Positions 1 through 63,210 of a DNA stretch of 63,210 nucleotides are shown here, one piece after another (within the stretch, counting starts at the first letter, position 1; each line of letters opens with the position of its first letter). The notes under the pieces are model-generated. The model made no database searches. It saw nothing but the letters and a program-made list of their open reading frames with translations, and was not told where the DNA came from. Made by a program: the position numbers and the translations under genes. The DNA is taken from NCBI GenBank assembly GCA_943354745.1, contig CALRDB010000003.1, forward strand, positions 1-63,210, read 5' to 3'. Source of the DNA: Candidatus Nomurabacteria bacterium (GTDB lineage: Bacteria > Patescibacteriota > Minisyncoccia > Phycocordibacterales > UBA10002).

Positions 1-42
1 GCACAAAACGCCAATGAGAATTTTAGTGCTCAACTCTCTCAC
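1..42 (-). CDS. 5' end of a partial CDS running off the window (MRELSTKILIGVLC...), possible N-terminal membrane anchor
   Basis: Manual translation: GTG at 42 (or TTG at 33) stays open to the window edge. The hydrophobic start resembles that of the neighbouring 343..1299 protein. Confidence 0.35.
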   Translation of the reverse strand, partial: MRELSTKILIGVLC

Positions 43-186
43 ATCCACAGTATTATATCAGAGGGCTGGGGATAAGAGGTGGAAAAACAGTGGATAAGTG
101 CCAAAAAGTAAGGAGCAAAGCAACTATACTTTTTGAGCATCCCCGCGTAGACGGGGATCCAGTCTCTCTGCTCTCTTTTTTTGTCT

Positions 187-308
187 GTCATTCCCTTGAA
201 AAAGGGAATCCAGTCTTTTCTTTTCTCTAGATTCCCGCTTTAGTCTACGATTACTCTGTTGCTACTCCGCCGCGAGAGCACGCACTCGTACTTGATACGG
301 AGGATGAC
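187..308. repeat. REP/RPE-like palindromic element (GTCATTCCC...GGAATCCAG...GGATGAC family) with nested AGTCTACGA insert
   Basis: gtcattcccttgaaaaagggaatccag...ggatgac. Same termini at 3510, 30608, 35882, 54792 and 61792. Confidence 0.75.
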
Positions 309-342
309 AGAGATGGAGAGTTTCGTAACTCAAAACCATCGG

Positions 343-1299
343 TTACTTCATGAGTATATATCCTGGTTCCTCTTCCCCAAACGTTACTCTTCCCTCCTTC
401 AAAAAGGAGGCTAAGAGTATAAAAGCGTCGGTTAGGTTGTTAACGGCCGGCGGATAGGCAGAGGCCGCCGAAAGCGCGTGTATCGAATCGGTTAGCGCCC
501 TTGACATTCCCTCGACGCTACCACGGAGTTCCTCAAGAGCGTTTAAGAGTTTTAGGTGGATAGGTACTAAACTTTTAGGGCTAGGTGTGGCCTTAAAACC
601 TGTGATCATGCTTGCATAGCGTTTCACCCTATCTTCCAAGCTGGCAAGGTCCTTTTCGTCTTCATTTTCTAGAGCACGCTCAAAAATAACAATTTCGCTC
701 TCACTACCGTCGTTGTGTGCTTCCACAACCGTAGCTAAAGCGTTCCCGTAGGCATGGAGAGATGCGACGTCGTCACTCTTTGCTAGTATAATATCGCTCT
801 CGGTATAGCTTTTAGCCGGTTTCACCTCCGGATATCGCCCCACAAAATCTTCAAGAAGTGCCCGCTCATCTTCTGCGGTAAAAGGTGCCCCCGAATTCTT
901 TATCCTGAGGTATTTGGCAAACAACTCTCGCGAAAAACGGTCCGTCTCGGTCCAATCTTTATCTCCTGTGACAGTTTTCGTCTCAATGGTCTCCGCATCG
1001 AGCTCGTCCTCTGGACTAGCTTTCGCTGGGTTTCTCCCAAGTTTAATTTCCGCGCCGTCGGCAGTGCCGTCTCCATCGGTGTCGGGATTTTTCTGGTCCG
1101 TATGCCACAGATCCTCTTCCCAGTCCTTTAGGCCGTCATCATCTTGGTCACGCTCAAGCACTTCGACTGCTTTTGCCGCTTGTTTTTGGGTTACCCGAGC
1201 GAATTTGACTTCGGAGCTGCCGGTATTCAAAAACCAGAAACCACCGCCAATGAGAGCGACGGTTAGGGTGCCGATGATAACTTTGGTTGGCGTGGTCAT
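343..1299 (-). CDS. Membrane-anchored protein with bacterial TSP3-like Ca-binding repeats
   Basis: N-terminal TM helix; DQDDDGLKDWEE...DTDGDGTADGAEIKLGRNP motif; paralog of 1794..2711. Confidence 0.75.
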   Translation of the reverse strand: MTTPTKVIIGTLTVALIGGGFWFLNTGSSEVKFARVTQKQAAKAVEVLERDQDDDGLKDWEEDLWHTDQKNPDTDGDGTADGAEIKLGRNPAKASPEDELDAETIETKTVTGDKDWTETDRFSRELFAKYLRIKNSGAPFTAEDERALLEDFVGRYPEVKPAKSYTESDIILAKSDDVASLHAYGNALATVVEAHNDGSESEIVIFERALENEDEKDLASLEDRVKRYASMITGFKATPSPKSLVPIHLKLLNALEELRGSVEGMSRALTDSIHALSAASAYPPAVNNLTDAFILLASFLKEGRVTFGEEEPGYILMK

Positions 1300-1306
1300 A
1301 AGGTTT

Positions 1307-1717
1307 TTATTTAATCCCCCTTAATAAAGGGGGTGCTCCGATTCTTATCGGAGTGGGGGTTGTTTCTTTTTTTATCCATTCTTTAATCTCTCGCAAAACG
1401 CTATCCAGATTGCTTCGTACTTCTCCTTCCGAAAACCGGAGAAAAGTGATTCCACGTTGTTCTAATTCTTGTTGTCGCCTTTCGTCCTTCTCTGTTTTTG
1501 AATCATGGGTTACCCCGTCTATTTCTATAGCAAGATGGAGAGGAGAGCAATAGAAATCGACGATGTGTGAAAGAATAGGCTTTTGTCGCGTAAATGTATA
1601 ACCCATTTTCCTACCCTTTATTTCTTTCCAGAGCAGGACTTCACCAAGAGTTCCGCTTTTTCTTAATTCCCGCGACATTTTCTTCAAATGTTGGTTGTAG
1701 TAGATTTTCGTAAACAA
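1307..1717 (-). CDS. DUF559 family (Vsr-like) endonuclease
   Basis: LRKSGTLGEVLLW, FTRQKPI..IVDFYC..LAIEIDG..H, LRFSE motifs. Confidence 0.85.
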   Translation of the reverse strand: MFTKIYYNQHLKKMSRELRKSGTLGEVLLWKEIKGRKMGYTFTRQKPILSHIVDFYCSPLHLAIEIDGVTHDSKTEKDERRQQELEQRGITFLRFSEGEVRSNLDSVLREIKEWIKKETTPTPIRIGAPPLLRGIK

Positions 1718-1763
1718 CCCTCCCTGCCGAAGACGGCAGTACTCCCTTTTTTAAGGGAGATAG
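1718..1763. repeat. CCCTCCC-GCCGAAGACGGC-CTCCC/GGGAG hairpin repeat family
   Basis: gccgaagacggc palindrome plus ctcccttt..aagggag hairpin, also at about 48595-48660 and 50360-50410. Confidence 0.65.
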
Positions 1764-1793
1764 ACCGCCTCCGCAGATCATTATACCACTCTC

Positions 1794-2711
1794 CTACCTC
1801 GGGAATACAAAGATACTCCCTGGTTCAGTTGGCGAAAAGTGTATACCCTTTCGGTAAAAGAGGTCGGAGACGTCTACAAACGCGTGGCCAAGGGCAATGG
1901 TAGCGTTACTATAGGCCGTTACACCGATTTCGGACATGTAAGAATCTATTTCCGTTTCGGAAATTGTTTGGATCGCTTTCGCGTAATTCTGGTATGTGGT
2001 GACTAGTTTTTTATGTGTATCCGTGCCCTTCGGGGGTGATGCTACTGAGGCGATATCTGAGGCAAGGTGGCTGTATTTTTGAGCAAGTGTAACAAACTCT
2101 TGAATAAGTTTAGTATTCATTTTGGTATTTCCTGCCGCGCTGTTCCAAAAAGCGAGTTCGGCCGTTGAGTCCGACATCGCCGTTTGTATAAGTGCCCCCA
2201 ACGTATTTCCAAAGGTGTGTAAGGCATCTTTTTCAGGGTTATCCTCGATTTTCACTGGGTTTTCAGGAAGTTTCTGAATTTCAAGAGACGGAAGTGCTAT
2301 TTTTTCCGTGATTTCCTTTATAGATGAGCTTGTTTTTGTCGGTAAAGGTATGTCTTCCTTTGGTAATGTTGCCACGGGACCCTCGAGAGAGTCATGAGGA
2401 CCCGCCTTTTTCGGATTTCGGTGTGCCGCTACCTCTGCGCCGTCGGTAGCTCCGTCCCCGTCGGTGTCCGCAAGCTTTCTATTAGTTCCCCAAAGAGCTT
2501 CTTCCCAATCCGGTAACCCATCTCTATCGGCATCAAAGGTTTCTGTTTCTCCCGTGCCCGTTTCTTGAGCCATTTGCTTCTCTTTCGGAGCGCTGGCTAC
2601 AGGTACAGCACGTTTGTCTTCTGAGAGTAGCCATACGCCACATGTAATAAGCAGGACCGCTCCCCCTGCGAAAAGTAGTTCACGTATAAGTGTGCCAAAG
2701 GTTTTTTTCAT
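1794..2711 (-). CDS. Membrane-anchored protein with bacterial TSP3-like repeats
   Basis: N-terminal TM; DADRDGLPDWEE...DTDGDGATDGAE...NP; C-terminus (F..TEPG.IF) matches paralog 343..1299. Confidence 0.75.
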   Translation of the reverse strand: MKKTFGTLIRELLFAGGAVLLITCGVWLLSEDKRAVPVASAPKEKQMAQETGTGETETFDADRDGLPDWEEALWGTNRKLADTDGDGATDGAEVAAHRNPKKAGPHDSLEGPVATLPKEDIPLPTKTSSSIKEITEKIALPSLEIQKLPENPVKIEDNPEKDALHTFGNTLGALIQTAMSDSTAELAFWNSAAGNTKMNTKLIQEFVTLAQKYSHLASDIASVASPPKGTDTHKKLVTTYQNYAKAIQTISETEIDSYMSEIGVTAYSNATIALGHAFVDVSDLFYRKGIHFSPTEPGSIFVFPR

Positions 2712-2816
2712 GAGGATGTGTCAGATTAGTGTGGGCCTCGCGCATTAATTACCGCTTTGTTTCTTTTGCGCACTCGCTATGACTCGTTCTTTGTCGTCAT
2801 GGTATCATTGTAATAC

Positions 2817-3290
2817 ATGTTGATATCTTTCAAAAAGAAACTGATGCTAGTTTTTGTGTTTCTTGGACTCTTGTTTCCTTTTTCAACCTACGCAATTTTC
2901 GACTTCGGTGGAAGGGTCACCAATGTACCAGGGGCACCCGGTGGTATTATGAGTGCGGGCGCGCTCCCAACGTTTCCTCCTCCCGGAGTGTACAGCTTCT
3001 GGTACCCCGTCGGACCAGGCTGTCTCAATGGTGTTCAAGAAGTTAATCAAATACAAGCTCTCGGTGTACCTCAGCCACCTATCCTTCTTCAAACCATAGG
3101 GCTGTATACTTTTTCAAAAGGCCCCGCCACTCATCCTGGGCAGCAAATTTTAGGAAAGTATTTTCCCGCCATGGTTTGTATGGCGAATTTCGTCTCTTGG
3201 TATTATTGCGGTTTCTCACTGTGTCCACTAGTGACACCTCTTCCTTATTATTTCGCTCCGCTCATCATCTTTAACGGGTCCAGTATCTAG
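2817..3290 (+). CDS. Hypothetical exported protein (Pro/Gly/Cys-rich)
   Basis: Signal-peptide-like N-terminus (TYA/IFDFGGRV); fills the gap between divergent and convergent genes. Confidence 0.6.
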   Translation: MLISFKKKLMLVFVFLGLLFPFSTYAIFDFGGRVTNVPGAPGGIMSAGALPTFPPPGVYSFWYPVGPGCLNGVQEVNQIQALGVPQPPILLQTIGLYTFSKGPATHPGQQILGKYFPAMVCMANFVSWYYCGFSLCPLVTPLPYYFAPLIIFNGSSI

Positions 3291-3329
3291 ATGAACATAC
3301 GAAAATACGAATTGGAGACCTGCGAATTG

Positions 3330-4256
3330 CTACGAATTAAGAAGAGCTGAAAGACGTTTCCAGTCTTCAACCGAGAGATTTTCCGGTCTTGCTTTTTCTG
3401 CAATACCGCATGCGGTAAGTTTCAGAGGGTCAATATCCAAGTTTGAGGCAAGGAGTTTTCTGGGATGGGCGAACCCTTTTTTTAGGAGTGCGAAAAACCT
3501 TTTTTCGGTGTCATTCCCCTGAAAAGGGGAATCCAGATTCCCTTTTGTTATTCCTGGATCCCCGCATTCGCGAGAATGACCAGAGATTGCGCCAAAAGAT
3601 TTCTTTGAAATGTTCTCGATGGCGATTATCGCGGAATCTACATTTGGCGGAGGGGAAAAAGCTCCTGCCTTCACGGTGTCGATATATTTTGGCGTGCCGT
3701 AGATTTTTACGCTTATTGAAAGAATGCTTTCCTTCTTATCCTGCGCCACTATCCGTTTCGCCACTTCCTTTTGGAGTAAAAGAACCATCATAGTTGGCTG
3801 TGTATCTGACTCCAGAAACTTCCTTAAAAGAGCTCCCGTAATGTAATACGGAATGTTTGCAACGAGCTTATATGAGCACTTCGTCTCATATAATTCCTTC
3901 GCTCCGTCGAAATGAACAGAAGACTGCTCGCTTCTTCCTCGCTCGGAATTATAGCTTATAGCTTTTAGCTTATAGGAAGAGAAATCAAGATCGAGAATAT
4001 CGGCGTGCACGAGCTGGAATTTCCCCGACGCGATTTCGCTCGCGAACTGTATTTGAAGTATCGGAATGAGACGGTCATCTTTCTCCACGGCGATAACCCT
4101 CCCTGCTCTCTCGAGCAGAAGTTTCGTAAGTACTCCCTCCCCCGGTCCTACTTCGAGCACCGTATCTTCAAGTGAAAGATGTCCCGCTTCCACAATTTTA
4201 TGAAGCGCGCTTTCCGAACGGAGAAAATGTTGACCGAGTGATTTCTTTTTAAGCAT
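3330..4256 (-). CDS. rsmA: 16S rRNA m6,2A dimethyltransferase KsgA/RsmA, with two in-frame repeat-derived insertions
   Basis: KKSLGQHFL, VLEVGPGEG, VANIPYYIT, QKEVA.R, AFSPPPNVDSA motifs. Confidence 0.96.
   Translation of the reverse strand: MLKKKSLGQHFLRSESALHKIVEAGHLSLEDTVLEVGPGEGVLTKLLLERAGRVIAVEKDDRLIPILQIQFASEIASGKFQLVHADILDLDFSSYKLKAISYNSERGRSEQSSVHFDGAKELYETKCSYKLVANIPYYITGALLRKFLESDTQPTMMVLLLQKEVAKRIVAQDKKESILSISVKIYGTPKYIDTVKAGAFSPPPNVDSAIIAIENISKKSFGAISGHSRECGDPGITKGNLDSPFQGNDTEKRFFALLKKGFAHPRKLLASNLDIDPLKLTACGIAEKARPENLSVEDWKRLSALLNS
3510..3580. repeat. GTCATTCCC-family palindromic element inserted in frame in rsmA
   Basis: gtcattcccctgaaaaggggaatccag...ctggatccccgcattcgcgagaatgac; encodes the SGHSRECGDPGITKGNLDSPFQGND peptide. 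Confidence 0.8.
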
Positions 4257-4366
4257 GATACGAATGCTACAAATTAACGCACGAATGTTTCGAATATGCG
4301 AATAAAGAAGTCTGAGATTCGTGGATTTGTAGCATTCGCATGATAATTCGTTGCATTCGTGTTGTC

Positions 4367-6310
4367 TTAGTCAAAGAAGATGGTCTTCCCGCCTCCTTCG
4401 AGATAGTTCTCAGCCTGCAGGAATTCCTCATCAATGTCAAAGATGAATTCTGAAGGGACCGTTACCTGTCGTGAGCCGAAAATGGTTCGTACTCCGGCAT
4501 AGGTAAGGAACACTCGCTTCTTCGCCCTTGTTAATGCTACATAGAAAAGCCGGCGTTCTTCCTCTTTGGCACTTTCATCCTTAGTCTCGTTCATACGTTC
4601 GTGTGGGAACAGCCCTTCTTCAAGCCCTGCGATAAAGACATACTCAAACTCCAGTCCCTTTGAAGCGTGTACGGTCATAAGACGCACCGCGGGTTTTTCA
4701 TCTTTGAGCTCATCCTGATCACTTTGGAGTGCTATATCTGCAAGAAATTTATCAACACCTACTTCCCGAGCAACTTCGTGGTCGTAGCGCATCGCAAATG
4801 TGACGAGCTCTCTGATGTTTTCCAAACGCTCCTCATCTTCGCTTCCCCCTTTCTTGAGTTCTCCTTCGAGACCGCTTGCGGTGACAATCCACTTAATTGC
4901 AGATGAAAGGGGTTCAGTACGAAGTTTTTCTTGCAGTTCGGTGAGCAGTTTTCTAAACGAACCTATTTTCACCCGCATAGTGGCCGGGAGTTCTTCCTCT
5001 TTCCCCGCAAAGATTTTGAGGAGCGTTACTTTTCCAATACCACGGGGAGGAACATTGATAATACGGCGTAGATCAGCAAGACTCTCGGGATTTTCAGCCG
5101 CGCGGACATAGGAGAGAATATCTTTTATTTCCCTTCTTTCAAAAAATCTGACGCCAAGCACCTGATAGGAAACCTCTTCGCGGAGGAATGCCTCTTCGAG
5201 CGCTCGGCTTTGGAAATTCGCTCTAAACAGCACCGCGATTTCCGAGGGTGACACACCCTCAGTGATGAGTTGTTTCGATCTCTGTGCGATAAAGGAGGCT
5301 TCCTGCACTTCATCGTATGCGGTAAAGAGCCCCACTTTTTCCCCGTTGTTGTTTTTGGTAAACAACGTTTTGGGAGGACGCATCTTGTTTTTCTCGATAA
5401 TGCGGTTTGCTACCGTGAGAATGGTTTGCGTTGAACGGTAGTTCTCCTCAAGAAAAACAATCTTAGCGTTTTGGTAGTCCTTTTCAAAACCGAGAATATT
5501 TTTGATACTAGCGCCCCTCCATGAATAAATATTTTGGTCTGCATCACCCACAACAGCAATGTTTTTGTGTGACTCTGCCAATAATTTTGCGATCATATAC
5601 TGAACGTGGTTCGTATCCTGGTATTCATCAATATGGACGTAATTCCAAAGCTTTTGGTAGTGTTCCCGCACACCTTCGTCGTTTTTTAAGAGTAATGCGG
5701 TTTTAAGGAGGAGGTCATCAAAATCAAGTGCCTTTTCTTTCTTTAGAACAGCTTCATATTTTTCCCATATATCCGCGACGATGGCAGGCATGTAATCGCC
5801 ATTGGCGCGCTCCTTGAACATTTCCAGTGTTACCATCTTCCCTTTCTCTCGACTGATAGCCCCGAGAATTTTTCCCGGCTCAAAATTCTTCGGGTCAAGA
5901 TTGGTTTCTCTGACGGCTTCTTTAACCGCTTGGACTGCATCACTCTTATCAAAAATAGTGAATCTCTTAGAAAGTCCTAGTCGCTGACTGTTCTCTCGGA
6001 GGATATACACACCAAGCGCATGGAAAGTCCCGAGCCAGGGGAAGGTCGGAAGGGCTGGGTGGTCTGGCGAAAGTGAAGGGTCCGTTGTAATAAGAGCGTG
6101 TACACGCTCGCGCATCTCTTTCGCGGCTTTATTGGTGAAGGTTATAGCGAGAATTGAATGAGGAGCAACTCCCTTCTTAATGAGGTGGAGAATTCTGTGG
6201 GTGATCACACGAGTTTTTCCGGCACCAGCTCCCGCGACGATAAGGAGAGGTCCTTCGGTGTGAAGAACCGCTTCTTTTTGTCGGTCGTTTAGTCCTTCGA
6301 GGTACTGCAT
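4367..6310 (-). CDS. pcrA: ATP-dependent DNA helicase PcrA/UvrD (start reassigned to MQYLEGLN at 6310)
   Basis: AGAGAGKT Walker A, AITFTNKAA, IDEYQDTN, LMTVHASKGLEF, EERRLFYVALTRAK. Confidence 0.95.
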   Translation of the reverse strand: MQYLEGLNDRQKEAVLHTEGPLLIVAGAGAGKTRVITHRILHLIKKGVAPHSILAITFTNKAAKEMRERVHALITTDPSLSPDHPALPTFPWLGTFHALGVYILRENSQRLGLSKRFTIFDKSDAVQAVKEAVRETNLDPKNFEPGKILGAISREKGKMVTLEMFKERANGDYMPAIVADIWEKYEAVLKKEKALDFDDLLLKTALLLKNDEGVREHYQKLWNYVHIDEYQDTNHVQYMIAKLLAESHKNIAVVGDADQNIYSWRGASIKNILGFEKDYQNAKIVFLEENYRSTQTILTVANRIIEKNKMRPPKTLFTKNNNGEKVGLFTAYDEVQEASFIAQRSKQLITEGVSPSEIAVLFRANFQSRALEEAFLREEVSYQVLGVRFFERREIKDILSYVRAAENPESLADLRRIINVPPRGIGKVTLLKIFAGKEEELPATMRVKIGSFRKLLTELQEKLRTEPLSSAIKWIVTASGLEGELKKGGSEDEERLENIRELVTFAMRYDHEVAREVGVDKFLADIALQSDQDELKDEKPAVRLMTVHASKGLEFEYVFIAGLEEGLFPHERMNETKDESAKEEERRLFYVALTRAKKRVFLTYAGVRTIFGSRQVTVPSEFIFDIDEEFLQAENYLEGGGKTIFFD

Positions 6311-6463
6311 TGCGTGAGTACTATAACATGCAGTGGTAACTGGAACACGTAACAGTAACAAGTAACTGGAACAAAAGAGAAACAATGGTTCTTCTGTTTT
6401 AAGTTCCAGTCACCTGTCCTAGTTCCCGTTATTTTTCGTTATCCACAGGCTACTCTTTTTTGA

Positions 6464-6492
6464 TTGACTTTACGCTTTTAAACCGCTATAGT
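6464..6492 (+). promoter_or_regulatory. Sigma70-type promoter for the LysM/M23 gene
   Basis: TTGACT-17 bp-TATAGT. Confidence 0.65.
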
Positions 6493-6662
6493 AGAAGTGT
6501 CCTGGAAGGATGGATGATTGAAAAGAATGGCCTAAGTAGGCCGTTTTTAACGGGAGGAACCACAGACACGATAACCGAGAGCAGAGCTTTTAAAGTAACC
6601 TGATTAGTGCACATGTCATTATCACAAGAACCCATGTAATTCCTCGTAGGGTTTCTGTCATC

Positions 6663-7793
6663 TTGATAGCACGTCAGTTTCTCAAAAGTTCTCCTTCCGG
6701 CCTTTCTTTTATAGTAAAATTACCTAACAACCATAGTTACAGAACACCTCTTTTCCGGTGCACGGTTGCCAAAACGGCTAACTATATAGGCTATGCCGTT
6801 GCATGGCTCTTTGTCCTATCCCTCCTTCTGACACCTTCCTCGGTCAATGCCGGCGTCGTTTCCTTCGTGTTTGGGTTGTTTGCCGAACAAGTTGAGGCTG
6901 AAGTTACAACTTCTCCTCTTAATTCTCAAAATATCGGGCTTTTGTCTGCGGCAATTAATCCTAATCCAAACTTTGCAAAAGGAGGCGGCGATATTACCGT
7001 GGTAGGAGGAACGGCACTTCTCTCGGAAACCGGCCCTGAGGGGACCCTCGCCAATATTGAGGAAAATCAAAGCTCAACTATCAGTGTGTATGTAGTACGT
7101 GAAGGAGACACACTTGGTGATATTGCCAAAATGTTTGGCGTAACCACCAATACGATTGCCTGGGCTAACGAAATCACTCGTGGGGCTATCCGACCAGGCC
7201 AAACACTCATTATTCTTCCAATTTCAGGTGTGCGTCACCTGGTGGCGAAGAATGAGACGATTCAAAGCATTGCCAAGAAGTATAAAGCAGATGTGACCGA
7301 AATTGCGCAGTACAACCATCTTTCTGAGAATGCGAAACTTGCGATTGGTGATGTTGTCTTAGTCCCCGAGGGAGAAATAGCGCCCCCTCCTTCCGTTGGA
7401 GCAACAGGACGACCCGCGAAACTTCGTGGAAATAATGGGCCGGATCTTGAGGGATACTATCTTCGACCACTTATTGGTGGACGAAAGTCGCAAGGGCTCC
7501 ATGGGTATAACGGTATTGATTTGGCAAGTTACTTAGGTGCCCCCATTCTCGCCGCCGCTGCTGGAGAGGTGATTATCGCCAAAGGAGCTGGATGGAATGG
7601 AGGGTATGGTAACTATATTGTTATCGCACACCCAAACGGTACGCAAACATTATATGGTCACCTCTCTGCTCTTGCCGTTACCTCAGGAAAGTCAGTCACT
7701 CGTGGCGAGATTATCGGATACCTAGGAAACACGGGACGTTCAACAGGACCACATCTCCATTTCGAGGTTCGAGGAGCGAAGAATCCGTTTTAA
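6663..7793 (+). CDS. LysM + M23 family peptidoglycan endopeptidase (start uncertain)
   Basis: Two LysM domains (YVVREGDTLGDIAKMFGV; HLVAKNETIQSIAKKY); M23 motifs HGYNGIDLA, TLYGHL, STGPHLHFEVRG. Confidence 0.92.
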   Translation: MIARQFLKSSPSGLSFIVKLPNNHSYRTPLFRCTVAKTANYIGYAVAWLFVLSLLLTPSSVNAGVVSFVFGLFAEQVEAEVTTSPLNSQNIGLLSAAINPNPNFAKGGGDITVVGGTALLSETGPEGTLANIEENQSSTISVYVVREGDTLGDIAKMFGVTTNTIAWANEITRGAIRPGQTLIILPISGVRHLVAKNETIQSIAKKYKADVTEIAQYNHLSENAKLAIGDVVLVPEGEIAPPPSVGATGRPAKLRGNNGPDLEGYYLRPLIGGRKSQGLHGYNGIDLASYLGAPILAAAAGEVIIAKGAGWNGGYGNYIVIAHPNGTQTLYGHLSALAVTSGKSVTRGEIIGYLGNTGRSTGPHLHFEVRGAKNPF

Positions 7794-7823
7794 CTAATAA
7801 GTGGCTAGTAGAAAGTAGATAAG

Positions 7824-7851
7824 AAAAAACCGCCCTGTTGGGCGGTTTTTT
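7824..7851. terminator. Bidirectional intrinsic terminator
   Basis: aaaaaaccgccc-tgtt-gggcggtttttt. Confidence 0.85.
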
Positions 7852-7867
7852 GTTCATTTGACTAAGT

Positions 7868-7937
7868 TTACAACTAGATTACAACCGTTTCTAATAGGTT
7901 ACAACTGCTTGACAACCGATCTGCACCTGTTTACAAT
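7868..7937 (+). promoter_or_regulatory. Sigma70 promoter overlapped by phased TTACAAC repeats
   Basis: TTGACA(7909)-17 bp-TACAAT(7932); TTACAAC-like units at 7868, 7879, 7899, 7910 and 7931. Confidence 0.7.
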
Positions 7938-7949
7938 AGGTTTACTACT

Positions 7950-9017
7950 ATGTTATCAAATCAAGAAAGAGTTCTGGTTTTTGCCATCAAAAAGAAACAT
8001 CTGCGCACAGCCGATGTGGTTTCTCTCTTGAATGTCTCACGACAACGAGCCCATGCTTTATTGAGTAATCTTGTTAAGGAAGAAAAATTAGTAAAGCTCG
8101 GCTCTACCGCAAAAGCTTCATATGCTCTTCCAGAGTATGCGCAAACACATTTAGAGATATACCCCATACGGTTTCATAAAATCTATGCTAACTCGGAACT
8201 TGAAGAGGAAATTGTCTTGAGAGAAGTTGAGAGTCGATGGCCTTACATACGAACCTTGCGTGAAAATATCTCTTATATCTTTCGATATGGCTTCTTGGAA
8301 ATGCTTAACAATGCAATAGAGCATTCAGAATCGCGTTCTGTAGAAGTAGAGATAGTTCTCAAAGGTAGTATCCTCAATTTTGTGATAAACGACTCAGGCG
8401 TGGGGGTCTTTCGCAATATTATGAAGAAGAAACATCTTCTTTCAGAATTGGAAGCAATACAAGATGTAATGAAAGGTAAACTGACCACCGCTCCGGAAAA
8501 CCATTCGGGTCAAGGTATCTTCTTTACCTCGAAGATGGCCGATGTGTTTTATCTCGAGAGTTTTGAATATCAATTGATTATGAATAATCGTGTTGAGGAT
8601 GTCTTTTTGAAGAAGCCTAAGAAAACCAAACGAGGAACACGAGTAAGCTTTAGCATTGCTTTAGATTCACAGCGAAAGACTGAGGATGTGTTCAAGAAGT
8701 ACACTAACCTAGGAGAGCACAGCGATTACGGGTTTGATCGCACGGAAGTAAAAGTTAAACTTTACACCCGGGAGGGAAGCTACCTTTCGAGATCTCAGGC
8801 TCGACGAATCTTGGTTGGACTGGATAAATTTGAATCTATCATCTTTGACTTCAAGAAAGTAGAAACCGTTGGGCAGGCATTTGCCGATGAAATATTTCGA
8901 GTGTTCCACTCACGATATCCAGATATAAAGTTGATATCGACTAATATGAACGAGTCGGTTCAGTTCATGGTTAAACGTGTTGATTTAGGTGAACACGAAA
9001 CGAAACCTCTTTTTTAG
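7950..9017 (+). CDS. wHTH + GHKL (HATPase) + STAS-like DUF4325 domain protein
   Basis: N-terminal HTH (VVSLLNVSRQRAHALL); EMLNNAIEHS, NDSGVG and HSGQGIF boxes; C-terminal FDFKKVETVGQAFADEIF. Confidence 0.8.
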   Translation: MLSNQERVLVFAIKKKHLRTADVVSLLNVSRQRAHALLSNLVKEEKLVKLGSTAKASYALPEYAQTHLEIYPIRFHKIYANSELEEEIVLREVESRWPYIRTLRENISYIFRYGFLEMLNNAIEHSESRSVEVEIVLKGSILNFVINDSGVGVFRNIMKKKHLLSELEAIQDVMKGKLTTAPENHSGQGIFFTSKMADVFYLESFEYQLIMNNRVEDVFLKKPKKTKRGTRVSFSIALDSQRKTEDVFKKYTNLGEHSDYGFDRTEVKVKLYTREGSYLSRSQARRILVGLDKFESIIFDFKKVETVGQAFADEIFRVFHSRYPDIKLISTNMNESVQFMVKRVDLGEHETKPLF

Positions 9018-9130
9018 AGTAAATAGGTCTTCTTCCTGAGGTCTGGACAGTTACCACAAGATATATTGACGTACCTATATTTGTATGGTAGTGTCCTTGC
9101 AAACGAACAGTTCTTTTACTCCAACAAAAA

Positions 9131-9757
9131 ATGATAAATCTATCTGAATTCCTTACGCTCGCTGCCCTCCATGTTGCCGTGGTAATCAGTCCCGGCCCAA
9201 ACCTAACGCTGGTGGCAAAAAATAGCGTGACCATGCATTTCCGCTTGGCCATCTACTGTGTTCTTGGGATCGCAACTGGCGCGTTTCTCCACGTTTGTCT
9301 TGCAATCTTGGGATTGAGCGCTTTCGTGCTTACATACCCGATGTTGTATCTATTTCTGCAGCTCTTTGGCGCTGTGTACCTGGTGTACGTCGGTACCAAA
9401 GCTGTTCGGACCAAAGCGTACAATCTCGAAGAACAAGTTGCTCTGGCAACGGAAACCTCAACCGCCCACGTCGCGTTCAGCGAGGGGTTCATCAATATGA
9501 TGAGTAACCCGAAGGCGTACCTCTTCATCTTTGCCCTGTTCACACAGGTGGTAGGTGCGACACCGGTAGCGATCAAGCTTCTCTACGGACTTTGGATGTC
9601 CGCCGTTGACATCGTATGGTTTGCGTCTGTTGCGTACGTCCTTTCTCGACCAAGCGTCAAGATTCGCTTCACCGCTAGGTTGCACTACCTGGCTCGGGGA
9701 TTTGGAATCGTTCTAATCGGTTTCGGGGTATGGATATTCATTTCTGCCTTTCGGTAG
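9131..9757 (+). CDS. LysE/RhtB family amino-acid exporter
   Basis: ISPGPN motif, GAVYLVYVG, NPKA motif, six hydrophobic segments. Confidence 0.88.
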   Translation: MINLSEFLTLAALHVAVVISPGPNLTLVAKNSVTMHFRLAIYCVLGIATGAFLHVCLAILGLSAFVLTYPMLYLFLQLFGAVYLVYVGTKAVRTKAYNLEEQVALATETSTAHVAFSEGFINMMSNPKAYLFIFALFTQVVGATPVAIKLLYGLWMSAVDIVWFASVAYVLSRPSVKIRFTARLHYLARGFGIVLIGFGVWIFISAFR

Positions 9758-9786
9758 CCGTGCATCATTCAAACCCCAACACTCTC

Positions 9787-9818
9787 AACCGCCCCGAGGT
9801 TATATCGGGGCGGTTTTT
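9787..9818 (+). terminator. Intrinsic terminator
   Basis: aaccgccccga-ggttata-tcggggcggttttt. Confidence 0.8.
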
Positions 9819-9848
9819 CTTATTCATATTCCAAGTGTTCATTACGAG

Positions 9849-11423
9849 CTACGAGTTCTGCAACTGCTTCGGACGATACTGGAGAGCTTCCATGAGGTCA
9901 CCTGTGGTGATCTCGTCATGACCTTCAAGGTCGGCGACGGTGCGGGCGAGTTTAATGAGTCGATGATACGAACGGGCTGATAGGTCGTGTTTCTTCGCCG
10001 CTAGGTTTAGCGCCACTTTCACCTCATCGGAGAGCGGAATTGCGACCGCAATGTCGCGAGGGCCGACATCACTGTTTGTTGTGAATGGAAGTTTTAATTT
10101 TTTGTAGCGCTCCTGTGCTCTTGCTCTCGCCACCACAACTTTCTTGCGCACCTGTTCACTCGTCTCCTCGCTCCCGCGTCCCTCGGTCAGTTTTTCATGT
10201 TCTACTATCGATACTTCAGTCCACAGGTCGATACGGTCCACAATTGGGCCGGATATTTTCCGCTTATAGCGATCTATTTGGTGTTGACCGCAGTCACATC
10301 GCTTCCCTTTCACCCCATTATTACCACACGGACAAGGGTTCATGGCGGTGATAAGCGTGAAATGCGCTGGAAACTGCGCCGAACCTTTGACACGAGCAAT
10401 ACTGACCACGCGATCTTCAAGAGGTTGGCGGAGCGCATCAATCACTCGACGCTCAAACTCAGGAAACTCATCTAAAAACAGCACTCCTCGATGCGCGAGG
10501 GTGATCTCACCAGGCTTAGGTGTGGCTCCTCCGCCAACGAGTGCAATATACGATGCCGTGTGGTGTGGTGAACGAAATGGAGGATAGGTGATGAGTGGTT
10601 CTTGGAGTGTGCCAGCAACCGAATGAATACCCGTGACTTCAAGTGCTTGTTCGATATCAAGTGGGGGAAGGATTGAGATAAATGCTTTTGCTAGAAGCGT
10701 CTTCCCTGTTCCGGGCGGTCCCCACATAGCGATGTTGTGTCCGCCGGCTGCGGCGATTTCAAGTCCACGTTTTGCCGTTCTTTGCCCTTTAACATCTGCG
10801 AAATCAACTTGGTATTCGCGTGTCCCGACCTCAAACCGGGTTTGCGGCGTCGGCTTCATCTTTTTCTTCTGGACGAACGGCCGGTCTTCATCGGGTAAGA
10901 TATCTTTCTCGGTGAGATGGGCACAGAGTTCCCATAGATTTTTCACCCCATACACCTCAATTCCATCAATAAGCGCCGCTTCCGTCGAGTTACCAAAAGG
11001 GACGTATATTTCCTTGAAACCTAAACGCTTCGCTTCGCGTACGATAGGAAGCACTCCATGAATTGGTTGTACCATACCATCGAGAGAGAGTTCCCCAACA
11101 AACAGTTTTCCTTTTACTTCGGCAGACAAGCACTTAGAGGCGATAAGATAACCTACCGCCATCGGAAGATCAAAGCTCGGTCCCTCTTTTTTCGTGTCGG
11201 CGGGAGCAAGCGAGATGACGATTTTGTGGTTCTTTTGTTTCGGCGATTTGAAACCAGTGTTCTTAATGGCAGCAGAAATCCGATCTTTTGCTTCCTCTAC
11301 GGCTTTGTCGGGGAGGCCGACAATTGAAAACGCGTTGAGTCCTTTGGATAGGTCAACCTCAACGCGTACGAGACCTGTTTTTAGGAGATGGACTTGGGCG
11401 GAACTAACTGTTGCAAAACTCAT
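9849..11423 (-). CDS. comM: YifB/ComM family AAA+ ATPase (Mg-chelatase-like helicase)
   Basis: IVGLPDKAVEEAKDRI, DLPMA, GPPGTGKT, FRSPHHTAS, LDEFPEF, AMNPCPCG, KISGPIVDRID. Confidence 0.92.
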   Translation of the reverse strand: MSFATVSSAQVHLLKTGLVRVEVDLSKGLNAFSIVGLPDKAVEEAKDRISAAIKNTGFKSPKQKNHKIVISLAPADTKKEGPSFDLPMAVGYLIASKCLSAEVKGKLFVGELSLDGMVQPIHGVLPIVREAKRLGFKEIYVPFGNSTEAALIDGIEVYGVKNLWELCAHLTEKDILPDEDRPFVQKKKMKPTPQTRFEVGTREYQVDFADVKGQRTAKRGLEIAAAGGHNIAMWGPPGTGKTLLAKAFISILPPLDIEQALEVTGIHSVAGTLQEPLITYPPFRSPHHTASYIALVGGGATPKPGEITLAHRGVLFLDEFPEFERRVIDALRQPLEDRVVSIARVKGSAQFPAHFTLITAMNPCPCGNNGVKGKRCDCGQHQIDRYKRKISGPIVDRIDLWTEVSIVEHEKLTEGRGSEETSEQVRKKVVVARARAQERYKKLKLPFTTNSDVGPRDIAVAIPLSDEVKVALNLAAKKHDLSARSYHRLIKLARTVADLEGHDEITTGDLMEALQYRPKQLQNS

Positions 11424-11530
11424 ACAATACGAATTAACGAATTTGTTCGAATATACGAATAGAAACGAATCAGAAAGACTCTTGCCTTATTCGCAAATAT
11501 TCGTGGATTCGTTTATTCGAATATTCGCAT

Positions 11531-11887
11531 TTACCGCAGGTGCGCCTTGCACGTCATTGCCGCGGGATTCGCACCAAGTCGGTCAGTTTCAATTTCCTTT
11601 TTACAAACGATACAGGTCCCGTAACTTCCACTCTCGATTCGCTCAAGAGCGTCGCGAATCTCGGCAAGGCGTACTTCCAGTTGTCGTACGAGCGCCACAT
11701 TCTCTTCAAATGATTCGAGTTTATCGGCAACCTCATCTCGGTCCGCCGGTCTCTCTTCGGTATCGGCTTTTGGCTCCCAATCCTTCGAGTTTTCTGGATT
11801 ACGTCGCGCTACGGTGCTGAGTTCTTTCTCAACCAAGTCTTTTTCAGTGAGTAATGTTTGTTTAAATGTATGAGTGTTTGATGTCAT
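11531..11887 (-). CDS. TraR/DksA C4-type zinc finger protein
   Basis: ALERIESGSYGTCIVCKKEIETDRLGANPAAMTC; ends CKAH (three Cys seen, fourth ligand possibly His). Confidence 0.85.
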   Translation of the reverse strand: MTSNTHTFKQTLLTEKDLVEKELSTVARRNPENSKDWEPKADTEERPADRDEVADKLESFEENVALVRQLEVRLAEIRDALERIESGSYGTCIVCKKEIETDRLGANPAAMTCKAHLR

Positions 11888-12051
11888 ATGAATTAAGTAT
11901 ACGAAAATAAGAATTAAAGTCCAACGAATTGCAACGAATGAGAGACGTCACCTTTGGCTTTGGTAGGCCTGGCGAAGACGAACTATAAGGTTTTAATACG
12001 GCTTTTATTCGGAGCCATTTGTGTATTCGTATAATTCGTATCTTCGTATGT

Positions 12052-12993
12052 TTACCTCAGCCTTCCTCCCCCTGCCCTGTTAATGAGGACCTTTAAGGTA
12101 TCTTCATTGGTAGTAACAACAAGGGTCTGCTTATCGATAAAGGAATACAGAAAGACAATAGTTCCTTCTGGACTAAATATCGCACGGACGTCCTTATTCC
12201 GCACAATCGCATCTTTTACAGTAATCGTATTTTGAAGTGTTTCTAAGGTACTGCTCCCAACTTTCTGAAGTATGTTACGTGAGGAGACATCGAACAAGGG
12301 ACCCAAGGTATCGAGTATCGTTTCTTCCCAGGCAAGCATGCCAGCAAACGCGTAGTCGTATGACGAAACACTGAAAAGCAAAAAAGGTTTGCCTCCTTGT
12401 AGTCCGTGTACCCCTAGCGTTGGTGTGGTCCCGAGCGCGCGGATAAGTGACGGTGGCGTTGCTTCATCGAGTTTTGTTAGAAGCGCCTCGGTGGTAAGAG
12501 GAGAGGAGTTATCTGTAATTGGAATGATACGGATTTCGTTTTGTGGAACCGATAAGGCTTTGATACTGCTCGTGAGAGCCTTAAGTATACCTACGCGACC
12601 CTCAGTACCTTTAAGGGTGACACCGATAGAAAGAGGTATCTGTGTCTTCGGTTCAACCACCACTTTTGTTGGTGGCTTTTTGAAATAAAAGTAGGTCCCA
12701 ATACCAACACCTACCAACACGATGGCCCCTAAAGCCACGAACGCGAGAAGTTTGATGTTCCAGGGTGTGGTGATCGGGAGACTGTTCGAGATCTGGAATA
12801 CTTTTGAAGGTTTTGGTGTGGGTGGAGCAGGTACTTCCGATACCTCTTCCTTTTCTTGCTTAACCTGCCGCACACCTTCTGCAATGGCAATTGTGGCCTT
12901 AGAAACTTGTTGTTTCTTCATCATTTCCTCGACGTCGCTCTGGTAGGTATGAATACGCTTCAAAGCACCCTGTTCGTTCGATTTGGGAGGCAT
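12052..12993 (-). CDS. Hypothetical single-pass membrane protein (start MPPKSNE)
   Basis: IHTYQSD N-terminal motif, one TM segment, C-terminal LYSFID..TLVVTT; a type commonly seen in Parcubacteria. Confidence 0.7.
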   Translation of the reverse strand: MPPKSNEQGALKRIHTYQSDVEEMMKKQQVSKATIAIAEGVRQVKQEKEEVSEVPAPPTPKPSKVFQISNSLPITTPWNIKLLAFVALGAIVLVGVGIGTYFYFKKPPTKVVVEPKTQIPLSIGVTLKGTEGRVGILKALTSSIKALSVPQNEIRIIPITDNSSPLTTEALLTKLDEATPPSLIRALGTTPTLGVHGLQGGKPFLLFSVSSYDYAFAGMLAWEETILDTLGPLFDVSSRNILQKVGSSTLETLQNTITVKDAIVRNKDVRAIFSPEGTIVFLYSFIDKQTLVVTTNEDTLKVLINRAGGGRLR

Positions 12994-13041
12994 AGTATGT
13001 ATTGTCGCAATAAACAGGGGACTAATCAAACCTTCCTTTCG

Positions 13042-13845
13042 CTAGTCTTTTACCAACGTAGACTTCCACGATAACTCAAATATGGTTTTCATAATGCGGT
13101 GAATTGCCTCGTCCTCGATCACTGTCCCAATCATTTTCCCCTTTTCAAAATTCGCGATAGAAACCTTGTTTTCTCCATAGACGGTGATTTCCCCCACAAA
13201 AGGAAATTGCTCTTCTTTCACGAAACGCATTTCTGGCCGTATCTTCTTTTCTGTGTGTTCATAACGCCACACGGAAAAAGTGCGGTTCTCTTCCGTGTCG
13301 GGAAGAATGCCTCTTGTCGTAATACCGATTTTTTCTTTTTCACGCACATACTGGTTGAAGAACTTCGGTGGGAGAAATTGGCGGAGTTCCGCCGCGTTTG
13401 CGAAGGCAAGCATTTCGTAAGGACGGTTCACGGAAATATGGTCGGTATAAATAGCGAGTAATCCTTCAGCCCCTTCGTAGTAGGTGACTCTCGGCCGTTC
13501 ACCGTGAGCGCTGTAGAGACCTTCAATATCAGGAAGGACCGACTGTGCCCGCTCCGCACACTCGCGCGCCATTCCAACCTGGCTTTCTGCGTAGCGAACA
13601 ACCTTTTCCGGCTTCTCTATTTGGTAGAAAAGCTTGTTTTTCTTCTCTATTTCATTCACTAGTCCCCGAACCGACAACGTCAGTAGGACATGATACACAG
13701 TACTTCTATTTAAGCCGGTGTAGTTCGCCACTTTTGACGGATACGCCCCGCTCAGCTCCAGAAGGCAGAGATATACTCTCGCCTCTTTGTCGGAAAAGCC
13801 CGATTTTTCAAGCTTCTGCAGGAGTTCCGGGTGAGTAAATTGCAT
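13042..13845 (-). CDS. TrmB family transcriptional regulator
   Basis: GFSDKEARVYLCLLEL...GLNRSTVY wHTH; YYEG..G effector domain; EITVYGENKV. Confidence 0.88.
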   Translation of the reverse strand: MQFTHPELLQKLEKSGFSDKEARVYLCLLELSGAYPSKVANYTGLNRSTVYHVLLTLSVRGLVNEIEKKNKLFYQIEKPEKVVRYAESQVGMARECAERAQSVLPDIEGLYSAHGERPRVTYYEGAEGLLAIYTDHISVNRPYEMLAFANAAELRQFLPPKFFNQYVREKEKIGITTRGILPDTEENRTFSVWRYEHTEKKIRPEMRFVKEEQFPFVGEITVYGENKVSIANFEKGKMIGTVIEDEAIHRIMKTIFELSWKSTLVKD

Positions 13846-13989
13846 AAAACTACGATAGCAGAAGTGGTATTTTTGTCAATAAAGACGCACAAAATATATC
13901 AAAAAGCATAAAACCCTTATTTATAGGTATATTGTATCCCAATATGGATATATATGTCGCACAAATATTGACGTATCTGATATACTATT

Positions 13990-15129
13990 GTGAAGAAAGA
14001 TTATTCATTAGTAGTAATAAGTATGAAACTACATATAAAAAGTCTTGCAGGTCTTGTTCTCTTTCTGGGTCTGGTTATTTTCGGGGTTGCTCTATTCTGT
14101 TCGGGAAGTCCTGTTGTGCCTGGAAAAGAGGTTATTACCATCGGCACGACGCTTCCGCTCACAGGAAACCTCGCGTTCCTTGGTGAATCATACCGGGACG
14201 CTATTAATCTTGCGCTAAAAGACCTACCAAAGTCGGACAAATATACCTATAAGGTTGTATTTGAAGACGACGGGTTTGATCCGAAGAAAGCGGTAAGCGC
14301 GGCGCAGAAACTTATTGACAGCGACAAGGCGGACATACTTTTCTCGTTCGGTTCTCCGGCGGGTAATGCCGTGAGTCCGATTGCGGAAGCTCGCCGTATC
14401 CCCCACTTGAATGGTATCGCCTCCGATACGAATGTCGCGAACGGTGTCTACAACTTTGTACACTGGACACCGCCGTATGAGGAGGCTCGGGTGTTAACGC
14501 AAGAATTGCAGAAACGAGGCATCACCCGCGTCGGTATCTTGGAAACAAATCAGCCGGGCACGATTGCTGTCGGTAACGCGGTTCGTTCCTCTCTCGCGAA
14601 GACTCCGATACAAGTTGTATCCGAGGAACGGTTTGCCCCCGGAACGAAGGACTTTCGGTCAATCATCAGTAAAGTGAAAAATAGCGGAGCGGAAATCTAT
14701 CTTCTCGAGGCGACTTCGCCGGAACTTGAAATTATGGCGAAGCAGATGCGGGAACTCGGGGTCAAAGAGCCGTTCACCTCCATCGAAGGGTTTGAATTTA
14801 CGGACGAGCCCGCCCTCTTCGAGGGAATGTGGTACGTGAATGCCGCAGATCCGACTGCCGACTTCGTTGGACGATTCTCCAAAGAATACGGACGCGAGGC
14901 AAAAATCGGAGCCCCAAACGGATACGACGCACTGAATCTTATTGTGTACGCGGTTGAGCATGCGGGAACAAAAGAGAAACCCAACGCTTTGGACATCGTT
15001 GCGGGACTTAACCGGATCAAAGATTTCTCTGGAGCTGTCGGCACGCTGAATGTCGATAGCGAAGGCCTCATGTTGTCGCAGGCAACAGTTCGTGTGATGA
15101 GAGACGGTAAGCCGATTACCATTCGATAA
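13990..15129 (+). CDS. Periplasmic-binding protein, LivJ/LivK (branched-chain amino acid) type
   Basis: IGTTLPLTG, EDDGFDPKKAVSAAQKLI, NGYDALNLI, FSGAVGTL. No permease or ATPase adjacent. Confidence 0.85.
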   Translation: MKKDYSLVVISMKLHIKSLAGLVLFLGLVIFGVALFCSGSPVVPGKEVITIGTTLPLTGNLAFLGESYRDAINLALKDLPKSDKYTYKVVFEDDGFDPKKAVSAAQKLIDSDKADILFSFGSPAGNAVSPIAEARRIPHLNGIASDTNVANGVYNFVHWTPPYEEARVLTQELQKRGITRVGILETNQPGTIAVGNAVRSSLAKTPIQVVSEERFAPGTKDFRSIISKVKNSGAEIYLLEATSPELEIMAKQMRELGVKEPFTSIEGFEFTDEPALFEGMWYVNAADPTADFVGRFSKEYGREAKIGAPNGYDALNLIVYAVEHAGTKEKPNALDIVAGLNRIKDFSGAVGTLNVDSEGLMLSQATVRVMRDGKPITIR

Positions 15130-15189
15130 TTTTTGTCCATTCGAAAAAGAAAAAGACCCGGTAAGGGTCTTTTTCTTTGGTGTAAAAAT

Positions 15190-17325
15190 TTATACTCGCG
15201 TAGCAGGAGGGGTAGGCTTTTTGATAAAGTCAGGATTTGCGTCTTTGATAGAGAGTTTAACACGTCCACGCTCGTCGATTTCTTTTACGACGACCGGCAC
15301 CTTGTCGCCGACATGGAGGACCGATTCAACCCGGTCGATACGGAAGGGAGCGATTTCGGAAACATGGACCAAGCCTTCAGTGCTTCCATCACCGATGGCC
15401 ACGAAGGCACCGAACTCGGCGATTTTTACTACCGTTCCCTCGGCTCGTTCCCCACGCTTGTATTCGTGGGTAAGTGCTTCAATGATAGCCGCTGCCTTGT
15501 CCGCGCTTCCCTCTTTTCCGGAGATAAAAATGGTTCCGTCTTCTTCTATATCTATAGCGTCAACACCTGTCTTTTCTTTAATACCGTTGATGGTCTTCCC
15601 TCCTCCGCCGATAACCAATCCTATTTGATCTTTCTTTACGCGGATGGTGATGATTTTCGGAGCAAGCGGTGAAATATCCGGCCGAGGCGCGGAGATTTCC
15701 GCGGTAATGACCTCAAGTATTTTATAGCGAGCCTGTTTTGCTTTTTCGAATGCCTCTGCGAGAATCGGAATCGGAATACCATTCACTTTGACGTCCATTT
15801 GTACGGCGGTAACACCGGTCTTGGTGCCCGCAACTTTAAAGTCCATGTCGCCATGGTGGTCTTCCGGTCCTTGGATATCAGTAAGTACTTTGTACTCCTG
15901 TGTGTTGCGCATCATAAGACCTGACGCTATACCGGCAACCGGAGCGGAAATCGGTACCCCTCCGTCCATAAGGGCGATAGTTGAACCGCAGACACTCCCC
16001 ATCGAAGTTGAACCGTTTGAAGCGAAGGCTTCAGAAACGAGACGAATCGTGTACGGGAATTTTTCCATCACTGGAATAACTGGAAGAAGTGCTTTTTCTG
16101 CAAGCGCTCCATGGCCGATCATGCGGCGGTTCGTGGAGCCGATACGTCCCGTTTCACCTGTTGAGAAAGGAGGGAAATTGTAATGATGAATGAATCTCTT
16201 TTTTGAATCATGGATTTCCATGTTGTCGATAATCTGTGCGTCTCCCGGACCGCCGAGCGTTAGTACAGAGAGGACATGAGTTTGTCCACGATAGAACACC
16301 CCGGTTCCGTGAAGCATCTTTGAGATACTTCCCGCTTTGGCGAAGAGTGTTCGGACATCATCCATTCCTCGTCCGTCCGGACGTCGGTTGTTATCAATCG
16401 CTTCGTTGTGGATGAGATCATTTACCGCGTCTTCATACACGCGGTCTGCGATACCCGGCTTTTCACCTGGGAAACGTTCCTTGGCGATAGCCATCCACTC
16501 GCCTTTCAGTTCATAGATACGTGCGTTTCCTGCCTGACCGAAGACATACTCCTTCATTCTCGGGGCAATTTTCTCTGCGAACATCGCGGTAAGTGTTTCT
16601 GGTGTTGCTGAAATTGTTACCAGTTGCTTCTTCTTACCGATTTCAGCGACGATTTTCTTTTGCCATTCTTGTATTTTTTCAATCTCCCTTCCCGCTTCTT
16701 CAAGTGCGGCGACAATGACTCCTTCTTGTACCTCCTTCCCGCCAACCTCGATCATGTTAATCAGGCCATCTTTTCCGCACGCGACCACATCCATTTCAAA
16801 TTCAGGGTTTTCAGCGCGATCCTTGTAGACAGGGTTGATGATGAGATGGTTTGTGTCTTTAAGTTTCCCAATGCGTACCGCTGAAACAGGTCCGTCCCAT
16901 GGGATATCCGATACACCAAGGGCAAGCGAGGCGCCAATAACGGCGAAGATATCAGGATCATCCTCGGCGATAGAGAGAATAGTAATGACTACCTGCACGT
17001 CTCGGCGCATTCGTTGGTCGAACAAGGGGCGGATAGTGCGATCCACAATACGTCCCGAAAGTACCGCCTCGTCGGTCGGCCGTCCTTCTCGACGAAGAAA
17101 ACGAGAACCCAGAATTTCTCCCGCGGCGTAAAAGCGTTCCTCGTAATCGACGGTGAGGGGAAAGAAATCCATGTCCTTCTCCCCCTTCGACATCGTCGCT
17201 GTCACGAGCGCGGTCGTGTTGCCGTACTTCATAATGACCGACCCGTTCGCCTGTTCAGCAAGGTCGGTAAACTCGGCGGTCAATTTCTTTCCGCCTACTT
17301 CTATAGAAAACTCTTTCTTGGTCAT
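15190..17325 (-). CDS. pnp: Polyribonucleotide nucleotidyltransferase (start MTKKEF at 17325)
   Basis: FFPLTVDYEER, RREGRPT, HHYNFPPFSTGE, SNGSTSMGSVC, GDMDFKVAGT; KH and S1 domains. Confidence 0.97.
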   Translation of the reverse strand: MTKKEFSIEVGGKKLTAEFTDLAEQANGSVIMKYGNTTALVTATMSKGEKDMDFFPLTVDYEERFYAAGEILGSRFLRREGRPTDEAVLSGRIVDRTIRPLFDQRMRRDVQVVITILSIAEDDPDIFAVIGASLALGVSDIPWDGPVSAVRIGKLKDTNHLIINPVYKDRAENPEFEMDVVACGKDGLINMIEVGGKEVQEGVIVAALEEAGREIEKIQEWQKKIVAEIGKKKQLVTISATPETLTAMFAEKIAPRMKEYVFGQAGNARIYELKGEWMAIAKERFPGEKPGIADRVYEDAVNDLIHNEAIDNNRRPDGRGMDDVRTLFAKAGSISKMLHGTGVFYRGQTHVLSVLTLGGPGDAQIIDNMEIHDSKKRFIHHYNFPPFSTGETGRIGSTNRRMIGHGALAEKALLPVIPVMEKFPYTIRLVSEAFASNGSTSMGSVCGSTIALMDGGVPISAPVAGIASGLMMRNTQEYKVLTDIQGPEDHHGDMDFKVAGTKTGVTAVQMDVKVNGIPIPILAEAFEKAKQARYKILEVITAEISAPRPDISPLAPKIITIRVKKDQIGLVIGGGGKTINGIKEKTGVDAIDIEEDGTIFISGKEGSADKAAAIIEALTHEYKRGERAEGTVVKIAEFGAFVAIGDGSTEGLVHVSEIAPFRIDRVESVLHVGDKVPVVVKEIDERGRVKLSIKDANPDFIKKPTPPATRV

Positions 17326-17414
17326 ACGCGAATTTCCCCCCTTTTTCCTCCCCTCTTTAGAGGGGAGGATTGAGGTGGGGTGGAGTTGCTCTCTGAAATG
17401 AAGACTTGAACCCA

Positions 17415-17579
17415 GAACCCATTTCAAAAATAACCGCCGGTTTGCCTACTGCGGATGTTTTTATTTGCCTGCAACTTGCCGTTCGGATTCGGCATGGCTC
17501 GGCTATGCCTTTTCCTCCATGGCTACGTTTCGGCAGAATAAAAACCTCCTCGCTACGGCATTATTTTTGAAATGGATTC
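17415..17579. repeat. 165-bp MITE-like element with 19-bp terminal inverted repeats
   Basis: gaacccatttcaaaaataa ... ttatttttgaaatggattc (18/19 complementary); inner gtttttatt/aataaaaac arms. Confidence 0.65.
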
Positions 17580-17771
17580 TCCGTATCAAATCTCTGTTTC
17601 CAGAGACCAACCGTTACTGATAATTGTCGTCAGTCTAGCAGAAAACTCTCAGTTGTTATATTTGACATTGAGATATCTATGTGGTAGATTACATTCAGCT
17701 TTGAACATTGCCAAATAGAACATTGGTCGCACCGTCAAGTCGCGCGATGTGTTCAAAGTCTAGAAAGAAAA

Positions 17772-18275
17772 ATGATTACTATTCCTGACGCAAGTGTTTC
17801 TGTGGTAGGTGGCAGAATAAGAGAGAATCTTGATGTAAACCTCAAGTGCGAGATGGAGAACGTTAGTGATCCAGAGGTGGCACCACTCATCTTGCCAGTC
17901 GTGTCTATATGGGACGATGAAAAAGGGAAACTGGCAGAATTTGAATTTGCGGAAGGGTTGCACTATAGAGGTCTTTCGAAGAACCCAATCGACTACCGCG
18001 TTGCCTTTGAGCTCATGAGATTCGGGGAGCTCAAACCTTCAGATGACCTGGTTTCGGTCGCAGAGCCCCCCACGTCTCTCCTCAAGGCTCTCTGTGTCCT
18101 TACTGAACATGTAATGGAACCTCTCGTCAAGATCCGCTTTACCGTGAAGAAAATTCACGGCGAGACGCTTGCTGACTGCCAGATTTCCTTCAAGGGGAGG
18201 AGGTTCGTCCTGCGTGGGGATGACGTCGAAACGCCGTTGGAAGTAATAAATCAATGTTTCAGTGTCGTGCATTGA
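17772..18275 (+). CDS. Hypothetical protein
   Basis: 167-aa ORF; upstream TTGACA-17-TAGATT promoter; followed by hairpin at about 18297-18322. Confidence 0.6.
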   Translation: MITIPDASVSVVGGRIRENLDVNLKCEMENVSDPEVAPLILPVVSIWDDEKGKLAEFEFAEGLHYRGLSKNPIDYRVAFELMRFGELKPSDDLVSVAEPPTSLLKALCVLTEHVMEPLVKIRFTVKKIHGETLADCQISFKGRRFVLRGDDVETPLEVINQCFSVVH

Positions 18276-18356
18276 ATATTCCAGTGTTTGCGTTACGAGG
18301 CGAAGGGTCACCCCTTCGCCTCTTTTTTGTCTAGAAGCTAACAGCTAAAAGCTGTT

Positions 18357-18869
18357 CTACCTCCTGCTTCCCAAAAGATACTTCCTGGGATTTTCGTCGA
18401 GGTCGAGGAAGTCGTCCGCCACTTCAAGAAGTTTGGCTGATGTTGATTTGCCGAAAGCGGCAACTTCCACTTGGCAACCCTGCATTTTGAGATATTCCAC
18501 AAGCGGGACGAAGTCACCGTCACCGGCAACAATGACCACCACATCCAGCTTTGGCGCCAGTTTCACTGCGTCAATCGCAATTCCCACGTCCCAGTCCGCC
18601 TTTTTTGCGCCACTTCCGAAGATTTGAAGGGGTTTTGATTTGGTTTCAATGCCGACTTTCTCCAAAGCTTCAAAAAACCCTTTCTCTTCGCCACCTTCGG
18701 TGGTAATGAGGTACGCGATAGCGCGAACGAGGATGCGATTCCCCACCACGTCTTTTAGGACCTGGCCGAAGTTTACATTCGCATGGTAAAGATTCTTGGC
18801 GCTGTGATAAAGGTTTTGTGTGTCAATAAAAATCCCTACACGCTGTTCAACATGCTTAATAACTGCCAT
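18357..18869 (-). CDS. NYN domain (LabA/DUF88, PIN-like) protein
   Basis: FIDTQNLY, KKADWDVGIAIDA, AGDGDFVPLV, ADDFLDL. Confidence 0.92.
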   Translation of the reverse strand: MAVIKHVEQRVGIFIDTQNLYHSAKNLYHANVNFGQVLKDVVGNRILVRAIAYLITTEGGEEKGFFEALEKVGIETKSKPLQIFGSGAKKADWDVGIAIDAVKLAPKLDVVVIVAGDGDFVPLVEYLKMQGCQVEVAAFGKSTSAKLLEVADDFLDLDENPRKYLLGSRR

Positions 18870-18982
18870 AAAAATAAATACTTCCCGTAACGCGCATACT
18901 TTGCGAGGTCGGGATCTATAAAAATGAGGAACTAATACTTATAAAAATGTAACTCGTGAATCCTCTGTTCACGGGCACGGAA

Positions 18983-19249
18983 CTATTTCTTCAAGTCCAT
19001 CTTCTTCAAAATCGCATTGTAGCGCTTGGTGTTCTTCTTTTGGAGATAGCGAAGGTGAGTTTGACGGTCAGCAACCATAGAAAGGAGTCCTCGTCGTGAG
19101 TGAGTATCTTTCTTGTGCTCCTTGAGATGCTTTGAAAGTTCGTCAATGCGTTTGGTGAGCACACCAATCTGCACCTCTGGCGATCCAGTGTCCTTATCGT
19201 GAATTCCTACCTCTTTTATAATTTTCTGCTTTCGGGTCTTGGTTAACAT
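18983..19249 (-). CDS. rpsO: 30S ribosomal protein S15
   Basis: DTGSPEVQIGVLT..I..L..HL..HKKD.HSRRGLL.MV. Confidence 0.97.
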   Translation of the reverse strand: MLTKTRKQKIIKEVGIHDKDTGSPEVQIGVLTKRIDELSKHLKEHKKDTHSRRGLLSMVADRQTHLRYLQKKNTKRYNAILKKMDLKK

Positions 19250-19906
19250 GATTTTTATACAGTAGCATAAAAGGTGTTATGGTGCAAGGGTCATGCGGGT
19301 ACACGCAAACAAGTAACCATTACATTTTGTGGTGGCGCCCTATAAGGCGGTTCTGTATATTTAAGTACGGTAACGCGGACTGTGTAAAAGATAGTAACAA
19401 TGAACCACAGAAGGGATGAGGGATACATAAAGGACAGTTATCCACAGGTATGTCCTTTACGTTGTCCATGAGGGTAGTATACTACTCAGCAGTCGGGGGA
19501 ATGCGTAGATTGCATTGTCCTGAAAAATGAGCGGAGGAGCCTGTCCAAATGTCTTGTCCTTGAAGAAATTCGAGAATGGGGTTTGTCGGCAAGCTCGATC
19601 TGTTTACGGTTCTTTGAAAGAGGATCAAAACTCTCTCTTTGTCGGGGAAAATCCAAAAAACTAGATTCTAAGAGATTTCTTTTAGCTTTTCTTGTTTCGT
19701 TGATGTAGGGCGTATTATGCAAGCAGTATTGTTTGTCTGGTATTCTTTCCATCGCGGTATAAAAGGTTAAATGCTCTTTATTTTCGAGAATTATTTCTCA
19801 GGCTAGTTTCTCAGCTATTTCCTCGATCTCCTTATACCGGTCTGGCACACGTCGGACTTAGGTATTAAGCCGCCCTTTGGGTTAAACCTTCTTTCAAGTA
19901 ACTAAG

Positions 19907-19935
19907 AAGGCCGCCCTCTTTGGGCGGCTTTTCTT
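19907..19935 (+). terminator. Hairpin between the unassigned region and the 3' end of cca; U-tract on the + strand
   Basis: ggccgccc-tcttt-gggcggcttttctt. Confidence 0.6.
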
Positions 19936-19977
19936 ATCTCTTTTCTATAAGCCAGAAGCTATCAGCTATAGGCTTTC

Positions 19978-21516
19978 TTACTTCACCCAGTGTTTCTTTC
20001 GTATTTCAGAAAGTGTCTTTTCTTCTTCTTTTTCCTTCATTTCTTTCCCCTTCTTCCCTATTTGTTCAAGTTCCTTTTCAGGAAGACTTACAAGTTCTTT
20101 TGCGCGCTTTTCAAGGTATTCTTCTGTATTTCTTGCTGGATCATCTAATACTTCCTCTAAGAGAGCGTGTAAGGTATAGCCTATCTTCGGTCCAGGGGGA
20201 GTTTGTGTGAGTTCTATTATTCTACCGCCATTAATTTTGAGCATACCCACTGACAAGGGGTCACGCATAACCTCGTCTACCATAGAATGATACTTTCTAA
20301 GTCGGTACGGACTCTCTTTAGGCCTTCCTGTGCCTATACGGTCACATGTACGAACGTCCATAAGGTGCCAAATGTGCTCCTTACCTACTCTATTTACGAT
20401 TCTTCTGACAGCGGAATGAGTAATTTGTTCCGTATCTGAGAAAAACATGTGCCAGCGGACCAGTGTGGTAACGGTTTCGATCATTTTCTTTGGGAACGCC
20501 ATTCGAGTCATAATTTTGGCGGCCATTTTCGCTCCTACCATGTCATGGCCGTAGAACGTCCAATCCTTCTTCTCCTCTGACCAGCGTCTTGTGGCAGGCT
20601 TTCCAATGTCATGGAATAGGGCTGCAAGTCGTGTTTCCAGAGTGAAATCCTTCTTCGCCGAGTGTTCTACTGTTCGTAGGATGTGCTCGAAGACATCGAA
20701 CGAGTGTGCTTTGTTCTGTGCAACGCCGATTCCCTCCTCTAATTCAGGTAGCACCTGTTTCAGAATACCCAGCTTGTTGCACAAAATAAGTCCAATATGC
20801 GGACGTGGAGACATAACAATCCGTATAAATTCCTCACGGATACGCTCCCCAGCGATTTCTTTAAGGTGTCTAGCGTTGAGGGCAATTGCACTTTGTGTTG
20901 CTGGATCGATCGTGAAATCAAGTTCCATGGCTATACGAACAGCCCTTAGTATACGTAGAGCGTCTTCGCTGAATCGTGCTTCCGGTTCCCCCACCGTACG
21001 GATCGTCTTCTTCTTAAGGTCTATACGTCCATCAAAACGGTCTACTATCGTTCCTGCAAGTGTCAGGGCTATTGCATTAATGGTGAAATCACGACGTTTC
21101 AGATCATCCTCGAGCTTTGAGCTCCAGGTAACGGAATCAGGGCGTCTTTTGTCCGTGTAACCTCCTTCCAGGCGGTATGGCGTCACCTCAACAACCTTAA
21201 GAGTTGTGTCCTCTACCCCATCATTAACCACTCCGACCGTACCGTACTCGTTTTCATAGAAAGTGTTAGGAAATGAAGCTGTAATTTGTTCAGGAGTTGC
21301 GTTGGTGGTTATGTCCCAATCCTTTGGTTTTCTCCCAATTAGTAAATCTCGTACACATCCACCGATAAGATATGCCTCAAAACCCTTATTTTCCAAGGTC
21401 TCAGCAACTTTTGCTATTTCGGTCGGTATCTCCAACTTTAGCGTATTCTCGGCTTTTTCCACACCGATATTGTAGTATTTCTTTTGAAATTCGCCTAATC
21501 TAGCGTATGATTTCAA
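19978..21516 (-). CDS. cca: CCA tRNA nucleotidyltransferase / poly(A) polymerase family with HD domain (true start probably downstream)
   Basis: IGGCVRDLL, KDWDITT, DLKRRDFTINA, EDALRILRA, LFHDIGK. Confidence 0.9.
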   Translation of the reverse strand: MKSYARLGEFQKKYYNIGVEKAENTLKLEIPTEIAKVAETLENKGFEAYLIGGCVRDLLIGRKPKDWDITTNATPEQITASFPNTFYENEYGTVGVVNDGVEDTTLKVVEVTPYRLEGGYTDKRRPDSVTWSSKLEDDLKRRDFTINAIALTLAGTIVDRFDGRIDLKKKTIRTVGEPEARFSEDALRILRAVRIAMELDFTIDPATQSAIALNARHLKEIAGERIREEFIRIVMSPRPHIGLILCNKLGILKQVLPELEEGIGVAQNKAHSFDVFEHILRTVEHSAKKDFTLETRLAALFHDIGKPATRRWSEEKKDWTFYGHDMVGAKMAAKIMTRMAFPKKMIETVTTLVRWHMFFSDTEQITHSAVRRIVNRVGKEHIWHLMDVRTCDRIGTGRPKESPYRLRKYHSMVDEVMRDPLSVGMLKINGGRIIELTQTPPGPKIGYTLHALLEEVLDDPARNTEEYLEKRAKELVSLPEKELEQIGKKGKEMKEKEEEKTLSEIRKKHWVK

Positions 21517-21521
21517 TTATC

Positions 21522-21593
21522 GCTCTCGTGGTGAAATGGATATCACAACGGTCTTCGGAACCGTTATTGAGGGTTCGAATCCCCCCGAGAGCA
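21522..21593 (+). tRNA. tRNA-Arg(TCG), CCA not encoded
   Basis: GCTCTCG/CGAGAGC acceptor stem, ACGGT-CTTCGGA-ACCGT anticodon arm, GGTTCGAATCC T-arm. Confidence 0.93.
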
Positions 21594-21733
21594 TAGGCGA
21601 AGCGAAGGATGGAGAGGGGGCGCGGGGCGCTTCCAAGTGGGATTCGAAGCCCGATTGAGCATTTTTCGAGGTTTTTGCGAGGGAAAAGCCAATTGGGGTA
21701 CTGAAGCTGTAAGCTTCGAATCCCTCGAGAGCA
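21594..21733 (+). mobile_element. tRNA-3'-associated miniature element ending in a near copy of the tRNA-Arg 3' end
   Basis: ttcgaatccctcgagagca at 21715-21733 mirrors the tRNA end; gggattcgaagc (21638) is its inverted copy. Confidence 0.55.
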
Positions 21734-21784
21734 CTAGTTTTGCGGAAACACCGATTTCTGCTATCCTATTGTCAGTTAGGGTCT

Positions 21785-21855
21785 GCGGGTATGGTTTAGT
21801 GGTAGAACACGTCCTTGCCAAGGATGAGATTCGGGTTCGATTCCCGGTACCCGCA
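21785..21855 (+). tRNA. tRNA-Gly(GCC), CCA not encoded
   Basis: GCGGGTA/TACCCGC acceptor stem, CGTCC-TTGCCAA-GGATG anticodon arm, GGTTCGATTCC T-arm. Confidence 0.93.
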
Positions 21856-22078
21856 TAAATAACGAATGAAATGAGGTATTTGGCGGGTAAGCAATGTGCC
21901 TACGCACATTGCGCCCGGGAATCGAAAAGGTTCTCCCCTATCCAGTACTTATTTTTCTGAAAACAAGTACTGGATGGGAAACCTGTACTGCTCCTGTAAG
22001 CGCCCTGTTTGGCTAAGAGCGAAGCGATTAGTTACAAACAGTAGTCCCTTTAGGGGGAGAGATTTCCTGGTACCCGCA
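21856..22078 (+). mobile_element. tRNA-3'-associated miniature element ending in a near copy of the tRNA-Gly 3' end
   Basis: gatttcctggtacccgca at 22061-22078; ccgggaatcgaa (21915-21926) is the exact reverse complement of the T-arm ttcgattcccgg. Confidence 0.55.
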
Positions 22079-22207
22079 TAAAATAAAAAGAAATGAACGT
22101 TACTCCCTTTCTTCTTCGAAATTGGTGTGATGTCGAGATAAACGCAATTGGACAAAGCCTATAAACTGTGGATAAGACAGTGGATATGTGTATAAAGGAC
22201 AGGTTGA

Positions 22208-23086
22208 TGGTTCACGTGAAATCTATTTTACGGCCACAGATAAGGATTTATGGAAAAAGACAGATAAACTAAGTCCCTTAGTGTTTCACATGAAACATAC
22301 TGCATCAAAGATTGAAAATGTTGGTGAGTCAATATTTCTTCAGGTGGGAGTTAAGATCTTTCTTCGGAATGAAGATGGAAAGTATCTACTATTGAAGCGT
22401 TCTTTTGAACGGTATCCGAACATAGAAAATTTCTGGGACATACCAGGAGGGAGGATTATTCCGGGAACCAAGATCTTGGACAATATTGTTCGAGAGGTAT
22501 TCGAGGAGACTGGATTGTCTGTTAAGTCGAGTCCCATACTGCTGTATGTTCAGGATGTTTTACGTCTTCCTGGAAAACATATTGTTCGTTTAACCTTTTC
22601 CGCGTGCACTTCTGGTAATCCTGTGCTCGATGGGGAACATGATGCCTTTAGGTGGGTGACCCTGAAAGAAATGGAGGCTCTGAAGAAATTAGATAAATTT
22701 ACCCGTGAGATCATAGAAAAGAAGTTACTCAGCAAATAGAGTCATTTGTTTCATCTGAAACATATTTTTTGGAGAGTATGAGTCACACACAAAAAGTAGG
22801 TGCTGTCGGTGAGGAGTTGTCTGTAAGGTTCCTTGTGAAAAAAGGGTATGATGTCATTGATAGGAACTATCGGCGACCTTGGGGCGAGTTGGATATCGTC
22901 GCAAAGAAAAAGGGAAAGATACATTTTATTGAGGTTAAGACGTTGTCTTATAAGATTGTTTCATCTGAAACATCTAAAATAAAAGATTTCTTTCGTCCGG
23001 AAGACCATGTGAACGATGAGAAAGTCAAGCGTTTGGGCCGTATAATACAAACTTACCTTGGTGCGAAACATGTTTCATCTGAAACA
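22208..23086. promoter_or_regulatory. Cluster of five parS-like 16-bp palindromes
   Basis: Against TGTTTCACGTGAAACA: 22208 (13/16), 22282 TGTTTCACATGAAACA (15/16), and TGTTTCATCTGAAACA at 22747, 22957 and 23071 (14/16 each). Confidence 0.75.
22290..22739 (+). CDS. NUDIX hydrolase (ORF open from 22188; ATG 22290 more likely)
   Basis: WDIPGG.I.PG....NIVREVFEETGL Nudix box. Confidence 0.88.
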   Translation: MKHTASKIENVGESIFLQVGVKIFLRNEDGKYLLLKRSFERYPNIENFWDIPGGRIIPGTKILDNIVREVFEETGLSVKSSPILLYVQDVLRLPGKHIVRLTFSACTSGNPVLDGEHDAFRWVTLKEMEALKKLDKFTREIIEKKLLSK

Positions 23087-23173
23087 AAATGGCAATTCGA
23101 CGTCGTGGCTATAGTAATTGATGTCGAGGTAATGAAGGCAAAAATTAAATTTTTGGAAGATGTAACGATGTAG
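22778..23173 (+). CDS. yraN: YraN family (UPF0102) nuclease
   Basis: GAVGEE, DRNYRRPWGELDIVA, IHFIEVKT, QFDVVAI. Confidence 0.9.
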   Translation: MSHTQKVGAVGEELSVRFLVKKGYDVIDRNYRRPWGELDIVAKKKGKIHFIEVKTLSYKIVSSETSKIKDFFRPEDHVNDEKVKRLGRIIQTYLGAKHVSSETKWQFDVVAIVIDVEVMKAKIKFLEDVTM

Positions 23174-23273
23174 ACAGTAAAGGACGCAGTGTGTGTAAGA
23201 TGTCCTTAATTTCCTGTCTTTTAGAATATTTTCTAATCATATGTTAGTATCGTTGGGTCGGGACGGGTAAAGA

Positions 23274-23344
23274 CGGGGCGTAGTGTAACGGTAGCATTCA
23301 TGCTTTGGGAGCATGCGGTCCGAGTTCAAATCTCGGCGCCCCGA
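23274..23344 (+). tRNA. tRNA-Pro(TGG), CCA not encoded
   Basis: CGGGGCG/CGCCCCG acceptor stem, CATGC-TTTGGGA-GCATG anticodon arm, GTTCAAATC T-loop. Confidence 0.93.
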
Positions 23345-23516
23345 AATGAAGCGAATCAAGGTAAAGGATCCGGAATTTAAGCTGAAAGGAGGTCGGGGAA
23401 AAGGATTTTTCCCCGCGGAGGAAAATAGCGAGTCTTCGAGTTCTAGAAACCGTGGTTTCTGGGGCGCAACGCAGTGAACAGTGAACAGTGAACATTCTCG
23501 GTGTCCGAAAATATTT

Positions 23517-24290
23517 GTGAAAGTCATTGTCAACAAACTTGCTGTTGAGTATGCCGACGAAGGGAATGGACCCGTGATGCTCTTTCTTCATGGGTGGAAC
23601 ACTGATTTACATACATTTGATGCTTTAACTGCAGAGCTATCGAGAGATTTTCGAATAGCCCGTCTTGATCTCCCTGGTTTCGGAGGAAGTGAATTGCCCA
23701 AAGAATCTTGGGGGGTAGGGGAGTACTCTATTTTTGTTAAAGATTTCTGCGAAAAACTGGATATTACCCCCGTTGCGCTTCTTGGGCACTCATTTGGTGG
23801 GAGAATAGCGATCAAAGCGGTTGCGCGTGGTATCTTTACACCAGAAAAACTGATACTTCTTGGTTCTGCGGGTGTCGCAAGGAGGACGGTTGCGCGGGTT
23901 ATTACGACTAGTATCGTTGCTTTCAAGAATTTTGCCCGTTTTATACCGTCTTCCAACTTTTTTTATGCAAAAGGCCGTTTCTTCCTACGTAGGCTTGGGG
24001 GGTTCTACCAGCAACGTGAAAGTGATTATCATGCTGCGGGAGCACTAAAGAGTACCTTTTTGAAGGTGATTGCTGAGGATTTGAGCCCAGAAGCTAAAAA
24101 AATAAGCATCCCGACTCTACTTATTTGGGGAGAAGACGATACGGCGACCCCACTTTCCGAAGGAAAGCGCTTGCGAGAGCTCATTATAGGCTCTACACTT
24201 AAGGTTATTGCAGGGGCATCACATTTTGTACATCAAGAGAAACCATCTCAAGTTTCTACGTTAGTGAGAGAGTTTCTGCGTTGTCTATGA
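23517..24290 (+). CDS. Alpha/beta fold hydrolase (GTG start 23517 likely)
   Basis: FLHGW, LDLPGFGGS, GHSFGG nucleophile elbow, WGEDD, GASHF. Confidence 0.9.
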   Translation: MKVIVNKLAVEYADEGNGPVMLFLHGWNTDLHTFDALTAELSRDFRIARLDLPGFGGSELPKESWGVGEYSIFVKDFCEKLDITPVALLGHSFGGRIAIKAVARGIFTPEKLILLGSAGVARRTVARVITTSIVAFKNFARFIPSSNFFYAKGRFFLRRLGGFYQQRESDYHAAGALKSTFLKVIAEDLSPEAKKISIPTLLIWGEDDTATPLSEGKRLRELIIGSTLKVIAGASHFVHQEKPSQVSTLVREFLRCL

Positions 24291-25729
24291 ACACCATTTT
24301 TTTAAAGAACTTTCTGTCTCGTTACTCACCGAAGTATGTGCGTTCGCTTGTCTATATGATGCAAGCAAGCGAGTATCATGTTCGCGACTTTGTGAGGTGG
24401 TATTTGCGAACACTCAACTTCGCGCAAGTAGAGCAACGGAAAAAATTAGTTGTTACTCCCAAAGCATTTGTTTTCCTTTCGGTGGGGTATCTTGTCCTCG
24501 GTCTACTGTACGTCTTTGTTGTCTGGGCCGTTTTAGTAGGGATTGTATGGTGGAAGTATCTTCTCTCCCTCTTTGTTTTTCTTGGAGCGCCCATTGCTAT
24601 TGTGATCACTATGGTCGGACTTCTTCTTGTGAGCAGATATATTCAAATGCCGGTTGAGTATTTTATCGTTGCGTCCGCTAAGGAGAAACTCCGCATGCAT
24701 CCGGCTCATAAAATCGCGGTTGCGGGCAGTTTCGGGAAAACCAGCATGCGGGAAATACTCAAAACGGTACTTGGGGCAGGGAAGAAGGTTGCGGCTCCTC
24801 CTCGAAGTTACAACACACCTCTCGGTATTAGCGCGTTTGTTAAGAGTCTCAAAGGCGATGAAGAGGTTCTTATTTTTGAAATGGGTGAGTATTATCCTAA
24901 GGATATTAAACGACTATGCGCCTTTGTCCAACCAACTGTCGGCGTGATTACCGGCGTTAATGAGGCACATTTAGAAAAATTCAAGGATATTGAGCGGACG
25001 AAAAAAACTATTTTTGAGCTTGCTGATTATTTAGGCGATAAGCCGATCTACGTAAATGGTGAGAATGAATTGGCTCAAAAAAACGGAAGACCTACTGATT
25101 TGTTGTACAGTCGTTTCGGTGTCGGATCATGGAAGGTTCAAAAACCAAAGTCAGATGTATCAGGAACATCTTTTGTTCTTCAGAACGAGTCCTCTAAGGT
25201 GAGTGTCCGTTCGCAGCTTCTCGGTCTCCATCAAATCGGACCACTTTCGGTGGCGGTGGATATGGCGGCAGATTTTGGGTTGAGTCTTGAAGCTATCGAA
25301 AGGGGCATTTCTGAAACAAAACCATTCGAACATAGGTTAGAACCTAGGACAGACGTCCAAGGTATTACGATTCTTGATGATAGCTATAATGGAAACCCTG
25401 ATGGGGTTCGAGCCGTCATTGAGTTCCTTTCCTCGCTTCGAGGGGGGAGGCGTTGGTATGTTACTCCCGGTTTGGTGGAGATGGGTAAGAAGAAAGAAGA
25501 CGTACATAAAGAAATCGGCGCGCATTTGGCAAAAGCTGGTATTGAAAAGGTGGTGCTTGTTAAAAATTCAGTCACCCCGTTTATTGCTATGGGTCTTCGC
25601 GATGCGAGGTACAGTGGGGAAGTTGTCTGGTTCGATAGAGCTCTCGACGCTTTCGCAGCGCTTCCGAACCTCACGGTGAAAGGTGATATTGTACTCTTGC
25701 AGAATGACTGGCCGGACCAGTACGCGTAG
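24281..25729 (+). CDS. murF: UDP-N-acetylmuramoyl-tripeptide--D-Ala-D-Ala ligase with N-terminal TM extension
   Basis: AGSFGKTS, SYNTPLG, FEMGEY, ILDDSYNGNP, TPGLVEMG, NDWPDQY. Confidence 0.85.
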   Translation: MSMNTIFLKNFLSRYSPKYVRSLVYMMQASEYHVRDFVRWYLRTLNFAQVEQRKKLVVTPKAFVFLSVGYLVLGLLYVFVVWAVLVGIVWWKYLLSLFVFLGAPIAIVITMVGLLLVSRYIQMPVEYFIVASAKEKLRMHPAHKIAVAGSFGKTSMREILKTVLGAGKKVAAPPRSYNTPLGISAFVKSLKGDEEVLIFEMGEYYPKDIKRLCAFVQPTVGVITGVNEAHLEKFKDIERTKKTIFELADYLGDKPIYVNGENELAQKNGRPTDLLYSRFGVGSWKVQKPKSDVSGTSFVLQNESSKVSVRSQLLGLHQIGPLSVAVDMAADFGLSLEAIERGISETKPFEHRLEPRTDVQGITILDDSYNGNPDGVRAVIEFLSSLRGGRRWYVTPGLVEMGKKKEDVHKEIGAHLAKAGIEKVVLVKNSVTPFIAMGLRDARYSGEVVWFDRALDAFAALPNLTVKGDIVLLQNDWPDQYA

Positions 25730-25877
25730 GACACGGAAGCGACACAGAATAAGAACACGGAAAAAACACAGAACCCCCTGCCTCCTCTAACCCTTTAGAG
25801 GGGGGTACCGAGTCTGCGAGGCGAAGCGGTGACGAGAAGGTGGTATGTCTCTAATAATTCTGTACACTTATATTTGT

Positions 25878-27794
25878 ATGAAGTTACCTCAAGAGATTCC
25901 TAATTCAGCTGCTACTACTCCACCTGTTGAACAGTCAACGGATGAGCCTGAAGTAACTCTCACGCGGCAACACGTTCGAGGGTACTCAAAACTCCATTCT
26001 AAAGAAGAGAGGGATATGGTGGCAGAGGAGGTACGCGGTTTACGCACAGACTATTTTAGCCGTATCAGACAACTTGAAGATTCTCTCGCATTAGTTTCGA
26101 GCCAGCTTGCAGAGAAAAAGGCAAAATATGCTGAGGTCGGTGCTGCAATTCCAGAATTAGAGCGGGAATTGGCAGCACTTGAGGGAAGTTCCCTCAATTC
26201 TTTTTTGTCGCTTCTTAATCTCAACAGAAAAGAGCGGAGTTTAAAGAGGGAGGCGATACTGCAAGAGGGAACATTCAAAGAGCTTGAAATTTCCACTGGC
26301 CGTCTGACCGAAACACTTGAGGCGCTTAAGCGCGAGCGTGATTCACGCACGGAGCTGGAGCAGGCCAAGGACCGAGTTAAAGGGTTCTACGCGGAGCAGA
26401 AAGCGGAGCTGAAAACCGAAGTTCTAAAGCTTTTTGTCGAGCAGGCGAAAATACGGGATATCAACCGAATTTCTCAAGAGCATGACGTCATGTTTGTTCA
26501 CGGCATACATCCGAAATTTGTTCCGAAACAGAATTCACTAATGCATAATCAGGCTGATTGGCAAACGAAACTCAAGGTGACTTTGGCGTTTGCACCTACT
26601 GTCTCTAGCTCCACTCTTTCAGATGGAGATGGTCCTGATGCCATGTGGGCACGGATGGGCGTTATTCTCAATGGAGGGCAGGCGGAGAGTGCTTCGCGAG
26701 ATGACAATGCTACGCAAGCGCGAGGCTTTGAAAAACGTAGTGAAAGTCAAACAAAAATGACAGACTATGAGATTCAAAGCGCTATTTCCGGTCGATATAT
26801 GAGAGGCGCAAAGCGATATAATGAATTTTCTGTCGCAACGCCTAAGATAGCCGGTTTTTACTTTTCCAGGGAAGAAACTAAAAACTCACCACCCGACCTC
26901 GTTCCTCTTTCGGAAATCACCGAGACCTGTACTGCGCTCCGGCTGCCGCTCTACGAGATTGTAAAGGGTCAACCGTATCGTACTCATGTGGATGAAAAAA
27001 CAGGTGAGATAATCCGAGGTGAACCCGTTCAGAAAGAAGATTTGGTGAAAAGTTCGTGGAAGATAAGTGAAATAGAGAGAAGTCAGATTATTGAGGAATT
27101 AGTAGACGCCTCGCCGTTCAAGATTGTTCCACAGGAGGGTGACTATATGGACGCGCGGGCTCAAGGTGTCGAGAAATACTTAAATCTGGAGTTTGAGAAA
27201 TTACCCAAAGAGAAACTGGCTGAGGTTAAATCTACGACGACCTCCGGCATTTATACGTATCGTGTTGATTCATCTGGTAAGGATTTGGAACGAAGTTGTG
27301 TCGTACCGTTTCGGGAAAAAGAGCTGACAAAAGAGGAAAGATGGCAATGGAATGTGTTTGACGACCTTCCGAGAGCACTTAATCGGAGAGCTATGGATAA
27401 GTGGAACCAGACCCACCGTGTCTCTATCACGAGCCGCTGGATCATTGAAACTCTCGAGTATTTTGATGCGGAGACATTCTTGCAGGCGCTTAGTCATGAG
27501 GTTTCGCGCTTTGTAAGTTTGAAAGGGCAATTTGAGATGTTGGCAGGAAGGGAGGTAGGAAAGAAACAACATCTTGGAAATCAACTCGCTTTTTTCTTGC
27601 ATGGTTTTGGGGAAGCCGCTAGGCAATTCGGCGAAGTAAAAATTGCGGAGAAGGCGAGACTAATTGCCGACCGTTTGACAGGAGAGAGCGAATATCAAGA
27701 GGTTTTGAAGAAGCGTACTGGCAGTCGAGGATTTTTCCGACTTACTAAGGAAGACATTAAGTATTTGCAAGAAGGAAGAGTTAATGAGGTGTAA
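25878..27794 (+). CDS. Large hypothetical protein: N-terminal coiled coil plus globular domain
   Basis: 638-aa ORF from ATG 25878 (open from 25845); heptad-rich residues about 60-180; no family recognised with certainty. Confidence 0.75.
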   Translation: MKLPQEIPNSAATTPPVEQSTDEPEVTLTRQHVRGYSKLHSKEERDMVAEEVRGLRTDYFSRIRQLEDSLALVSSQLAEKKAKYAEVGAAIPELERELAALEGSSLNSFLSLLNLNRKERSLKREAILQEGTFKELEISTGRLTETLEALKRERDSRTELEQAKDRVKGFYAEQKAELKTEVLKLFVEQAKIRDINRISQEHDVMFVHGIHPKFVPKQNSLMHNQADWQTKLKVTLAFAPTVSSSTLSDGDGPDAMWARMGVILNGGQAESASRDDNATQARGFEKRSESQTKMTDYEIQSAISGRYMRGAKRYNEFSVATPKIAGFYFSREETKNSPPDLVPLSEITETCTALRLPLYEIVKGQPYRTHVDEKTGEIIRGEPVQKEDLVKSSWKISEIERSQIIEELVDASPFKIVPQEGDYMDARAQGVEKYLNLEFEKLPKEKLAEVKSTTTSGIYTYRVDSSGKDLERSCVVPFREKELTKEERWQWNVFDDLPRALNRRAMDKWNQTHRVSITSRWIIETLEYFDAETFLQALSHEVSRFVSLKGQFEMLAGREVGKKQHLGNQLAFFLHGFGEAARQFGEVKIAEKARLIADRLTGESEYQEVLKKRTGSRGFFRLTKEDIKYLQEGRVNEV

Positions 27795-27917
27795 ATAAAA
27801 ACCCTAGTGCGCAAAAAAGTGTCAAGTTTTTTGTGGACCTGGTGTAAATATGCCTAGAAATATGTACAATTCATTTGTTCAGGTAACATAGCTAGATACG
27901 TTGAGGGTTGTAAGTTT

Positions 27918-29069
27918 ATGAAAACAATAGCAGTAATTTTTGGGGGAAGAAGTGCGGAGCATGATGTCTCGATCATCACGGCGCATATTCCGATTATAGA
28001 CTCACTGCAGGCCGCAGGGGGTTTTGATATTTGGCCGGTGTATATTACGAAAGTAGGGGATTGGTACGCAGATAAAGCCATGAACAGATTGGCGTTTTTC
28101 AAACAGCCTAATTATGAAGCTGTTTTGAAGAAGCAAAAAAAGGTTCAGCTTTCCTTTGATAAAGGACTCACTCTTGTTTGGCCGGGACTGCGTGAGAAAA
28201 AAGTGAAAATCGATGTCGTCTTTCCCTCTATGCACGGGACATACGGTGAAGATGGTTCACTTATGGGGCTCCTCCGTATGGCGAAGGTGCCGTTTGTTGG
28301 CTGCGATATGGCTTCGTCGGCGGTTGCAATGGATAAAGCGTTTACCAAGCAAGTACTCGTTGCTGAGGGTGTACCTGTGGTTCCGTTTACGTGGTTTACT
28401 AAAGTAAGCTGGGCACAGTCAAAAAAGTATCTCCTCGAAAAGATATCTACACTGAAATACCCTCTCTTTGTAAAACCAGTCCACCTTGGTTCCAGTATCG
28501 GAATCACTAAGGTTAAGAGTTTCGCTCAGCTTGAAAACGCAATTGAGGTTGCGCTTCATTACGATGACAAGATTTTGGTAGAAGAAGGAGTCGAGGATTT
28601 GATTGAAGTAACGCTTCCGATTATCGGGAATTATGAACTAACACTGGCCTCAGTTGAACGACCGCTCAATAAAACAGAATTTTTTGATTTCAAAGATAAA
28701 TACCTTTCTGGAGGGAAGGGGGGTGGTGTGAATAGTGAATATAGCGAGATTCCTGCCAATATTGATGCTGAGCTTCTGAAGCAGGTGCAAGACCTTGGTA
28801 GAAAGACTTACAAAACGCTTGGTTGCTGCGGTATTGCCCGAGTTGATTTTCTTATCAATAGCGCTACCAAGAAGATTTTCGTAAATGAAGTAAATACACT
28901 CCCTGGCAGTTTGTACCAGCATAACTGGAAGAAGTCCGGCCTCTCCGGCGTAAAACTCGTCACCAAGCTCATCTCGCTCGCCGAAGAGCGCTTCGCTGCC
29001 GAGCAGCAACTCACCCACACCTTTTCTTCTGAAATTCTCTCCAAGGTCGGCGGTCCTAAAGTGCAATAA
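27918..29069 (+). CDS. ddl: D-alanine--D-alanine ligase
   Basis: FGGRSAEHDVS, HGTYGEDG, FVKPVHLGSSIG, FFDFKDKY, ARVDF, NEVNTLPG. Confidence 0.95.
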   Translation: MKTIAVIFGGRSAEHDVSIITAHIPIIDSLQAAGGFDIWPVYITKVGDWYADKAMNRLAFFKQPNYEAVLKKQKKVQLSFDKGLTLVWPGLREKKVKIDVVFPSMHGTYGEDGSLMGLLRMAKVPFVGCDMASSAVAMDKAFTKQVLVAEGVPVVPFTWFTKVSWAQSKKYLLEKISTLKYPLFVKPVHLGSSIGITKVKSFAQLENAIEVALHYDDKILVEEGVEDLIEVTLPIIGNYELTLASVERPLNKTEFFDFKDKYLSGGKGGGVNSEYSEIPANIDAELLKQVQDLGRKTYKTLGCCGIARVDFLINSATKKIFVNEVNTLPGSLYQHNWKKSGLSGVKLVTKLISLAEERFAAEQQLTHTFSSEILSKVGGPKVQ

Positions 29070-29183
29070 CAAGCTTTTTATTCTCCCTTTTCTAAAGGGA
29101 TCAGACGAAGTCGAGGGATTTCCTCCCCTCCTTTCTAAGGAGGGGATTGAGGGGTGGTAGCATTTCTCTTGCACCATCTTATG

Positions 29184-29216
29184 GGCTACTCTTTACCCAA
29201 GTAAAGAGCAGCCCCA
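29184..29216. repeat. CTCTTTA..AGTAAAGAG hairpin family (also about 32804-32836 and 37409-37443)
   Basis: gggctactctttac-ccaa-gtaaagagcagccc. Confidence 0.65.
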
Positions 29217-29226
29217 TAAATGCGGC

Positions 29227-29263
29227 AAATAAAAACCCGACAACCGTTTGATTGGTTGTCGGG
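29227..29263 (-). terminator. Intrinsic terminator of the cupin-PLP operon
   Basis: cccgacaacc-loop-ggttgtcggg-tttttattt on the minus strand. Confidence 0.75.
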
Positions 29264-29373
29264 GAAGTCGTTGAGTCGTGCCTTTACATGAGGTGCCGAC
29301 TCGTTTAAACCTTACTACCCGTTAAAGGTAGACGGGGCTGTAAACTCTTTAGTGTACGAACACCCTTTACCGA

Positions 29374-30072
29374 CTATGCGATATTCCAAATCAGAGCTCC
29401 TTTGGTTGCATGCTCCTTCACGAACCGCCAGATTTTGGAATCGTACCAAGGGGAAGACGGGTAGGGTGGCGGAAACTCTCCTCGGTCTGTCGGTTTCTCC
29501 GGTGCTTGGTACACCGTCCCCATCATGAGAGCATTTGGCATCATTCCCAAGTTCACAGTGTTTATTCGTGCCTCCGGCCACGCCATTGCCAGACATCGTG
29601 AGGTGGTGCCGGACCCTCCCGCCACCCATACTTCTTCAGGTCGAACGGGAAGATTTCGTGCCATTTCCACCAAGTGTTCCACAAACATCTTACACTCGAA
29701 GCCGATTGGCATATAATACGCACTCCGCATTTCTGCATAATGTTCGGCCAACCCAGCTAAGTTCTTTTGGTGAGCCACCCCTTCCATAAAGTAGCAAGTT
29801 ATGTTGTTCAATGACCGTGCTTTCGCATGGATGCAGGTCATCACTTCCGGTCCCGCAAAGAACAAGGTTACTTTTTTGTTGTGGTAGAGGCCGGCCAGCC
29901 CCAATGCGTAACCGGAATGTCCGTATGCATGTCCCGCGTACACAACTTCTTGTTCTGGTATTTGTGGAAACACTTCCGCTACGCACTTTGCCTTGATGCC
30001 TCCGGGAAAGAGGTCACCTCTCACGACGTTGAAACCGTCGTGCTCCTGCAGTATCAGTCTGTGGAATTCCAT
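29374..30072 (-). CDS. Minimal fold-type II (TrpB/cysteine synthase/ACC deaminase-like) PLP-dependent enzyme
   Basis: VVRGDLFPGGIKAK (candidate PLP Lys), WVAGGSGTT phosphate loop, PPPYPS..YDSKIW and IWNIA terminus. Confidence 0.7.
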   Translation of the reverse strand: MEFHRLILQEHDGFNVVRGDLFPGGIKAKCVAEVFPQIPEQEVVYAGHAYGHSGYALGLAGLYHNKKVTLFFAGPEVMTCIHAKARSLNNITCYFMEGVAHQKNLAGLAEHYAEMRSAYYMPIGFECKMFVEHLVEMARNLPVRPEEVWVAGGSGTTSRCLAMAWPEARINTVNLGMMPNALMMGTVYQAPEKPTDRGEFPPPYPSSPWYDSKIWRFVKEHATKGALIWNIA

Positions 30073-30091
30073 ATAAGTTTCCTTTCTGGTT

Positions 30092-30490
30092 TTATCTGCC
30101 TACAACGGTTAGGCGTTTTTCGCTGCCCGCCGGTTGATGATCGTTGCCGATGGAGATAAGTACCAGTTCAGTCTCCGCTTTGATTGCGTGCGGCGCATAC
30201 GGTGGTACAAGGTAAGTCATCCCCTCGAACATGGAGTACGGCCTTCCGCAGTACACAAGCACTCCCTTTCCTTTGGTCACCATAAGAATGTGCGCCCCCG
30301 GATGCGTATGCATATCAACGCCCAAGCCTGCTGGAAAGCGGATGACATCCGCGCCGAATTTATCGGAAAGTACCAACGGAAGGGCACTGCCATAGCTGTG
30401 CGCCATCTGAATCGGTTGTACCCCCTCGAATGACACAAGTTGTCCATTGATGAAGTCGCACCATTTGGATTGAATCAGTCCTGTTTGCAT
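30092..30490 (-). CDS. Cupin domain protein (ATG at 30490)
   Basis: HTHPGAHILMVTKGKG and PPYAPHAI cupin metal motifs. Confidence 0.85.
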   Translation of the reverse strand: MQTGLIQSKWCDFINGQLVSFEGVQPIQMAHSYGSALPLVLSDKFGADVIRFPAGLGVDMHTHPGAHILMVTKGKGVLVYCGRPYSMFEGMTYLVPPYAPHAIKAETELVLISIGNDHQPAGSEKRLTVVGR

Positions 30491-30607
30491 AGTTTTCAAT
30501 TTTCCTTTCTGCCCAAAACGATACCGTTTAGAGTGCGAGTGGCAAACAGGACTCGCGAGTGGTACTTACCACCTTTACAAATCCACGGCCATATGTATAA
30601 TTATCCT

Positions 30608-30671
30608 GTCATTCCACTGAAAAGTGGAATCCAGAGAAAGTAAGACTGGATTCCCGCCTATGCGGGAATGA
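30608..30671. repeat. GTCATTCC-family palindromic element
   Basis: gtcattccactgaaaagtggaatccag...ctggattcccgcctatgcgggaatga, directly upstream of a TrmB gene. Confidence 0.75.
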
Positions 30672-30680
30672 TAGAAAAAC

Positions 30681-31445
30681 ATGGACCACCAGGAACTACT
30701 CCAATCACTCGGACTATCCAAGAACGAGGCCAAGATATATGAAACCCTGCTTAGGCAGGGCGAGGTGGGCGTTGGTGTTATCTCGGAGAAATCCGGCGTG
30801 CATCGACGGAATGTGTACGATTCGCTGAACCGTCTTATGGAAAAGGGTCTTGTATTCGAGGTTGTTGAGTCGGTTGAGAACAAGTATCAGGCGTGTGAGC
30901 CGAAGAAGCTCACCGAGATAGTGATCGAGAAATTGGAGGCGGTAGACAAAGCATTGCCCGAACTTGAGAAACTCCACTTCAGTACTCCATCCACGTATCG
31001 CGTGCACACCTATCGCGGCAAAGAGGGGTGGAAACAGTACATGCGTGACATCATCAAGACCGGTGAGCCGTTCTACTCTATCGCCGCGCAGGGCGCGTGG
31101 CTGGATGAGCGAGTGAAATCATTTATTCCGGCTTTCCTCCAACAGCTCAAGGCAAAAAAGATACCGATGCACCATTTGTTTGATTATGAGGTGAAAGAAA
31201 ACAATCATCCGATTATCAAAGAGGTGGGTAAGGACTACAAATTTCTTCCGAAAAAGTACGCCACCACTTCAGGTATTGATATTTTCGGCGACCACGTGAA
31301 CATCATGCATCACCAGACCTTGGGCAAGGTCGGTACCGACGACGAAATTACCTTTACAGTTATTGTGAACAAAAATCTTGCCGATTCATTTCGAACTTGG
31401 TTTCAGTACATGTGGGACATGTGTCCGAAAACGAACGCGGACTGA
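30681..31445 (+). CDS. TrmB family transcriptional regulator
   Basis: LGLSKNEAKIYETLL..GVHRRNVYDSL wHTH; TYRGKEG effector domain; IDIFGDHV. Confidence 0.88.
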   Translation: MDHQELLQSLGLSKNEAKIYETLLRQGEVGVGVISEKSGVHRRNVYDSLNRLMEKGLVFEVVESVENKYQACEPKKLTEIVIEKLEAVDKALPELEKLHFSTPSTYRVHTYRGKEGWKQYMRDIIKTGEPFYSIAAQGAWLDERVKSFIPAFLQQLKAKKIPMHHLFDYEVKENNHPIIKEVGKDYKFLPKKYATTSGIDIFGDHVNIMHHQTLGKVGTDDEITFTVIVNKNLADSFRTWFQYMWDMCPKTNAD

Positions 31446-31483
31446 ACGCAGACTTTTGCAGACTTCACGCAGGCAAAGGACGA

Positions 31484-31512
31484 TTGACAGGGGTGTATTC
31501 AGCGTATACACT
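31484..31512 (+). promoter_or_regulatory. TA-module promoter with palindromic operator
   Basis: TTGACA-17 bp-TACACT; GTGTAT-N7-ATACAC (31493-31511) overlaps the -10. Confidence 0.65.
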
Positions 31513-31520
31513 CTGTATAT

Positions 31521-31823
31521 ATGAATAAAACTATCATCAATATCAAAACGGACAGGGATGTGAAGGCGAAGGCGCAAAAGGTGGCCAAGAAGCTTGGCAT
31601 GCCCCTCTCAACCGTGATTAACGGTTACCTCCGCGAATTCGTGCGCACCGAGACGGTGCATTTCTCGCTTCGGGATTCTCTGCCGCTGGGCAAACCGGAA
31701 GGGGTGCTCAAACCCGCTGTGGCTCGCCGTCTCGCACGGATACACAAGGATATTGTGGAGGGAAAAAATCTCGTTGGCCCGTTCAACTCTGCGAAAGAAG
31801 CGATTTCCTATTTGCGAAGCTGA
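31521..31823 (+). CDS. RelB/DinJ-like RHH antitoxin
   Basis: IINIKTDRDVKAKAQKVAKKLGMPLSTVINGYLREF. Confidence 0.8.
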   Translation: MNKTIINIKTDRDVKAKAQKVAKKLGMPLSTVINGYLREFVRTETVHFSLRDSLPLGKPEGVLKPAVARRLARIHKDIVEGKNLVGPFNSAKEAISYLRS

Positions 31824-32083
31824 TGCGCATAGATTTTCACCGCACATTCAAGAAGCAATACAAGAGAGCTCCCGCCAAAATTCGGGAGCAGTTTAACGAA
31901 CGACTCCAATTGTTTGAAGACAACCCCTTCCATCCTCTTTTGGTTAATCACGCGCTTGGAGGTGACCGACTGGGCAAGTGGAGTATCAACATCACCGGAA
32001 ACTGGCGAGCGTTATATGTCTTTCAAGACGCGGAAACAGTTGTCTTTGTTGAGATAGGGACGCATCCTCAACTATATGGATAA
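31823..32083 (+). CDS. RelE/YafQ-family mRNA interferase toxin
   Basis: FHRTFKKQYK, NHALGG, SINITGNWRALY, IGTHPQLYG; TGATG-coupled to the antitoxin. Confidence 0.85.
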   Translation: MRIDFHRTFKKQYKRAPAKIREQFNERLQLFEDNPFHPLLVNHALGGDRLGKWSINITGNWRALYVFQDAETVVFVEIGTHPQLYG

Positions 32084-32176
32084 AAATATTCTGGCATTCC
32101 CCGCCCGTACCGAACGGTACGTTCGGGCGGGTGCAGAATATCAGAATATTAATTTCGCAGTGTAGTATGGATCTTT

Positions 32177-32791
32177 ATGGATAGACAAACTGCGATTAAA
32201 CAACTGGAAGAGCTAGAGCGGCTGGGTGGGGTAAAAAAGATGCGCCTTGCGGCCGAGGGGTGGAGGGAGGAGTGGCAGACGCTTATCTCAATCCTCATGT
32301 CCGCGCGGACGCGCGATGAAGTGACGGTGATTGTTGCGGAAAATCTGTTTGCGGAGTTCCCGACGCTAGTGGAACTTTTAAAGGCGAATCCAAAGGATGT
32401 GTCGAGGATCATCGGGCCGGTGAACTTTTTTCAAAACAAAACGAAATACGTCATCGCGATTTCCCGAAGGCTGCACGAAAAACACGGCGGCAAACCGCCG
32501 CGTACGATAGAAGAGCTCATCTTGCTCCCCGGCGTCGGTCGTAAAACCGCGAATGTCTTTATTTCAGAATATGGCGCTCCCGCTATCGGCGTGGACACGC
32601 ATGTCTCCTACATCTCACAAAAACTCGGGTGGACGAAGAGCAAAACACCCGACAAAATCGAAATTGATTTGAAAAACCTTTTCCCGCAGAACTTTTGGAG
32701 CCGCGTGAACGGCAGTTGCGTCCGTTTCGGCAAAACCTATATGAGCCGCATCAAAAAAGACGAGCTACTCCAAAAGATTTCCAAAATCTAA
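32177..32791 (+). CDS. nth: Endonuclease III-like HhH-GPD glycosylase lacking the 4Fe-4S motif (copy 1)
   Basis: LMSARTRD, LPGVGRKTAN, GVDTHV; no C-terminal Cys cluster. Confidence 0.85.
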   Translation: MDRQTAIKQLEELERLGGVKKMRLAAEGWREEWQTLISILMSARTRDEVTVIVAENLFAEFPTLVELLKANPKDVSRIIGPVNFFQNKTKYVIAISRRLHEKHGGKPPRTIEELILLPGVGRKTANVFISEYGAPAIGVDTHVSYISQKLGWTKSKTPDKIEIDLKNLFPQNFWSRVNGSCVRFGKTYMSRIKKDELLQKISKI

Positions 32792-32843
32792 CACCGACTA
32801 TGCCCTAGCTGCTCTTTATCCGAGTAAAGAGTAGCAGAAAGTT

Positions 32844-33956
32844 CTATTTAGCTGATTTCTGCAGCTTAAAAATAGCAAAATCCTTGACCTTCCTCCCCTT
32901 GAGCTCGTATTCCGGTGTGAAGAGGGTGTCCACGAGATCCAAACCGGCTTCTTTGAACGCCGCCGTATACCATTCTATCGGCCGGTGCGATTCGATGATC
33001 TCATAATTACCCTCCTTCTTTATCTTTTTATAGTTGTGGTTGTCTTCGTACTTATGCTTGGTCTGCATCCTAAAATCAATTTTTGACTCGGGCACATCGA
33101 ATATGAGTGGGTTGCAGAAACCGACATAGACCGTGCCCCCCTCCTTAACTTTGAGGTATATATTCTTTAGAATATTTTTTACTTCCTTTTCCGGGACAAT
33201 ACAGAGCACGAGATTGCAGATTATGATGTTAAAGTAACTATGCGGGATGTCTTCGACTTTTTTGTATACATTTTCGCGGCCGATCCTCTCACCCGCTCTC
33301 ATCCGCATGTCGGGTGAGATGTCGAACAGTCTGCTGTCAGCTCCCTTCGCCTTGAGAGCTGTGGCCAATACCGCAGGCCCGCCCCCGTAATCAAGCACTT
33401 TTTTATTCTTGAGATTGCCGAGCAACGGAATCAGGGTGTTATCGTAGTACGCTAACTTTATCTTCTCGGACTCAAGCTCCTTTAGCACCTTTCCCCACTG
33501 GCGCTGGCCGGAAACCAGTATCCTGTTGGAATCCCACATGATCTTCCAGAATTTATCGTACGATTCTGCAGCGATTTTATTCGATATGAGAATCCCAATC
33601 GGGATTTTGGTCCAAATGATGATACCTATTTTGTCATTGCGGATTATTGTTTCCGTGAGCGGCTCAAATGATTTCTTTATAAACTTGTATTCCGTCTTCG
33701 GATACTTGTTGTCCCCCGTCCAATCTTTCAAAGACTCATTGAAAATGAGCTTCGCGTTGATTCCTAATTTTGCTCTCTCTTTGTGATACTGCGTCCAGAA
33801 ATCGTCGCCTAGCATCAGTGACTCTTTTGCGGAACCAAAAGTATGGTGATCCTTCCCACCGGCATTAAGCAGAACGGCCAGTAATTCTTTTACCTCGCCA
33901 ATCCCTTCATAAGAAACTATATGATGAGCCGTTAATTTGTGTGACGCATTCGGCAT
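32844..33956 (-). CDS. Fusion of a TrmB effector-type domain (no HTH) with a class I SAM methyltransferase (start MPNASH at 33956)
   Basis: N-half resembles the C-terminal halves of the local TrmB proteins (SYEGIGE, FWTQYHKERAKLGI, NDKIGII, SYDKFWKIMW); C-half VLDYGGGPAV, ICNLVLC. Confidence 0.7.
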   Translation of the reverse strand: MPNASHKLTAHHIVSYEGIGEVKELLAVLLNAGGKDHHTFGSAKESLMLGDDFWTQYHKERAKLGINAKLIFNESLKDWTGDNKYPKTEYKFIKKSFEPLTETIIRNDKIGIIIWTKIPIGILISNKIAAESYDKFWKIMWDSNRILVSGQRQWGKVLKELESEKIKLAYYDNTLIPLLGNLKNKKVLDYGGGPAVLATALKAKGADSRLFDISPDMRMRAGERIGRENVYKKVEDIPHSYFNIIICNLVLCIVPEKEVKNILKNIYLKVKEGGTVYVGFCNPLIFDVPESKIDFRMQTKHKYEDNHNYKKIKKEGNYEIIESHRPIEWYTAAFKEAGLDLVDTLFTPEYELKGRKVKDFAIFKLQKSAK

Positions 33957-33957
33957 G

Positions 33958-35259
33958 TTATCTTGAAAGCAACATACTAAGCAAAAGTATGACTGTTGAG
34001 CCAATCAAATACGCATTCATGTCTCGCCATTTACCCCGTACGGCAAACAACACAAGAAAAGCGGCAAATCCGGCAAACATCGCTTTGTCGAGTCCAAAGG
34101 TCCAAATAGTCACCAAAATCATTATCGCTACCGCGACAATGTCAGTCCAAGAGTACTCTTTCAAATCTTTTTTACTTGGAAACAGCATTAGACCGACAAA
34201 GAATAACGCACCTGTGGTAGCGACAACCGGAATGAGGTTTATGAGCGGCACAAGAAACAAGAAGAGTGACATCAAGAGCGCAACTACGACCGCAACCAGT
34301 CCGGTTCTGCCACCTTCTCCAATGCCAACCGCACTTTCCACATACGTAATTAAGTTTGATGTTCCGGTTGCCGCGCCGATAACCGTTCCAGCCCCGTCAA
34401 CAATTAGTCCCTCTTTGAGACGAGGCAAATTTCCCTCACTATCGACAATATTGGTGTTTCTGGTAAGGCCGATAAACTTTGCGATACTTCCGTAGAAATC
34501 AAGAATAAAAAGTACGATAATGACAGACCAGATTTTTGGGTCAAAAATAATACGCCAATCAAACGCAAAAGTTCCGGCTAACATATCTTTGGACAGTGTG
34601 ATGGGCTCGATTGGCTGTGCCACTCCTAAAAAATGAGCAAGGATTGCCGCGCCAATGATACTCAGAATAACGGCACCCTTAATTTTGAAGTGCTTCAATA
34701 TCGCAACCAGAATAAGACCGGCACAAAAGATGATTGCTTCGTGAGAAGTGAGCAACCCTAAGCCTGTAACCTGAATTCCCTCATAGGCGAGTATGCCACT
34801 CACTTTGAGAGCAATAAGCATCAGGAAAACACCAACCGCCGCGGCAAGTCCTGATTTAAGTTTGTCCGGAATTGCTTTAACGATATTTACTCGGAGTGGT
34901 GTATAGCTGAGGAGAACGGTAAAAACTCCGGACCAAAAGACTGCCCCTAACGCACCTTGCCATGTAAAACCTAAAACACCCACAACGACGTAAGCAACAT
35001 ACGCATTCATTTCCAGTCCAGGCGCGACAGCGAACGGCAGTCTTGCCCAGACACCCATCAAAAGAGTTGCGATGACAGAACCTAGAATTGTCGCAAAAAA
35101 AGCAACACTCGTGTTGATTCCTGCGGCCGATAAGATTGCCGGATTAACGACAAAGATATATGAAAGAGAAAGAAACGTTGAAAGACCCGCAAAAATCTCA
35201 ATCCTAAAAGACGAGCCAAGTCTTGTTATTCCAAAGAAATCATCCAGTCTTTTTAGCAT
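33958..35259 (-). CDS. NCS2 family (AzgA/PbuG-like) nucleobase permease
   Basis: EIFAGLSTFLSLSYIFVVNPAIL, APGLEMNAY, TYVESAVGIGEGGRTGL; about 12-13 TM. Confidence 0.9.
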   Translation of the reverse strand: MLKRLDDFFGITRLGSSFRIEIFAGLSTFLSLSYIFVVNPAILSAAGINTSVAFFATILGSVIATLLMGVWARLPFAVAPGLEMNAYVAYVVVGVLGFTWQGALGAVFWSGVFTVLLSYTPLRVNIVKAIPDKLKSGLAAAVGVFLMLIALKVSGILAYEGIQVTGLGLLTSHEAIIFCAGLILVAILKHFKIKGAVILSIIGAAILAHFLGVAQPIEPITLSKDMLAGTFAFDWRIIFDPKIWSVIIVLFILDFYGSIAKFIGLTRNTNIVDSEGNLPRLKEGLIVDGAGTVIGAATGTSNLITYVESAVGIGEGGRTGLVAVVVALLMSLFLFLVPLINLIPVVATTGALFFVGLMLFPSKKDLKEYSWTDIVAVAIMILVTIWTFGLDKAMFAGFAAFLVLFAVRGKWRDMNAYLIGSTVILLLSMLLSR

Positions 35260-35721
35260 AATGCTTTGATTAAATTGTTAATTATAAGTTTACTCCCTAC
35301 TATGCTTGAATCAACGCACAGTAGAAGACTCTATGAATCCGCCAGCCTCAGCTGATGAACTCAATAAAGTGGGGGAGGTGTGACGTTCCCCCGTGAAAGT
35401 TTTCTCGGTTAACTTACAACCGAGTGGATGTACCACTATTTATTTACCGGGAAGATACCAATTTTATTGGTACCGCCTTCTCGTAGTCTCCCCACTATCG
35501 GGGCGGCTTTTTTTACGAGAAGCTGCCAGTCATCTGACCGCGGAGGGTACGACATCATTACTAAACCCGATTCTCCGCCAATCCCTGGCATGAACCATCC
35601 GCTCCCGTCGATTCCATCATGGGGACACTCTACTACGAGTGTCCTAATTCATTACGGAATGCTTCACTTCCTTTCAGAGTCAACCCGTTTCAAAGAGCTT
35701 CCTCTTTACTGACTCCTGTAA

Positions 35722-35750
35722 TTATTGCACAGTTGTGTATGACTGTCAAT
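35722..35750 (-). promoter_or_regulatory. Sigma70-type promoter about 455 nt upstream of the permease start
   Basis: TTGACA-17 bp-AATAAT on the minus strand. Confidence 0.55.
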
Positions 35751-35881
35751 CAATATTTTACAGTAATAAGGCTAATCTGCAATATAATATTGCAAAATAA
35801 GGATAAAAAAGTGTTGACGAAGTATTGACAACAAAGGTATTTTTGCTACTATAGGACCTACGCACTTTTACTTTTTTGGGT

Positions 35882-35951
35882 GTCATTCCCTTGAAAAGGG
35901 GAATCCAGAGTATGTAGTATGGTCCTGGATTCCCGCCTCCGCGGGAATGAC
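35882..35951. repeat. GTCATTCCC-family palindromic element
   Basis: gtcattcccttgaaaaggggaatccag...ctggattcccgcctccgcgggaatgac, upstream of a TrmB gene. Confidence 0.8.
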
Positions 35952-36004
35952 GGAAGGGAAAAAGGTAAAGCATGCTAAACGCATAAGTCCTGTACTATTT
36001 CAAT

Positions 36005-36793
36005 ATGATAAATGAGCTATTAACGAAATTAGGCTTCAGTGATAAGGAGATTCAGGTGTATCTCGCCGTGCTTGAAAACGGTAAAATTGCACCTGCGCGG
36101 GTTGCTGCCGTTACCAACATCAAGCGCTCTACTGTCTATGCGGTGGCGAAAGAACTCCTGAAAAGAGGTGTTATTACCGAGGATGTTGAGGGTTCAGGTG
36201 GATATTTGGTCGCCTTACCTCCCGAAAACCTCAATTCCGCGGTAAAAGCTGAAGAGCAGGCGATTGCGGAGAAGAAGAAGATTATAAAGGAAGCAGTTTC
36301 AGAACTTCTGACGATACCACAGTCAAAATCGTACTCGGTTCCAAAAATGCGGTTCATTGACGAGTATAACGTGAAGGATTTTCTCTATCGGCAAACGCCG
36401 GTGTGGGAAGAAAGTATGTCGCTCACCAAGGAAACAACGTGGTGGGGATTCCAAGATCATACGTTCGTGGAAGACAAGGAATGCGGCGAATGGGTGGACT
36501 GGTATTGGAGCCGAGCGGCGGAAAAATTCGATTTGAAACTCATCTCCAATGATTCTGAGATTGAAGAGAAGATGAAAGCGAAGAATATTGAACGACGAGT
36601 GATTAAGTTCTGGAAGAAAGATTTCAAGTTTACCGCTACGACATGGATTCTTGGCGAGTATGTCGTCCTCATCATGTCCAAACAGCGTCCTCACTATCTC
36701 GTGGAGATTCACGATGCTGTGTACGCGCAAAATATGCGTGAAGTATTCCGCAATCTTTGGAATGTGATTGATATACCTAGCGCAAACTCATGA
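36005..36793 (+). CDS. TrmB family transcriptional regulator
   Basis: LGFSDKEIQVYLAVL..IKRSTVYAV wHTH; TWILGEYVVL. Confidence 0.88.
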   Translation: MINELLTKLGFSDKEIQVYLAVLENGKIAPARVAAVTNIKRSTVYAVAKELLKRGVITEDVEGSGGYLVALPPENLNSAVKAEEQAIAEKKKIIKEAVSELLTIPQSKSYSVPKMRFIDEYNVKDFLYRQTPVWEESMSLTKETTWWGFQDHTFVEDKECGEWVDWYWSRAAEKFDLKLISNDSEIEEKMKAKNIERRVIKFWKKDFKFTATTWILGEYVVLIMSKQRPHYLVEIHDAVYAQNMREVFRNLWNVIDIPSANS

Positions 36794-37401
36794 AAGAGAA
36801 AGCGATACGACAATTAGAGGAGTTGGAACGGCTTGGGAGCGTAAAGAAAATGCGCCTTGCGGCGGAAGGGTGGAGGGAAGAATGGCAGACCCTGATTGCG
36901 ATTCTCATGTCCGCGCGGACGCGCGATGAAGTGACGGTTATCGTGGCTGAAAATCTGTTTTCCGAATTTGGAACGCTCCAAGAAATTGGTAAGGCAAACC
37001 CACGCGATATCGCGCGGGTTATCGAGCCGGTGAACTTTTCTCAGAATAAAACAAAATACGTGATTGCTATCGCGGAAGTTTTGCTTAGGGAATACAAAGG
37101 GAACCCTCCGCACGAACTTGAAAAATTGATTCTACTTCCGGGTGTGGGACGCAAGACCGCAAATGTTTTTTTGGCGGAGTACGGGGCTGACGCCATCGGT
37201 GTTGATACACACGTTTCCTATATTTCGCAGAAGCTCGGATGGACCAAACATACGGACCCCGACAAGATTGAACAGGATTTGCTCGCGCTCTTTCCGCGGA
37301 CACACTGGCGAAAACTTAACTCCACACTGGTTCGCTTTGGGAAGACGTATCAGAGTAGAATAGAGAAAGACGAATTACTTTTGCGTATAAAGAAATGCTA
37401 A
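36790..37401 (+). CDS. nth: Endonuclease III-like HhH-GPD glycosylase lacking the 4Fe-4S motif (copy 2)
   Basis: Same motifs as 32177..32791 with long identical peptide stretches (KKMRLAAEGWREEWQTLI, SARTRDEVTVIVAENLF). Confidence 0.85.
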   Translation: MKEKAIRQLEELERLGSVKKMRLAAEGWREEWQTLIAILMSARTRDEVTVIVAENLFSEFGTLQEIGKANPRDIARVIEPVNFSQNKTKYVIAIAEVLLREYKGNPPHELEKLILLPGVGRKTANVFLAEYGADAIGVDTHVSYISQKLGWTKHTDPDKIEQDLLALFPRTHWRKLNSTLVRFGKTYQSRIEKDELLLRIKKC

Positions 37402-37549
37402 CTGTCGCCCCGGCTCCTCTTTACTTGAGTAAAGAGGAGCCGGAGGCGGGAAGACGAATTACTCGCGGAGATTTCAAAATTAAAATCCTCCGGTTCATCA
37501 GAATGAACCACCTCTAGTCTACGACTACTTCGCTTTCGCAAAGGGGGAA

Positions 37550-37680
37550 TAAAACCACCCCACCTCAATCCTCCCTACGGGAGCTGTACACTTTTCACAT
37601 TCCGAAGACGGAACGCTCAAAGTCTTGCGAAGCTCCACGTATTCGCTTCTCACCCTCTAAAGAGGGGAGGAGGAAGAAGC
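37550..37680. repeat. Composite repeat shared with 51400-51580
   Basis: ccccacctcaatcctccctacgggagctgtacactttt...cgctcaaagtcttgcgaag...ttcgcttctcaccctctaaagaggggaggagga at both loci. Confidence 0.75.
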
Positions 37681-37835
37681 AGAAAAAAGTTGATTTTTTT
37701 GGAAATGAATGGTACTATATGTTTTTGGAGACTCCTGCCGGTCCTCTTATAGAAAATCCCACTGATTTTCTATAAGGGAGAAAGGTTCATGTCGAAACCT
37801 TCTCCTTCCTTGTACTTATCCGTAGTGCGAACACT

Positions 37836-38012
37836 ATGGCACTTTTACAAGCAATAGGTTTAGGAGTCGTCATCATTGTCCTTCGAGTGCTGGTTCCCGA
37901 GATTTGGAATGCGCTTGAACATCTCGCGCTTTCCTTCCTCGCTACCGCCGGTACGCTTGCTGACCATCTGCAAGCTGCTGTCGGTGCGATGAATATCCCG
38001 TCCGCACTCTAA
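37836..38012 (+). CDS. Small membrane protein, 58 aa (below the ORF-track cutoff)
   Basis: Manual translation MALLQAIGLGVVIIVLRVLVPEIWNALEHLALSFLATAGTLADHLQAAVGAMNIPSAL*; upstream TTGATT...TACTAT promoter-like sequence. Confidence 0.55.
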   Translation: MALLQAIGLGVVIIVLRVLVPEIWNALEHLALSFLATAGTLADHLQAAVGAMNIPSAL

Positions 38013-38099
38013 CCATCTTTGAAGCCGATCCTTTCTGGATCGGCTTCTGTATTTTTACATACAGGGTATACTTACACGTATATCAATAGTCTCATACGT

Positions 38100-40064
38100 A
38101 TGTACTACCTCTTTGGCTCGTCGTTTGTCTGGGTCATTCTGTTTCTCGTCGGAATGATATATCTAAACAGTAAAATTAACCGCCTCTACGACCGGCTGGA
38201 TAAACTGACAAAAGAGGGAGGGATAAGGGCTAGTACTCCCCCTTCCCTCGTCGTACCGACCTCGCCTGGAACTGTTGCGGCCGATTTCGGTGTTACTGGA
38301 CAGAGTGCAAGTCTTGCCGATCTGGCGGGAGGGGTACCGTCTCCTTCCCCTGTATCTCCAAGTGATGTACGCTCGCCGTCTTTCAATAAACAGGTGAATA
38401 CAGAAGAGAAGGGAGGGCAATGGATCGGAAAGATTGGGGTACTCTCTATTGTGCTTGGCGTTTCTTTCTTTCTTAAATGGGCGTTTGAGAATGATCTTAT
38501 CGGTCCAATGGGACGGATCATGCTTGGGATTGTGGGAGGTGTTGCTTTTGTAGTGGTCGGACAGCTGCTACGCAAGAAGTATCTCGTGTACTCGGACATA
38601 GTCTCTGGTGGCGGTATCGCCATCCTGTATCTCTCTATTTTTGCCGCGTTCGCGTTCTATCACTTTATTGGGCAGGGTGTGGCGATGGGACTCATGTTTC
38701 TCATTACCGCTCTTTCCGTCACACTTTCGGTACTTGGCGGCACACAGCATCTTGCCGTATTAGGAATTATAGGCGGTATCGCTACGCCGGCTCTCGTTTC
38801 CTCTGGTGGGAACAATTTCGCTGGACTCATGGGTTACCTAACCATCCTCGACCTTGGTATTTTGGGTGTCGCTATTTTTAAGAAATGGAACAGACTCAAT
38901 CTCCTCGGGTTTATTGGGACCGTCTTGTGGTTCTACTCATGGTACGAGAGTTACTACAAACCGGCGAATCTTCCTGAAGTGTTCCTAGTTCTCTCGATTT
39001 TCTTCCTTATCTATCTTATTGCCGGTATCGTCCACAACGTATTGTGGAAGCAAATCTCACCGAGTGAAGACCTTTTCCTCATCACCCTCAACGCAGCCCT
39101 CTACGCTTTGGGGGCATATGCCATTTTGAATCCTTTATATCATGGCGTCATGGGATTCTTTATGTTTTTCCTTGCCCTCTTGTATTTCCTTGTCGCCTTT
39201 GTCGCGTACCGGATGAACTCCGAAGATACCATGCTCAATGTGTATCTTCCTGGCATAGCCATTGTGTTTCTCACCCTCGCAATGCCTATTCAATTCTCAG
39301 GGAAATGGATTACGCTCGCTTGGCTTATTGAAGCGGCTGTTCTGACTGCCACAGGGAGTCTGGCGCGAAGGCATAGCATGAACCTTTTCGGAGCGGCTGT
39401 CTTTGCTGTTGGTCTCGTCCGGTTCTTTACCTTTGATTTGGCTATAAACGATATTTTTACTTTTACACCGATCTTTAACGCTCGATTCTTCTTGGGACTT
39501 TCAGCTGTTGTGGTTGCGTACCTCATGGGATATATGTTTGTACGGCATCTTGGAGAAGGCGATGAAAATGGACGTAAGGAGGGAGCGATGCTTTTCTTTG
39601 TCGTGGCGAACCTACTCTCGATTTTCATGCTCACGTCTGAGATTACGACACACTATGAAAAGGCACTCGCAATCCAGACCCAACAGTTTTCCAGTCTGCG
39701 AACCGATGTCTCCAGTAACGGCGGTAGTGGGCTCAGCGAACGAATTCAAGATGAATTTCGACAGAAAGAGATTTCATTCTACCAGGAGCAACAGTCTACT
39801 CGAAATCGTAGCAACACAGTCATCTCCATCGTCTGGTCGCTCTATGCTGCGGTACTCACCGCTATTGGGTTTGGTATGAAGCGACGGCTGGTACGTCTCT
39901 TCGGTCTCATTCTGTTCTTCGTAACTGCGTTCAAAGTGCTTATCAATGTATGGGCGCTTGGAGAGGTGTATCGTATTATCTCCGCTATAAGTTTCGGCGT
40001 TATCGCATTGGTGGTCTCATTCGTCTACGCCAAGTGGCGACATCGATTACAAGAAGTACTTTGA
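38100..40064 (+). CDS. DUF2339 family polytopic membrane protein
   Basis: WIGKIGVLSIVLGVSFFLKWAFE, GGGIAILYLSIFAA, SIVWSLYA, RIISAISFG. Confidence 0.88.
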   Translation: MYYLFGSSFVWVILFLVGMIYLNSKINRLYDRLDKLTKEGGIRASTPPSLVVPTSPGTVAADFGVTGQSASLADLAGGVPSPSPVSPSDVRSPSFNKQVNTEEKGGQWIGKIGVLSIVLGVSFFLKWAFENDLIGPMGRIMLGIVGGVAFVVVGQLLRKKYLVYSDIVSGGGIAILYLSIFAAFAFYHFIGQGVAMGLMFLITALSVTLSVLGGTQHLAVLGIIGGIATPALVSSGGNNFAGLMGYLTILDLGILGVAIFKKWNRLNLLGFIGTVLWFYSWYESYYKPANLPEVFLVLSIFFLIYLIAGIVHNVLWKQISPSEDLFLITLNAALYALGAYAILNPLYHGVMGFFMFFLALLYFLVAFVAYRMNSEDTMLNVYLPGIAIVFLTLAMPIQFSGKWITLAWLIEAAVLTATGSLARRHSMNLFGAAVFAVGLVRFFTFDLAINDIFTFTPIFNARFFLGLSAVVVAYLMGYMFVRHLGEGDENGRKEGAMLFFVVANLLSIFMLTSEITTHYEKALAIQTQQFSSLRTDVSSNGGSGLSERIQDEFRQKEISFYQEQQSTRNRSNTVISIVWSLYAAVLTAIGFGMKRRLVRLFGLILFFVTAFKVLINVWALGEVYRIISAISFGVIALVVSFVYAKWRHRLQEVL

Positions 40065-40074
40065 TAATACGAAC

Positions 40075-41487
40075 ATGATACGAAATTACGAAAAAAAGAG
40101 TATAAAACAATTTTTTCTTCTTGGACTATTCATCGCGGCACCACTTTTTGCCGCAGCCGATTTCGTACCTTCAAAGTGGCAGCATCAGCGCCCCGTCACG
40201 ATTCCTTCCTTTAACGAGGTAGGCTATGTTCGCCTGAAGCTCGACCGAGCGGTGGCCGTAGGGAACAACGGCTACAAAGACATCCGCGTACTCTCAGGTG
40301 GTAGGGAAGTACCCTATCAATTTTCCGTCGGAACCAGCGTAGCTAGTGAGGAATATATTCCCTCAAAAATCATTGATAAGGTGGTGGACAACGCGGGACG
40401 TCTGCAGTTCGTGTTTGACCTCGGTCAAAACGGGACACTTCACAGTAAATTGTTTATCCAGACCGGTTCTGCCTCCCCCAATTACCAACGACAGGTGAGC
40501 GTGTACGCCTCCTCTTCGCTTCTTCCTCACAATTCACCAGGCTGGAATCTCCTTACCGATAAGGGATATATTTTCAACTTTACGGACCGAAAGACAGTGT
40601 TTAGTACAGGTTCAAGCGAGGTTTCGTATCCTCAAAATAGTTCTCGCTATCTCCGTGTTGTTGTTGAGAATGGTCCGGAAGGTCCCATCTCGCTTGCTTT
40701 CGGGGAAGTGTACCAGTACGTGGTAAGTCCTGCTCAAGAGGAAACTGAAACGCTTCCGGCGGACGTCCTCCAGAAGAAGGAAGAACAGGTGACCGAAGTT
40801 ATAACCGACCTTGGATCTTCCGGTATTCCTTCGCATGGTCTTACCCTCTCGATTAGTGATAAGGGAAACTTCAACCGGACTGCGTATCTCTTCGGGAGTA
40901 ATGATGCAACCGCGTGGTCTCGAATAGGACAAGGTCAACTTTCACAGATTGACACGCCGAGATTTACCGGCGGGAATGTAACTATCAGCTACCCTGAGGC
41001 GACGTACCGCTACTACAAAGTAAGTATCCAGAATTTTGATGATGTTGCGCTCACTGTTGCTCCTCATGTTGAGGTTGCGCATATCATCCGCACTGTCGTC
41101 TTCGAAGCAACTCCAAATGCATCGTATACACTCTACTATGGTAATCCAACGGCATACGGACCACGTTACGATCTCGCTCGTTACTTTGAATATTTCGAAA
41201 CCGCGTCGCTTCTCGAAGTCACACTTGGAAGTGAACACGAGAATCCTGAATACGTTGCAGCCGCCGGCCCTGTCGTTCCGTTCACCGAACGAAACAAGAT
41301 ATTACTCAATGTGACGCTGGCGTTTCTCTGCCTTCTTATTGCAGGATTTGTTGGGTGGTACATTTGGAGGCATGTGAACGTTCATAAGAGTTCTGAAACA
41401 TCTGCTCCGATCTCGCCGACAGTTCCTCCAACCCAGTCTGCCTCTTCTTCGTCTGAGACACCGCTACCCCCGAACTCTCACATGTAA
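40075..41487 (+). CDS. DUF3999-like exported protein with C-terminal TM anchor
   Basis: Signal peptide, DIRVL..G.EVPY, YTLYYGNP..PRYDL, C-terminal TM; typical partner of DUF2339. Confidence 0.7.
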   Translation: MIRNYEKKSIKQFFLLGLFIAAPLFAAADFVPSKWQHQRPVTIPSFNEVGYVRLKLDRAVAVGNNGYKDIRVLSGGREVPYQFSVGTSVASEEYIPSKIIDKVVDNAGRLQFVFDLGQNGTLHSKLFIQTGSASPNYQRQVSVYASSSLLPHNSPGWNLLTDKGYIFNFTDRKTVFSTGSSEVSYPQNSSRYLRVVVENGPEGPISLAFGEVYQYVVSPAQEETETLPADVLQKKEEQVTEVITDLGSSGIPSHGLTLSISDKGNFNRTAYLFGSNDATAWSRIGQGQLSQIDTPRFTGGNVTISYPEATYRYYKVSIQNFDDVALTVAPHVEVAHIIRTVVFEATPNASYTLYYGNPTAYGPRYDLARYFEYFETASLLEVTLGSEHENPEYVAAAGPVVPFTERNKILLNVTLAFLCLLIAGFVGWYIWRHVNVHKSSETSAPISPTVPPTQSASSSSETPLPPNSHM

Positions 41488-41507
41488 TCAGAAAAATCTT
41501 CTCCTCG

Positions 41508-41540
41508 AAGACCCTCCGACTTGAAGTCGGAGGGTTTTTT
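41508..41540 (+). terminator. Intrinsic terminator
   Basis: accctccgac-ttgaa-gtcggagggtttttt. Confidence 0.75.
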
Positions 41541-41546
41541 GTTACG

Positions 41547-42419
41547 ATGCAGTGTATGAAGATTACACCGGTGCATATTCGGACGTTTCAAGAAACAGTG
41601 TTTCGCTTTTATACAAAACAGAGTAGGTCCTTACCATGGAGAGATGCACGCGACCCGTACGCGATTTTGGTTTCGGAAATAATGCTTCAGCAGACGCAGG
41701 CGGAGCGAGTGGTTCCTTTTTATGAAACGTTTCTTAAGAAGTTTCCCACTCTTCAGACACTTGCTCGGGCGTCCGTTGGTGAGGTGCTGCGATTATGGCA
41801 AGGACTCGGCTACAACCGGCGCGCGCTCAATTTAAAACGTTCTGCGGAAATGATTGTAAATGAATACGGAGGAGTTTTTCCAGAAACCGTTGAGGCGATA
41901 GACACGCTTCCCGGAGTCGGTCCGTACACTGCGGGAGCTGTCGCTGCCTTCGCTTTTGGCAACTCCTCCGCGTTTATTGAAACAAATATCCGTACTGTGT
42001 ATCTTCACTTCTTTTTTCGGGACAAGTTGAACGTGTCCGATGAAGACATCTTGACGGTGATCCGTCAGACCTTACCCGACGCCCAACATTCCAACATTCT
42101 CAAGAATGTTGGAATGTTGGGACGTAAAAAAGTAGTGCGCGAGTGGTACAACGCGCTCATGGACTACGGAGCAATGTTGAAAAAGAAAGAAGGGAATGAA
42201 AATGTCAGGAGCGCTGGCTACAAAAAACAGTCAAAGTTTAAAGGTTCACAAAGAGAGTTGCGCGGAGAGATATTGCGTAAAGCTTCGCATGGTATAGTCT
42301 ATGCATCAACCTTCGCAACACGTGAGCAAAAAGGCCTTTCTGTTTCACAAACTCTTTCGGATCTTGAATCGGAAGGGTTTCTGAGAAAGAAGGGAACTGG
42401 TTTTGTATATGCATCATGA
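41547..42419 (+). CDS. mutY: A/G-specific adenine glycosylase MutY-like (no 4Fe-4S Cys motif)
   Basis: DPYAILVSEIMLQQTQ, WQGLGYNRRA, LPGVGPYTA, IETNIRTV, ALMDYGA. Confidence 0.88.
   Translation: MQCMKITPVHIRTFQETVFRFYTKQSRSLPWRDARDPYAILVSEIMLQQTQAERVVPFYETFLKKFPTLQTLARASVGEVLRLWQGLGYNRRALNLKRSAEMIVNEYGGVFPETVEAIDTLPGVGPYTAGAVAAFAFGNSSAFIETNIRTVYLHFFFRDKLNVSDEDILTVIRQTLPDAQHSNILKNVGMLGRKKVVREWYNALMDYGAMLKKKEGNENVRSAGYKKQSKFKGSQRELRGEILRKASHGIVYASTFATREQKGLSVSQTLSDLESEGFLRKKGTGFVYAS
42083..42120. repeat. Perfect 18-bp inverted repeat inserted in frame in mutY
   Basis: ccaacattccaacattct-ca-agaatgttggaatgttgg, encoding QHSNILKNVGML. Confidence 0.8.
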
Positions 42420-42730
42420 GTTTCACTCGCACAACTGAAAATTTTATATGTGAGCACTGCGGAGTGTCGGTTACAGGAAATGGTTACACAAACCATTGCC
42501 CGAACTGTCTATGGTCTAAGCATGTCGACATCCACCCGGGCGACCGCTCTTCTCTTTGTGGAGGGTCTATGGAACCTTGCAGTGTTGCTGTTTTGTCCGG
42601 AGTGCAACGAATTTTGCATGTGTGCATCGTTTGCAATTTCACGCGCACTCAAAATGCAGCAAAAGAAGATTCTGTGGAACACCTCGTCGAACTTTCGACT
42701 CGACCATTTCCCAGTTTGCCACTTTCTTAA
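42416..42730 (+). CDS. RNHCP domain protein
   Basis: FICEHCG, YTNHCPNCLWSKHVD..PGDR...CGG.M, H.C..C. Confidence 0.85.
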   Translation: MSFTRTTENFICEHCGVSVTGNGYTNHCPNCLWSKHVDIHPGDRSSLCGGSMEPCSVAVLSGVQRILHVCIVCNFTRTQNAAKEDSVEHLVELSTRPFPSLPLS

Positions 42731-42959
42731 CGGTACCTGCAGAGGCGGTACCTATGTATCAAGGTGTAGTATCTCTCGCACGTCTGCTTCAAGAAGATTT
42801 ATTTCGGCTAGCAAGGAACGCCGTGCAAACTTCCTTAGTGTGCACGATGGCTGAGTGAGGACGAAATATAAGGGTTTACTACCGTAAGGCTTGTCCCCGC
42901 GAAGTACGAGCGTTGCTTGTTCCTTAAGACCAAGTCTTGCCCTGGGGTCAATACCGCTT

Positions 42960-44312
42960 TTATTTTCCCAAAAGAGCATTTACGAGCGCTTCTCGGAGTG
43001 CCGGAAATACATTTTTTGCAAAACTAGTAGCACTGATCCGAACATCGCCCGCGAATAGAGAGGAAATGTCATCCTTATTGTGTTCTCTAAAACTTGCACC
43101 GATATGACTCATGGTGAGAGCGTTTAGGTTTCGGTCCTTTGTTTCCGCTCCTTTTGAAGCAGTGACGATAAGACCGATAAGTTGTCCTTCCTGATTTACC
43201 ACCGGGCCCCCGCTTGCGCCATGTTGAGCCAGAACTGAGCCGCCAATCGAAAAAATATCTTCGGTCCCTCCTTTAAAACTGTACACGCGTCCTGGCTGAA
43301 CAATTGAAGAACTTGGGTAGAGGTCCCTTTGAATACTGATCCCTCCAAGAAACCCTGCCGGATATCCAGCAGCAAGAACGCTGGATGTGACTCGTGTCGA
43401 AGTGCTACTAAAATCAGCAGGGACGAATGGAAACTCAGCTGGCATTTCGAAATCTGGGTGAGTGGTGTCGGTAATCAGTAGTAGAGCAAAATCGTTCTCT
43501 CCTGTTCCGGAGGCTTCTTCTTCATTTATTTTCTTTGCGTTTTCAGCGATCCATTGCGGGGAGATATATAAGAGTTTCGCCGTGTATCGATTTTGTGCGG
43601 GTTCCCCTGTGCGAATTGTACAGGTAAGGAAATCCTCACGGCCGTAATCTTTAAGCAAGAGATATTCTCCAACGTGCGCGTTTGTCAGAATAATACCGCG
43701 TGGATCGATGATGACACCGCTTCCCGACAACGGTTCAAATAGACCACTTCGTTTGCTTACACAGAGAATATTTACGAGTGCCTTTCGTGTAAGGGTATTG
43801 ATGTCGTCAAAAGAGAGTAGTGGGCGCGGAGGGATAGTTTCTACGATCGGCGTAGTGCTTGCGGTGACCGTCGGCGTTGTCATTTCTGTACTGTTTACTG
43901 AAGGGGTGGAGGTTGCTTTAAGAAGCGCGTTTAGTTTCGATCGGGTAAGTGTTCCCACTATTCCATTGGCAGTGCGCATCTTTGCGGGTGTAAGTATTTC
44001 TTTTGCGTATTTATTTTGGAAAGTAATGACGGCTCTTTTTGTCGCGGGACCAAACAGCATTGTTTCTTTTCCTGCACCGCCCGATTGTTGAGGGCCTCCA
44101 ACCTTCGTCGCCGTGTCGCGATTTAAAAGTATTTGCAGGTAGCGCACGTCTTCATTAACCGTTCCCAATTTGAGCGTACGCTCAAATCGGAATGGCGAGG
44201 GGATGGCACCTTCCGCACGCACCTCAGTTATCGCAAGAAGCCAAAATAACGATGCACCAACAAGAAGGGATGCGCGAAGAAAATAAGCAGGCATAGTGGT
44301 TTTGAAATGCAT
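42960..44312 (-). CDS. Exported trypsin-like serine protease with N-terminal peptidoglycan-binding domain
   Basis: LKLGTVNEDVRYLQILLN...FGPATKRAVITFQ; triad ILTNAHV, NDFALL, HGASGGPV. Confidence 0.85.
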   Translation of the reverse strand: MHFKTTMPAYFLRASLLVGASLFWLLAITEVRAEGAIPSPFRFERTLKLGTVNEDVRYLQILLNRDTATKVGGPQQSGGAGKETMLFGPATKRAVITFQNKYAKEILTPAKMRTANGIVGTLTRSKLNALLKATSTPSVNSTEMTTPTVTASTTPIVETIPPRPLLSFDDINTLTRKALVNILCVSKRSGLFEPLSGSGVIIDPRGIILTNAHVGEYLLLKDYGREDFLTCTIRTGEPAQNRYTAKLLYISPQWIAENAKKINEEEASGTGENDFALLLITDTTHPDFEMPAEFPFVPADFSSTSTRVTSSVLAAGYPAGFLGGISIQRDLYPSSSIVQPGRVYSFKGGTEDIFSIGGSVLAQHGASGGPVVNQEGQLIGLIVTASKGAETKDRNLNALTMSHIGASFREHNKDDISSLFAGDVRISATSFAKNVFPALREALVNALLGK

Positions 44313-44371
44313 TTCAGGAGTATATCAAAAAATTGCCCATGCGTGTTTTTTCTGCTAGGATTCGCAATTAA

Positions 44372-44442
44372 GCGGGATTAGTTTAATGGTAGAACTGCAG
44401 TTTTCCAAACTGTAGGCGGGAGTTCGATTCTCCCATCCCGCA
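44372..44442 (+). tRNA. tRNA-Gly(TCC), CCA not encoded
   Basis: GCGGGAT/ATCCCGC acceptor stem, GCAGT-TTTCCAA-ACTGT anticodon arm, GTTCGATTC T-loop. Confidence 0.92.
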
Positions 44443-44645
44443 TACCCAAAAGAAATGACCGGCCTTTGCCGGTCATTTCTTTTGGGTATGCGGAGATGAG
44501 CAAGTGAACTGCTTCACTTTCGTGGAGAATCGAAAAGCGGAGCCATGTTTTTCAGTAGAAAAACAGGCGAGCTAGGGTCGAGAATTTCGTGAGCGGCGGC
44601 GAACGAAAATTCATGACCGATCCGCGAAGCTTCTCCCCTCCCGCA
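44443..44645 (+). mobile_element. tRNA-3'-associated miniature element ending in a near copy of the tRNA-Gly 3' end
   Basis: Long hairpin starting in the tRNA 3' end (ccgcatacccaaaagaaatgaccgg...ccggtcatttcttttgggtatgcgg); inverted T-arm ggagaatcgaa; terminal ttctcccctcccgca. Confidence 0.55.
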
Positions 44646-44674
44646 CATCAAACCGAAGGACCGGATTAGGTTTG

Positions 44675-44869
44675 TCACTCTCCCCGCAAGACCTTAAATA
44701 ATTCAACTTCTAGGCGAAATAATGTATCCTGCATCTTCTTCAGTTCGTCTAATTTTTCTTGAGAAAGAATTGATTCAGGCGATTCGATAAGTTTCAGAAT
44801 AGAGTTATCGTATTTTTCATCGAGGGCTTTCCACGCGTCTCCTAATTCCTTTAGTTTTTCTTTTTTCAT
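44675..44869 (-). CDS. Small acidic/helical hypothetical protein
   Basis: 64-aa ORF whose ATG overlaps the aldolase stop (ATGA). Confidence 0.6.
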   Translation of the reverse strand: MKKEKLKELGDAWKALDEKYDNSILKLIESPESILSQEKLDELKKMQDTLFRLEVELFKVLRGE

Positions 44870-45642
44870 GTTTGTATCAATTCTGGTGATCTAATAATGC
44901 CGCGTGAGGCCAGAGCTTTTTTTATGCCGACATACCAAGTCTTTGAAGCCAAATCGAGCTCTTCCCATTTTTCCATTATCTGCCTGTTCAATTCTGCTGA
45001 TGGAGTGCCAAACATGTCGTTACATAATTTGGGCTCAGTATTGGCCAAAGAAATCAGATATCCGTCACAGCCGATAGATTCCAATAGTTGATTTTCCATT
45101 CCCTGGAGAACGCTCATTCTAAGTTTGCCGATCTTTCTAAGTTTTATCAGTTTTGTAAAGAGATCCATGTTCTTGGAACTGTCTTTGATGGCGATGATAT
45201 TTTCGATACGGTCTACTTCCCGAATCGCCCGTACTGATTTGAGCGCCGTAGTCTCGGTATTGTAAATGATAATAGGGAGAGAAACTTCCTCTGATATTTT
45301 CTTGAAGAACATGATATTTTTGTCATCGGAATTGAATGGAACAGGTATAACGACAGCTTCACATCCAAGTTTCTCCGCACTTCTAGCGAGCCGAATGATA
45401 CTTTTTATTTCTTTCCGTTTGATACCGGCGATAACGGGTTTTGTTGTTTTTGCTCTAACCGTTTTCACAACTTCTATCCATTGTGAATCAGACAAAAGTC
45501 CCCCTTCTCCGGAACTCAAACAGGGTACGTAGCCATCGACATGTGGTTCGACCGTGTTCATTAGATCCCTCATCGAATCGCTGTCGAATTTCCCATGGTA
45601 CATGGGCGTAACAAGCGGTATCCATAGTCCTGTTATTTGCAT
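44866..45642 (-). CDS. DHDPS/NAL-family class I aldolase (RohR-like candidate)
   Basis: LWIPLVTPM, CLSSGEG, IIIYNT (Tyr), IAIKDSS (Schiff-base Lys), DGYLISLAN; lacks the canonical DapA GTTGE. Confidence 0.8.
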   Translation of the reverse strand: MQITGLWIPLVTPMYHGKFDSDSMRDLMNTVEPHVDGYVPCLSSGEGGLLSDSQWIEVVKTVRAKTTKPVIAGIKRKEIKSIIRLARSAEKLGCEAVVIPVPFNSDDKNIMFFKKISEEVSLPIIIYNTETTALKSVRAIREVDRIENIIAIKDSSKNMDLFTKLIKLRKIGKLRMSVLQGMENQLLESIGCDGYLISLANTEPKLCNDMFGTPSAELNRQIMEKWEELDLASKTWYVGIKKALASRGIIRSPELIQT

Positions 45643-46793
45643 AAATTTTTTTCGTATGTATCGAGAGCTCTACGTACTAACGTAATTGCCGGCTTAAACA
45701 TCTCGGTATTGCGGGCCAGCGCGATCCTCACATAACGCTCTCCTTTTGTACGATCGCTCCAGAAAAAGTAAGTGCCGGGAAGAATATATACACCGGCGTC
45801 CAAAACCAACTTTTGCAGTTCCGTCGCTGTTACTCGGGGTTCTTTGATCCTCAACCAAGCGACGCTCACCCCTGCTTCCGATTCTTGGTATTCCAAAAGG
45901 GATCCAGCAAGCATTTCTTTTAACAGATTTCGGTTTGTATCGAGCAGATTATAAACCGATTCAAAGTGATCTCTTTCGGAGTCCAGAATATACTGCGTAG
46001 CAAGATTCAAGATGAAGGGAGAAACATTCAAGAGGTAGGAAGTATGGATGTTGTATATTTCCTCATGCAAGTCTTTGCTCGTTTTGAGCATGGCCACTTT
46101 CGTATCTTGGATTGGATATGTTTTGCCTGTGTCTTCGATGGCGATGTAACTCACTCCTGATCGTTCTAGTATTTCGTAGACGGGAGCTACTTTGATATGC
46201 GGGGCGTAGTCTACGAAAGGCGCAAAGCAGTAGTCGATCAGTAAAAGCTTGTTTTTGTCTTTGGCGAAGCGGATCAGTTCGCTGTATGCTTTGTCGCCAT
46301 GTGAAAAGAGCGTGAATCCTGTTGGGTTATTGGGATCAACAATAAAGATAGCATCTGTTTTTACATGCTTCTCAAGGTTGTCATACAAGGTGGAAGGGTT
46401 ATGAAGCCATTCTTCCTTAAGTACCACTATCTCGATCTGCATGTGTTCCAAAATGTCATGGATATTGTCGAAACAGGGCTCAAGCAGACTCACTGACATT
46501 TTGTTCTTCATAAGATAGTTTGCGACTATCACCATGGCAATAGAAGAGGCGTACACGAGCATTGTCGGCGTTTTTAGTGCGTATTCCTGTTTCTGGACAC
46601 GGAAAAAAGTCTCGATAAATTTCTGTTCCGTGTCATATTGCCGTGTCTTTTCCGCTTCGTACCAAAGACTGGAAAGTCTGCCCACAATTTCCCTTTGGGA
46701 AGGGGATTGGGATTGGTGGGTATGTGCGTCGGCGAGGTTGTATTTCACTTTCAACGCCTCGATCTCATGTTGTGTAATATCTTTATATTCCAT
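45633..46793 (-). CDS. PLP-dependent L-arginine oxidase/hydroxylase, RohP/MppP/Ind4 family (fold type I)
   Basis: ITQHE...KYNLADAHTHQ, EPCFDN, VDPNNPTGF, IDYCF, EDTGKTYP (PLP Lys), HTSYLLNVSPF, LPGTYFFWS, YVRIALAR match family motifs as recalled. Confidence 0.85.
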   Translation of the reverse strand: MEYKDITQHEIEALKVKYNLADAHTHQSQSPSQREIVGRLSSLWYEAEKTRQYDTEQKFIETFFRVQKQEYALKTPTMLVYASSIAMVIVANYLMKNKMSVSLLEPCFDNIHDILEHMQIEIVVLKEEWLHNPSTLYDNLEKHVKTDAIFIVDPNNPTGFTLFSHGDKAYSELIRFAKDKNKLLLIDYCFAPFVDYAPHIKVAPVYEILERSGVSYIAIEDTGKTYPIQDTKVAMLKTSKDLHEEIYNIHTSYLLNVSPFILNLATQYILDSERDHFESVYNLLDTNRNLLKEMLAGSLLEYQESEAGVSVAWLRIKEPRVTATELQKLVLDAGVYILPGTYFFWSDRTKGERYVRIALARNTEMFKPAITLVRRALDTYEKNLCK

Positions 46794-46962
46794 ATTTCTG
46801 ATTATTTATTCTGGAATAATTTTCCCACGAACTTGCAATTCTGTCTAATAAGTGTTAAAATAGAGACATCAAAAGTGGATAATATGGCTCTAATGCGTGG
46901 AGTAGATGTCAAAAACTGTCAGATTTATTGACTTTTTGTGCTTTGGGGTAGATACTAAACGT

Positions 46963-47694
46963 ATGATAGAAACCTTAAAATTGCTTGGAATAAAAGACAA
47001 AGCCGCGCATGTATACAGCGCGGCTCTTGCTCTCGGAACCTCTTCCGTCAAGGATATTGCCGAAAAAGCGGCCCTCAAGCGGCCAACGGTCTATGTATAC
47101 CTTGAAGAGTTGGCAAAAGATGGCTTTGTCCAAAAGATCACGATCGGCAAGAAAGAGTATTACCAAGCGACTTCGCCGCGGCTTATTGAAATGCGTCTTG
47201 AGGAGAATCTAAAGTCGCTCAAAAAAGAGATGCCGCATCTTGAGATGCTCCACATGCAAGCGCAAGGTAAACCGGGTGTCACGGTCTTTGAAGGAGAAAG
47301 AGGATTGAATCAGCTCTATGAGGAAGTGAAGCGCACCAAGGACCTTATCTTCTGGTCGGACCTTTCCTCGGTGGAAGCGCTGTTTCCGGATACGGTTCGT
47401 AAAATAAGCGAGGCGATTCTTGATAATAAAATCTTTACACGCGAGATTCTCGCCGATACGCCGGAAGCACGGGCAAGTTCCCGCCGGTTCAAGGTGGTTG
47501 CGGCGGATTTCTACATGGGACGTCTTGCGACCGGTCCAATCTTCAACGACAGCGTTATTTATGACAACGTCGTCGCGTTTTTCCGTATTCAGCAAAACAA
47601 TCTCTTTGTCGTTCGTATCGAAGACCCGACGATTGCCGTAACGATGAAAACGCTATTCGAAATGGCCTGGCAGTCGGCCAAGCCGTTTAAGTAA
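46963..47694 (+). CDS. TrmB family transcriptional regulator (ATG 46963)
   Basis: LGIKDKAAHVYSAAL..LKRPTVYVYL wHTH; VFEGERGL; DSVIYDNVV. Confidence 0.87.
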   Translation: MIETLKLLGIKDKAAHVYSAALALGTSSVKDIAEKAALKRPTVYVYLEELAKDGFVQKITIGKKEYYQATSPRLIEMRLEENLKSLKKEMPHLEMLHMQAQGKPGVTVFEGERGLNQLYEEVKRTKDLIFWSDLSSVEALFPDTVRKISEAILDNKIFTREILADTPEARASSRRFKVVAADFYMGRLATGPIFNDSVIYDNVVAFFRIQQNNLFVVRIEDPTIAVTMKTLFEMAWQSAKPFK

Positions 47695-47745
47695 GGAGAT
47701 TCTGCTCGGTTAAGCAATAGTGAACGGCCGTACACTATTGCTAAA

Positions 47746-48528
47746 TCAGTTGCGGAGCTTGGAGTCGAGACGTTTGGCCTCTGCCCAGGCGAGTTCGTAG
47801 ATTTTCTTCATCGCGTCGGCGATCTCCGCGCTTTCAATGATGATGCCGAGCTTTTCGCGCCATGACGCAATCAAGATTTTATTGTCGTAAATGTTTATTT
47901 CCGGAGAAAAAGAAAATTTATCTGGAGGTATAAAGGCAATCTCTCGTTTTTCTTCTTCACCATAGGGCACGCGGGCGCGCGCTATCGGCGTGTGGGGAAC
48001 AATCGCGCGTATCGCGATACCCGCGTCTGCTCGTCGTTTGTAGTATTCGGGAAAGTAATTCGGGAGACCTTTGTGCATATCTTCCACGTTGGCGTACGCA
48101 CGGATAGGTTCCTGTGAAGTAAGTGTATCTTCGTACACCTGTTTTAAACCATCAGTTCCTTCGTAAAATTTTATTTTCGGCCGGTTTTGCGTCGCGTGTA
48201 CTGAACGGAGCTGGGGGAGAAGTGCTCCAGCCTTTTCGATGCGATCCCTCGCAAGTTCCGCTTCGCGCTTTAAGTAGGCAACCACCGATTCCGGCGGTTC
48301 TGCGGCATACTCTTGTTTCGGCTCCTTTCCGGTCACGTTTACAATGCCTTTGCTTGAGAGGGAATCCAAGATGTCATAGCCGGTCGTGCGGTTGATGCCC
48401 GCCTTACGGGCTATTTCAGTAACAGTGCCATGTCCAAGCTCCAGCAATGCCACATAGACAATTGATTCCTTTTCGCTAAACCCAAGTGTGTGCAGGGTAG
48501 AGGGGAGTTCTTTGTTTTGTGTTTCCAT
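47746..48528 (-). CDS. TrmB family transcriptional regulator
   Basis: LGFSEKESIVYVALLEL..GINRTTGYDIL; FYEGTDGL; EINIYDNKI. Confidence 0.9.
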   Translation of the reverse strand: METQNKELPSTLHTLGFSEKESIVYVALLELGHGTVTEIARKAGINRTTGYDILDSLSSKGIVNVTGKEPKQEYAAEPPESVVAYLKREAELARDRIEKAGALLPQLRSVHATQNRPKIKFYEGTDGLKQVYEDTLTSQEPIRAYANVEDMHKGLPNYFPEYYKRRADAGIAIRAIVPHTPIARARVPYGEEEKREIAFIPPDKFSFSPEINIYDNKILIASWREKLGIIIESAEIADAMKKIYELAWAEAKRLDSKLRN

Positions 48529-48829
48529 GTTTGTTGTCTTAATTCTCCCTTTATAAAAGTGAGGGGACTGCTTGCGGTGAGGGATTTCAAAATCCTTCCC
48601 GCCGAAGACGGCGTGTGCTCCCTTTAGGAAAAGCTTGCAGTCGTAGACTGGGAGAATAAGACAATCCTACACCCCAACCTCTCTTTGTGTCAATTATCTT
48701 CCACAGAAATATGCCTAGTGTACTGAATACTATTGTAAAATAAGGCTTTAGTGCTCATTTTTACTGACGATTTACTTTGACAGTATGTATCGTACTACGA
48801 TATGATATCCGCAGAAAGTCAATTGTTTC

Positions 48830-50245
48830 TTGAAATTTTATACAGAGATAAAGTTCGCAACACAAAACCTCAACGAATGGACTAAAGCAATGCAAAACAA
48901 GACAACCTTAGTACTCACATACAACAAAGTGGACGGATTCAAGCCGGGTGCTTACGGAAACGGACGCGTCGTGGTTCTCCAGGCCGACCTCGCGAAGTTC
49001 AAGGATAACGACACGGAGAAAAGCTCATTCGAGCTTTACTTCCAGACGTTCAACCTGGTGAAGAGAAACATTGCCGAGGCAATTATTTACCTCGGCGATC
49101 TCAAAGAGGCTTCACCTAATTGGCAAGCAAAACGCCGAGCGTTTGATGCGATGTATCGCACAGCCATAGCACACGTCAAGACAGCGGATAAGGTGCTTAT
49201 GGTTACATGTCGATGTGACCGTGACCTGAAGGAAAAGTTTGCCGAACAGCTCAGGGTCAAGCTTATCTGGTCAGGGTGTGGGGGAGGGAGAACGCTCGGG
49301 CGGCTAATACAGGAGCGTCTGGATGAAGTACCCCAAGCTCCAACAGTCAGAGAGCTCGCGCTTCAAGTGGAGTTCGCTACTCTGGCACAGGAGAATGGCT
49401 GGGTACAGACACCCTCCTTTAGGAACTTCGCCGTTCTCGGTGCAACGCTCTTTGCTAACAGAAACGACGGAACCATTTTTAAAAAAACCGAAAGTGGTTG
49501 GGACGAAAATGGTTTGCAGATCGCTTTCGGTGCTAACGAAATGAAAGAAAACAGAGATAGGAAAAAACTGAAGATACTAGTGTTCGCTGGTGGCGGAATA
49601 GATCGCAAATCAGCCGAGTTCAGTCTCGCAGGTCATGAGCTCACCATCGTGGGGACTTATGACGAGGCACAAGATGCTCTGATCCCCAAAACGAACTACA
49701 CAGAAAAAGAGAGTATTTACCGCAAGCTTTCCGCGGAAAAGGGTGGGGGGATTAGAATGTGGAAGAGAGAGGAAATGATGGCGAAAGCGGAAACACTGGC
49801 CACAACGTTTCCGGACTTTGATGTCGTCTTAACCGACCTGCTTGTGCCGGCATCGGCGAGGATTCAAGGTTTCCAACAATTCGTTGGTCAGAAGATGCCT
49901 CTCGGATCCGTGATTGCCTTGTTGGCACTTACCGCGCGTGTCAAAAATGTGGCGGTGGTAACCGATATGAATCACCACAACCCCCCGGCATCGGCGGCCT
50001 TCGATTGCTTTACGGAAAAACAACATTGCGAAGGTATCAGAATACTGTGCACGAACAATGTTGGTCGTATTAGAATTGACACTGAAACAAATACGGCGGT
50101 CGCTCATGATTTCCTCGAGTCCGATGCCAGCCTGGAGAAATATCCGTATTTGAGGCAAGGGGAAGAAGGGTGGGGAGAACGCAAAGGTCTCACTATTGGT
50201 GGCAAGGATTGGGGAAAAATCCTCCGTTTGGTGGTTGGCGACTAA
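48830..50245 (+). CDS. Hypothetical multi-domain protein; C-terminal half receiver (REC)-like (start perhaps 48890)
   Basis: C-half LKILVF..., FDVVLTDLLVP, PLGSVIALLA, VAVVTD pattern; N-half unrecognised. Confidence 0.65.
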   Translation: MKFYTEIKFATQNLNEWTKAMQNKTTLVLTYNKVDGFKPGAYGNGRVVVLQADLAKFKDNDTEKSSFELYFQTFNLVKRNIAEAIIYLGDLKEASPNWQAKRRAFDAMYRTAIAHVKTADKVLMVTCRCDRDLKEKFAEQLRVKLIWSGCGGGRTLGRLIQERLDEVPQAPTVRELALQVEFATLAQENGWVQTPSFRNFAVLGATLFANRNDGTIFKKTESGWDENGLQIAFGANEMKENRDRKKLKILVFAGGGIDRKSAEFSLAGHELTIVGTYDEAQDALIPKTNYTEKESIYRKLSAEKGGGIRMWKREEMMAKAETLATTFPDFDVVLTDLLVPASARIQGFQQFVGQKMPLGSVIALLALTARVKNVAVVTDMNHHNPPASAAFDCFTEKQHCEGIRILCTNNVGRIRIDTETNTAVAHDFLESDASLEKYPYLRQGEEGWGERKGLTIGGKDWGKILRLVVGD

Positions 50246-50449
50246 GTTGAGAGTCTCTTCCTCAAATTTTCATACCTCGCAGTTCGCTTCGGCGGACTGC
50301 GGGGTTTTTATTTACACACCACCCCTTCATTTCCCCTCCTCAACCAAGGAGGGGAAAGAAATCCCTCCCGCCGAAGACGGCGTGTGCTCCCTTTATGAAA
50401 GGGAGAATAAGAAGAAGTGTCGAAGCGTTGATGATACAATATATTCGTT

Positions 50450-51277
50450 ATGAGTGATTCGGAAACGACAAAAATAGTGCTGTTCAAGGGCGCGAAGGTT
50501 CGGAAGACACTGCATCATGGCGAGTGGTGGTTTGTGATTGTTGATGTGATTTCTGCTCTTACGGACTCCACTCAACCAGAGGGCTATTTAAAAGATATGC
50601 GTCGGCGGGATGAAGAACTTGCTAAAGGGTGGGGGCAGATTGCCACCCCCCTTTCAATTGGAACGGAAGGAGGGACTCAAAAGATGAACTGTGCTACGAC
50701 CGAAGGTCTCTTCCGTATAGTGCAATCCATCCCGTCTCCCAAAGCTGAGCCGTTCAAACGATGGCTGGCGAAGGTGGGGTATGAGCGAGTGCAGGAAATA
50801 GAGAATCCGGAACTGGCGACGAAGCGGACGAGAATGCTCTACAAACTGAAAGGGTATAGTGAGGACTGGATAGAGAAACGGATGCGCGGAATCGCCATTC
50901 GGGAGGAGTTGACGGATGAATGGAAGAATCGGGGAGCGCGAGATAGACAGGACTATGAGATATTGACCGCGGAAATATCAAAAGCGACATTTGGCGTAAC
51001 GCCGAGCGAATACAAGAAACTGAAAGGACTGCAGAGAGAAAATCTGCGGGACCATATGACGGATTTCGAGCTCATCTTCAATATGCTTGGTGAACGCGCA
51101 ACGACGGAGATTCATCGTGTCGAAGACTCGAAGGGTATACCGAAACTGAAAAGCGATGCGAAGGCCGGTGGAGATATCGCAGGAGGGGCGAGAAAGAAAT
51201 TGGAAGATAGGCTCGGGCAGTCGGTTGTATCTAAGAAGAATTATTTAAAGAATAGGGAAGATAAGAGGTTAAGATAA
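50450..51277 (+). CDS. Bro-N domain (antirepressor-like) protein
   Basis: WWFVIVDVISALT, RIVQSIPSPKAEPFKRWLAKVGYER, ENLRDHMTD.ELIF. Confidence 0.87.
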   Translation: MSDSETTKIVLFKGAKVRKTLHHGEWWFVIVDVISALTDSTQPEGYLKDMRRRDEELAKGWGQIATPLSIGTEGGTQKMNCATTEGLFRIVQSIPSPKAEPFKRWLAKVGYERVQEIENPELATKRTRMLYKLKGYSEDWIEKRMRGIAIREELTDEWKNRGARDRQDYEILTAEISKATFGVTPSEYKKLKGLQRENLRDHMTDFELIFNMLGERATTEIHRVEDSKGIPKLKSDAKAGGDIAGGARKKLEDRLGQSVVSKKNYLKNREDKRLR

Positions 51278-51592
51278 ACACCACCCCCTCTCAATCGCCC
51301 ACCCCTCAACTGAGAGGGAGAGGCAGAGAAATCCCTCCACGCATAAGAATGCGGTGCTCCCTTTAGTCTACGACTACAGGTTACAAAGGGAGAATAAGAT
51401 AAACACCCCACCTCAATCCTCCCTACGGGAGCTGTACACTTTTCGCTTTTTGAAGACAAAACGCTCAAAGTCTTGCGAAGTGCCACATGGGTAATTCTTG
51501 TTTTCTAATTCGCTTTGCTCATAAGAAAACAAAGTCGCTCCAAGTGTTCGCTTCTCACCCTCTAAAGAGGGGAGGAGGAAAGAGGAGAACAC

Positions 51593-51616
51593 AAAACCCG
51601 CCGAGAGGCGGGTTTT
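51593..51616. terminator. Bidirectional intrinsic terminator after hup
   Basis: aaaacccgcc-gaga-ggcgggtttt. Confidence 0.8.
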
Positions 51617-51660
51617 GGGGGACTGGATTCCAACTTTCGTTGGAATGACAGAGGGGAAAG

Positions 51661-51933
51661 TTATTTTACTGCGTCCTTGAGTGCCTTGGCGGCGCGGAAT
51701 TTTGGAACCTTCATCGCCTGAACTTGCACCATCTCGCCGGTGCGAGGGTTGCGTGCCTGACGAGCTGCGCGTTGCTTGACCGAAAAGATACCTAAGCCCG
51801 CAATGGAGACTTCCTCTCCGGTCTTGAGCGTGTTGACGATCGACTCGAGTACTTTATCTACTGCCTGCTCTGCTTGTACTTTTGTGCCACCGAGTAATAC
51901 GTGAACTGCTTCTACAATGCCTTGTTTGTTCAT
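51661..51933 (-). CDS. hup: DNA-binding protein HU (start MNKQG at 51933)
   Basis: GEEVSIAGLGIF, RAARQARNPRTGE, PKFRAAKALKDAV. Confidence 0.95.
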   Translation of the reverse strand: MNKQGIVEAVHVLLGGTKVQAEQAVDKVLESIVNTLKTGEEVSIAGLGIFSVKQRAARQARNPRTGEMVQVQAMKVPKFRAAKALKDAVK

Positions 51934-52236
51934 ATTAGATAAACATACGAAAATACGAATTATACGAATTATACGAATCAACGAATGGCTACGAATGAGG
52001 CACTCGAGACACGTAAGTCGTACTTCAGTATATTTTTAAAAATTACTAAAACTTCGACCTACTAGCTAATAATTATGAAAGAGGATACTGAATCATTATA
52101 TAGGAGGCCATTTTTGGTGCAATAGCAAGGTGAATGTTGACAGAATTGTGTCTTATTGTACAGAAACGAAAGAGCGCTCGTTGCGGAGCGCTCTTTGTGT
52201 TCGTACTTTCGTATCCCGTTCGGAGTTCGTATTGTC

Positions 52237-53763
52237 TTATCTGGCGAATTCAATACACCTCGTCTCGCGAATGACAGTGATTTTGATTTCACCAGGGTAT
52301 TTGAGCTCCTTTTCGATGCGATCTGCTACTCCGCGGGCCATATTCTTAGCCTCAAGGTCGCTTACTTTTTCGGGGGAGATGAAAATACGGATCTCACGGC
52401 CTGCTTGGAGAGCATACGCCTTCTCAACACCAGGGAAGGAGGTTGCGATACCTTCAAGGTCACCAAGGCGCTTCAGATAGTTCTCTACCGAGTCACGCCG
52501 CGCTCCCGGACGTGCTCCGGAAATAGCGTCAGCTGTCTGTACGATATAGGACTCGATCGTTTCGTAAGGATACTCGTCATGATGGGCTTCCATCGCTTTA
52601 ACGACAAGTGGGTCAACACCGAACTTTTGCATAATTCTGCGGCCAATCTCTACGTGTGTCCCTTGTACTTCATGGTCGACAGCTTTACCCAGGTCATGGA
52701 GGAGTGCTCCTGCTTTTGCAACGGCTACGTTCGCCTTCAGCTCCTCGGCGATCATGCCAGCAATGTGTGTCATTTCGATAGAGTGCTGAAGTACGTTCTG
52801 TCCGTAGCTGGTTCGGAAATGGAGCCGTCCCAAAATGGCGATAACTTGCGGAGGCAGGTTTATAACGCCACATTCGTATGCAGCCTGCTGACCTTTCTCT
52901 TTGATAATTTTATTGATGTCCTGTGTGGCTTTTTCTACTACGCCTTCAATCTTGGCGGGCTGAATTCTGCCGTCCAAGATGAGGTTTTCAAGAGCGATGC
53001 GCGCGATCTGCCGTCTGATAGGGTCAAACGAAGAAATCGTAATGGATCCCGGTGTATCGTCCACGATAACTTCAACGCCGGTGGCACGCTCAAACGCCTT
53101 GATGTTGCGTCCTTCCTTGCCGATAATTTTACCTTTGATTTCGTCGTTCGGAATGGCGACAGAGGTGGTGAGCACGTCGGCTGACACCGAATTTCCAAGG
53201 CGTTGTATAGCGGTCGTGAGGATTTCTTGCGCACGCTTCTCAAATCGTTCCTCCCCGGCGCGTTCAAGCTTCTGCATTCGGCTCAGGATATCCTCCTCGG
53301 ACTTCCGTTCTACCGCCGCGAGAAGTTGGCTTTTCGCTTCTTCTTCGGAGAGATGTGCGATTTTCTCAAGTTCCGCGCGCTTACCCTCCTCCATTTCCAA
53401 CACTTTCTCCTTAATGCGTTTTACCTCGGCTATCTTACCTTTTAGTTCCTCGACTTCTTTATCGATATCGGTTTGTCGCTTATCGAGCAGGTCCTCTTTC
53501 TTGATGAGACGGTCTTCTGTTTTCTTTATTTTCTCGTCTTTTTCTTTGAGTTCGACGCGAGCCTCATGGAGTACTTTAGTTGCTTCCTCTTGGGCGTGGA
53601 GTGTAATCTTCTTCGCTTCCTCCTTAGCCGCAAGTTCCATCGACTTGATCTGAAGCTCCATAGAGCCACGCTTGCCAAGCGAAATGATCAGCCGAAGATA
53701 GTAGCCTAATGCGATTCCAACGATACCCGCGGCACTCATGATGAGCACCACGTTTATTGACAT
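52237..53763 (-). CDS. rny: Ribonuclease Y
   Basis: N-terminal TM, coiled coil, KH (KGKIIGKEGRNI), RTSYGQNVLQHS, LLHDLGK, DAISGARPGAR. Confidence 0.96.
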   Translation of the reverse strand: MSINVVLIMSAAGIVGIALGYYLRLIISLGKRGSMELQIKSMELAAKEEAKKITLHAQEEATKVLHEARVELKEKDEKIKKTEDRLIKKEDLLDKRQTDIDKEVEELKGKIAEVKRIKEKVLEMEEGKRAELEKIAHLSEEEAKSQLLAAVERKSEEDILSRMQKLERAGEERFEKRAQEILTTAIQRLGNSVSADVLTTSVAIPNDEIKGKIIGKEGRNIKAFERATGVEVIVDDTPGSITISSFDPIRRQIARIALENLILDGRIQPAKIEGVVEKATQDINKIIKEKGQQAAYECGVINLPPQVIAILGRLHFRTSYGQNVLQHSIEMTHIAGMIAEELKANVAVAKAGALLHDLGKAVDHEVQGTHVEIGRRIMQKFGVDPLVVKAMEAHHDEYPYETIESYIVQTADAISGARPGARRDSVENYLKRLGDLEGIATSFPGVEKAYALQAGREIRIFISPEKVSDLEAKNMARGVADRIEKELKYPGEIKITVIRETRCIEFAR

Positions 53764-54142
53764 AACATTTTAAAAAACCCCGCTTTTATGCGTTCCTTAC
53801 CTCTATGAAAACTAATTGTTTGATTTTCATACTGCTTACCCGAATCGAACGATGTGCTCAAAACGATGGAAACAAAGGCTTAAACTGGCTAAAACATTTT
53901 GCTTCGCAAAATGTTCGCCCGAATCCACCGGAGGTGGATACTGGGGAAAGTAACGCGGTAAATGGCGAAGTTTTGAATAACAAATTTTTAATATTCTAAA
54001 TATACAAGGAAAGGGAGAAAAAGTCCAACTCGAGAAAACACTGAAGCAACACGGAAGGAAGAACACGGAACAAACACAGAACTGTCTGGCGAGGAGTTCC
54101 GATTCAGTTCCGCGCTGGCGACGTTCCGTGTGGCTTCCGTGT

Positions 54143-54730
54143 CTAGGCAATTACCTGTATCACTTTATCCACGATGCCATACTTCTTCGCTTCGTCTGCC
54201 GTCATGAAGAAGTCCCGTTCGACGTCCTTTTCGATTTGAGTAAGAGGTTTACCACAGTTCAGAGCGAGCATTTTGTTTAGCCTGTCCCTTGTTTGAAGAA
54301 TGTGCTTTGCGGTAATGGCGATATCGGTCGCTTGGCCTTCCACACCACCGAGAGGTTGGTGAATCATCACCTCCGCGTTGGGGAGGATAAAGCGTTTTCC
54401 TTTCTTGCCGGCAGAGAGCACCATCGCGGCCCCCGAAGCGGCGATGCCCACACAGGTTGTCGCTACGTCATTTTTGACGTGGTTCATTGTGTCGATAATC
54501 GCAAGAGTGGAACTTACCGAACCACCAGGGGAATTGATGTAGACGTTAACCTCTTTCTTTGGATCTTCAGACTGTAAAAACAAAAGTTGAGCAATGATGA
54601 GGTTGGCGGTGTGGTCGTCAATTCCGCCACCAAGGAAGATAATGTTTTCTTTCAATAGACGAGAGTAAATATCGTACGCTCGTTCGCCGTACGTGGTTTT
54701 TTCGATAACGGTTGGAATGAGAATTGACAT
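54143..54730 (-). CDS. clpP: ATP-dependent Clp protease proteolytic subunit
   Basis: [36 protein letters not shown]. Confidence 0.96.
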
Positions 54731-54791
54731 GATGTATCGATGTTATGGTTAATCAACTTATCTTTGAATTACGAAACTAACATTTTAGGTT

Positions 54792-54953
54792 GTCATTCCC
54801 GCGTAGGCGCGCCGATGCCGAAACGGCTATGGCGGGTAGACGGGAATCCAGACCTATACGATTGGCCCTACCTGGATCCCCGTACCACAGGCATTGCGAT
54901 TTCTCTAGGGCTCGAAATCTCGCTCAGAAATCGGTTACATTCGCGAGGATGAC
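54792..54953. repeat. GTCATTCCC-family element, expanded by nested inserts
   Basis: gtcattcccgcg...cgggaatccag...ctggatcccc...gcgaggatgac; tail gagtttcgtaactca shared with 318-332. Confidence 0.7.
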
Positions 54954-55040
54954 AGAAGCAGGGAGTTTCGTAACTCACAGACTTATAGGCGTGGGACAAA
55001 ATGAGTATACAAAGGAAAAGGGAAATTGACAAAAACATAC

Positions 55041-55069
55041 AAAAACTCCGGCTGTAGGCCGGAGTTTTT
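55041..55069. terminator. Bidirectional intrinsic terminator
   Basis: aaaaactccggc-tgtag-gccggagttttt. Confidence 0.8.
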
Positions 55070-55110
55070 GTATGGAGCACTTAGTAATGTTGATTGCTAT
55101 CGGTGCTGTG

Positions 55111-55530
55111 CTATTCGACAATCACGACACCAACAACGTTCGAGTCTTGGAGGTTTTTGTATCCCCAGATGCCTGGTTGGGTGAGGGACACTCCAAAGGT
55201 TTCTCCTCTTCCTAATGATTTTGCTGTCTGGAAGCCAAGATAGGCACTTGTTCCATCTCGCGGGTCTTTGACAGGTGCAATACGGAGGGCCCTATCGCTG
55301 TTGTTTACAAACTGGATAGATCCACCGCGGGTAATCTTAACGACTGCAGGGAAGAAGGCGTTCCCGGTAAAGGTTACAACTGCGGGCGAAGTAACACCAT
55401 TTCCTGTTGTGGCTGCCGGAGTGGCGAGTGTCGATACGGTGAACGCGATATTCGATGAGCGAGCCATAACCACCCCACCTACCAAAATTACCGCTACGAG
55501 TAGACCGATTGCTAAGTTTGCTTTATTCAT
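55111..55530 (-). CDS. Exported cupredoxin-fold protein, no obvious type-1 copper ligands
   Basis: N-terminal TM; F.P..V.I..G..I.F.N pattern; PG.WGYKNL; lacks Cys/His. Confidence 0.65.
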   Translation of the reverse strand: MNKANLAIGLLVAVILVGGVVMARSSNIAFTVSTLATPAATTGNGVTSPAVVTFTGNAFFPAVVKITRGGSIQFVNNSDRALRIAPVKDPRDGTSAYLGFQTAKSLGRGETFGVSLTQPGIWGYKNLQDSNVVGVVIVE

Positions 55531-55667
55531 ACATTATCGAGCTGAAGAAATAATAGTTCATTCATTGTAAGTTATTTTAGGAATCTTAGCGCGTAAAGTT
55601 ATCAACAGGTGGCTTTAACAACGTAATCCTCCTTTATCCTTTCCTCGTTCTCCTTTATACTTCCTCT

Positions 55668-56372
55668 ATGCGACTACATCGATTTTTTGTTGAACAGAAA
55701 CTGAATCCAAGCGAACGCGTGGTTATCGAGGACGAGAAGCTGCTTCATCAGTGGCGCAATGTATTACGGCTGGAAGCGGGAGATCAGGTCGTCCTCTTCG
55801 ACGGATTCGGACAAGATCACCTCTGTGAGTTAGCTACTTTGGCACGCAAGGAGGCGGTTTGTATCATCCGAGAGTCAAAGAAAAGCGCTCCTGCTCCTAC
55901 GCAGCAGTTTTTTCTCTTCGTCTCGCTTATCAAAAAAGAACGTTTTGAATGGCTACTGGAGAAAGCAACTGAACTTGGTGTCGCGCAAATACGTCCCGTT
56001 ATCGCCGAGCGGTCTGAGTTGAAGCACTTTAATCTTGAACGCGCCAAAGACATCCTCAAAGAGGCGGCGGAGCAATCAGGGCGGGGAAACCTACCCGCAC
56101 TCTACGAACCTATGGAGCTTTCTAATGTATTCAAGGAGTACCACTATTTCACCTCAATCGCATTCGATCCTCAGGGAGAGGTGTTTGTTAAAGATAGATA
56201 TCATAAAGAGGACAAACTTGGCGCACTAATCGGACCGGAAGGGGGGTGGAGTGCTCGCGAACTAGAGCTATTTCGTGAGAAGAAAGTTCCGGTCTATTCG
56301 CTTGGTACCCCGACACTGCGAGCTGAAACTGCGGGGGTAGCAGTTATGAGCCTTTTACTTCTTCAGTCCTGA
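55668..56372 (+). CDS. rsmE: 16S rRNA m3U1498 methyltransferase
   Basis: EKATELGV, EAAEQSGR, LIGPEGGWS, SLG..TLRAETA. Confidence 0.95.
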   Translation: MRLHRFFVEQKLNPSERVVIEDEKLLHQWRNVLRLEAGDQVVLFDGFGQDHLCELATLARKEAVCIIRESKKSAPAPTQQFFLFVSLIKKERFEWLLEKATELGVAQIRPVIAERSELKHFNLERAKDILKEAAEQSGRGNLPALYEPMELSNVFKEYHYFTSIAFDPQGEVFVKDRYHKEDKLGALIGPEGGWSARELELFREKKVPVYSLGTPTLRAETAGVAVMSLLLLQS

Positions 56373-56450
56373 AGAAGCGCTAGCTTTCTAGCAGGCTGCT
56401 TCTTAGAAAGTCTTAGTTTTAACCAGCTAATAAGCTAATTAGTTGAAAAG

Positions 56451-57461
56451 CTATTTTTGTTCTTCCAAAAAAGCGAGAACTTTTTGATTCGTAAGGAGTG
56501 TCTCGATGTAGCTTTGGACATTTTCTGGCTTCGCATTTTTGTAGTGTTCGAGGAGGTGTTTCACCTCTTCTTCAACCTGTGCTTCTGAGGCGGTAAGTTT
56601 TTCAGCACGAGCTATTTGGAACATCACCAGCTGAAGCCTCGCTCGTCGTTCTGCATCGATACGCCACTCTTTTTTAAGTGTTGCGTCGTCTTTTTTGATC
56701 TCCTTTAAATACTCGTCAAAGGATCCTCCCATCTTTTCGATTTGGGCTCGAAGTTCACTTTCCATACGGACAAGCTCACTATCGATAAGTACATTCGGAA
56801 TTTCACCTTTTGCTTTTTCGGTGAGTGCATCGAGTAATTCTGCGCGACGTTTTTCCTTGTTTCGCTCTTCTCTGTGAGACAGGAGTCCTTCTTTTACCTT
56901 GGTTCTGAATTCAATAACCGTCTCAAATTTCCCGAAGGCCTTTACCGATTCATCGGTAACAGCGAACTCTTTGGCTCCTGAAGCCGTTTCGTGTTGCTTG
57001 GTGATTTCCTGCACAACAGAATCAATCTCTTTTTCTCCAATTACCACAATCTCTTGTTTTCTCTTGTTTTGCTCGGTTGCGATCTTCTTGTAGTCCGGCA
57101 GTGTTAGTTCAGGGTAGAGGGAGAGGGTAACCTTGAATTCAGCAGGCTGTTCAGGAGTAAGTTTCACTGCTTCGACGCGAGGACGGCCAATAACATCGAG
57201 CTTTTCGTCCTTGAATATTTGCGCAAGCACTTCGGAGAGTGCTTCGGTTGACGCATCTTCCCATAGCGCCGTTTCGCCCACATGCTCGCGTAGGATTTTT
57301 TCTGGAACGAACCCTTTCCTAAAACCAGGAAGGGTAGCGTCCTTCTTTAGGTGAGCGAGTGCGTGGTTTCGGTGCTTTCCAATTTCCTCGTGTGGTATCT
57401 CGATGTGGAGAAAGAATTCCGACCCAGGAAGTGATTTTTTTTCTTGTATCGTAAATAGCAT
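56451..57461 (-). CDS. tig: Trigger factor lacking the FKBP PPIase domain
   Basis: PGFRKGFVPE signature, 336 aa, C-terminal chaperone domain (AERRARLQL). Confidence 0.88.
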   Translation of the reverse strand: MLFTIQEKKSLPGSEFFLHIEIPHEEIGKHRNHALAHLKKDATLPGFRKGFVPEKILREHVGETALWEDASTEALSEVLAQIFKDEKLDVIGRPRVEAVKLTPEQPAEFKVTLSLYPELTLPDYKKIATEQNKRKQEIVVIGEKEIDSVVQEITKQHETASGAKEFAVTDESVKAFGKFETVIEFRTKVKEGLLSHREERNKEKRRAELLDALTEKAKGEIPNVLIDSELVRMESELRAQIEKMGGSFDEYLKEIKKDDATLKKEWRIDAERRARLQLVMFQIARAEKLTASEAQVEEEVKHLLEHYKNAKPENVQSYIETLLTNQKVLAFLEEQK

Positions 57462-57605
57462 AGTGCTCCACTGTACTTATTTTTTAAAAATTTGCAAATC
57501 TAGCTACCTCAAAGAATCCAACTATGCGACTGTGTAGTGGTGGTTGTGTAAGAGCTCGTTTGTTTGCGCGAGTCTTTATGACTAACAAAGCATGAGAGAT
57601 GTACG

Positions 57606-57932
57606 TTAGGGAGTCATCTCAAAACCTTCGGTGGTCGTCGGGTTTTCAACTTCAGCTACGTCTGTGAAGTTAATGGCCGTGTCGATCTTTGGAACGAGAA
57701 CCTCTTCCTCATCTTGTTCGGCAAGCTTCGCCCCCCAGAAGTAGAGTGCTCCAACTATGAGGACAAGGAGAATGATGATACTACCTAAGGTCGCACCCCA
57801 AGAGTCTTTTTGTGGAGCGGACAGAAGATTTTCCGACAAAACGGGTAACAATGGTGGTGGAGTAGCAACCGCGTTGGTGGTTGTTACTGGAGGTTGCACC
57901 GGAGTGATAGGTGGCATTTGGTTTGGTTCCAT
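57606..57932 (-). CDS. Hypothetical single-pass membrane protein
   Basis: Pro-rich N-terminus, WGATLGSIIILLVLIVGALYFWG TM. Confidence 0.7.
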   Translation of the reverse strand: MEPNQMPPITPVQPPVTTTNAVATPPPLLPVLSENLLSAPQKDSWGATLGSIIILLVLIVGALYFWGAKLAEQDEEEVLVPKIDTAINFTDVAEVENPTTTEGFEMTP

Positions 57933-58052
57933 ATCGTTTAATTAGGGGAATATGTCTGGAGTATACCACAAATGAAAAACACTATTCAAACGAATAGTGT
58001 TTTTCATTCTTTTGGCCCTTTCCCCACGACCGTACAAAGATACGGCTATTGT

Positions 58053-60047
58053 TTAGAGTAAAAAGGGAATGAGAAGTAACGCAACTATGTTTAAGATTTT
58101 AATCATTGGGTTAATCGCAGGTCCCGCCGTATCCTTGTACGGGTCGCCTACGGTGTCACCGGTGATAGCAGCCTTGTGAGCCTCCGAACCTTTTCCGCCG
58201 AAGTTTCCTTTTTCAATGTATTTTTTGGCGTTATCCCATGCTCCACCACCTGAGGTCATTGAGATGGCGAGGAAGAGACCTGTGACGATAGAGCCGACAA
58301 GCAGTCCTCCGAGAGCAACAGGACCGAAGAGAAAACCAACAACAATCGGAGCAAGTACCGGGATAAGTGCCGGTATGATCATCTCTCGAATGGCGGCCTT
58401 TGTGACAATATCAACACATTTTGCATATTCCGGTTTAGCGGTGCCTTGCATGATGCCCTTAATTTCACGGAACTGGCGACGAACCTCCTCAACTACCGCA
58501 CTCGCTGCTTTTCGGACCGATTCCATCGAAATGGCGGCAAAGTAATAAGGGAGAAGTCCTCCGATAAAGAGCCCGACGATAACCATCGGGTCTCGTAGAT
58601 CAAAGGTGAGTGTCTTGCCTAGCATCTCGAATTCTTGTGTGTACGAGGAGAAGAGTACGATAGCCGCAAGACCCGCGGAACCTATCGCGTAACCTTTAGT
58701 AACAGCTTTGGTGGTGTTGCCAACCGCATCGAGCGCGTCGGTAATCTCGCGAACCTCCTTTGATAAGTTGCTCATCTCAGCAATACCTCCCGCGTTGTCA
58801 GTGATGGGTCCGTAAGCGTCGATAGCGACAATGATACCTGCCATAGAGAGCATGCTCATCGCGGCAATCGCGATACCGTACAGTCCAGCGAAGTAGTGAC
58901 TTGCAAGGATTCCCGCGACAATCGTGAGAAGTGGAAGCGCGGTTGCTTTCATTGATATAGCAAGACCTTGGATGATGTTCGTGCCGTGTCCAGACTGTGA
59001 TGCTGCCGCGATGGACTTTACTGGGTAGTGACTCGTTCCGGTGTAGTACTCGGTAATCCAAACCAAGAGACCTGTCACGATAAGACCAACGAGTGTGGCA
59101 TGGAACAGTGCAACCGTTGAGAAGTGACCGTTACCCGCCATGATCTTTTCGGTGAGAGGGTAGAAGGCAATAGCAGAAAGTACACCCGAGGCGATAAGCC
59201 CTTTATAGAGTGCACCCATGATGTTTCCACTTTTACCCAGACGAACAAAGAAGGTGCCAATGATTGAAGCGATAATAGAAACAGCCCCGATGGCGAGAGG
59301 GTACAGAAGGGCCCCCTCAAAGTTCGGGAAGATAATCGTCGCAAGAAGCATCGCCGCAATTGCGGTTACTGCGTATGTTTCAAAAAGGTCCGCAGCCATA
59401 CCCGCGCAATCACCCACGTTGTCACCGACGTTATCGGCAATAACGGCTGGGTTTCGTGGGTCGTCTTCTGGGATACCGGCCTCTACTTTACCGACGAGGT
59501 CGGCACCGACATCGGCGGCCTTAGTGAAGATACCACCGCCGAGACGCGCGAAGACAGAGATAAGCGATGCACCAAAGGAGAGTCCGATAAGCGCCTTCAC
59601 ATCTCCTGTCATTGCGAAGAATCCGGCGACACCCAAAAGTGCGAGACCAACCACAAGAAGGCCGGTGATGGCACCACCCTGAAAGGCTAGCGCGAGGGCG
59701 GGCTTCATGCCGAGTGTAGCCGCTTGTGCGACGCGTGAGTTGGCGCGCACCGATACGTTCATACCAATGTATCCAGCGAATGAAGAGAATACCGCTCCCA
59801 CCAGAAAACCAAAAGCTGTTGTCAGGTTAAACGCGAAGTACAGTACCACCGCAAGCACGAGGGCAATAACGGCGATAGTTTTGTACTGGCGGTTGAGGTA
59901 GGCCTTCGCGCCCTCCCGAATCGCTGCTGAGATTTCTTTCATGCGGTCATTACCCGCGTTCATCTTAAGTAGACGGCTCGATGCGATCGCTCCATAGAGA
60001 AGGGCGAGTACAGCGGAACCAAGAGCGAACCAAATGACGGAATTCAT
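58053..60047 (-). CDS. hppA: Membrane-integral ion-translocating pyrophosphatase, K+-independent type
   Basis: [51 protein letters not shown]; GNTTKA carries Lys at the K+-dependence position. Confidence 0.95.
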
Positions 60048-60160
60048 ACGATGAAGATTAATTTTTAATGCTCAATTTTTAATTTCCAAATAATGATTCA
60101 CTGTTTGAAACAGGAAGAAATTATTTAAAAATTATAAAACTAAAAATTGGAAATTCGCAA

Positions 60161-61441
60161 CTACTTAACTTCTTCGGCTGGTTTTTCTTCGGTAGTTGTC
60201 GGTTGCTTGCCCGACTGAACTTCGTTCTCATGAATTTGGGCGGGCGAGTTGCCTGCTCCGTTAGGCGTCTCGGCTTTTACGGGGTCAGTTGTAGGTTCTG
60301 CTACCGCGCCGGCGACTACGTCACCCTTTGTGGAGCGAATGTCTATTTTCCAACCTGTGAGTTTTGCTGCGAGGCGTACATTTTGTCCTCCTTTCCCGAT
60401 AGCGAGAGACTGTTCCGCTTCGGTGACTTCGACAATCGCCTTTTTCTCTGCCTCGTCTATTTTTACCGAAATGACTTCAGCAGGAGAGAGTGATGACTCG
60501 ACAAACTTCGCCGCATCAGGTGACCATTCGATGATGTCGATTTTCTCTCCACCGAGCTCCGACATAACCGTCGAAACACGGACACCGCGCTGACCGACGA
60601 GAGATCCAACGGGGTCGATGTGTGAGTCGTTTGAGGCGACCGCTATCTTGCTCCGTGAGCCGGGCTCGCGAGCAATCGCCTTTATTTCAACCGCACCGGA
60701 GGCTACTTCAGGAGCTTCCTGTTTGAACAATTCGTGGATAAGTTTCGGATGTGAGCGCGAGAGTTTGAGGAAAATACCTTTTGGGGTTTCTTCTACGCGG
60801 TAGAGATAGGCGCGGACACGTTCACCTTGGCGATAGCGTTCACCCGGGATCTGCTCTTCATAAGGAAGAAGGCCTGTTGCTCGTCCCATATCAATAAAGA
60901 GATTACCGCGTTCGATCCGCTGTACGGTTCCGCTTACGATTTCGCCTTGACGCGCACCGTACTCGGTCATGACACTTGTCTTTTCCGCCTCACGGATCTT
61001 CTGGATGATCACCTGTTTCGCGGTTTGCGCGGCAATGCGTCCGTAGTCGCCTTTGCTCTCGAGAGGGAAAACGATTTCGTCGTCGAGCTGAGCGTCCTTC
61101 TTTATTTTTCGCGCGTCATCAATCATGATGTGATGTTCGGAGTTGAAATAGATACGCTCGTCTTCTTGTGAGCGCTCAGTCTCTTCCACTTTCATCTTCT
61201 CCATCTCGTCTTCGGGAATAACGCGTGTGTTGTCCACGACAACCTTCACCTGAATGAACGTCGTTCCACCTGTCGAGATATCAAACTTGGCGCGTACGAT
61301 CTGGCCCTTCTTGCCGTACTCCTTCTTATACGCTGTCGCCAAGGCTGCTTCGATGGCTTCGAAGACTTTCTCTCGCGGTATACCGCGCTCTTCCTCGAGT
61401 TGGTCGAGGACCGAATTGATTATTTTGAGATCGAATAACAT
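60161..61441 (-). CDS. nusA: Transcription termination/antitermination factor NusA (start MLFDLK at 61441)
   Basis: RIAAQTAKQVIIQKIREAE, AREPGSRSKIAV, DPVGSLVGQRG, AIGKGGQNVRLAAKLTGWKIDI. Confidence 0.96.
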   Translation of the reverse strand: MLFDLKIINSVLDQLEEERGIPREKVFEAIEAALATAYKKEYGKKGQIVRAKFDISTGGTTFIQVKVVVDNTRVIPEDEMEKMKVEETERSQEDERIYFNSEHHIMIDDARKIKKDAQLDDEIVFPLESKGDYGRIAAQTAKQVIIQKIREAEKTSVMTEYGARQGEIVSGTVQRIERGNLFIDMGRATGLLPYEEQIPGERYRQGERVRAYLYRVEETPKGIFLKLSRSHPKLIHELFKQEAPEVASGAVEIKAIAREPGSRSKIAVASNDSHIDPVGSLVGQRGVRVSTVMSELGGEKIDIIEWSPDAAKFVESSLSPAEVISVKIDEAEKKAIVEVTEAEQSLAIGKGGQNVRLAAKLTGWKIDIRSTKGDVVAGAVAEPTTDPVKAETPNGAGNSPAQIHENEVQSGKQPTTTEEKPAEEVK

Positions 61442-61791
61442 GGTGAGTATGCGAATATCCGAATGAACGAATCTACGAATAGCTACGAATAAGAACAGAC
61501 TTCTTCTGATTCGCACTTATTCGTATATTCGGATGAATTCGCTAATTCGCATTTACTAATAAAAATGCCCGCCCCCTCGGGCGAACACTGAATACATAAA
61601 GAATAGCAGGCGAGAAGGCCTGATGTCAATATCACAACACAACACTCCGTCATGTATTTGTTCAAAAACCTTGCTTTAGGCCGTAGAACTGAATAAACGC
61701 CCATGTATAGGGCTGGTTTTCCCCAGATTATCCACCTTTTATGCACAGGAAGAAGAAAGTGTAGGACTTAAGTAAAAACTCATTCTCGAGT

Positions 61792-61920
61792 GTCATTCCC
61801 GCGGATGCGGGAATCCAGAGTATTGAACCAGAGCCGCATTTTGGACCCAGCATGGTCAGTCTACGACTATTTCACTACGACCACAGGATTACTTTGCTAC
61901 TACTACGTCGTGAGAATGAA
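61792..61920. repeat. GTCATTCCC-family element with nested AGTCTACGACTA insert
   Basis: gtcattcccgcggatgcgggaatccag...agtctacgacta...gagaatgaa. Confidence 0.7.
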
Positions 61921-62140
61921 TCGAGTATGTAAGTCCTAGAAAGAAGAAATCGGGTTTCTTTTTTCAGTGGAATGGCGAAAAAAAGGATGGAGTATGTAGA
62001 CTTTGCATCCCCGTTTTCACAGGGATGCTCAAAAAACATAGTCGCTTTGCTTGTTTTTTGTACTTATCAACACAATCTCCATTGTGGGTGAAGAGTAACT
62101 CTCGTATAATAGATGTAATTATTACCTAACTCTTTGCTTT

Positions 62141-62500
62141 ATGGAAAGTGAACCTAAAAAAGTCGTATATTCTGTCATAGCTCTCATCGTCATAGGTCTG
62201 CTCGGTTGGTGGCTTCTCTCTGCTGGACCGTCAGGTTCCGCCATTCCGAAAGGGGAGAGCGTCAAACCGGTCGCTAATCAGGCTCCTGTAGAGCTCGCAC
62301 CGGCACTACAACTCACCGCGAAAGAGAAGGCGGGGGATGTGGGAGAGAAGCGAGCGCAGATACTCACACTCGTGAATTCGAAAACACCGCTTACTCCTGA
62401 AGAAAAGGCTGATATTGGCGGTATTATGCTCACGAAGGCCAACGTATACAAATTCACCGAGGTGGAGCGACAGGCAATTTTCGCAGCGCTCAGTCGGTAG
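62141..62500 (+). CDS. Hypothetical membrane-anchored protein
   Basis: 119-aa ORF with N-terminal TM; upstream TATAAT at 62106. Confidence 0.7.
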   Translation: MESEPKKVVYSVIALIVIGLLGWWLLSAGPSGSAIPKGESVKPVANQAPVELAPALQLTAKEKAGDVGEKRAQILTLVNSKTPLTPEEKADIGGIMLTKANVYKFTEVERQAIFAALSR

Positions 62501-62605
62501 TTACAATAGGTAGAAAGTAGAAACAGAAACCCCGATTCCCTGCGTTTATGTGGGAGAAGTAGAAACCTTTGGGGATTAGCGATGGAGTAGCTCTTGATAC
62601 TAAAG

Positions 62606-63210
62606 ATGATGTTATCTTCTCTCAGAAAGACTTTCGTTGCTTTCCTGGCGTTTGTCGGAATGGCGTCTTTTCTCTTGGTTGGGGTGGCTACTGCTTACGC
62701 GGTAAGTGCTCCTACTAGTGTTACTCCTTCGGGAGTCAAAAATGAAGGTGATGCGTATTCCGTCACGGTTGCAGTAACAAATGATCGCACTGAGTCTATT
62801 ACTGTCCAAAGCGACTGGTATTACTCTGTGAACTGTTCTGACTGTTGGACTTACTGGGGGAGTGAAAACTATTCCGTTGGTAGAGATGCCACGGTAACGA
62901 AGAGTAAAGGAAGCAATGCGGGCGTTCCGGGCACCGTCATGAAGTTTGCCGTCAATACGTACTGGGCCGAGGCGGCAGGGGCAACTACCCTACTTCAATC
63001 TTCTGCAGGGTTTACGGTACCTCTGGTCAAGTTCACCGTCACCAGTACAGGGGGCGGATCGGGCGGTTCAATTTCTCCCGCAACGCAGTCTGTTACTGGT
63101 GGAAACACAACTACTTTTACGTTGGCCCCGGGCACAGGTTTCATCGGGAGCGCGACTGGTTGCGGGGGAAGCTTGTCTGGTAACACGTACACCACCGGAG
63201 CCATCACCGC
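62606..63210 (+). CDS. Partial exported surface protein with a divergent InlB B-repeat-like module (runs off the window)
   Basis: Manual translation MMLSSLRKTFVAFLAFVG...AYA/VSAP...GGSISPATQSVTGGNTTTFTLAPGTGFIGSATGCGGSLSGNTYTTGAIT; no stop before the window end. Confidence 0.75.
   Translation, partial: MMLSSLRKTFVAFLAFVGMASFLLVGVATAYAVSAPTSVTPSGVKNEGDAYSVTVAVTNDRTESITVQSDWYYSVNCSDCWTYWGSENYSVGRDATVTKSKGSNAGVPGTVMKFAVNTYWAEAAGATTLLQSSAGFTVPLVKFTVTSTGGGSGGSISPATQSVTGGNTTTFTLAPGTGFIGSATGCGGSLSGNTYTTGAIT

Follow-up and report, generated by a model that had tools for sequence, protein, structure and literature searches.

Divergently oriented TrmBL2-type regulators with exchangeable neighbors in a Patescibacteria genome

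The window analyzed here spans 63,210 nucleotides of a Patescibacteria genome that comes from lake water and is close to Candidatus Taylorbacteria. It contains five TrmB-family genes (T1–T5), each of which heads a divergent transcription unit (Table 1). Among close relatives, the T2–T5 regulators and their control DNA are kept, whereas other genes fill the divergent slot; at greater distances, modules come and go as a whole. We propose that each of T1–T5 acts as a local, autoregulated regulator at the head of a slot with exchangeable cargo, a reading to which we assign a probability of roughly 0.55.

Table 1. TrmB-family genes, control regions and neighboring features of the window
Feature	Position	Strand	Match or remark
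T1, TrmBL2-type regulator, 267 aa	13042..13845	-	PF01978 50.2 bits
T1/SBP control region	13846..13989	.	
Liv-type (HAAT) substrate-binding protein (SBP)	13990..15129	+	Peripla_BP_6 E 3e-47
232-aa protein, second gene of T2-side cargo	29374..30072	-	family unassigned
Cupin_2 protein, divergent T2 partner	30092..30499	-	PF07883 E 8e-10
T2 control region and leader	30536..30680	+	
T2, TrmBL2-type regulator, 254 aa	30681..31445	+	PF01978 63.6 bits
TrmB-type C-terminal domain and SAM methyltransferase fusion	32844..34004	-	Methyltransf_23 E 5.6e-11
NCS2 (xanthine/uracil family) permease	33958..35259	-	PF00860 E 2e-30
T3 control region and leader	35688..36004	+	
T3, TrmBL2-type regulator, 262 aa	36005..36793	+	PF01978 49.6 bits
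HhH-GPD DNA glycosylase	36790..37401	+	PF00730
tRNA-Gly(UCC), outer border of T4 cargo slot	44372..44442	+	
64-aa ORF	44675..44869	-	also in source annotations
DHDPS-family class I aldolase	44866..45642	-	PF00701 E 7e-25
RohP-like PLP- and O2-dependent L-arginine oxidase/hydroxylase, predicted	45633..46793	-	PDB 6c3a E 6.6e-133
T4 control region	46794..46962	.	
T4, TrmBL2-type regulator, 243 aa	46963..47694	+	PF01978 46.6 bits
T5, TrmBL2-type regulator, 260 aa	47746..48528	-	PF01978 61.1 bits
T5 control region	48529..48829	.	
471-aa protein, divergent T5 partner	48830..50245	+	family unassigned

A Pfam scan assigns exactly five ORFs of the window to PF01978, all with scores (46.6–63.6 bits) above the Pfam cut-off of 25.6 bits, in agreement with the number of TrmB genes given in a first-pass annotation of this DNA; a profile built from T1–T5 retrieves no further TrmB HTH when all window ORFs of 50 aa or more are searched. 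The same profile reveals a sixth copy of the C-terminal domain, which lacks the HTH and is fused to a methyltransferase (aa 28–165; hmmsearch E 2.7e-9; hhalign probability 90.8%, E 1.2e-6); this fusion and tandem repeats found elsewhere mark the domain as an independent module. T1–T5 (~243–267 aa) are paralogous over their full length at 23–35% identity and display the TrmBL2-type architecture of a wHTH, a long helix, which would serve for dimerization, and a PLD-like alpha/beta domain; the PF11495 effector domain and the sugar-binding subdomain of classical TrmB are absent from all five in the Pfam scan. R47 and Y51 are invariant, the latter being the DNA-recognition Tyr of TrmB (PMC4158304), and the residue that follows it varies among the paralogues (H, D, A, V, D). 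The profile aligns with TrmBL2 (PDB 5bpd/5box) over residues 15–252 at E ~4e-9, and the AF2 model of T5 (pLDDT 92.9) has TrmBL2 5bpd as its top Foldseek match (E 4e-14), with PLD3 and F13 ranking after TrmBL2 for the C-terminal domain. T1–T5 are paralogues from the TrmBL2-architecture branch of the TrmB family, expanded in Paceibacteria (Patescibacteria). A longer T4 ORF opens at 46906; the annotated start at 46963 is nonetheless right because every T4 orthologue measures 243–250 aa.

All five genes have a divergent upstream neighbor, compared with 15/50 other window genes in a hand-curated strand list (binomial p = 0.0024). A neighborhood comparison of this kind, proposed in the first-pass annotation, gives the same picture in ten related loci with the sources' own gene calls: 16/16 TrmB genes are divergent, against 54/141 (38%) other genes (Fisher p = 8e-7). 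Across all fetched loci the figures are 62/75 and 235/520, based on cruder ORF calls that include some artefacts. The loci were picked via their TrmB genes, and several are near-duplicates. Compared with other genes, TrmB paralogues are found much more frequently at the head of a divergent pair. The claim that every TrmB gene lies head-to-head with a cargo gene is confirmed in part: it holds strictly for T1, T2, T4 and T5, with gaps of 144, 181, 169 and 301 bp to the named neighbor, but not for T3, whose nearest divergent gene, the NCS2 permease, is 745 bp away. For a control region shared by two genes, this is a long distance, and a 94-aa ORF within it is probably spurious. T4 and T5 are convergent, with 51 bp between them.

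The intergenic control region is conserved as much as the TrmB gene or more, and every orthologous group has a distinct inverted repeat, conserved within the group, that lies on the predicted TrmB -35 box or next to it. In the T1 group, the repeat TTTGTGCG-N6-TTGACAAA (13872–13893) overlaps the -35 box of a promoter scoring 10/12 in a promoter scan, and the motif is kept in 11/11 upstream regions. The window holds three copies of TTTGTGCG, two of them inside the T1/SBP spacer, 72 bp apart; the second (13958–13965) lies towards the SBP gene, beside a possible SBP -35 box, TTGACG, which was read by eye and is absent from the scan's list. Only T1 has a second motif copy elsewhere in its spacer. 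For T2, a block at 30536–30607 that contains the palindrome GTGGTA-N2-TACCAC (30559–30572) occurs in 7/7 upstream regions and is 89% identical to that of locus L029, whose gene is 81% identical; on the left, the similarity breaks off sharply at 30536/7. The leader that follows harbors a palindromic repeat element of ~70 nt (30606–30674), present in four copies in the window, and such an element also lies in the T3 leader (35881–35952). T3 displays two palindromes, TGCAATAT-A-ATATTGCA (35778–35794) and TGTTG-N12-CAACA (35812–35833), the latter on the -35 box; the upstream inverted repeat is kept in 3/3 regions, and 35688–35852 shares 87% identity with L075, compared with 76% for the gene. The T4 repeat, TGTCA-N6-TGAC (46917–46932), lies on the -35 box in 4/4 orthologues, the promoter scan lists a cargo-side promoter-like site at 46847–46819(-), and 46815–46938 is 77% identical to L023 despite different cargo genes. 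On the T5 -35 box, TGTG-N12-CACA (48686–48705) is found in 7/7 orthologues; the region also contains a cargo-side promoter, TTGACA-18-TATGAT (48777–48806), the promoters scoring 11/12 and 10/12, and a structured insert of ~110 nt inside the T5 leader (about 48545–48660). It is conserved with L023 and L078 to ~48819, past which the cargo differs. Judged by sequence, the palindromes on the TrmB -35 boxes would at most speak for autoregulation; each TrmB dimer may bind its own palindrome and repress or activate its own promoter together with the back-to-back promoter of the neighbor. No RNA runs containing this DNA were found.

The exchange of cargo is evident from the comparison with relatives. 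None of the T2–T5 orthologues examined, at 67–97% identity, carries the cargo of this window, which is missing even beside orthologues of 89–97% protein identity (L023, L028); the cargos beside T2–T5 are accessory genes. Orthologues of T3, T4 and T5 keep their syntenic positions and intergenic control DNA with different partner ORFs, and in the T4 and T5 locus alignments the promoters facing the cargo are conserved yet precede different ORFs. In a single genome pair, with GCA_030649255.1, and on small numbers, junctions vary at 4/5 borders of conserved TrmB genes and at 1/9 others (p = 0.023). The breakpoints coincide with the control-region edge, and the outer borders of the slots are formed by tRNA-Gly(UCC) for T4, as in L023, L024 and L026, and by conserved HhH-GPD and HU genes for T3 and T5. 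T2, T3 and T4 vary as whole modules in their presence among Taylorbacteria-like genomes; the syntenic sites of L078 and the P0007 genome lack them. The positions of the breakpoints suggest that slot genes are replaced through homologous recombination in the conserved flanking stretches, which would place incoming genes, such as those for RohP/aldolase, NCS2 permease/methyltransferase, cupin and the 471-aa protein, under the existing TrmB-controlled promoter. By analogy only, this arrangement resembles the integron platform, in which a fixed promoter-bearing platform lies beside a position with unrelated ORFs per genome; it differs in having one slot per TrmB regulator, a Pfam scan of window ORFs revealed no integrase, and, unlike in the integron, flanking homology is the most likely route of exchange.

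Most cargo identities put forward in the first-pass annotation (Liv-type SBP, cupin, NCS2 permease, methyltransferase, arginine oxidase and aldolase) are borne out by the matches in Table 1, and two are not. The "PLP enzyme" of 232 aa matches nothing in Pfam, NCBIfam or the PDB and is missing from all T2 orthologue loci. The "REC-like" 471-aa protein, for which the source annotation prefers a start at M21 (451 aa), has no Pfam or PDB match, aligns with CheY at 22% hhalign probability and gives an AF2 pLDDT of 33; its C-terminal half is a member of a family found repeatedly beside TrmB genes, with homologues of 43–48% identity partnering T1-like (L008, L021) and T2-like genes (L040, L041). Recurrent partner families beside TrmB genes include SBPs (19 cases, spread across three TrmB clades), secreted ~200-aa proteins (8), Gcw_chp-like proteins (5–7) and the 471-aa family (5).

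The claim that the regulators travel with their cargo holds for T1 and the SBP, which recur as a pair, and fails for the T2–T5 orthologues examined, which have other partners. T1 orthologues occur in 19 genomes at 42–64% identity, and SBP homologues (39–49% identity) are their divergent partners in ~10/19 loci of the clade. Tandem SBP/TrmB arrays with LivHM/FG alongside are found in L017, L019, L005, L018, L020 and L076. The linkage survives local rearrangement, as the position relative to pnp shifts, and the pair is missing from the same block in Nomurabacteria. The TrmB–SBP pair is a genuine recurrent, co-inherited two-gene cassette, tandemly duplicated in other Patescibacteria. In the window, the SBP probably starts at M12 (14023), a 325-aa gene lies 12 bp beyond T1, and Pfam scans of the ORFs found no ABC permease or ATPase genes for the SBP.

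T2 orthologues reach 97% identity; they are paired with HTH/LysM-like or secreted ~200-aa proteins, the HTH/LysM-like pairing being present both beside ddl and beside rsmE. No cupin homologue was found beside any T2 orthologue, so that the T2–cupin pairing is confined to this window. On the T3 side, the methyltransferase fusion gene is co-directional with the permease, which is absent from the T3 orthologue loci examined; there, an SBP_bac_3 operon or a Gcw_chp-like protein together with a small protein takes its place. Downstream of T3, relatives carry different genes. Here the downstream gene is the glycosylase gene, unmentioned in the first-pass annotation, which shares 4 bp with the end of T3, including the stop codon, and arose by local duplication with the gene at 32177–32791; the two copies share 75% and 82% identity, respectively, with the single copy of a relative.

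Along its entire length, the enzyme on the T4 side aligns with RohP (PDB 6c3a) at roughly 58% identity; it also aligns with MppP at E 9e-46, scoring below the cut-off of the NCBIfam MppP equivalog. The aldolase, whose gene overlaps that of the RohP-like enzyme by 10 bp, matches DHDPS structures of the PDB at E values down to 1.7e-17 and can be termed RohR-like by context only: as Hedges & Ryan reportedly described in 2019, the aldolase RohR accompanies RohP in the azomycin pathway. A RohP-like gene followed by a DHDPS-type aldolase gene recalls the rohPQRST azomycin cluster (RohP, 6C3A), but no RohQ, RohS or RohT homologue adjoins the pair, just the 64-aa ORF, which has no Pfam match and whose start overlaps the aldolase gene end by 4 bp. 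The host also sets the module apart from rohPQRST and the MppP enduracididine systems in being a Patescibacterium. Conversion of arginine to pyruvate and guanidinoacetaldehyde or 2-aminoimidazole is the more likely function, rather than azomycin synthesis. In L023, L024 and L026, the T4 orthologues are partnered by Gcw_chp-like proteins. T5 is the most conserved paralogue, nearly all of its best 120 database matches being orthologues (62–92% identity), and these span Taylor-, Nomura- and Jacksonbacteria; their partners are a radical-SAM/SPASM-like protein, proteins of 120 and 559 aa, or proteins of 117 and 157 aa.

The first-pass annotation interpreted its five divergent pairs, an observation confirmed in part, as mobile sensor-plus-cargo cassettes, each moving as a unit, with the TrmB protein sensing a cargo-related metabolite. 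This interpretation is partly supported: T1–SBP pairs recur in varied contexts and tandem arrays and stay linked while their position relative to pnp changes, T2 with its HTH/LysM-like partner occupies two contexts, modules are wholly missing at syntenic sites, and the C-terminal domain behaves as an independent module. Classical TrmB of Thermococcus litoralis and Pyrococcus furiosus (3QPH), a sugar-sensing repressor of the trehalose/maltose ABC operon, shares PF01978 and the recognition Tyr, and the SBP pairs and arrays tie the regulator genomically, and probably functionally, to an ABC SBP. However, T1–T5 lack PF11495 and the beta-barrel subdomain that makes TrmB a sensor, carrying six of its seven sugar-binding residues (PMC4158304), and the SBPs here, rather than binding sugars, belong to the Liv/HAAT type (Peripla_BP_6). 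With the T2–T5 orthologues examined lacking this window's cargo even at the highest identities, and regulator and control DNA staying in place as cargo differs, such cassettes seem an improbable general account.

Somewhat less probable still are nucleoid-associated or global repressors, possibly silencing acquired DNA, with variable neighbors reflecting a plastic region. TrmBL2 (TK0471/PF0496; PDB 5BPD, 5BOX, 5BQT; Thermococcales), the closest solved structure, has the same size (~260 aa) and architecture, likewise lacks the C-terminal sugar-binding subdomain, and is a chromatin protein and global repressor that binds DNA non-specifically, not a local regulator (PMC4158304, PMC4877046), with no known ligand (PMC4158304). 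The conservation of T5 across three lineages is unusual for a local regulator, and RelB/YafQ toxin–antitoxin genes, a Bro-N gene, tRNA-Gly and palindromic repeat elements share the same 20 kb. Yet TrmBL2 is archaeal, single-copy and abundant, whereas T1–T5 are bacterial, diverged paralogues, at least five of which lie within 37 kb, and share just ~17% identity with it. Their clade-specific promoter palindromes and differing post-Tyr residues fit sequence-specific factors, and the near-universal divergent orientation to partner genes, with SBPs recurring in three TrmB clades, also speaks against global repression.

Least likely is chance or a generic tendency of autoregulated transcription-factor genes to sit at directon boundaries without specific meaning: divergent regulator–target pairs are common in the LysR, TetR and IclR families and the window alone offers only five genes, but the excess in independent loci, the recurrence of partner families and intergenic conservation reaching past the TrmB promoter argue against it.

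As autoregulated heads of exchangeable slots, T1–T5 would resemble LysR, TetR and IclR local regulators in their back-to-back regulator and target, short shared control region and operator on their own promoter. They differ in protein family and in that the target is swapped while regulator and control region stay; to our knowledge, target exchange under a fixed regulator is not described as a rule for those families.

The five TrmB-domain proteins of the window (T1–T5, in coordinate order) are TrmB-family members of the TrmBL2 architectural type, in which about 260 residues comprise a winged helix-turn-helix (HTH), a long helix, and a single PLD-like domain. Their PF01978 winged-helix scores of 46.6–63.6 bits all exceed the Pfam gathering cut-off of 25.6, and they are full-length paralogues sharing 23–35% identity, among which T1 and T5 are the closest pair (35%) and the similarity of T1 to T3 is limited to the first ~60 residues. 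A profile of the five proteins, run against every window ORF of 50 aa or longer, detected no further TrmB HTH copy. The family is large, with 22,890, 13,215, and 4,351 representative clusters (at 50% identity) at E ≤ 1e-3, 1e-10, and 1e-30, respectively.

Unlike classical TrmB, which possesses a sugar-binding subdomain, T1–T5 gave no match to the TrmB effector domain PF11495 (with its β-barrel sugar-binding subdomain) at E ≤ 0.01, and they are 243–267 aa long as compared with 338–341 aa for the classical sugar-sensing TrmB/TrmBL1. The five-protein profile covers TrmBL2 (PDB 5bpd/5box, 264 aa) nearly end to end (5bpd residues 19–263, E about 4e-9). From a 45-sequence alignment, AlphaFold (AF2) yielded a T5 model (pLDDT 92.9) that contains a winged helix, a long helix (80–110), and an α/β domain (118–259), and ends after the PLD-like domain; its top eight Foldseek matches are TrmBL2 chains (E 4e-14), and for the C-terminal domain the PLD-fold proteins PLD3 and vaccinia F13 rank after TrmBL2. 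Since TrmBL2 is devoid of the ~70 C-terminal residues carrying the sugar-binding domain and acts as a chromatin protein and global repressor (PMC4158304), these profile and fold matches, along with the absence of PF11495, place T1–T5 with TrmBL2 and not with the classical sugar sensors. A link to ABC-transporter binding-protein genes is nevertheless common to TrmB and T1–T5. The DNA-recognition tyrosine, which is Y50 in Pfu TrmB and is followed there by Asp (PMC4158304), is invariant as Y51 in T1–T5, while the next residue is H, D, A, V, and D in T1, T2, T3, T4, and T5, respectively, a variation compatible with different DNA specificities for the individual paralogues.

The C-terminal domain also occurs apart from T1–T5. 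It forms the N-terminus of the SAM methyltransferase that is co-directional with the NCS2 permease gene (hmmsearch E 2.7e-9; hhalign probability 90.8%, E 1.2e-6), where it has no HTH and is nearest to the T5 type, not to that of the adjacent T3. Many of the top relatives, taken as sequences without genomic context from a representative protein library (P0294, P0295, P0297, P0298, P0306, P0320, and others), are 400–1079 aa long and carry one TrmB HTH followed by 2–7 tandem C-domains of ~135 aa each, with an F..LWNQ motif at the end of each copy; we know of no description of this architecture. Judged from the fusion and the tandem repeats, the C-domain is an independent module, for which small-molecule sensing is possible.

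The window encodes the bacterial PNPase, Mur ligase, Ddl, CCA-adding enzyme, ComM, RNase Y, ClpP, NusA, and trigger factor, and its sample is a lake-water metagenome. Its top protein matches belong to MAGs of Candidatus Taylorbacteria and Paceibacterota; thus, the patescibacterial host assumed in the first-pass annotation is borne out. Patescibacteria have very small genomes, and to our knowledge their regulation has been little studied; in the literature searched, no paper mentions both TrmB and either Patescibacteria or the Candidate Phyla Radiation.

Each of the five TrmB genes has its upstream neighbour on the opposite strand, a layout that is classical for a regulator and its target. The divergent gaps measure 144 bp for T1 and the Liv-type substrate-binding protein (SBP), 181 bp for the cupin and T2, 169 bp for the RohP-like enzyme and T4, 301 bp for T5 and a 471-aa protein, and 745 bp for T3 and the NCS2 permease; the T3 gene ends in a 4-bp overlap with the downstream HhH-GPD glycosylase gene. 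The description of these loci as five divergent TrmB/cargo pairs therefore stands for the arrangement, and for the cargo names it stands in part: Pfam confirmed the Peripla_BP_6 SBP, cupin, NCS2 permease, SAM methyltransferase, and DHDPS-family aldolase, and the arginine oxidase was recovered by homology to RohP, but the names "PLP enzyme" (232 aa) and "REC-like" (471 aa) were not confirmed by any tool.

The first-pass annotation further held that the regulators travel with their cargo as cassettes. The relatives of T1, the query of the genome scan for related loci, are in accordance with this model, as are some relatives of T2, the query of the metagenome scan. Among 19 T1-clade loci fetched from species-representative genomes, a Peripla_BP_6 SBP gene is divergent from TrmB in about 10, and eight of these SBPs are 39–49% identical to that of the window. 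Tandem SBP(−)/TrmB(+) arrays, with 2–4 TrmB genes within 6–8 kb, occur in other Patescibacteria (loci L017, L019, L005, L018, L020, and L076/L077), some of them beside LivHMGF; the L018 array adjoins the LivH/M permease and LivG/F ATPase genes. This organization suggests that one transporter may be served by several separately regulated binding proteins. The T1–SBP linkage is kept while its position relative to pnp shifts, and the unit is missing from the corresponding ComM–DksA–pnp block of a Nomurabacteria genome. On account of this recurrence, the tandem arrays, and the kept linkage, T1 and its SBP behave as the cassette model proposes.

The model does not fit the other four pairs, for which the situation is reversed: the regulator stays and the cargo changes. 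The window cargoes of T2 (cupin), T3 (NCS2 permease/methyltransferase), T4 (RohP-like/aldolase), and T5 (471-aa protein) are found in none of the orthologue loci examined. T4 orthologues at 89%, 73%, and 67% identity occupy the same site, between tRNA-Gly(UCC) and HU or T5, and are divergent from Gcw_chp-like secreted proteins, never from RohP/aldolase. For T3 orthologues at 80% and 69% identity the partners are a small protein and a Gcw_chp-like protein; for one at 84%, a small protein comes first and an SBP_bac_3 ABC operon after it. Even at 94–97% identity, T2 orthologues never accompany the cupin; their partners are HTH/LysM-like proteins of 116–199 aa, a secreted ~200-aa family, or SBPs. 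T5 orthologues face a radical-SAM/SPASM-like 419-aa protein in two genomes, and elsewhere either a 559/571-aa protein together with a small ORF (encoding 120 aa or a 94-aa acylphosphatase) or proteins of 117 and 157 aa; a conserved T5 partner was therefore rejected, as these proteins belong to unrelated families. The 471-aa family itself recurs elsewhere beside T1-like and T2-like genes. Comparative evidence thus partly supports the earlier interpretation, for the T1–SBP pair. In a distant T2-like clade (31–40% identity; L054, L057, L058, L061, L062, L063, and L069), two tandem TrmB genes with overlapping or nearly abutting ends adjoin HU–RNase Y–ClpP, and the first is divergent from a secreted ~200-aa protein.

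Comparison at the DNA level with the closest genome for which DNA was available, GCA_030649255.1 (loci L023 and L075), revealed a collinear backbone of ddl, HhH-GPD, DUF2339, DUF3999, HhH-GPD, RNHCP, a trypsin-like protease, tRNA-Gly, HU, RNase Y, and ClpP, in which the variable segments border a TrmB gene: variable junctions account for 4/5 conserved-TrmB borders vs 1/9 others (p = 0.023). Intergenic sequence is retained at these sites even though the cargo differs. Upstream of T4, identity to L023 is 77% over 46815–46938, a stretch that reaches to ~22 bp from the start codon of the RohP-like gene. Conservation from T5 extends to about 48819 in L023 and L078 and includes a strong cargo-side promoter (TTGACA-18-TATGAT). 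The intergenic control regions of T3 and T2 are conserved at 87% and 89%, as compared with 76% and 81% for the respective genes, and on the left the conserved T2 block breaks off sharply at 30536. In farther relatives (L078 and the P0007 genome), the whole T2, T3, and T4 modules are absent at the syntenic places.

Partners are thus replaced at conserved platforms. In the mechanism that we propose, each TrmB dimer would bind its own palindrome and control both back-to-back promoters; homologous recombination between the TrmB platform and the conserved outer flank would exchange the cargo, and the incoming genes would thereby fall under the resident regulator. A further reading, given a probability of roughly one in four, is a landing pad in Patescibacteria, formed by a conserved regulator of the TrmBL2 type and the bidirectional control region beside it. 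Homologous recombination of this platform with a conserved outer flank (a tRNA or housekeeping gene) would swap the divergent genes and wire horizontally acquired functions at once to the resident regulator; in the window these would be the O2-dependent arginine oxidase and its aldolase, the nucleobase permease plus methyltransferase, and the cupin. The resemblance to an integron, i.e., a fixed regulator with exchangeable cargo, is an analogy only: integrons possess a tyrosine-recombinase integrase, attI, and attC-flanked cassettes, whereas the Pfam scan of window ORFs detected no integrase domain. Around the T4 slot there are no matching direct or inverted repeats of the kind expected from site-specific integration. 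If true, the landing pad would permit minimal genomes a recombinase-free, integron-like trial of accessory genes with control ready-made, and a fixed regulator with exchangeable cargo would show more generally how acquired genes can be brought under control without the evolution of a new regulator. Furthermore, if the surface, uptake, and accessory genes of this lineage are under local regulation by TrmBL2-type proteins, these proteins would provide a handle on how nutrient scavenging is tuned in episymbiotic bacteria.

In the aligned upstream regions, every TrmB promoter has one inverted repeat specific to its clade, which overlaps or adjoins the TTGACA −35 box. The octamer TTTGTGCG of the T1 candidate operator has only three copies in the whole window, and the second lies in the T1/SBP spacer, 72 bp further towards the SBP gene (13958–13965), adjoining TTGACG, a possible SBP −35 box in a promoter that was read by eye and is not listed by the promoter scan. 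Palindromes and control regions of this kind would be expected for autoregulated local regulators, as which T1–T5 are predicted to act. No RNA-seq run was found to contain the locus.

Coordinates of the TrmB genes, candidate operators (spacings are those of the window copy; conservation in loci), and associated features
Feature	Position	Strand	Description	Conservation
T1	13042-13845	-	PF01978 above Pfam cut-off	
T2	30681-31445	+	PF01978 above Pfam cut-off	
T3	36005-36793	+	PF01978 above Pfam cut-off	
T4	46963-47694	+	PF01978 above Pfam cut-off	
T5	47746-48528	-	PF01978 above Pfam cut-off	
T1 candidate operator	13872-13893		TTTGTGCG-N6-TTGACAAA	11/11
T2 candidate operator	30559-30572		GTGGTA-N2-TACCAC	7/7
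T3 candidate operator	35812-35833		TGTTG-N12-CAACA	3/3
T3 additional candidate operator	35778-35794		TGCAATAT-A-ATATTGCA	2/3
T4 candidate operator	46917-46932		TGTCA-N6-TGAC	4/4
T5 candidate operator	48686-48705		TGTG-N12-CACA	7/7
Palindromic repeat element	3505-3590	+		
Palindromic repeat element	30606-30674	+		
Palindromic repeat element	35881-35952	+		
Palindromic repeat element	61784-61860	-		
Palindromic repeat element, outside window	L075 837-911			
Palindromic repeat element, outside window	L028 about 2621-2701			
Palindromic repeat element, outside window	T1 leader of L009			
DUF559 endonuclease-like gene	1307-1717	-		
RelB/YafQ toxin-antitoxin pair	31521-32083	+		
HhH-GPD glycosylase, first	32177-32791	+		
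Methyltransferase with C-domain	32844-34004	-		
Permease/T3 spacer	35260-35740			
Terminator-like hairpin and T-run	about 35488-35514	+		
HhH-GPD glycosylase, second	36790-37401	+		
HhH-GPD glycosylase, third	41547-42419	+		
RohP-like unit	44675-46793	-		
T5-leader insert	48545-48660	-		
Bro-N domain protein	50450-51277	+		

By analogy with TrmBL2, a nucleoid or silencer role is possible, above all for T5 with its high conservation, but it agrees poorly with the paralogue-specific palindromes, which argue for sequence specificity. TrmBL2 is moreover an archaeal chromatin protein, whereas T1–T5 are bacterial, multi-paralogue, and apparently sequence-specific. The TrmB genes are divergent in 5/5 cases in the window, as compared with 15/50 for other genes (p = 0.0024), and in 16/16 cases vs 54/141 in ten related loci, for which the source gene calls were used (p = 8e-7). 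A chance arrangement is unlikely, given that all 16 are divergent.

The T4-side enzyme, of the O2- and PLP-dependent type, matches the Streptomyces enzyme RohP (PDB 6c3a) over its full length (residues 5–380, E 6.6e-133, roughly 58% identity), as compared with E 9e-46 for MppP, and in a test for the PLP-lysine motif its "EDTGKT" segment was conserved in the RohP alignment. Since the NCBIfam MppP equivalog scores 159 bits, under the cut-off of 450, the enzyme is classed as RohP-like, not as MppP. Its gene forms an overlapping three-gene unit with the gene of the DHDPS-type aldolase and a 64-aa ORF, and only these lie between tRNA-Gly and T4; RohQ, RohS (N-oxygenase), and RohT, which are present in the rohPQRST azomycin cluster, are absent from this interval. 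From these genes, an unexpected oxygen-dependent arginine-to-pyruvate or 2-aminoimidazole module is predicted in a patescibacterium. An exact-sequence look-up of the RohP-like protein matched the source organism's own contigs only. In run X4, from an unrelated groundwater metagenome, short contigs match the RohP/aldolase genes (45192–46628) at 95–99% identity, and across 46939–48152 they match T4 at just 87–89% and T5 at 93%, which hints at a more recent shared history of the cargo than of the regulators, although X4 has low depth and its fragments could derive from more than one organism. An apparent X4 joint (48483 to 46777) was set aside owing to its very short flanks.

For the 471-aa protein, no Pfam or PDB match was obtained, and the REC-like assignment was not confirmed: the hhalign probability of its family vs CheY is only 22%, and a single-sequence AF2 model was uninformative (pLDDT 32.6). 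The PLP assignment of the 232-aa protein was likewise unconfirmed, as GGxK- and GSGxT-resembling motifs were seen by eye only and no Pfam, NCBIfam, or PDB match was obtained.

The RelB/YafQ pair directly downstream of T2, the Bro-N gene after the 471-aa gene, and the DUF559 gene mark the region as plastic. Within 10 kb there are three paralogous HhH-GPD glycosylase genes; the first and second duplicate the relative's single gene (82% and 75% identity) and bracket the methyltransferase–permease–T3 segment.

A palindromic repeat element of ~70–85 nt, GTCATTCC...GGAATCCAGA...GGATTCCCGC-N4-GCGGGAATGAC, occurs four times in the window vs 0.01 expected; one copy falls within the ksgA/rsmA coding sequence, and the 5' leaders of T2 and T3 contain one each. 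The ddl gene of relatives also carries the element, and the Ddl product is 28–41 residues longer there; the element is likened to the in-frame palindromic elements of Rickettsia. Its fold z-scores are −3.1 and −6.6, and it has no Rfam family. The T5 leader contains a structured insert of ~110 nt (..CCTAAAGGGAGCAC..GCCGTCTTCGGCGG..), which is common to L023 (about 9570–9680) and absent from L078 and L001; a similar sequence is present in the T2 leader of L029. Rfam searches of the T3 leader and the permease-side spacer yielded nothing credible, the matches to mir-205 (E 0.033) and GcvB (E 0.99) being rejected as chance. This spacer comprises about 460 bp without a credible ORF, is GC-richer and hairpin-rich, carries a terminator-like hairpin with a T-run and no plus-strand gene upstream of it, and could be a small RNA or a leader of the permease gene.

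Follow-up and report, generated by a model that had tools for sequence, protein, structure and literature searches.

Folded, single-stranded attachment (att) sites are known from the attC sites of integrons and from the attP(+) hairpin of CTX-phi, and an integrase that targets a tRNA gene characteristically leaves the 3′ end of that tRNA as a direct repeat. Among small repeats, REP and REPIN sequences are imperfect palindromes with a conserved 5′ tetranucleotide and an association with RAYT transposases. At the RNA level, the mitochondrial retroplasmids of Neurospora are reverse transcribed and re-inserted by homology at tRNA 3′ ends.

The window considered here is a stretch of 63,210 nucleotides of Patescibacteria (CPR) DNA. 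It contains four tRNA genes, three of which carry, directly 3′ of the tRNA, a non-coding and hairpin-rich insert of 140–220 nt. We argue that these inserts are probably miniature (~110–220 nt), non-coding and highly structured insertion elements residing at tRNA gene 3′ ends in Patescibacteria. As far as could be found, they are members of a widespread structured family that is undescribed, as a full-text literature search returned no description of such elements.

Inserts behind three tRNA genes

Reading from 5′ to 3′, the tRNA, which contributes segment A with its 3′ part, is followed by X, then by A′, by a three-way-junction core of type A or B, and by A″. X is a variable hairpin, often terminator-like, and the left end has no conserved sequence. 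A′ is antisense to the tRNA T-loop, to the 3′ strand of the T-stem and often to the acceptor 3′ strand, and A″ is a sense copy of tRNA positions ~56–73. The pairing of A′ with A″ is the closing stem P1 of the core, which matches tRNA gene positions ~56–65 or beyond, and A′ is able to pair equally with the tRNA. The A″ repeat is typically 18–21 nt long, beginning near position 56 and running to the end of the tRNA, with an intact tRNA on one side. The positions in the window are given in Table 1.

Table 1. Positions of tRNA genes, inserts and insert parts in the window
Feature	Position	Strand	Basis and remarks
tRNA-Arg(TCG)	21522..21593	+	ARAGORN; Rfam tRNA 62.3 bits; without encoded CCA
Arg insert	21594..21733	+	Model R2; 140 nt, canonical type B: X, A′, three-way-junction core, A″
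X, variable 5′ part of Arg insert	21594..21636	+	Sequence, fold; GCGAAGC motif (21597-21603) and G+C-rich hairpin
A′, antisense arm of Arg insert, GGGATTCGAAGC	21639..21650	+	Inverted repeats; P1 in type B consensus
Type B core of Arg insert	21651..21714	+	RNAalifold consensus
A″ of Arg insert	21715..21733	+	Direct repeats; Smith-Waterman 15
tRNA-Gly(GCC)	21785..21855	+	ARAGORN; Rfam 68.7 bits; without encoded CCA
Gly(GCC) insert	21856..22078	+	Sequence, repeats, fold, partial R2; 223 nt, degraded or rearranged type B element
tRNA-Pro	23274..23344		
tRNA-Pro trailer, outside the phenomenon	23345..23470	+	No significant direct or inverted copy (7 and 7); no R1 or R2 match
tRNA-Gly(TCC)	44372..44442	+	ARAGORN; Rfam; without encoded CCA
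Gly(TCC) insert	44443..44645	+	Model R1, fold, sequence; 203 nt, diverged type A element

The tRNA-Arg gene is accompanied by a promoter-like TTGAAA-16-TATGAT (21484–21511), and its 3′ ~20 nt constitute segment A of the first insert, which matches the covariance model R2 over 21637–21733 (99.6 bits, E 1e-21). Its A′ complements the T-loop and the 3′ strand of the T-stem, forming the 5′ strand of P1; the repeat finder scores its pairing as 12/12 with the downstream copy, and as 12/13 with the tRNA. The core is composed of P2, a long hairpin (GCCCGATTGAG...CCAATTGGGG), a junction TACT, and P3, a short hairpin (GAAGCT-GTA-AGCTTC) whose 3′ strand (21712–21717) overlaps the first bases of A″. The latter, TTCGAATCCCTCGAGAGCA, repeats in direct orientation the stretch of tRNA-Arg that begins in the T-loop and ends with the discriminator, is shorter by 1 nt than the tRNA, and provides the 3′ strand of P1; the repeat finder reports this repetition of the tRNA 3′ end as TTCGAATCCC-TCGAGAGCA, 12 nt with 92% identity, or longer with a 1-nt indel.

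The insert behind tRNA-Gly(GCC) folds strongly (z-score −7.8), and its match to R2 is partial only (21915–22015, 11.1 bits). A copy of the acceptor 5′ strand, GCGGGTA (21883–21889), and a hairpin (21890–21913) precede its A′, CCGGGAATCGAA (21915–21926), which pairs 12/12 with the T arm. A P2-like hairpin (21937–21978) and GTACTG..CTGTAAGC (21985–22001) follow, then ~60 nt of extra hairpin containing GCGAAGC (22019), and finally A″ (22064–22078). The direct copy extends over 19 nt (22064–22082, 18/19 identity), as it takes in 4 nt past the tRNA end.

Behind tRNA-Gly(TCC), the insert matches the covariance model R1 over 44520–44635 (38.1 bits, E 3e-8) with a fold z-score of −11.5. Its X is a terminator-like perfect hairpin (44443–44488), after which come an acceptor complement, TGCGGAGATG (44489–44498), a further hairpin, and A′, the inverted copy GGAGAATCGAA (44524–44534). 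The core reads AAGCGGAG-hairpin-CGAGCTAGGGTCGAG-hairpin-CATGACCGAT, and is followed by GCGAAGC (44624) and by A″, the direct copy CTTCTCCCCTCCCGCA (44630–44645).

An earlier note on this DNA had proposed that the three inserts end in a copy of the 3′ end of their own tRNA. When the last 24 nt of each tRNA were scored by Smith-Waterman against its own flanks, with 221 upstream regions as controls, tRNA-Arg, tRNA-Gly(GCC) and tRNA-Gly(TCC) gave direct-copy scores of 15, 14 and 13, and inverted-copy scores of 11, 12 and 11; none of the 221 controls reached a direct score of at least 13 or an inverted score of at least 11, and the repeats themselves were found. The inverted copy, which had been seen as one of the T-arm region, is indeed present in all three inserts; it is not restricted to the T arm, as those of Gly(GCC) and Gly(TCC) also span the acceptor 3′ strand, with a hairpin that splits the copy exactly at the junction between T-stem and acceptor. 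The weaker case suggested behind tRNA-Pro did not hold: its scores (7 and 7) lie at background, and its trailer matches neither covariance model.

A widespread family with covarying cores

The 350 nt downstream of 223 tRNAs from 80 related Patescibacteria genomes were searched. Downstream of 40/223 tRNAs and upstream of 0/221, the 3′ end of the respective tRNA recurred (score of at least 13), and an inverted copy (score of at least 12) was found downstream of 31 tRNAs and upstream of none; the arms are carried by only about a quarter of the sampled tRNAs. As the earlier note had recommended, these downstream regions were modelled, and they fall into conserved families, represented by R1 (type A) and R2 (type B). 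The two outcomes that would have undone its proposal, the lack of any common architecture and duplications at the rate of chance, are contradicted by the covarying cores and by the empty upstream controls.

The type A core (48 matches) has 89.6% of its cells paired, vs ~41% when the partners are slid, with double changes in 33/33 pairs; the type B core (22 matches) has 92.5% paired, vs 31–48%. G.T wobble cells outnumber A.C cells by 97:31 in type A and 23:6 in type B, an excess which indicates that the fold is selected on the tRNA-sense strand. Furthermore, the fold contains a conserved G.U pair, its unpaired core nucleotides are strongly conserved, and GCGAAGC occurs in the trailers 21 times on the sense strand vs 3 times on the antisense strand. 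The hairpin loops are C-GACG-G, C-AGCA-G and GNA triloops, besides the GCGAAGC motif, with neither GNRA nor UNCG among them; this composition hints at DNA-type hairpins and leaves the choice between RNA and single-stranded DNA undecided.

By searching metagenome contigs with the exact three-part core pattern, 123 additional cores were recovered, 87 of them less than 300 nt 3′ of a same-strand tRNA and together covering 32 anticodon types. An A″ copy adjoins 49/87 of these, vs 6/76 in the downstream control. Some cores are not near a tRNA or precede tRNA-Ser, so that the tRNA 3′ end is not their sole context.

Rfam 15, which includes self-cleaving ribozymes, T-box and tmRNA, was searched with gathering and with permissive thresholds over the window and four loci with canonical copies: tRNA alone reached threshold, and nothing credible covered the inserts (E ≤ 1–10). 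Look-alikes of the hammerhead, the K-turn and box C/D (CUGA, GA pairs) were discarded, as they do not, when compared by eye, satisfy the consensus and have no Rfam match.

Conserved T-loops make short matches between tRNAs and their surroundings easy to find, and the tRNA-Pro case does sit at chance level. The idea that the whole pattern stems from chance similarity or an assembly artefact has nonetheless a negligible probability, given the zero control matches at the thresholds used, the strong covariation, and the same architecture in independent assemblies from many studies. For the three tRNAs of the window, chance is refuted by their scores against the controls and by the R1 and R2 matches.

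Inserted DNA or part of the pre-tRNA

Evidence of insertion comes from close relatives, in which the empty-site alleles that had been called for do exist. The flank ATTTTGCGGAA..TTTCTGCTATCCTGTT, found after A″ in the window and in L001, directly follows tRNA-Arg in L002, L003 and L006; L001 holds the orthologous element and the other three are precisely empty. At tRNA-Gly(GCC), L003 is empty and L001 filled, with one flank common to both. Moreover, the core of L030, behind tRNA-Arg, is 98.5% identical to that of L046, behind tRNA-Pro, with arms that differ and are tRNA-specific, and tandem arrays occur at L046, L091, L092, L158, L163 and L180. The inserts are therefore DNA insertions that leave an intact tRNA upstream, exist in many copies, and have had their cores swapped between tRNA loci. 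The view that the copies were templated locally stands for the arms, which match the local tRNA, and fails for the cores, which are common to different loci and genomes. Core similarity is higher within one locus than between loci (p = 7e-6), and the arms follow lineage-specific tRNA changes even between orthologous copies (window vs L001), so that a simple insertion model needs extra processes.

A tRNA intron, either of group I or of the bulge-helix-bulge type, with A″ as the true 3′ exon, was also considered. It is rejected because pairing with the tRNA 5′ strands was in no case better for A″ than for A (worse in 24, equal in 24); in addition, a complete tRNA precedes each insert.

A different view, which we hold to be rather unlikely, would make the trailer a functional part of the pre-tRNA, a host cis-acting RNA. 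A′ would then be a clamp or switch pairing either with the tRNA 3′ half, blocking its folding and processing, or with A″, so as to close the three-way junction. The core might bind a protein or a ligand, serve in processing, or imitate a tRNA as a minihelix open to recognition by RNase P, RNase Z or the CCA-adding enzyme. This would suit the constant location on the tRNA strand and downstream, the conserved sense-strand fold with its G.U pair, and minimum-free-energy folds in which A′ is bound to the tRNA 3′ half and A″ to the 5′ acceptor strand. A′ is genuinely complementary to the tRNA, in a tRNA-specific manner: of the sites that distinguish A from A″, A′ agrees with the tRNA at 27 and with A″ at 17. 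A′ is interrupted in many copies by a hairpin placed exactly between its acceptor and T-stem portions, which yields a tRNA-like topology, and 53/101 A″ are identical to the tRNA over 18 nt. Against it, the insert is missing at the same tRNA in close relatives, the arms accompany only about a quarter of the sampled tRNAs, arrays and non-tRNA contexts exist, and the tRNA is transcribed and able to fold before A′ exists. Many copies are also decayed, having lost A″ or A′ or carrying a foreign arm, as in L046, with an Arg-type A′ behind tRNA-Gly. This decay, the mismatched arms and the sporadic presence of the inserts all speak against a core function for the host. The conserved unpaired core nucleotides, together with the sense-strand fold, would also suit a host RNA function.

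Search for a mobiliser

The inserts encode nothing, and the earlier note's statement that the window lacks an integrase was borne out by a scan of its 40 ORFs, which contain no integrase, transposase (RAYT included) or reverse transcriptase domain. Likewise, neither an enzyme that mobilises the elements, nor a free form, nor an excision product of them was found. The window was encountered only in Logan contigs, which are assembled and not reads, of two lake metagenomes at ~10x depth; the "joints" in these contigs, considered as excision products, derive from the tRNAs of other species. No RNA runs containing L158 or L136 were found. Among viral contigs, the core pattern gave 8 matches, of which 7 fall by chance in G+C-rich genes. 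The remaining one, L082, is a genuine tandem pair; it adjoins a 3′ fragment resembling tRNA-Ser at the end of a contig, among genes of an ordinary bacterial kind.

It is improbable that the inserts are scars of larger integrated elements, that is, attL, remnant and attR of a prophage or island with a lost interior, or an attP-only mini-element moved by the integrase of such an element. The direct repeats of the tRNA 3′ end and the tandem accretion would fit, as would the type C inserts behind tRNA-Pro, in which the 3′ end that is canonical for the whole clade stands in the downstream copy and the tRNA itself differs. So would L174, where the gene of a large serine recombinase, part of a 5.4-kb insertion, overlaps the 3′ end of tRNA-Val and a type A element lies on the far side. 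That mini-element is however complete, with its own X and displaced tRNA end, and separate, so the serine-recombinase element is probably not its autonomous version; the large element seems to have inserted later and independently, and its recombinase has no close relative in viral contigs. Besides, one structured, covarying core is found behind ~30 different tRNAs, which random deletion remnants would not share, and no 3′ end copy lies more than 350 nt away in 80 loci.

Even less probable, indeed very much so, is a retro-mobile element, in which RNA co-transcribed with the tRNA and terminated by a tRNA-like stem would undergo reverse transcription and be re-inserted at tRNA genes by homology, with A′ resembling a primer-binding site. 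The sense-strand fold, the complementarity of A′ to the tRNA 3′ ~20 nt up to T54, in the manner of such a site, and a left boundary exactly at the tRNA end in 24/50 cases are in line with it. The reverse transcriptase is lacking from the 40 ORFs of the window, and in the window genes without CCA have junctions without CCA. Some duplications also take in 10–12 nt of genomic flank, so that their template was DNA or a precursor and not mature tRNA; with the CCA-less junctions, this dismisses mature tRNA as the general source of A″.

Nature and significance of the elements

The reading as an unrecognised non-autonomous tRNA-targeting element, which the earlier note had offered beside an antisense clamp on the T arm, is the best match to the evidence, which comprises empty sites, multiple copies, arrays, cores across ~30 tRNA types and the absence of coding capacity. 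Such selfish elements would be spread or copied in trans, either by a recombinase whose substrate is a folded att stem that mimics the tRNA, or through microhomology at the T-loop and the tRNA end, and their arms would be kept matched to the local tRNA by recombination or hairpin-templated correction. They would be co-transcribed with the tRNA, and if they influenced pre-tRNA folding, this would be a side effect or a secondary function. The duplicated segment, ranging from ~5 to ~31 nt, excludes a fixed staggered cut. The left end counts against this reading, since a left end free of conserved sequence is unusual for transposons.

More tentatively, and with considerable doubt, a new class of self-targeting mobile elements could be envisaged: a tiny rod-shaped circle [A*-X-A′-core], of single-stranded DNA or RNA, closed by a stem that copies the tRNA from T-loop to 3′ end. 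This folded, tRNA-mimicking stem would be both address and attachment site, so that integration at T-loop positions ~55/56 would rebuild the tRNA, and the three-way junction would be a catalytic (ribozyme-like) or recombinase-recruiting module.

If mobile, the elements would be among the smallest site-specific ones known, and their address would be a base-paired copy of the target instead of fixed terminal repeats, a new kind of safe-harbour choice for a non-coding element. If they act as RNA, they would add a lineage-wide layer of pre-tRNA control or processing. They are apparently abundant throughout the Patescibacteria, a vast bacterial radiation that is still little understood. In either case, R1 and R2 let annotators label hundreds of "intergenic" hairpin regions beside CPR tRNAs, and should help to prevent mis-calls as pseudo-tRNAs or prophage att scars.

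Comparison with known systems

With REP/REPIN and other MITE-like repeats of bacteria, the inserts have in common that they are short, non-coding, extragenic, hairpin-forming and multi-copy, as well as the concerted evolution within a genome, the position after 3′ ends or terminators and, probably, co-transcription. Unlike them, they have no fixed terminal inverted repeats or short fixed target-site duplication, as the left end is a variable hairpin and the duplicated segment varies in length; their arms derive from the adjoining tRNA, and no RAYT or other transposase was seen, the RAYT search covering the window. The P2 hairpin (GCCGGAG..GAGGC) is REP-like in style only.

In the manner of riboswitches, attenuators and the T-box, A, A′ and A″ allow two mutually exclusive helices, A′ being complementary to both A and A″; the P1-closed three-way junction is found in many aptamers, and, as in the T-box, a tRNA sequence is read by base pairing. 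In contrast to these systems, the "platform" (the tRNA) lies upstream of the core, the pairing involves the T-arm and the acceptor 3′ strand and not the anticodon or NCCA, and the inserts are sporadic and match no Rfam family.

A further comparison is with tRNA-targeting integrative elements and their non-autonomous derivatives, the att-flanked cis-mobilisable elements (CIMEs). The inserts resemble them in tRNA 3′ insertion, the regenerated, intact tRNA, the direct repeat from T-loop to 3′ end, tandem accretion, presence/absence polymorphism with a precise empty site and, for CIMEs, a small form without an encoded recombinase. They differ in their size of 110–220 nt, in a three-way-junction fold with covariation, in the internal antisense copy of the att site, and in one core that serves ~30 different tRNAs; no integrase partner was found, the inserts being non-coding and the 40 window ORFs devoid of a recombinase.

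Finally, compared with integron attC and CTX-phi attP(+), the inserts target a tRNA gene and not attI or dif, and their stem takes in only one half of the T-arm palindrome, that from the T-loop to the 3′ end; R/L boxes (GTTRRRY/RYYYAAC) at the stem base, Xer sites and a cognate recombinase were not found. In both, the pairing of distant arms yields a stem equivalent to the double-stranded target, the structure is kept more than the sequence, conservation within the unit is confined to its 3′ side, arrays are formed, and the fold is strand-specific and tolerates mismatches.

Repeats of the tRNA 3′ end

Behind three tRNA genes of the window the tRNA 3′ end is repeated both directly and in inverted orientation (see table), as the earlier note had claimed; its weaker claim of the same for tRNA-Pro is left unsupported, because the scores there are at background level. 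In both Gly trailers the inverted copy extends over the acceptor 3′ strand, and a hairpin divides it at the boundary between acceptor and T stem. The folding energy of tRNA plus trailer is far lower than that of shuffled sequences for tRNA-Gly(GCC) (z = -7.8) and tRNA-Gly(TCC) (z = -11.5), with a weaker signal for tRNA-Arg (z = -2.65); in the folds of all three, the inverted copy pairs with the tRNA 3′ half and the far copy with the 5′ acceptor strand.

Repeats and covariance-model matches behind the window tRNA genes (scores, direct/inverted copy)
tRNA	Position	Strand	Direct copy of 3′ end	Inverted copy	Scores	Model match
Arg(TCG)	21522-21593	+	21715-21733	21639-21650	15/11	type B, 21637-21733, 99.6 bits
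Gly(GCC)	21785-21855	+	22064-22082	21915-21926	14/12	type B, 11 bits
Gly(TCC)	44372-44442	+	44630-44645	44524-44534	13/11	type A, 44520-44635, 38 bits
Pro		+			7/7	

Such duplications are commoner than chance. When the last 24 nt of 223 tRNAs, from 80 syntenic loci of related genomes, were scored against 350 nt on either side, other tRNAs being masked, 40 direct copies (score ≥13) and 31 inverted copies (score ≥12) lay downstream, and none of either kind upstream.

Conserved families and their fold

The architecture is shared across tRNAs and genomes: trailers of different genomes and different tRNAs have motifs in common and fall into conserved families, described by two covariance models, type A and type B. 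Each insert runs from the tRNA, whose 3′ segment is called A, through a variable hairpin (X), an antisense arm (A′) and a core to a sense copy of the tRNA 3′ part (A″). Type A is laid out as A′ (ending ..GAATCGAA), AGCCGGAG, hairpin, GAGGCGGGGTCGC, hairpin, GTGAC and A″ (starting CGATTC..); type B as A′, GCC, a long hairpin, GGG-TACT, GAAGCT-GTA-AGCTTC and A″. The type A model, made from 8 seeds, gave 48 matches in 82 sources, and the type B model 22 overall.

Both consensus structures are three-way junctions, conserved and strand-specific, whose closing stem is built of tRNA-derived arms. In type A this stem (P1) is A′:A″; P2 (GCC/GGC) has a GA-rich internal loop and P3 (GGUCGC/GUGACC) a conserved G.U pair. 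Cells are paired in 89.6% of type A, against about 41% with the partners slid, and double changes occur in 33 of 33 pairs, both counts being biased towards the structure, since the alignment is fitted to the model; for type B the values are 92.5% against 31-48%. G.T wobble cells exceed A.C cells by 97:31 (type A) and 23:6 (type B). It follows that the fold is read from the tRNA-sense strand, whether in RNA or in that one strand of the DNA. Most apical loops are C-GACG-G, C-AGCA-G and GNA triloops, and GCGAAGC, a stable mini-hairpin motif present in all three window inserts, occurs 21 times in sense and 3 in antisense; these loops and this motif hint at DNA-type hairpins.

Variants exist. In the window Gly(GCC) insert the type B 5′ half is retained, and some 60 extra nt before A″ take the place of the P3 and P1 3′ strands. 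A second type A mode has a perfect palindrome with arms of 20-24 nt, which at its start overlaps the final 5-7 nt of the tRNA, holds a terminator-like hairpin and adjoins the core. Shorter types behind tRNA-Pro and tRNA-Thr have the 3′ end copy only, with no antisense arm. No Rfam family matches type A, type B or the other insert forms.

As side observations, short inserts of about 55-110 nt that lack the core and end in the tRNA 3′ copy occur at loci L046, L050, L063, L070 (tRNA-Pro) and L163 (tRNA-Thr); in those behind tRNA-Pro it is the downstream copy that has the clade-wide canonical sequence, while the resident tRNA deviates. Positions 21998-22060 of the Gly(GCC) insert (63 nt) match, with 7 differences, contigs at ~100x in two lake metagenomes where the window genome stands at ~10x, a relative of this sequence being carried there by a more abundant organism.

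A′ is complementary to both A and A″; where these differ, it matches A at 27 sites and A″ at 17. A″ equals the tRNA over 18 nt in 53 of 101 copies, and in no case is it a better fit than A to the tRNA 5′ strands, so that the upstream tRNA is the working gene and a reading of the insert as an intron was rejected. Between the window and L001, from a related genome, the acceptor and T stems of tRNA-Arg differ at many positions and both arms change in step, the core being about 89% identical (estimated by eye). Such in-step change needs either repeated recombination with the tRNA, selection on pairing, or hairpin-templated correction of quasi-palindromes, which is a known mutational process.

Insertion and spread

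The inserts are DNA insertions that regenerate the tRNA end, occur in multiple copies and arrays, and exchange cores. Empty sites exist in related genomes for two tRNAs. At tRNA-Arg, the flank ATTTTGCGGAA..TTTCTGCTATCCTGTT, likely the tRNA-Gly promoter region, stands directly 3′ of the tRNA in L002, L003 and L006 and comes after A″ in the filled sites of the window and L001. At tRNA-Gly(GCC), L003 is empty and L001 filled, other relatives having different inserts or remnants.

A search of metagenome contigs with the exact three-part type A pattern returned at least 123 cores. Among the matches listed, 87 lie less than 300 nt 3′ of a same-strand tRNA, with at least 32 anticodon types, and A″ copies upstream sequence in 49 of these 87 against 6 of 76 in the control. 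The duplicated tRNA part is mostly 19-21 nt, and for 24 of 50 repeats the end coincides exactly with that of the tRNA; the long "flank repeats" are really tandem element copies. Cores are more similar within one locus than between loci (p = 7e-6). The tRNA-Arg core of L030 is 98.5% identical to that behind tRNA-Pro of the related L046, the arms differing and each fitting its local tRNA, and behind its tRNA-Gly L046 carries an A′ of the Arg type. The inserts are non-coding, and in no locus does a tRNA 3′ end recur at a distance. The 40 window ORFs scanned contain no reverse transcriptase, integrase or transposase domain, in agreement with the earlier note on integrases.

Cores in other contexts

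About one fifth of the cores, among the matches listed, have no tRNA within 300 nt, in some cases because ARAGORN overlooked it. Some lie 3′ of a terminator whose T-tract takes the role of A (in L052 the inverted copy matches 15/15). Others lie 5′ of tRNA-Ser genes beside duplicated tRNA-Ser 5′ fragments, with the A-X-A′-core-A″ logic on D-arm sequence; the metagenome loci L121, L131, L146 and L171 have type A cores so placed upstream of an intact tRNA-Ser, and the fragment there seems to have taken up the core within its D-loop region.

At L174, a 5.4-kb insertion (7303-12820) separates tRNA-Val from a complete type A mini-element. The insertion, which we read as a separate integration later than the mini-element, has a gene for a large serine recombinase of 598 aa with Resolvase, Recombinase and Zn-ribbon domains. 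The recombinase gene 3′ end overlaps the tRNA-Val 3′ end; ORF 11737-12282 resembles a phage small terminase by eye, with no Pfam hit; and at the far end a degraded copy of the tRNA-Val anticodon-to-T region precedes the mini-element. L082, on a contig filed as viral in IMG/VR, has two tandem type A copies (2839-3190) beside a tRNA-Ser-like 3′ fragment at the contig end, among neighbours that are ordinary bacterial by eye (UDP-glucose 4-epimerase, cytidine deaminase and GDSL lipase ORFs).

Genomic setting

The window carries ordinary chromosomal genes, namely PNPase, ribosomal protein S15 and CCA-adding enzyme (from ORF translations) and NusA, RNase Y, ClpP, trigger factor and H+-pyrophosphatase (Pfam). 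The CCA-adding enzyme has its nearest relatives (86% amino-acid identity) in MAGs that carry the labels Candidatus Taylorbacteria, Parcubacteria or Patescibacteria. None of its 4 tRNA genes encodes CCA.

GC skew turns from negative to positive near 22 kb (about 20000-24000), and a perfect DnaA box TGTGGATAA lies at 22167-22175, just 3′ of tRNA-Gly(GCC), inside the block CTGTGGATAAGACAGTGGATATGTG conserved in relatives; by these sequence signs the region may be a replication origin. The palindrome GTTTCAYNTGAAAC has 4 copies in the window (chance expectation 0.23), all within 800 nt (22283-23085), two of them in frame in a YraN-like ORF (22769-23173) and translating as VSSET, and is also kept in the equivalent intergenic region of relatives. 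CAGTGAA is repeated three times in tandem (23472-23493) directly 3′ of the tRNA-Pro trailer, overlapping the start of an alpha/beta-hydrolase-like ORF (23481-24290). The 63 kb also hold five TrmB-family regulator paralogues (13042-13845, 30681-31445, 36005-36793, 46906-47694, 47746-48528) and three HhH-GPD glycosylase paralogues (32177-32791, 36790-37401, 41547-42419).

Possible mechanism and known systems

We infer that the inserts are a non-autonomous element. A free circle (A*-X-A′-core) would fold as a rod whose stem A*:A′ copies the target, and crossing over within the T-loop, near position 55/56, would give the order tRNA(1-55), A*, X, A′, core, host (56 onward); such folded-circle integration would explain why A′ matches both A and A″. 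Alternatively, a donor core would be copied into a new tRNA locus by template switching, with the T-loop CGAWTC and the tRNA end as the two microhomologies, the arms then being corrected by templating. The insert RNA may in addition act on its tRNA.

In behaviour the inserts resemble att-flanked integrative elements and the miniature forms derived from them, in appearance folded single-stranded att sites (integron attC, CTX attP), and in way of life REP/REPIN repeats. Against the definitions of such systems, no recombinase and no binding boxes were found, and there are neither fixed terminal repeats nor a fixed target-site duplication; as to REP/REPIN, no RAYT is seen among the window ORFs. 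Full-text literature searches returned no description of them. We rate them among the miniature non-autonomous site-specific elements, with a real chance that their targeting principle is itself new.

Follow-up and report, generated by a model that had tools for sequence, protein, structure and literature searches.

SbzM is a cupin dioxygenase of altemicidin/SB-203208 biosynthesis that converts L-cysteine to 2-sulfamoylacetaldehyde through sulfur oxidation, decarboxylation, and N-S rearrangement, and it can be activated by either Ni or Fe (PMC6331615). Its role is biosynthetic, reactive sulfonate-enamine intermediates are produced along the way, and homologs of the enzyme occur in secondary-metabolism-like clusters according to the same authors (PMC6331615). 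The protein was later described as a Ni-dependent sulfonamide synthase (PMC13126184). Cysteine dioxygenase (CDO), whose product cysteine sulfinate is then processed by PLP enzymes, provides another precedent for a two-step route. The known PLP enzymes downstream of CDO are of fold-type I. Among fold-type II enzymes, the D-cysteine desulfhydrase DcyD and the ACC deaminases have about 320-340 amino acids, and the cysteate sulfo-lyase CuyA belongs to the DcyD family.

The locus described here lies in a stretch of 63,210 nt from a Candidatus Nomurabacteria bacterium, the whole of which was analyzed and is called the window, and it encodes a cupin together with a minimal PLP protein. This cupin falls in the same subfamily as SbzM (PDB 9ug7) and has an identical HTHPGxH...PHA four-His set, but it is only 132 aa long, compared with 215-228 aa for SbzM, and is without the N-terminal extension of ~40-80 residues. 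Neither an SbzJ-type aldehyde dehydrogenase nor other sbz genes are found near the window cupin. Furthermore, the window cupin is paired, and in two related proteins fused, with a fold-type II PLP enzyme, whereas SbzM is not. The two-step logic is the same as that of the CDO route, by analogy only: CDO represents a different cupin family with a three-His site, whereas the window cupin has four His residues and no CDO Pfam match.

For the PLP protein, DcyD and ACC deaminase are the best structural matches. Its GGxK lysine motif and GS(G/A)GT loop align with those of DcyD, but the window protein is about 95 residues shorter (232 aa) and carries HAYGHSG where DcyD and ACC deaminase have a QSNH loop. 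Members of the same PLP family, at 27-35% identity, are found in phage ParB/methyltransferase/PLP trios and in methyltransferase-PLP fusions (vB_EliS_R6L gp1, Mae-JY30), and they share with the window protein its invariant Lys, Gly-loop, Asp, and Lys positions. The phage partner is DNA methyltransferase-like, sometimes with an AspH-like dioxygenase, in contrast to the SbzM-like cupin that accompanies the window protein in a separate clade. A limited and narrow literature search found no description of this PLP family or of a PLP/methyltransferase or cupin/PLP system.

Operon structure and flanking genes

Both reading frames were reread, and the coordinates given in a preliminary description of this DNA were found to be exact. 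The cupin gene occupies 30092-30490 on the minus strand and begins with the ATG at 30490, a start codon used by its relatives too, and it is followed on the same strand by the PLP-like gene at 29374-30072. The peptides quoted earlier for the PLP protein (VVRGDLFPGGIK, GGSGTT, YDSKIW, and IWNIA) are all present, as are the HTHPGAH...PHA motifs expected of what had been called a His-motif cupin. Direct reading of the 19-nt intergenic spacer (30073-30091, minus strand) reveals the SD-like site AAGGAAAC located 6-7 nt ahead of the PLP ATG, and a similar site, GAAAGGAAAA, precedes the cupin ATG; both are of the AAGGA type. The short spacer and its SD-like site together indicate that the two genes are co-transcribed. 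At a distance of 110 nt past the PLP stop codon, an intrinsic-terminator-like hairpin (29236-29263, minus strand) combines a 10-bp stem, including 7 GC pairs, with a T-run, and thus the clear SD and terminator that had been reported are both recovered. A second inverted repeat, GAGTCG...CGACTC, can be read from the sequence at 29273-29305, between the PLP stop codon and this hairpin. Rfam searches of the operon and its flanks returned a single chance-level match below threshold (E 0.36).

Upstream of the operon, a weak sigma-70-like promoter candidate (TTGCCA-16-TATCGT, 9/12, a consensus match only) is located at 30518-30545 on the minus strand. The divergent gene, at 30681-31445 on the plus strand, encodes a 254-aa TrmB-family regulator (Pfam TrmB, 1.5e-17) with a 95% identical ortholog in the close relative L002, and it is preceded by a strong promoter-like site (TTTACA-16-TATAAT, 11/12) at 30574-30601 on the plus strand. 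Between these divergent promoters is the palindrome GTGGTA-CT-TACCAC (30559-30572), which is conserved in L002 and is only suggestive as a TrmB operator. Control of the cassette by TrmB, as the preliminary description had proposed, is plausible, with this palindrome as a candidate operator only. TrmB adjoins the cassette only in the window and in the close CPR relatives L002 and L025, and not in L003, a locus from an alphaproteobacterial MAG.

The flanks of the operon contain several additional features. The endonuclease III gene (nth) is 1.7 kb from the cassette in the window, and a TrmB-nth module appears again at another place in the window, where it carries different cargo. A RelB/YafQ-type toxin-antitoxin pair (31521-32083) is inserted between trmB and nth. 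The two trmB paralogs of the window are just 25% identical. Just upstream of each is a two-hairpin element of ~70 nt, TGTCATTCC.CTGAAAAG.GGAATCCAG ... CTGGATTCCCGCCT..GCGGGAATGA, located at 30608-30680 and about 35830-35905, and the element is also found upstream of the L002 trmB ortholog (about 6345-6420). Possible identities of this element are a repeat or a 5' leader common to the trmB genes. The adjacency of ddl was considered as a hint of a D-amino-acid role and was rejected, as ddl is convergent with the cassette and the link is kept only in L002.

Folds and relatives of the two proteins

The cupin matches Pfam Cupin_2 at 7.7e-10, and the families listed by Pfam at E values up to 1 are Cupin_2, AraC_binding, Cupin_1, and Ectoine_synth, with CDO_I absent. 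Its predicted structure (pLDDT 95.1) is matched by Foldseek to SbzM (9ug7) with an E value of 1e-11, a TMq of 0.89-0.91, and 35% identity, whereas other cupins score 3e-7 or weaker. Sequence searches yield the same ranking: phmmer places SbzM at 2.2e-19, and a profile of the cupin family matches SbzM at 8.4e-31 across positions 5-131, with the next structure at 3e-12. The HxHx3H...H site (H61, H63, H67, and H101) is invariant in 32 relatives and aligns to the SbzM histidines, and the family-conserved residues R51, Y80, Y93, H118, and R126 are also present in SbzM. Judged by sequence comparison, the cupin is therefore a clear homolog of SbzM, which is its sole strong relative, a feature that the preliminary description had missed. 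This relationship points to cysteine, although an identity of 35% to SbzM leaves the cupin substrate unfixed at the level of sequence.

The PLP protein had been described earlier as a fold-II enzyme that is far shorter than usual, and structure prediction with superposition bears this out. Modeling of the protein with 33 relatives (AF2) gave a pLDDT of 95.5 and a pTM of 0.91, and Foldseek and VIA both assign the result to fold-type II. The closest VIA superposition is on the ACC-deaminase homolog 1j0a (PH0054), with a Z of 22.4 and an rmsd of 2.4 A over 230 of the 232 residues. ACC deaminases score about 21 (Z 20.6-22.4 across the group) and D-cysteine desulfhydrases Z 21-22 (DcyD 21.8); the alignments to 1j0a and DcyD cover 228-230 of 232 residues. 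Threonine synthase, serine dehydratase, and CysK follow close behind at Z about 20, and because these other fold-II enzymes score so well, membership in the ACC deaminase/DcyD family is tentative. On the evidence of the model, the protein is a trimmed yet complete two-domain core rather than a fragment, and its length of 232 aa reflects trimmed loops and termini, with no domain missing.

Sequence databases provide fewer clues. The protein has no Pfam PALP (PF00291) match, and its relatives reach just 17-31 bits against that model, below the gathering threshold of 35 bits. NCBIfam/TIGRFAM searches at E values up to 1 yielded no family, and searches of PDB sequences gave marginal matches to solved PLP enzymes at best. 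No match to the PLP protein was present in the plasmid collection searched, and no PADLOC model matched either the cupin or the PLP protein. Thus, the protein is a remote fold-II member on the basis of its modeled fold, and not through a curated Pfam model.

Key residues of a fold-II active site are nevertheless recognizable. The predicted Schiff-base lysine, K27, is located in a GGIK motif, is invariant in sets of 33 and of 46 relatives, and aligns with the lysine of TrpB GGAHK in a profile alignment. The phosphate loop GGSGTT spans residues 152-157. An hhalign comparison with E. coli DcyD, weak (E 0.01) yet consistent, places GGIK on the GGNK lysine and GGSGTT on the GSAGT loop. Residues invariant among the 33 relatives include G24, G25, K27, K66, E147, W149, G155, D211, K213, and W229. 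In the C-terminal YDSKIW motif, Y210, D211, and K213 are conserved and open the last helix of the model; the hhalign match to DcyD ended upstream of this region. This Tyr-acidic-x-Lys arrangement (Y-D-x-K, with D211) is a possible counterpart of the Y-E/T-G-K motif that ACC deaminase and DcyD have at the pyridine-nitrogen side of the cofactor. The substrate ('asparagine') loop, HAYGHSG, is unlike both the QSNH loop of DcyD and ACC deaminase and its counterpart in the methyltransferase-linked phage branch. Specificity is therefore not transferable from any known enzyme, as the loop fits neither group.

Distribution of the pair and of the wider PLP family

The pairing on which the preliminary description had built its proposal recurs outside the window, and the cupin and PLP genes are co-conserved in five adjacent loci and two fusions, so that the lack of co-conservation named in that description as grounds for refuting it is not what is observed. 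An SbzM-like cupin adjoins the PLP gene in four CPR loci (the window, L002, L025, and L009) and in the alphaproteobacterial L003, and the two domains are joined in two fusion proteins, P0032 (366 aa) and P0098 (376 aa). In L003, the pair is convergent, an orientation unlike that at the other loci, and it sits between the genes for the large (603 aa) and small (191 aa) subunits of acetolactate synthase (6286-9956), an arrangement that looks like an insertion into ilvIH. In a maximum-likelihood tree, rooted only at its midpoint and with gene context known for a minority of the P-numbered rows, the cupin-linked members form a single clade of 40 rows (SH-aLRT 100) nested among methyltransferase-linked members.

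Certain members of this clade have other neighbors. L010 has no cupin with its PLP gene in the available sequence and carries a sodium:solute symporter upstream, and no cupin is present within the 677 bp upstream of the PLP gene in L008. Neither L010 nor L007 has a cupin as the upstream neighbor of its PLP gene, and a cupin in L005 was rejected as a partner since it is sugar-isomerase-like rather than SbzM-like. Conversely, four viral-binned contigs encode SbzM-like cupins but no PLP gene. Two of these (L154 and L155) carry PAPS-reductase-like genes beside the cupin, while in L153 the neighbors are WelO5-like oxygenase, methyltransferase, and aaRS-like genes.

The cassette is a rare accessory trait, and related genomes very seldom contain either gene. 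Among 401 genomes of the same class, the cupin is found in the window's genome only, and the PLP gene is found in two, the other copy lying next to a dCMP deaminase in phage-like surroundings. The PLP gene is also present in one of 401 genomes of the phylum and in two of 401 from Pseudomonadota. At 0.515, the GC content of the cassette falls at the 98th percentile of the window. Comparison with the L002 cassette (6550-7684) reveals 63-70% amino-acid identity, compared with 95% for trmB and 83% for ddl, and dN values of 0.23-0.30 that are 2-10 times those of the flanking genes (0.03-0.11). Either fast evolution or allele replacement could account for this divergence. In the window and L002 alike, both open reading frames are uninterrupted and retain every invariant residue, and the PLP gene has a dN/dS of about 0.06 between the two, with dS saturated. 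The GC content and the raised dN are consistent with an accessory element that is under purifying selection and may have been exchanged.

Beyond the cupin-linked clade, the minimal PLP family is large and mostly viral in its nearest members. When 1.84 billion cluster representatives were searched with a profile, at least 1189 clusters at 50% identity were recovered (E <= 1e-10), with 545 at E <= 1e-30. The earlier statement that short PLP enzymes occur in phage is well borne out: PHROG 7093, labeled 'threonine dehydratase', matches the window protein at 3.4e-19, relatives are present in 53 viral contigs, and the nearest ESM-Atlas clusters are 71-100% viral. A link to base modification had also been suggested. 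This part of the claim holds for a methyltransferase-linked branch and is not visible for the cupin-linked clade.

Across the family, the PLP gene is usually accompanied by ParB/DNA-methyltransferase genes and by an AspH-like dioxygenase. A DNA methyltransferase-like gene lies within 1.5 kb of the PLP gene, or is fused to it, at more than 50 of 79 metagenome loci, and many of these methyltransferases are ParB-MTase forms with CPPY, SPPY, or a similar motif IV. Among 46 long PLP representatives, 17-20 are methyltransferase-PLP fusions and 8 are YunG-PLP fusions. Methyltransferase, AspH-like, and PLP domains can even share a single protein (1084 aa; L061 1211-4465), and on a complete proteobacterial chromosome a ParB-MTase-PLP trio has overlapping stop and start codons (G597; L149 7508-9895). 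Cultured phages that carry a methyltransferase-linked PLP gene are Erythrobacter phage vB_EliS_R6L (gp1) and Microcystis phage Mae-JY30 (L141 and L142), and the stand-alone PLP ORF of the latter is annotated 'DNA modification methylase'. These trios and fusions may represent an undescribed DNA-modification module. With locally built HMMs, no methyltransferase partner was detected adjoining the cassette of the window, of L002, or of L003, and the nearest methyltransferase-domain ORF in the window (32844-34004) is a generic class I enzyme 2.3 kb away.

Phage contigs also provide a different association, as an Asp/Asn beta-hydroxylase-domain protein of 366 aa is encoded directly upstream of the PLP gene at 44 of 52 loci in T4-like freshwater phage contigs. 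In this protein (for example L123 6851-7951, and 43 other viral loci), the beta-hydroxylase (DSBH) domain is C-terminal and the N-terminal half has no assignment. Its neighbors include peptide deformylase, 2OG oxygenase, dCMP deaminase, and SbcCD. Other architectures were encountered as well. L004 (5600-7708) is a further example of the ParB/xPPY MTase/PLP trios and MTase-PLP fusions, a YunG domain is fused N-terminally to the minimal PLP domain in L049 (5461-6693) and seven other representatives, and a giant-virus contig (L136 1902-8768) contains a 2288-aa frame with several glycosyltransferase domains and a C-terminal minimal PLP domain.

Candidate reactions and competing explanations

The preliminary description had proposed a two-step amino-acid tailoring pathway, and a two-enzyme amino-acid module is still the most economical reading given the adjacency and fusion of the cupin and PLP genes. 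Two independent pointers indicate sulfur amino acids: the sole strong relative of the cupin acts on L-cysteine, and the best structural relatives of the PLP protein include D-cysteine desulfhydrase. Because the cupin and PLP domains are fused in other proteins, they probably act together on a small sulfur amino acid. Our leading interpretation, held tentatively and with somewhat less than even confidence, is that the operon encodes a co-transcribed oxygenase and C-S/beta-lyase PLP module that acts on L-cysteine or a close thiol analog. Counting against it are the small structural edge of ACC deaminase and DcyD over other fold-II enzymes (Z 22.4 versus about 20), the marginal sequence matches to solved PLP enzymes, and a substrate loop unlike that of either group. 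The modest identity of the cupin to SbzM and its missing N-terminal extension, the clade members L010 and L008 with no cupin in the available sequence, and the viral SbzM-like cupins that have no PLP gene weigh in the same direction.

In such a module, the amino-thiolate would be bound on the Ni or Fe of the four-His cupin, and its sulfur would be oxidized with O2 in the manner of SbzM and cysteine dioxygenase. The PLP enzyme would form an external aldimine via K27 and would then carry out a beta-elimination or beta-replacement at the C-S bond. Its substrate might be the oxidized product, a cysteine-sulfinate or cysteate-like compound, as with the cysteate sulfo-lyase of the DcyD family. Alternatively, the PLP enzyme might act on the starting amino acid and thereby feed the cupin. 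The cassette itself would have originated from the larger, mostly phage-borne minimal-PLP family whose usual partners are DNA methyltransferases. A more specific history, possible but less probable than not by a wide measure, is that the family served ancestrally in phage DNA hypermodification, as part of a ParB/xPPY-methyltransferase/AspH-like/PLP assembly, and that the CPR cassette is an exapted offshoot, re-paired with an SbzM-type Ni/Fe cysteine oxygenase so as to act on a sulfur amino acid through novel chemistry of the C-S or S-N kind.

Several other explanations can be weighed against the same observations. SbzM is itself biosynthetic, with reactive intermediates and with homologs in secondary-metabolism-like clusters (PMC6331615), and the pair might likewise make a small reactive S-N metabolite that an episymbiotic CPR cell uses on its host or neighbors. 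The product could be an enamine-sulfonate, a sulfonamide-like aldehyde, or a beta-substituted alanine, with the PLP enzyme building or trapping an intermediate. The rarity and accessory nature of the cassette would agree with such a role, as would the L153 cupin beside WelO5-like, methyltransferase, and aaRS-like genes, and domain fusion would suit the channeling of an unstable intermediate. We nonetheless consider this unlikely, given that there are just two genes, with no adjoining aldehyde dehydrogenase, carrier protein, ligase, or exporter in the window. More doubtful still is a deaminase of the ACC-deaminase or threonine-dehydratase kind, which would turn an amino acid that contains no sulfur (ACC, threonine/serine, or a derivative of homoserine or methionine) into 2-oxobutyrate or pyruvate, while the cupin would assist as a hydroxylase or in the manner of an acireductone dioxygenase. 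ACC deaminases are indeed among the top structural matches (Z 20.6-22.4), and the invariant acidic D211 in Y-D-x-K may correspond to the ACC-deaminase Y-E-G-K. The threonine dehydratase label of PHROG 7093 and the position of the L003 cassette between acetolactate synthase subunit genes speak for this reading too. The phage PLP gene that follows an Asp/Asn beta-hydroxylase-like gene would fit a hydroxylate-then-dehydrate logic. However, the sole strong relative of the cupin is SbzM and not ARD or a 2OG hydroxylase, the name of PHROG 7093 is, like other PHROG names, an untested label, and the L003 placement is a single, insertion-like case.

The dominance of methyltransferase-like neighbors across the family (seen in the locus and fusion counts above, in L061, and in the cultured phages) raises the prospect of a nucleic-acid or SAM-linked role, in which the PLP enzyme would serve DNA modification and the cupin would replace the AspH-like dioxygenase. 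Although nth is only 1.7 kb away in the window, it is part of the TrmB-nth module that recurs with other cargo. Moreover, the cassette is without an adjoining methyltransferase-like gene in the window, L002, and L003, and the cupin clade is separate, well supported, and equipped with another substrate loop. We judge this role to be very unlikely. Finally, the cassette might be no more than inert cargo, left behind by phage or mobile DNA, decaying and without a function today, as could be suspected from its GC content at the 98th percentile, its dN at 2-10 times that of the flanks, and the extremely patchy distribution of the gene pair. This explanation strikes us as highly improbable, because neither the window nor L002 shows a broken reading frame or a lost invariant residue in either gene, the predicted expression signals are conserved, and the two domains have been fused in other lineages.

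The cupin and PLP folds are both already known, and it is the 232-aa PLP subfamily that has no Pfam or NCBIfam model and no characterized member. This subfamily spans phages, giant viruses, and bacteria. A new DNA modification may be marked by its sister branch, whose members are fused or translationally coupled with phage DNA methyltransferases and frequently carry the wrong label 'DNA modification methylase'. For the cupin-linked clade, the pairing and fusion of the two domains offer a Rosetta-stone clue that the two enzymes may share a new reaction on substrates resembling cysteine. If our preferred reading of an oxygenase and C-S/beta-lyase module is true, the operon would be a rare instance, among Patescibacteria, of a sulfur amino-acid pathway that is accessory and depends on oxygen.
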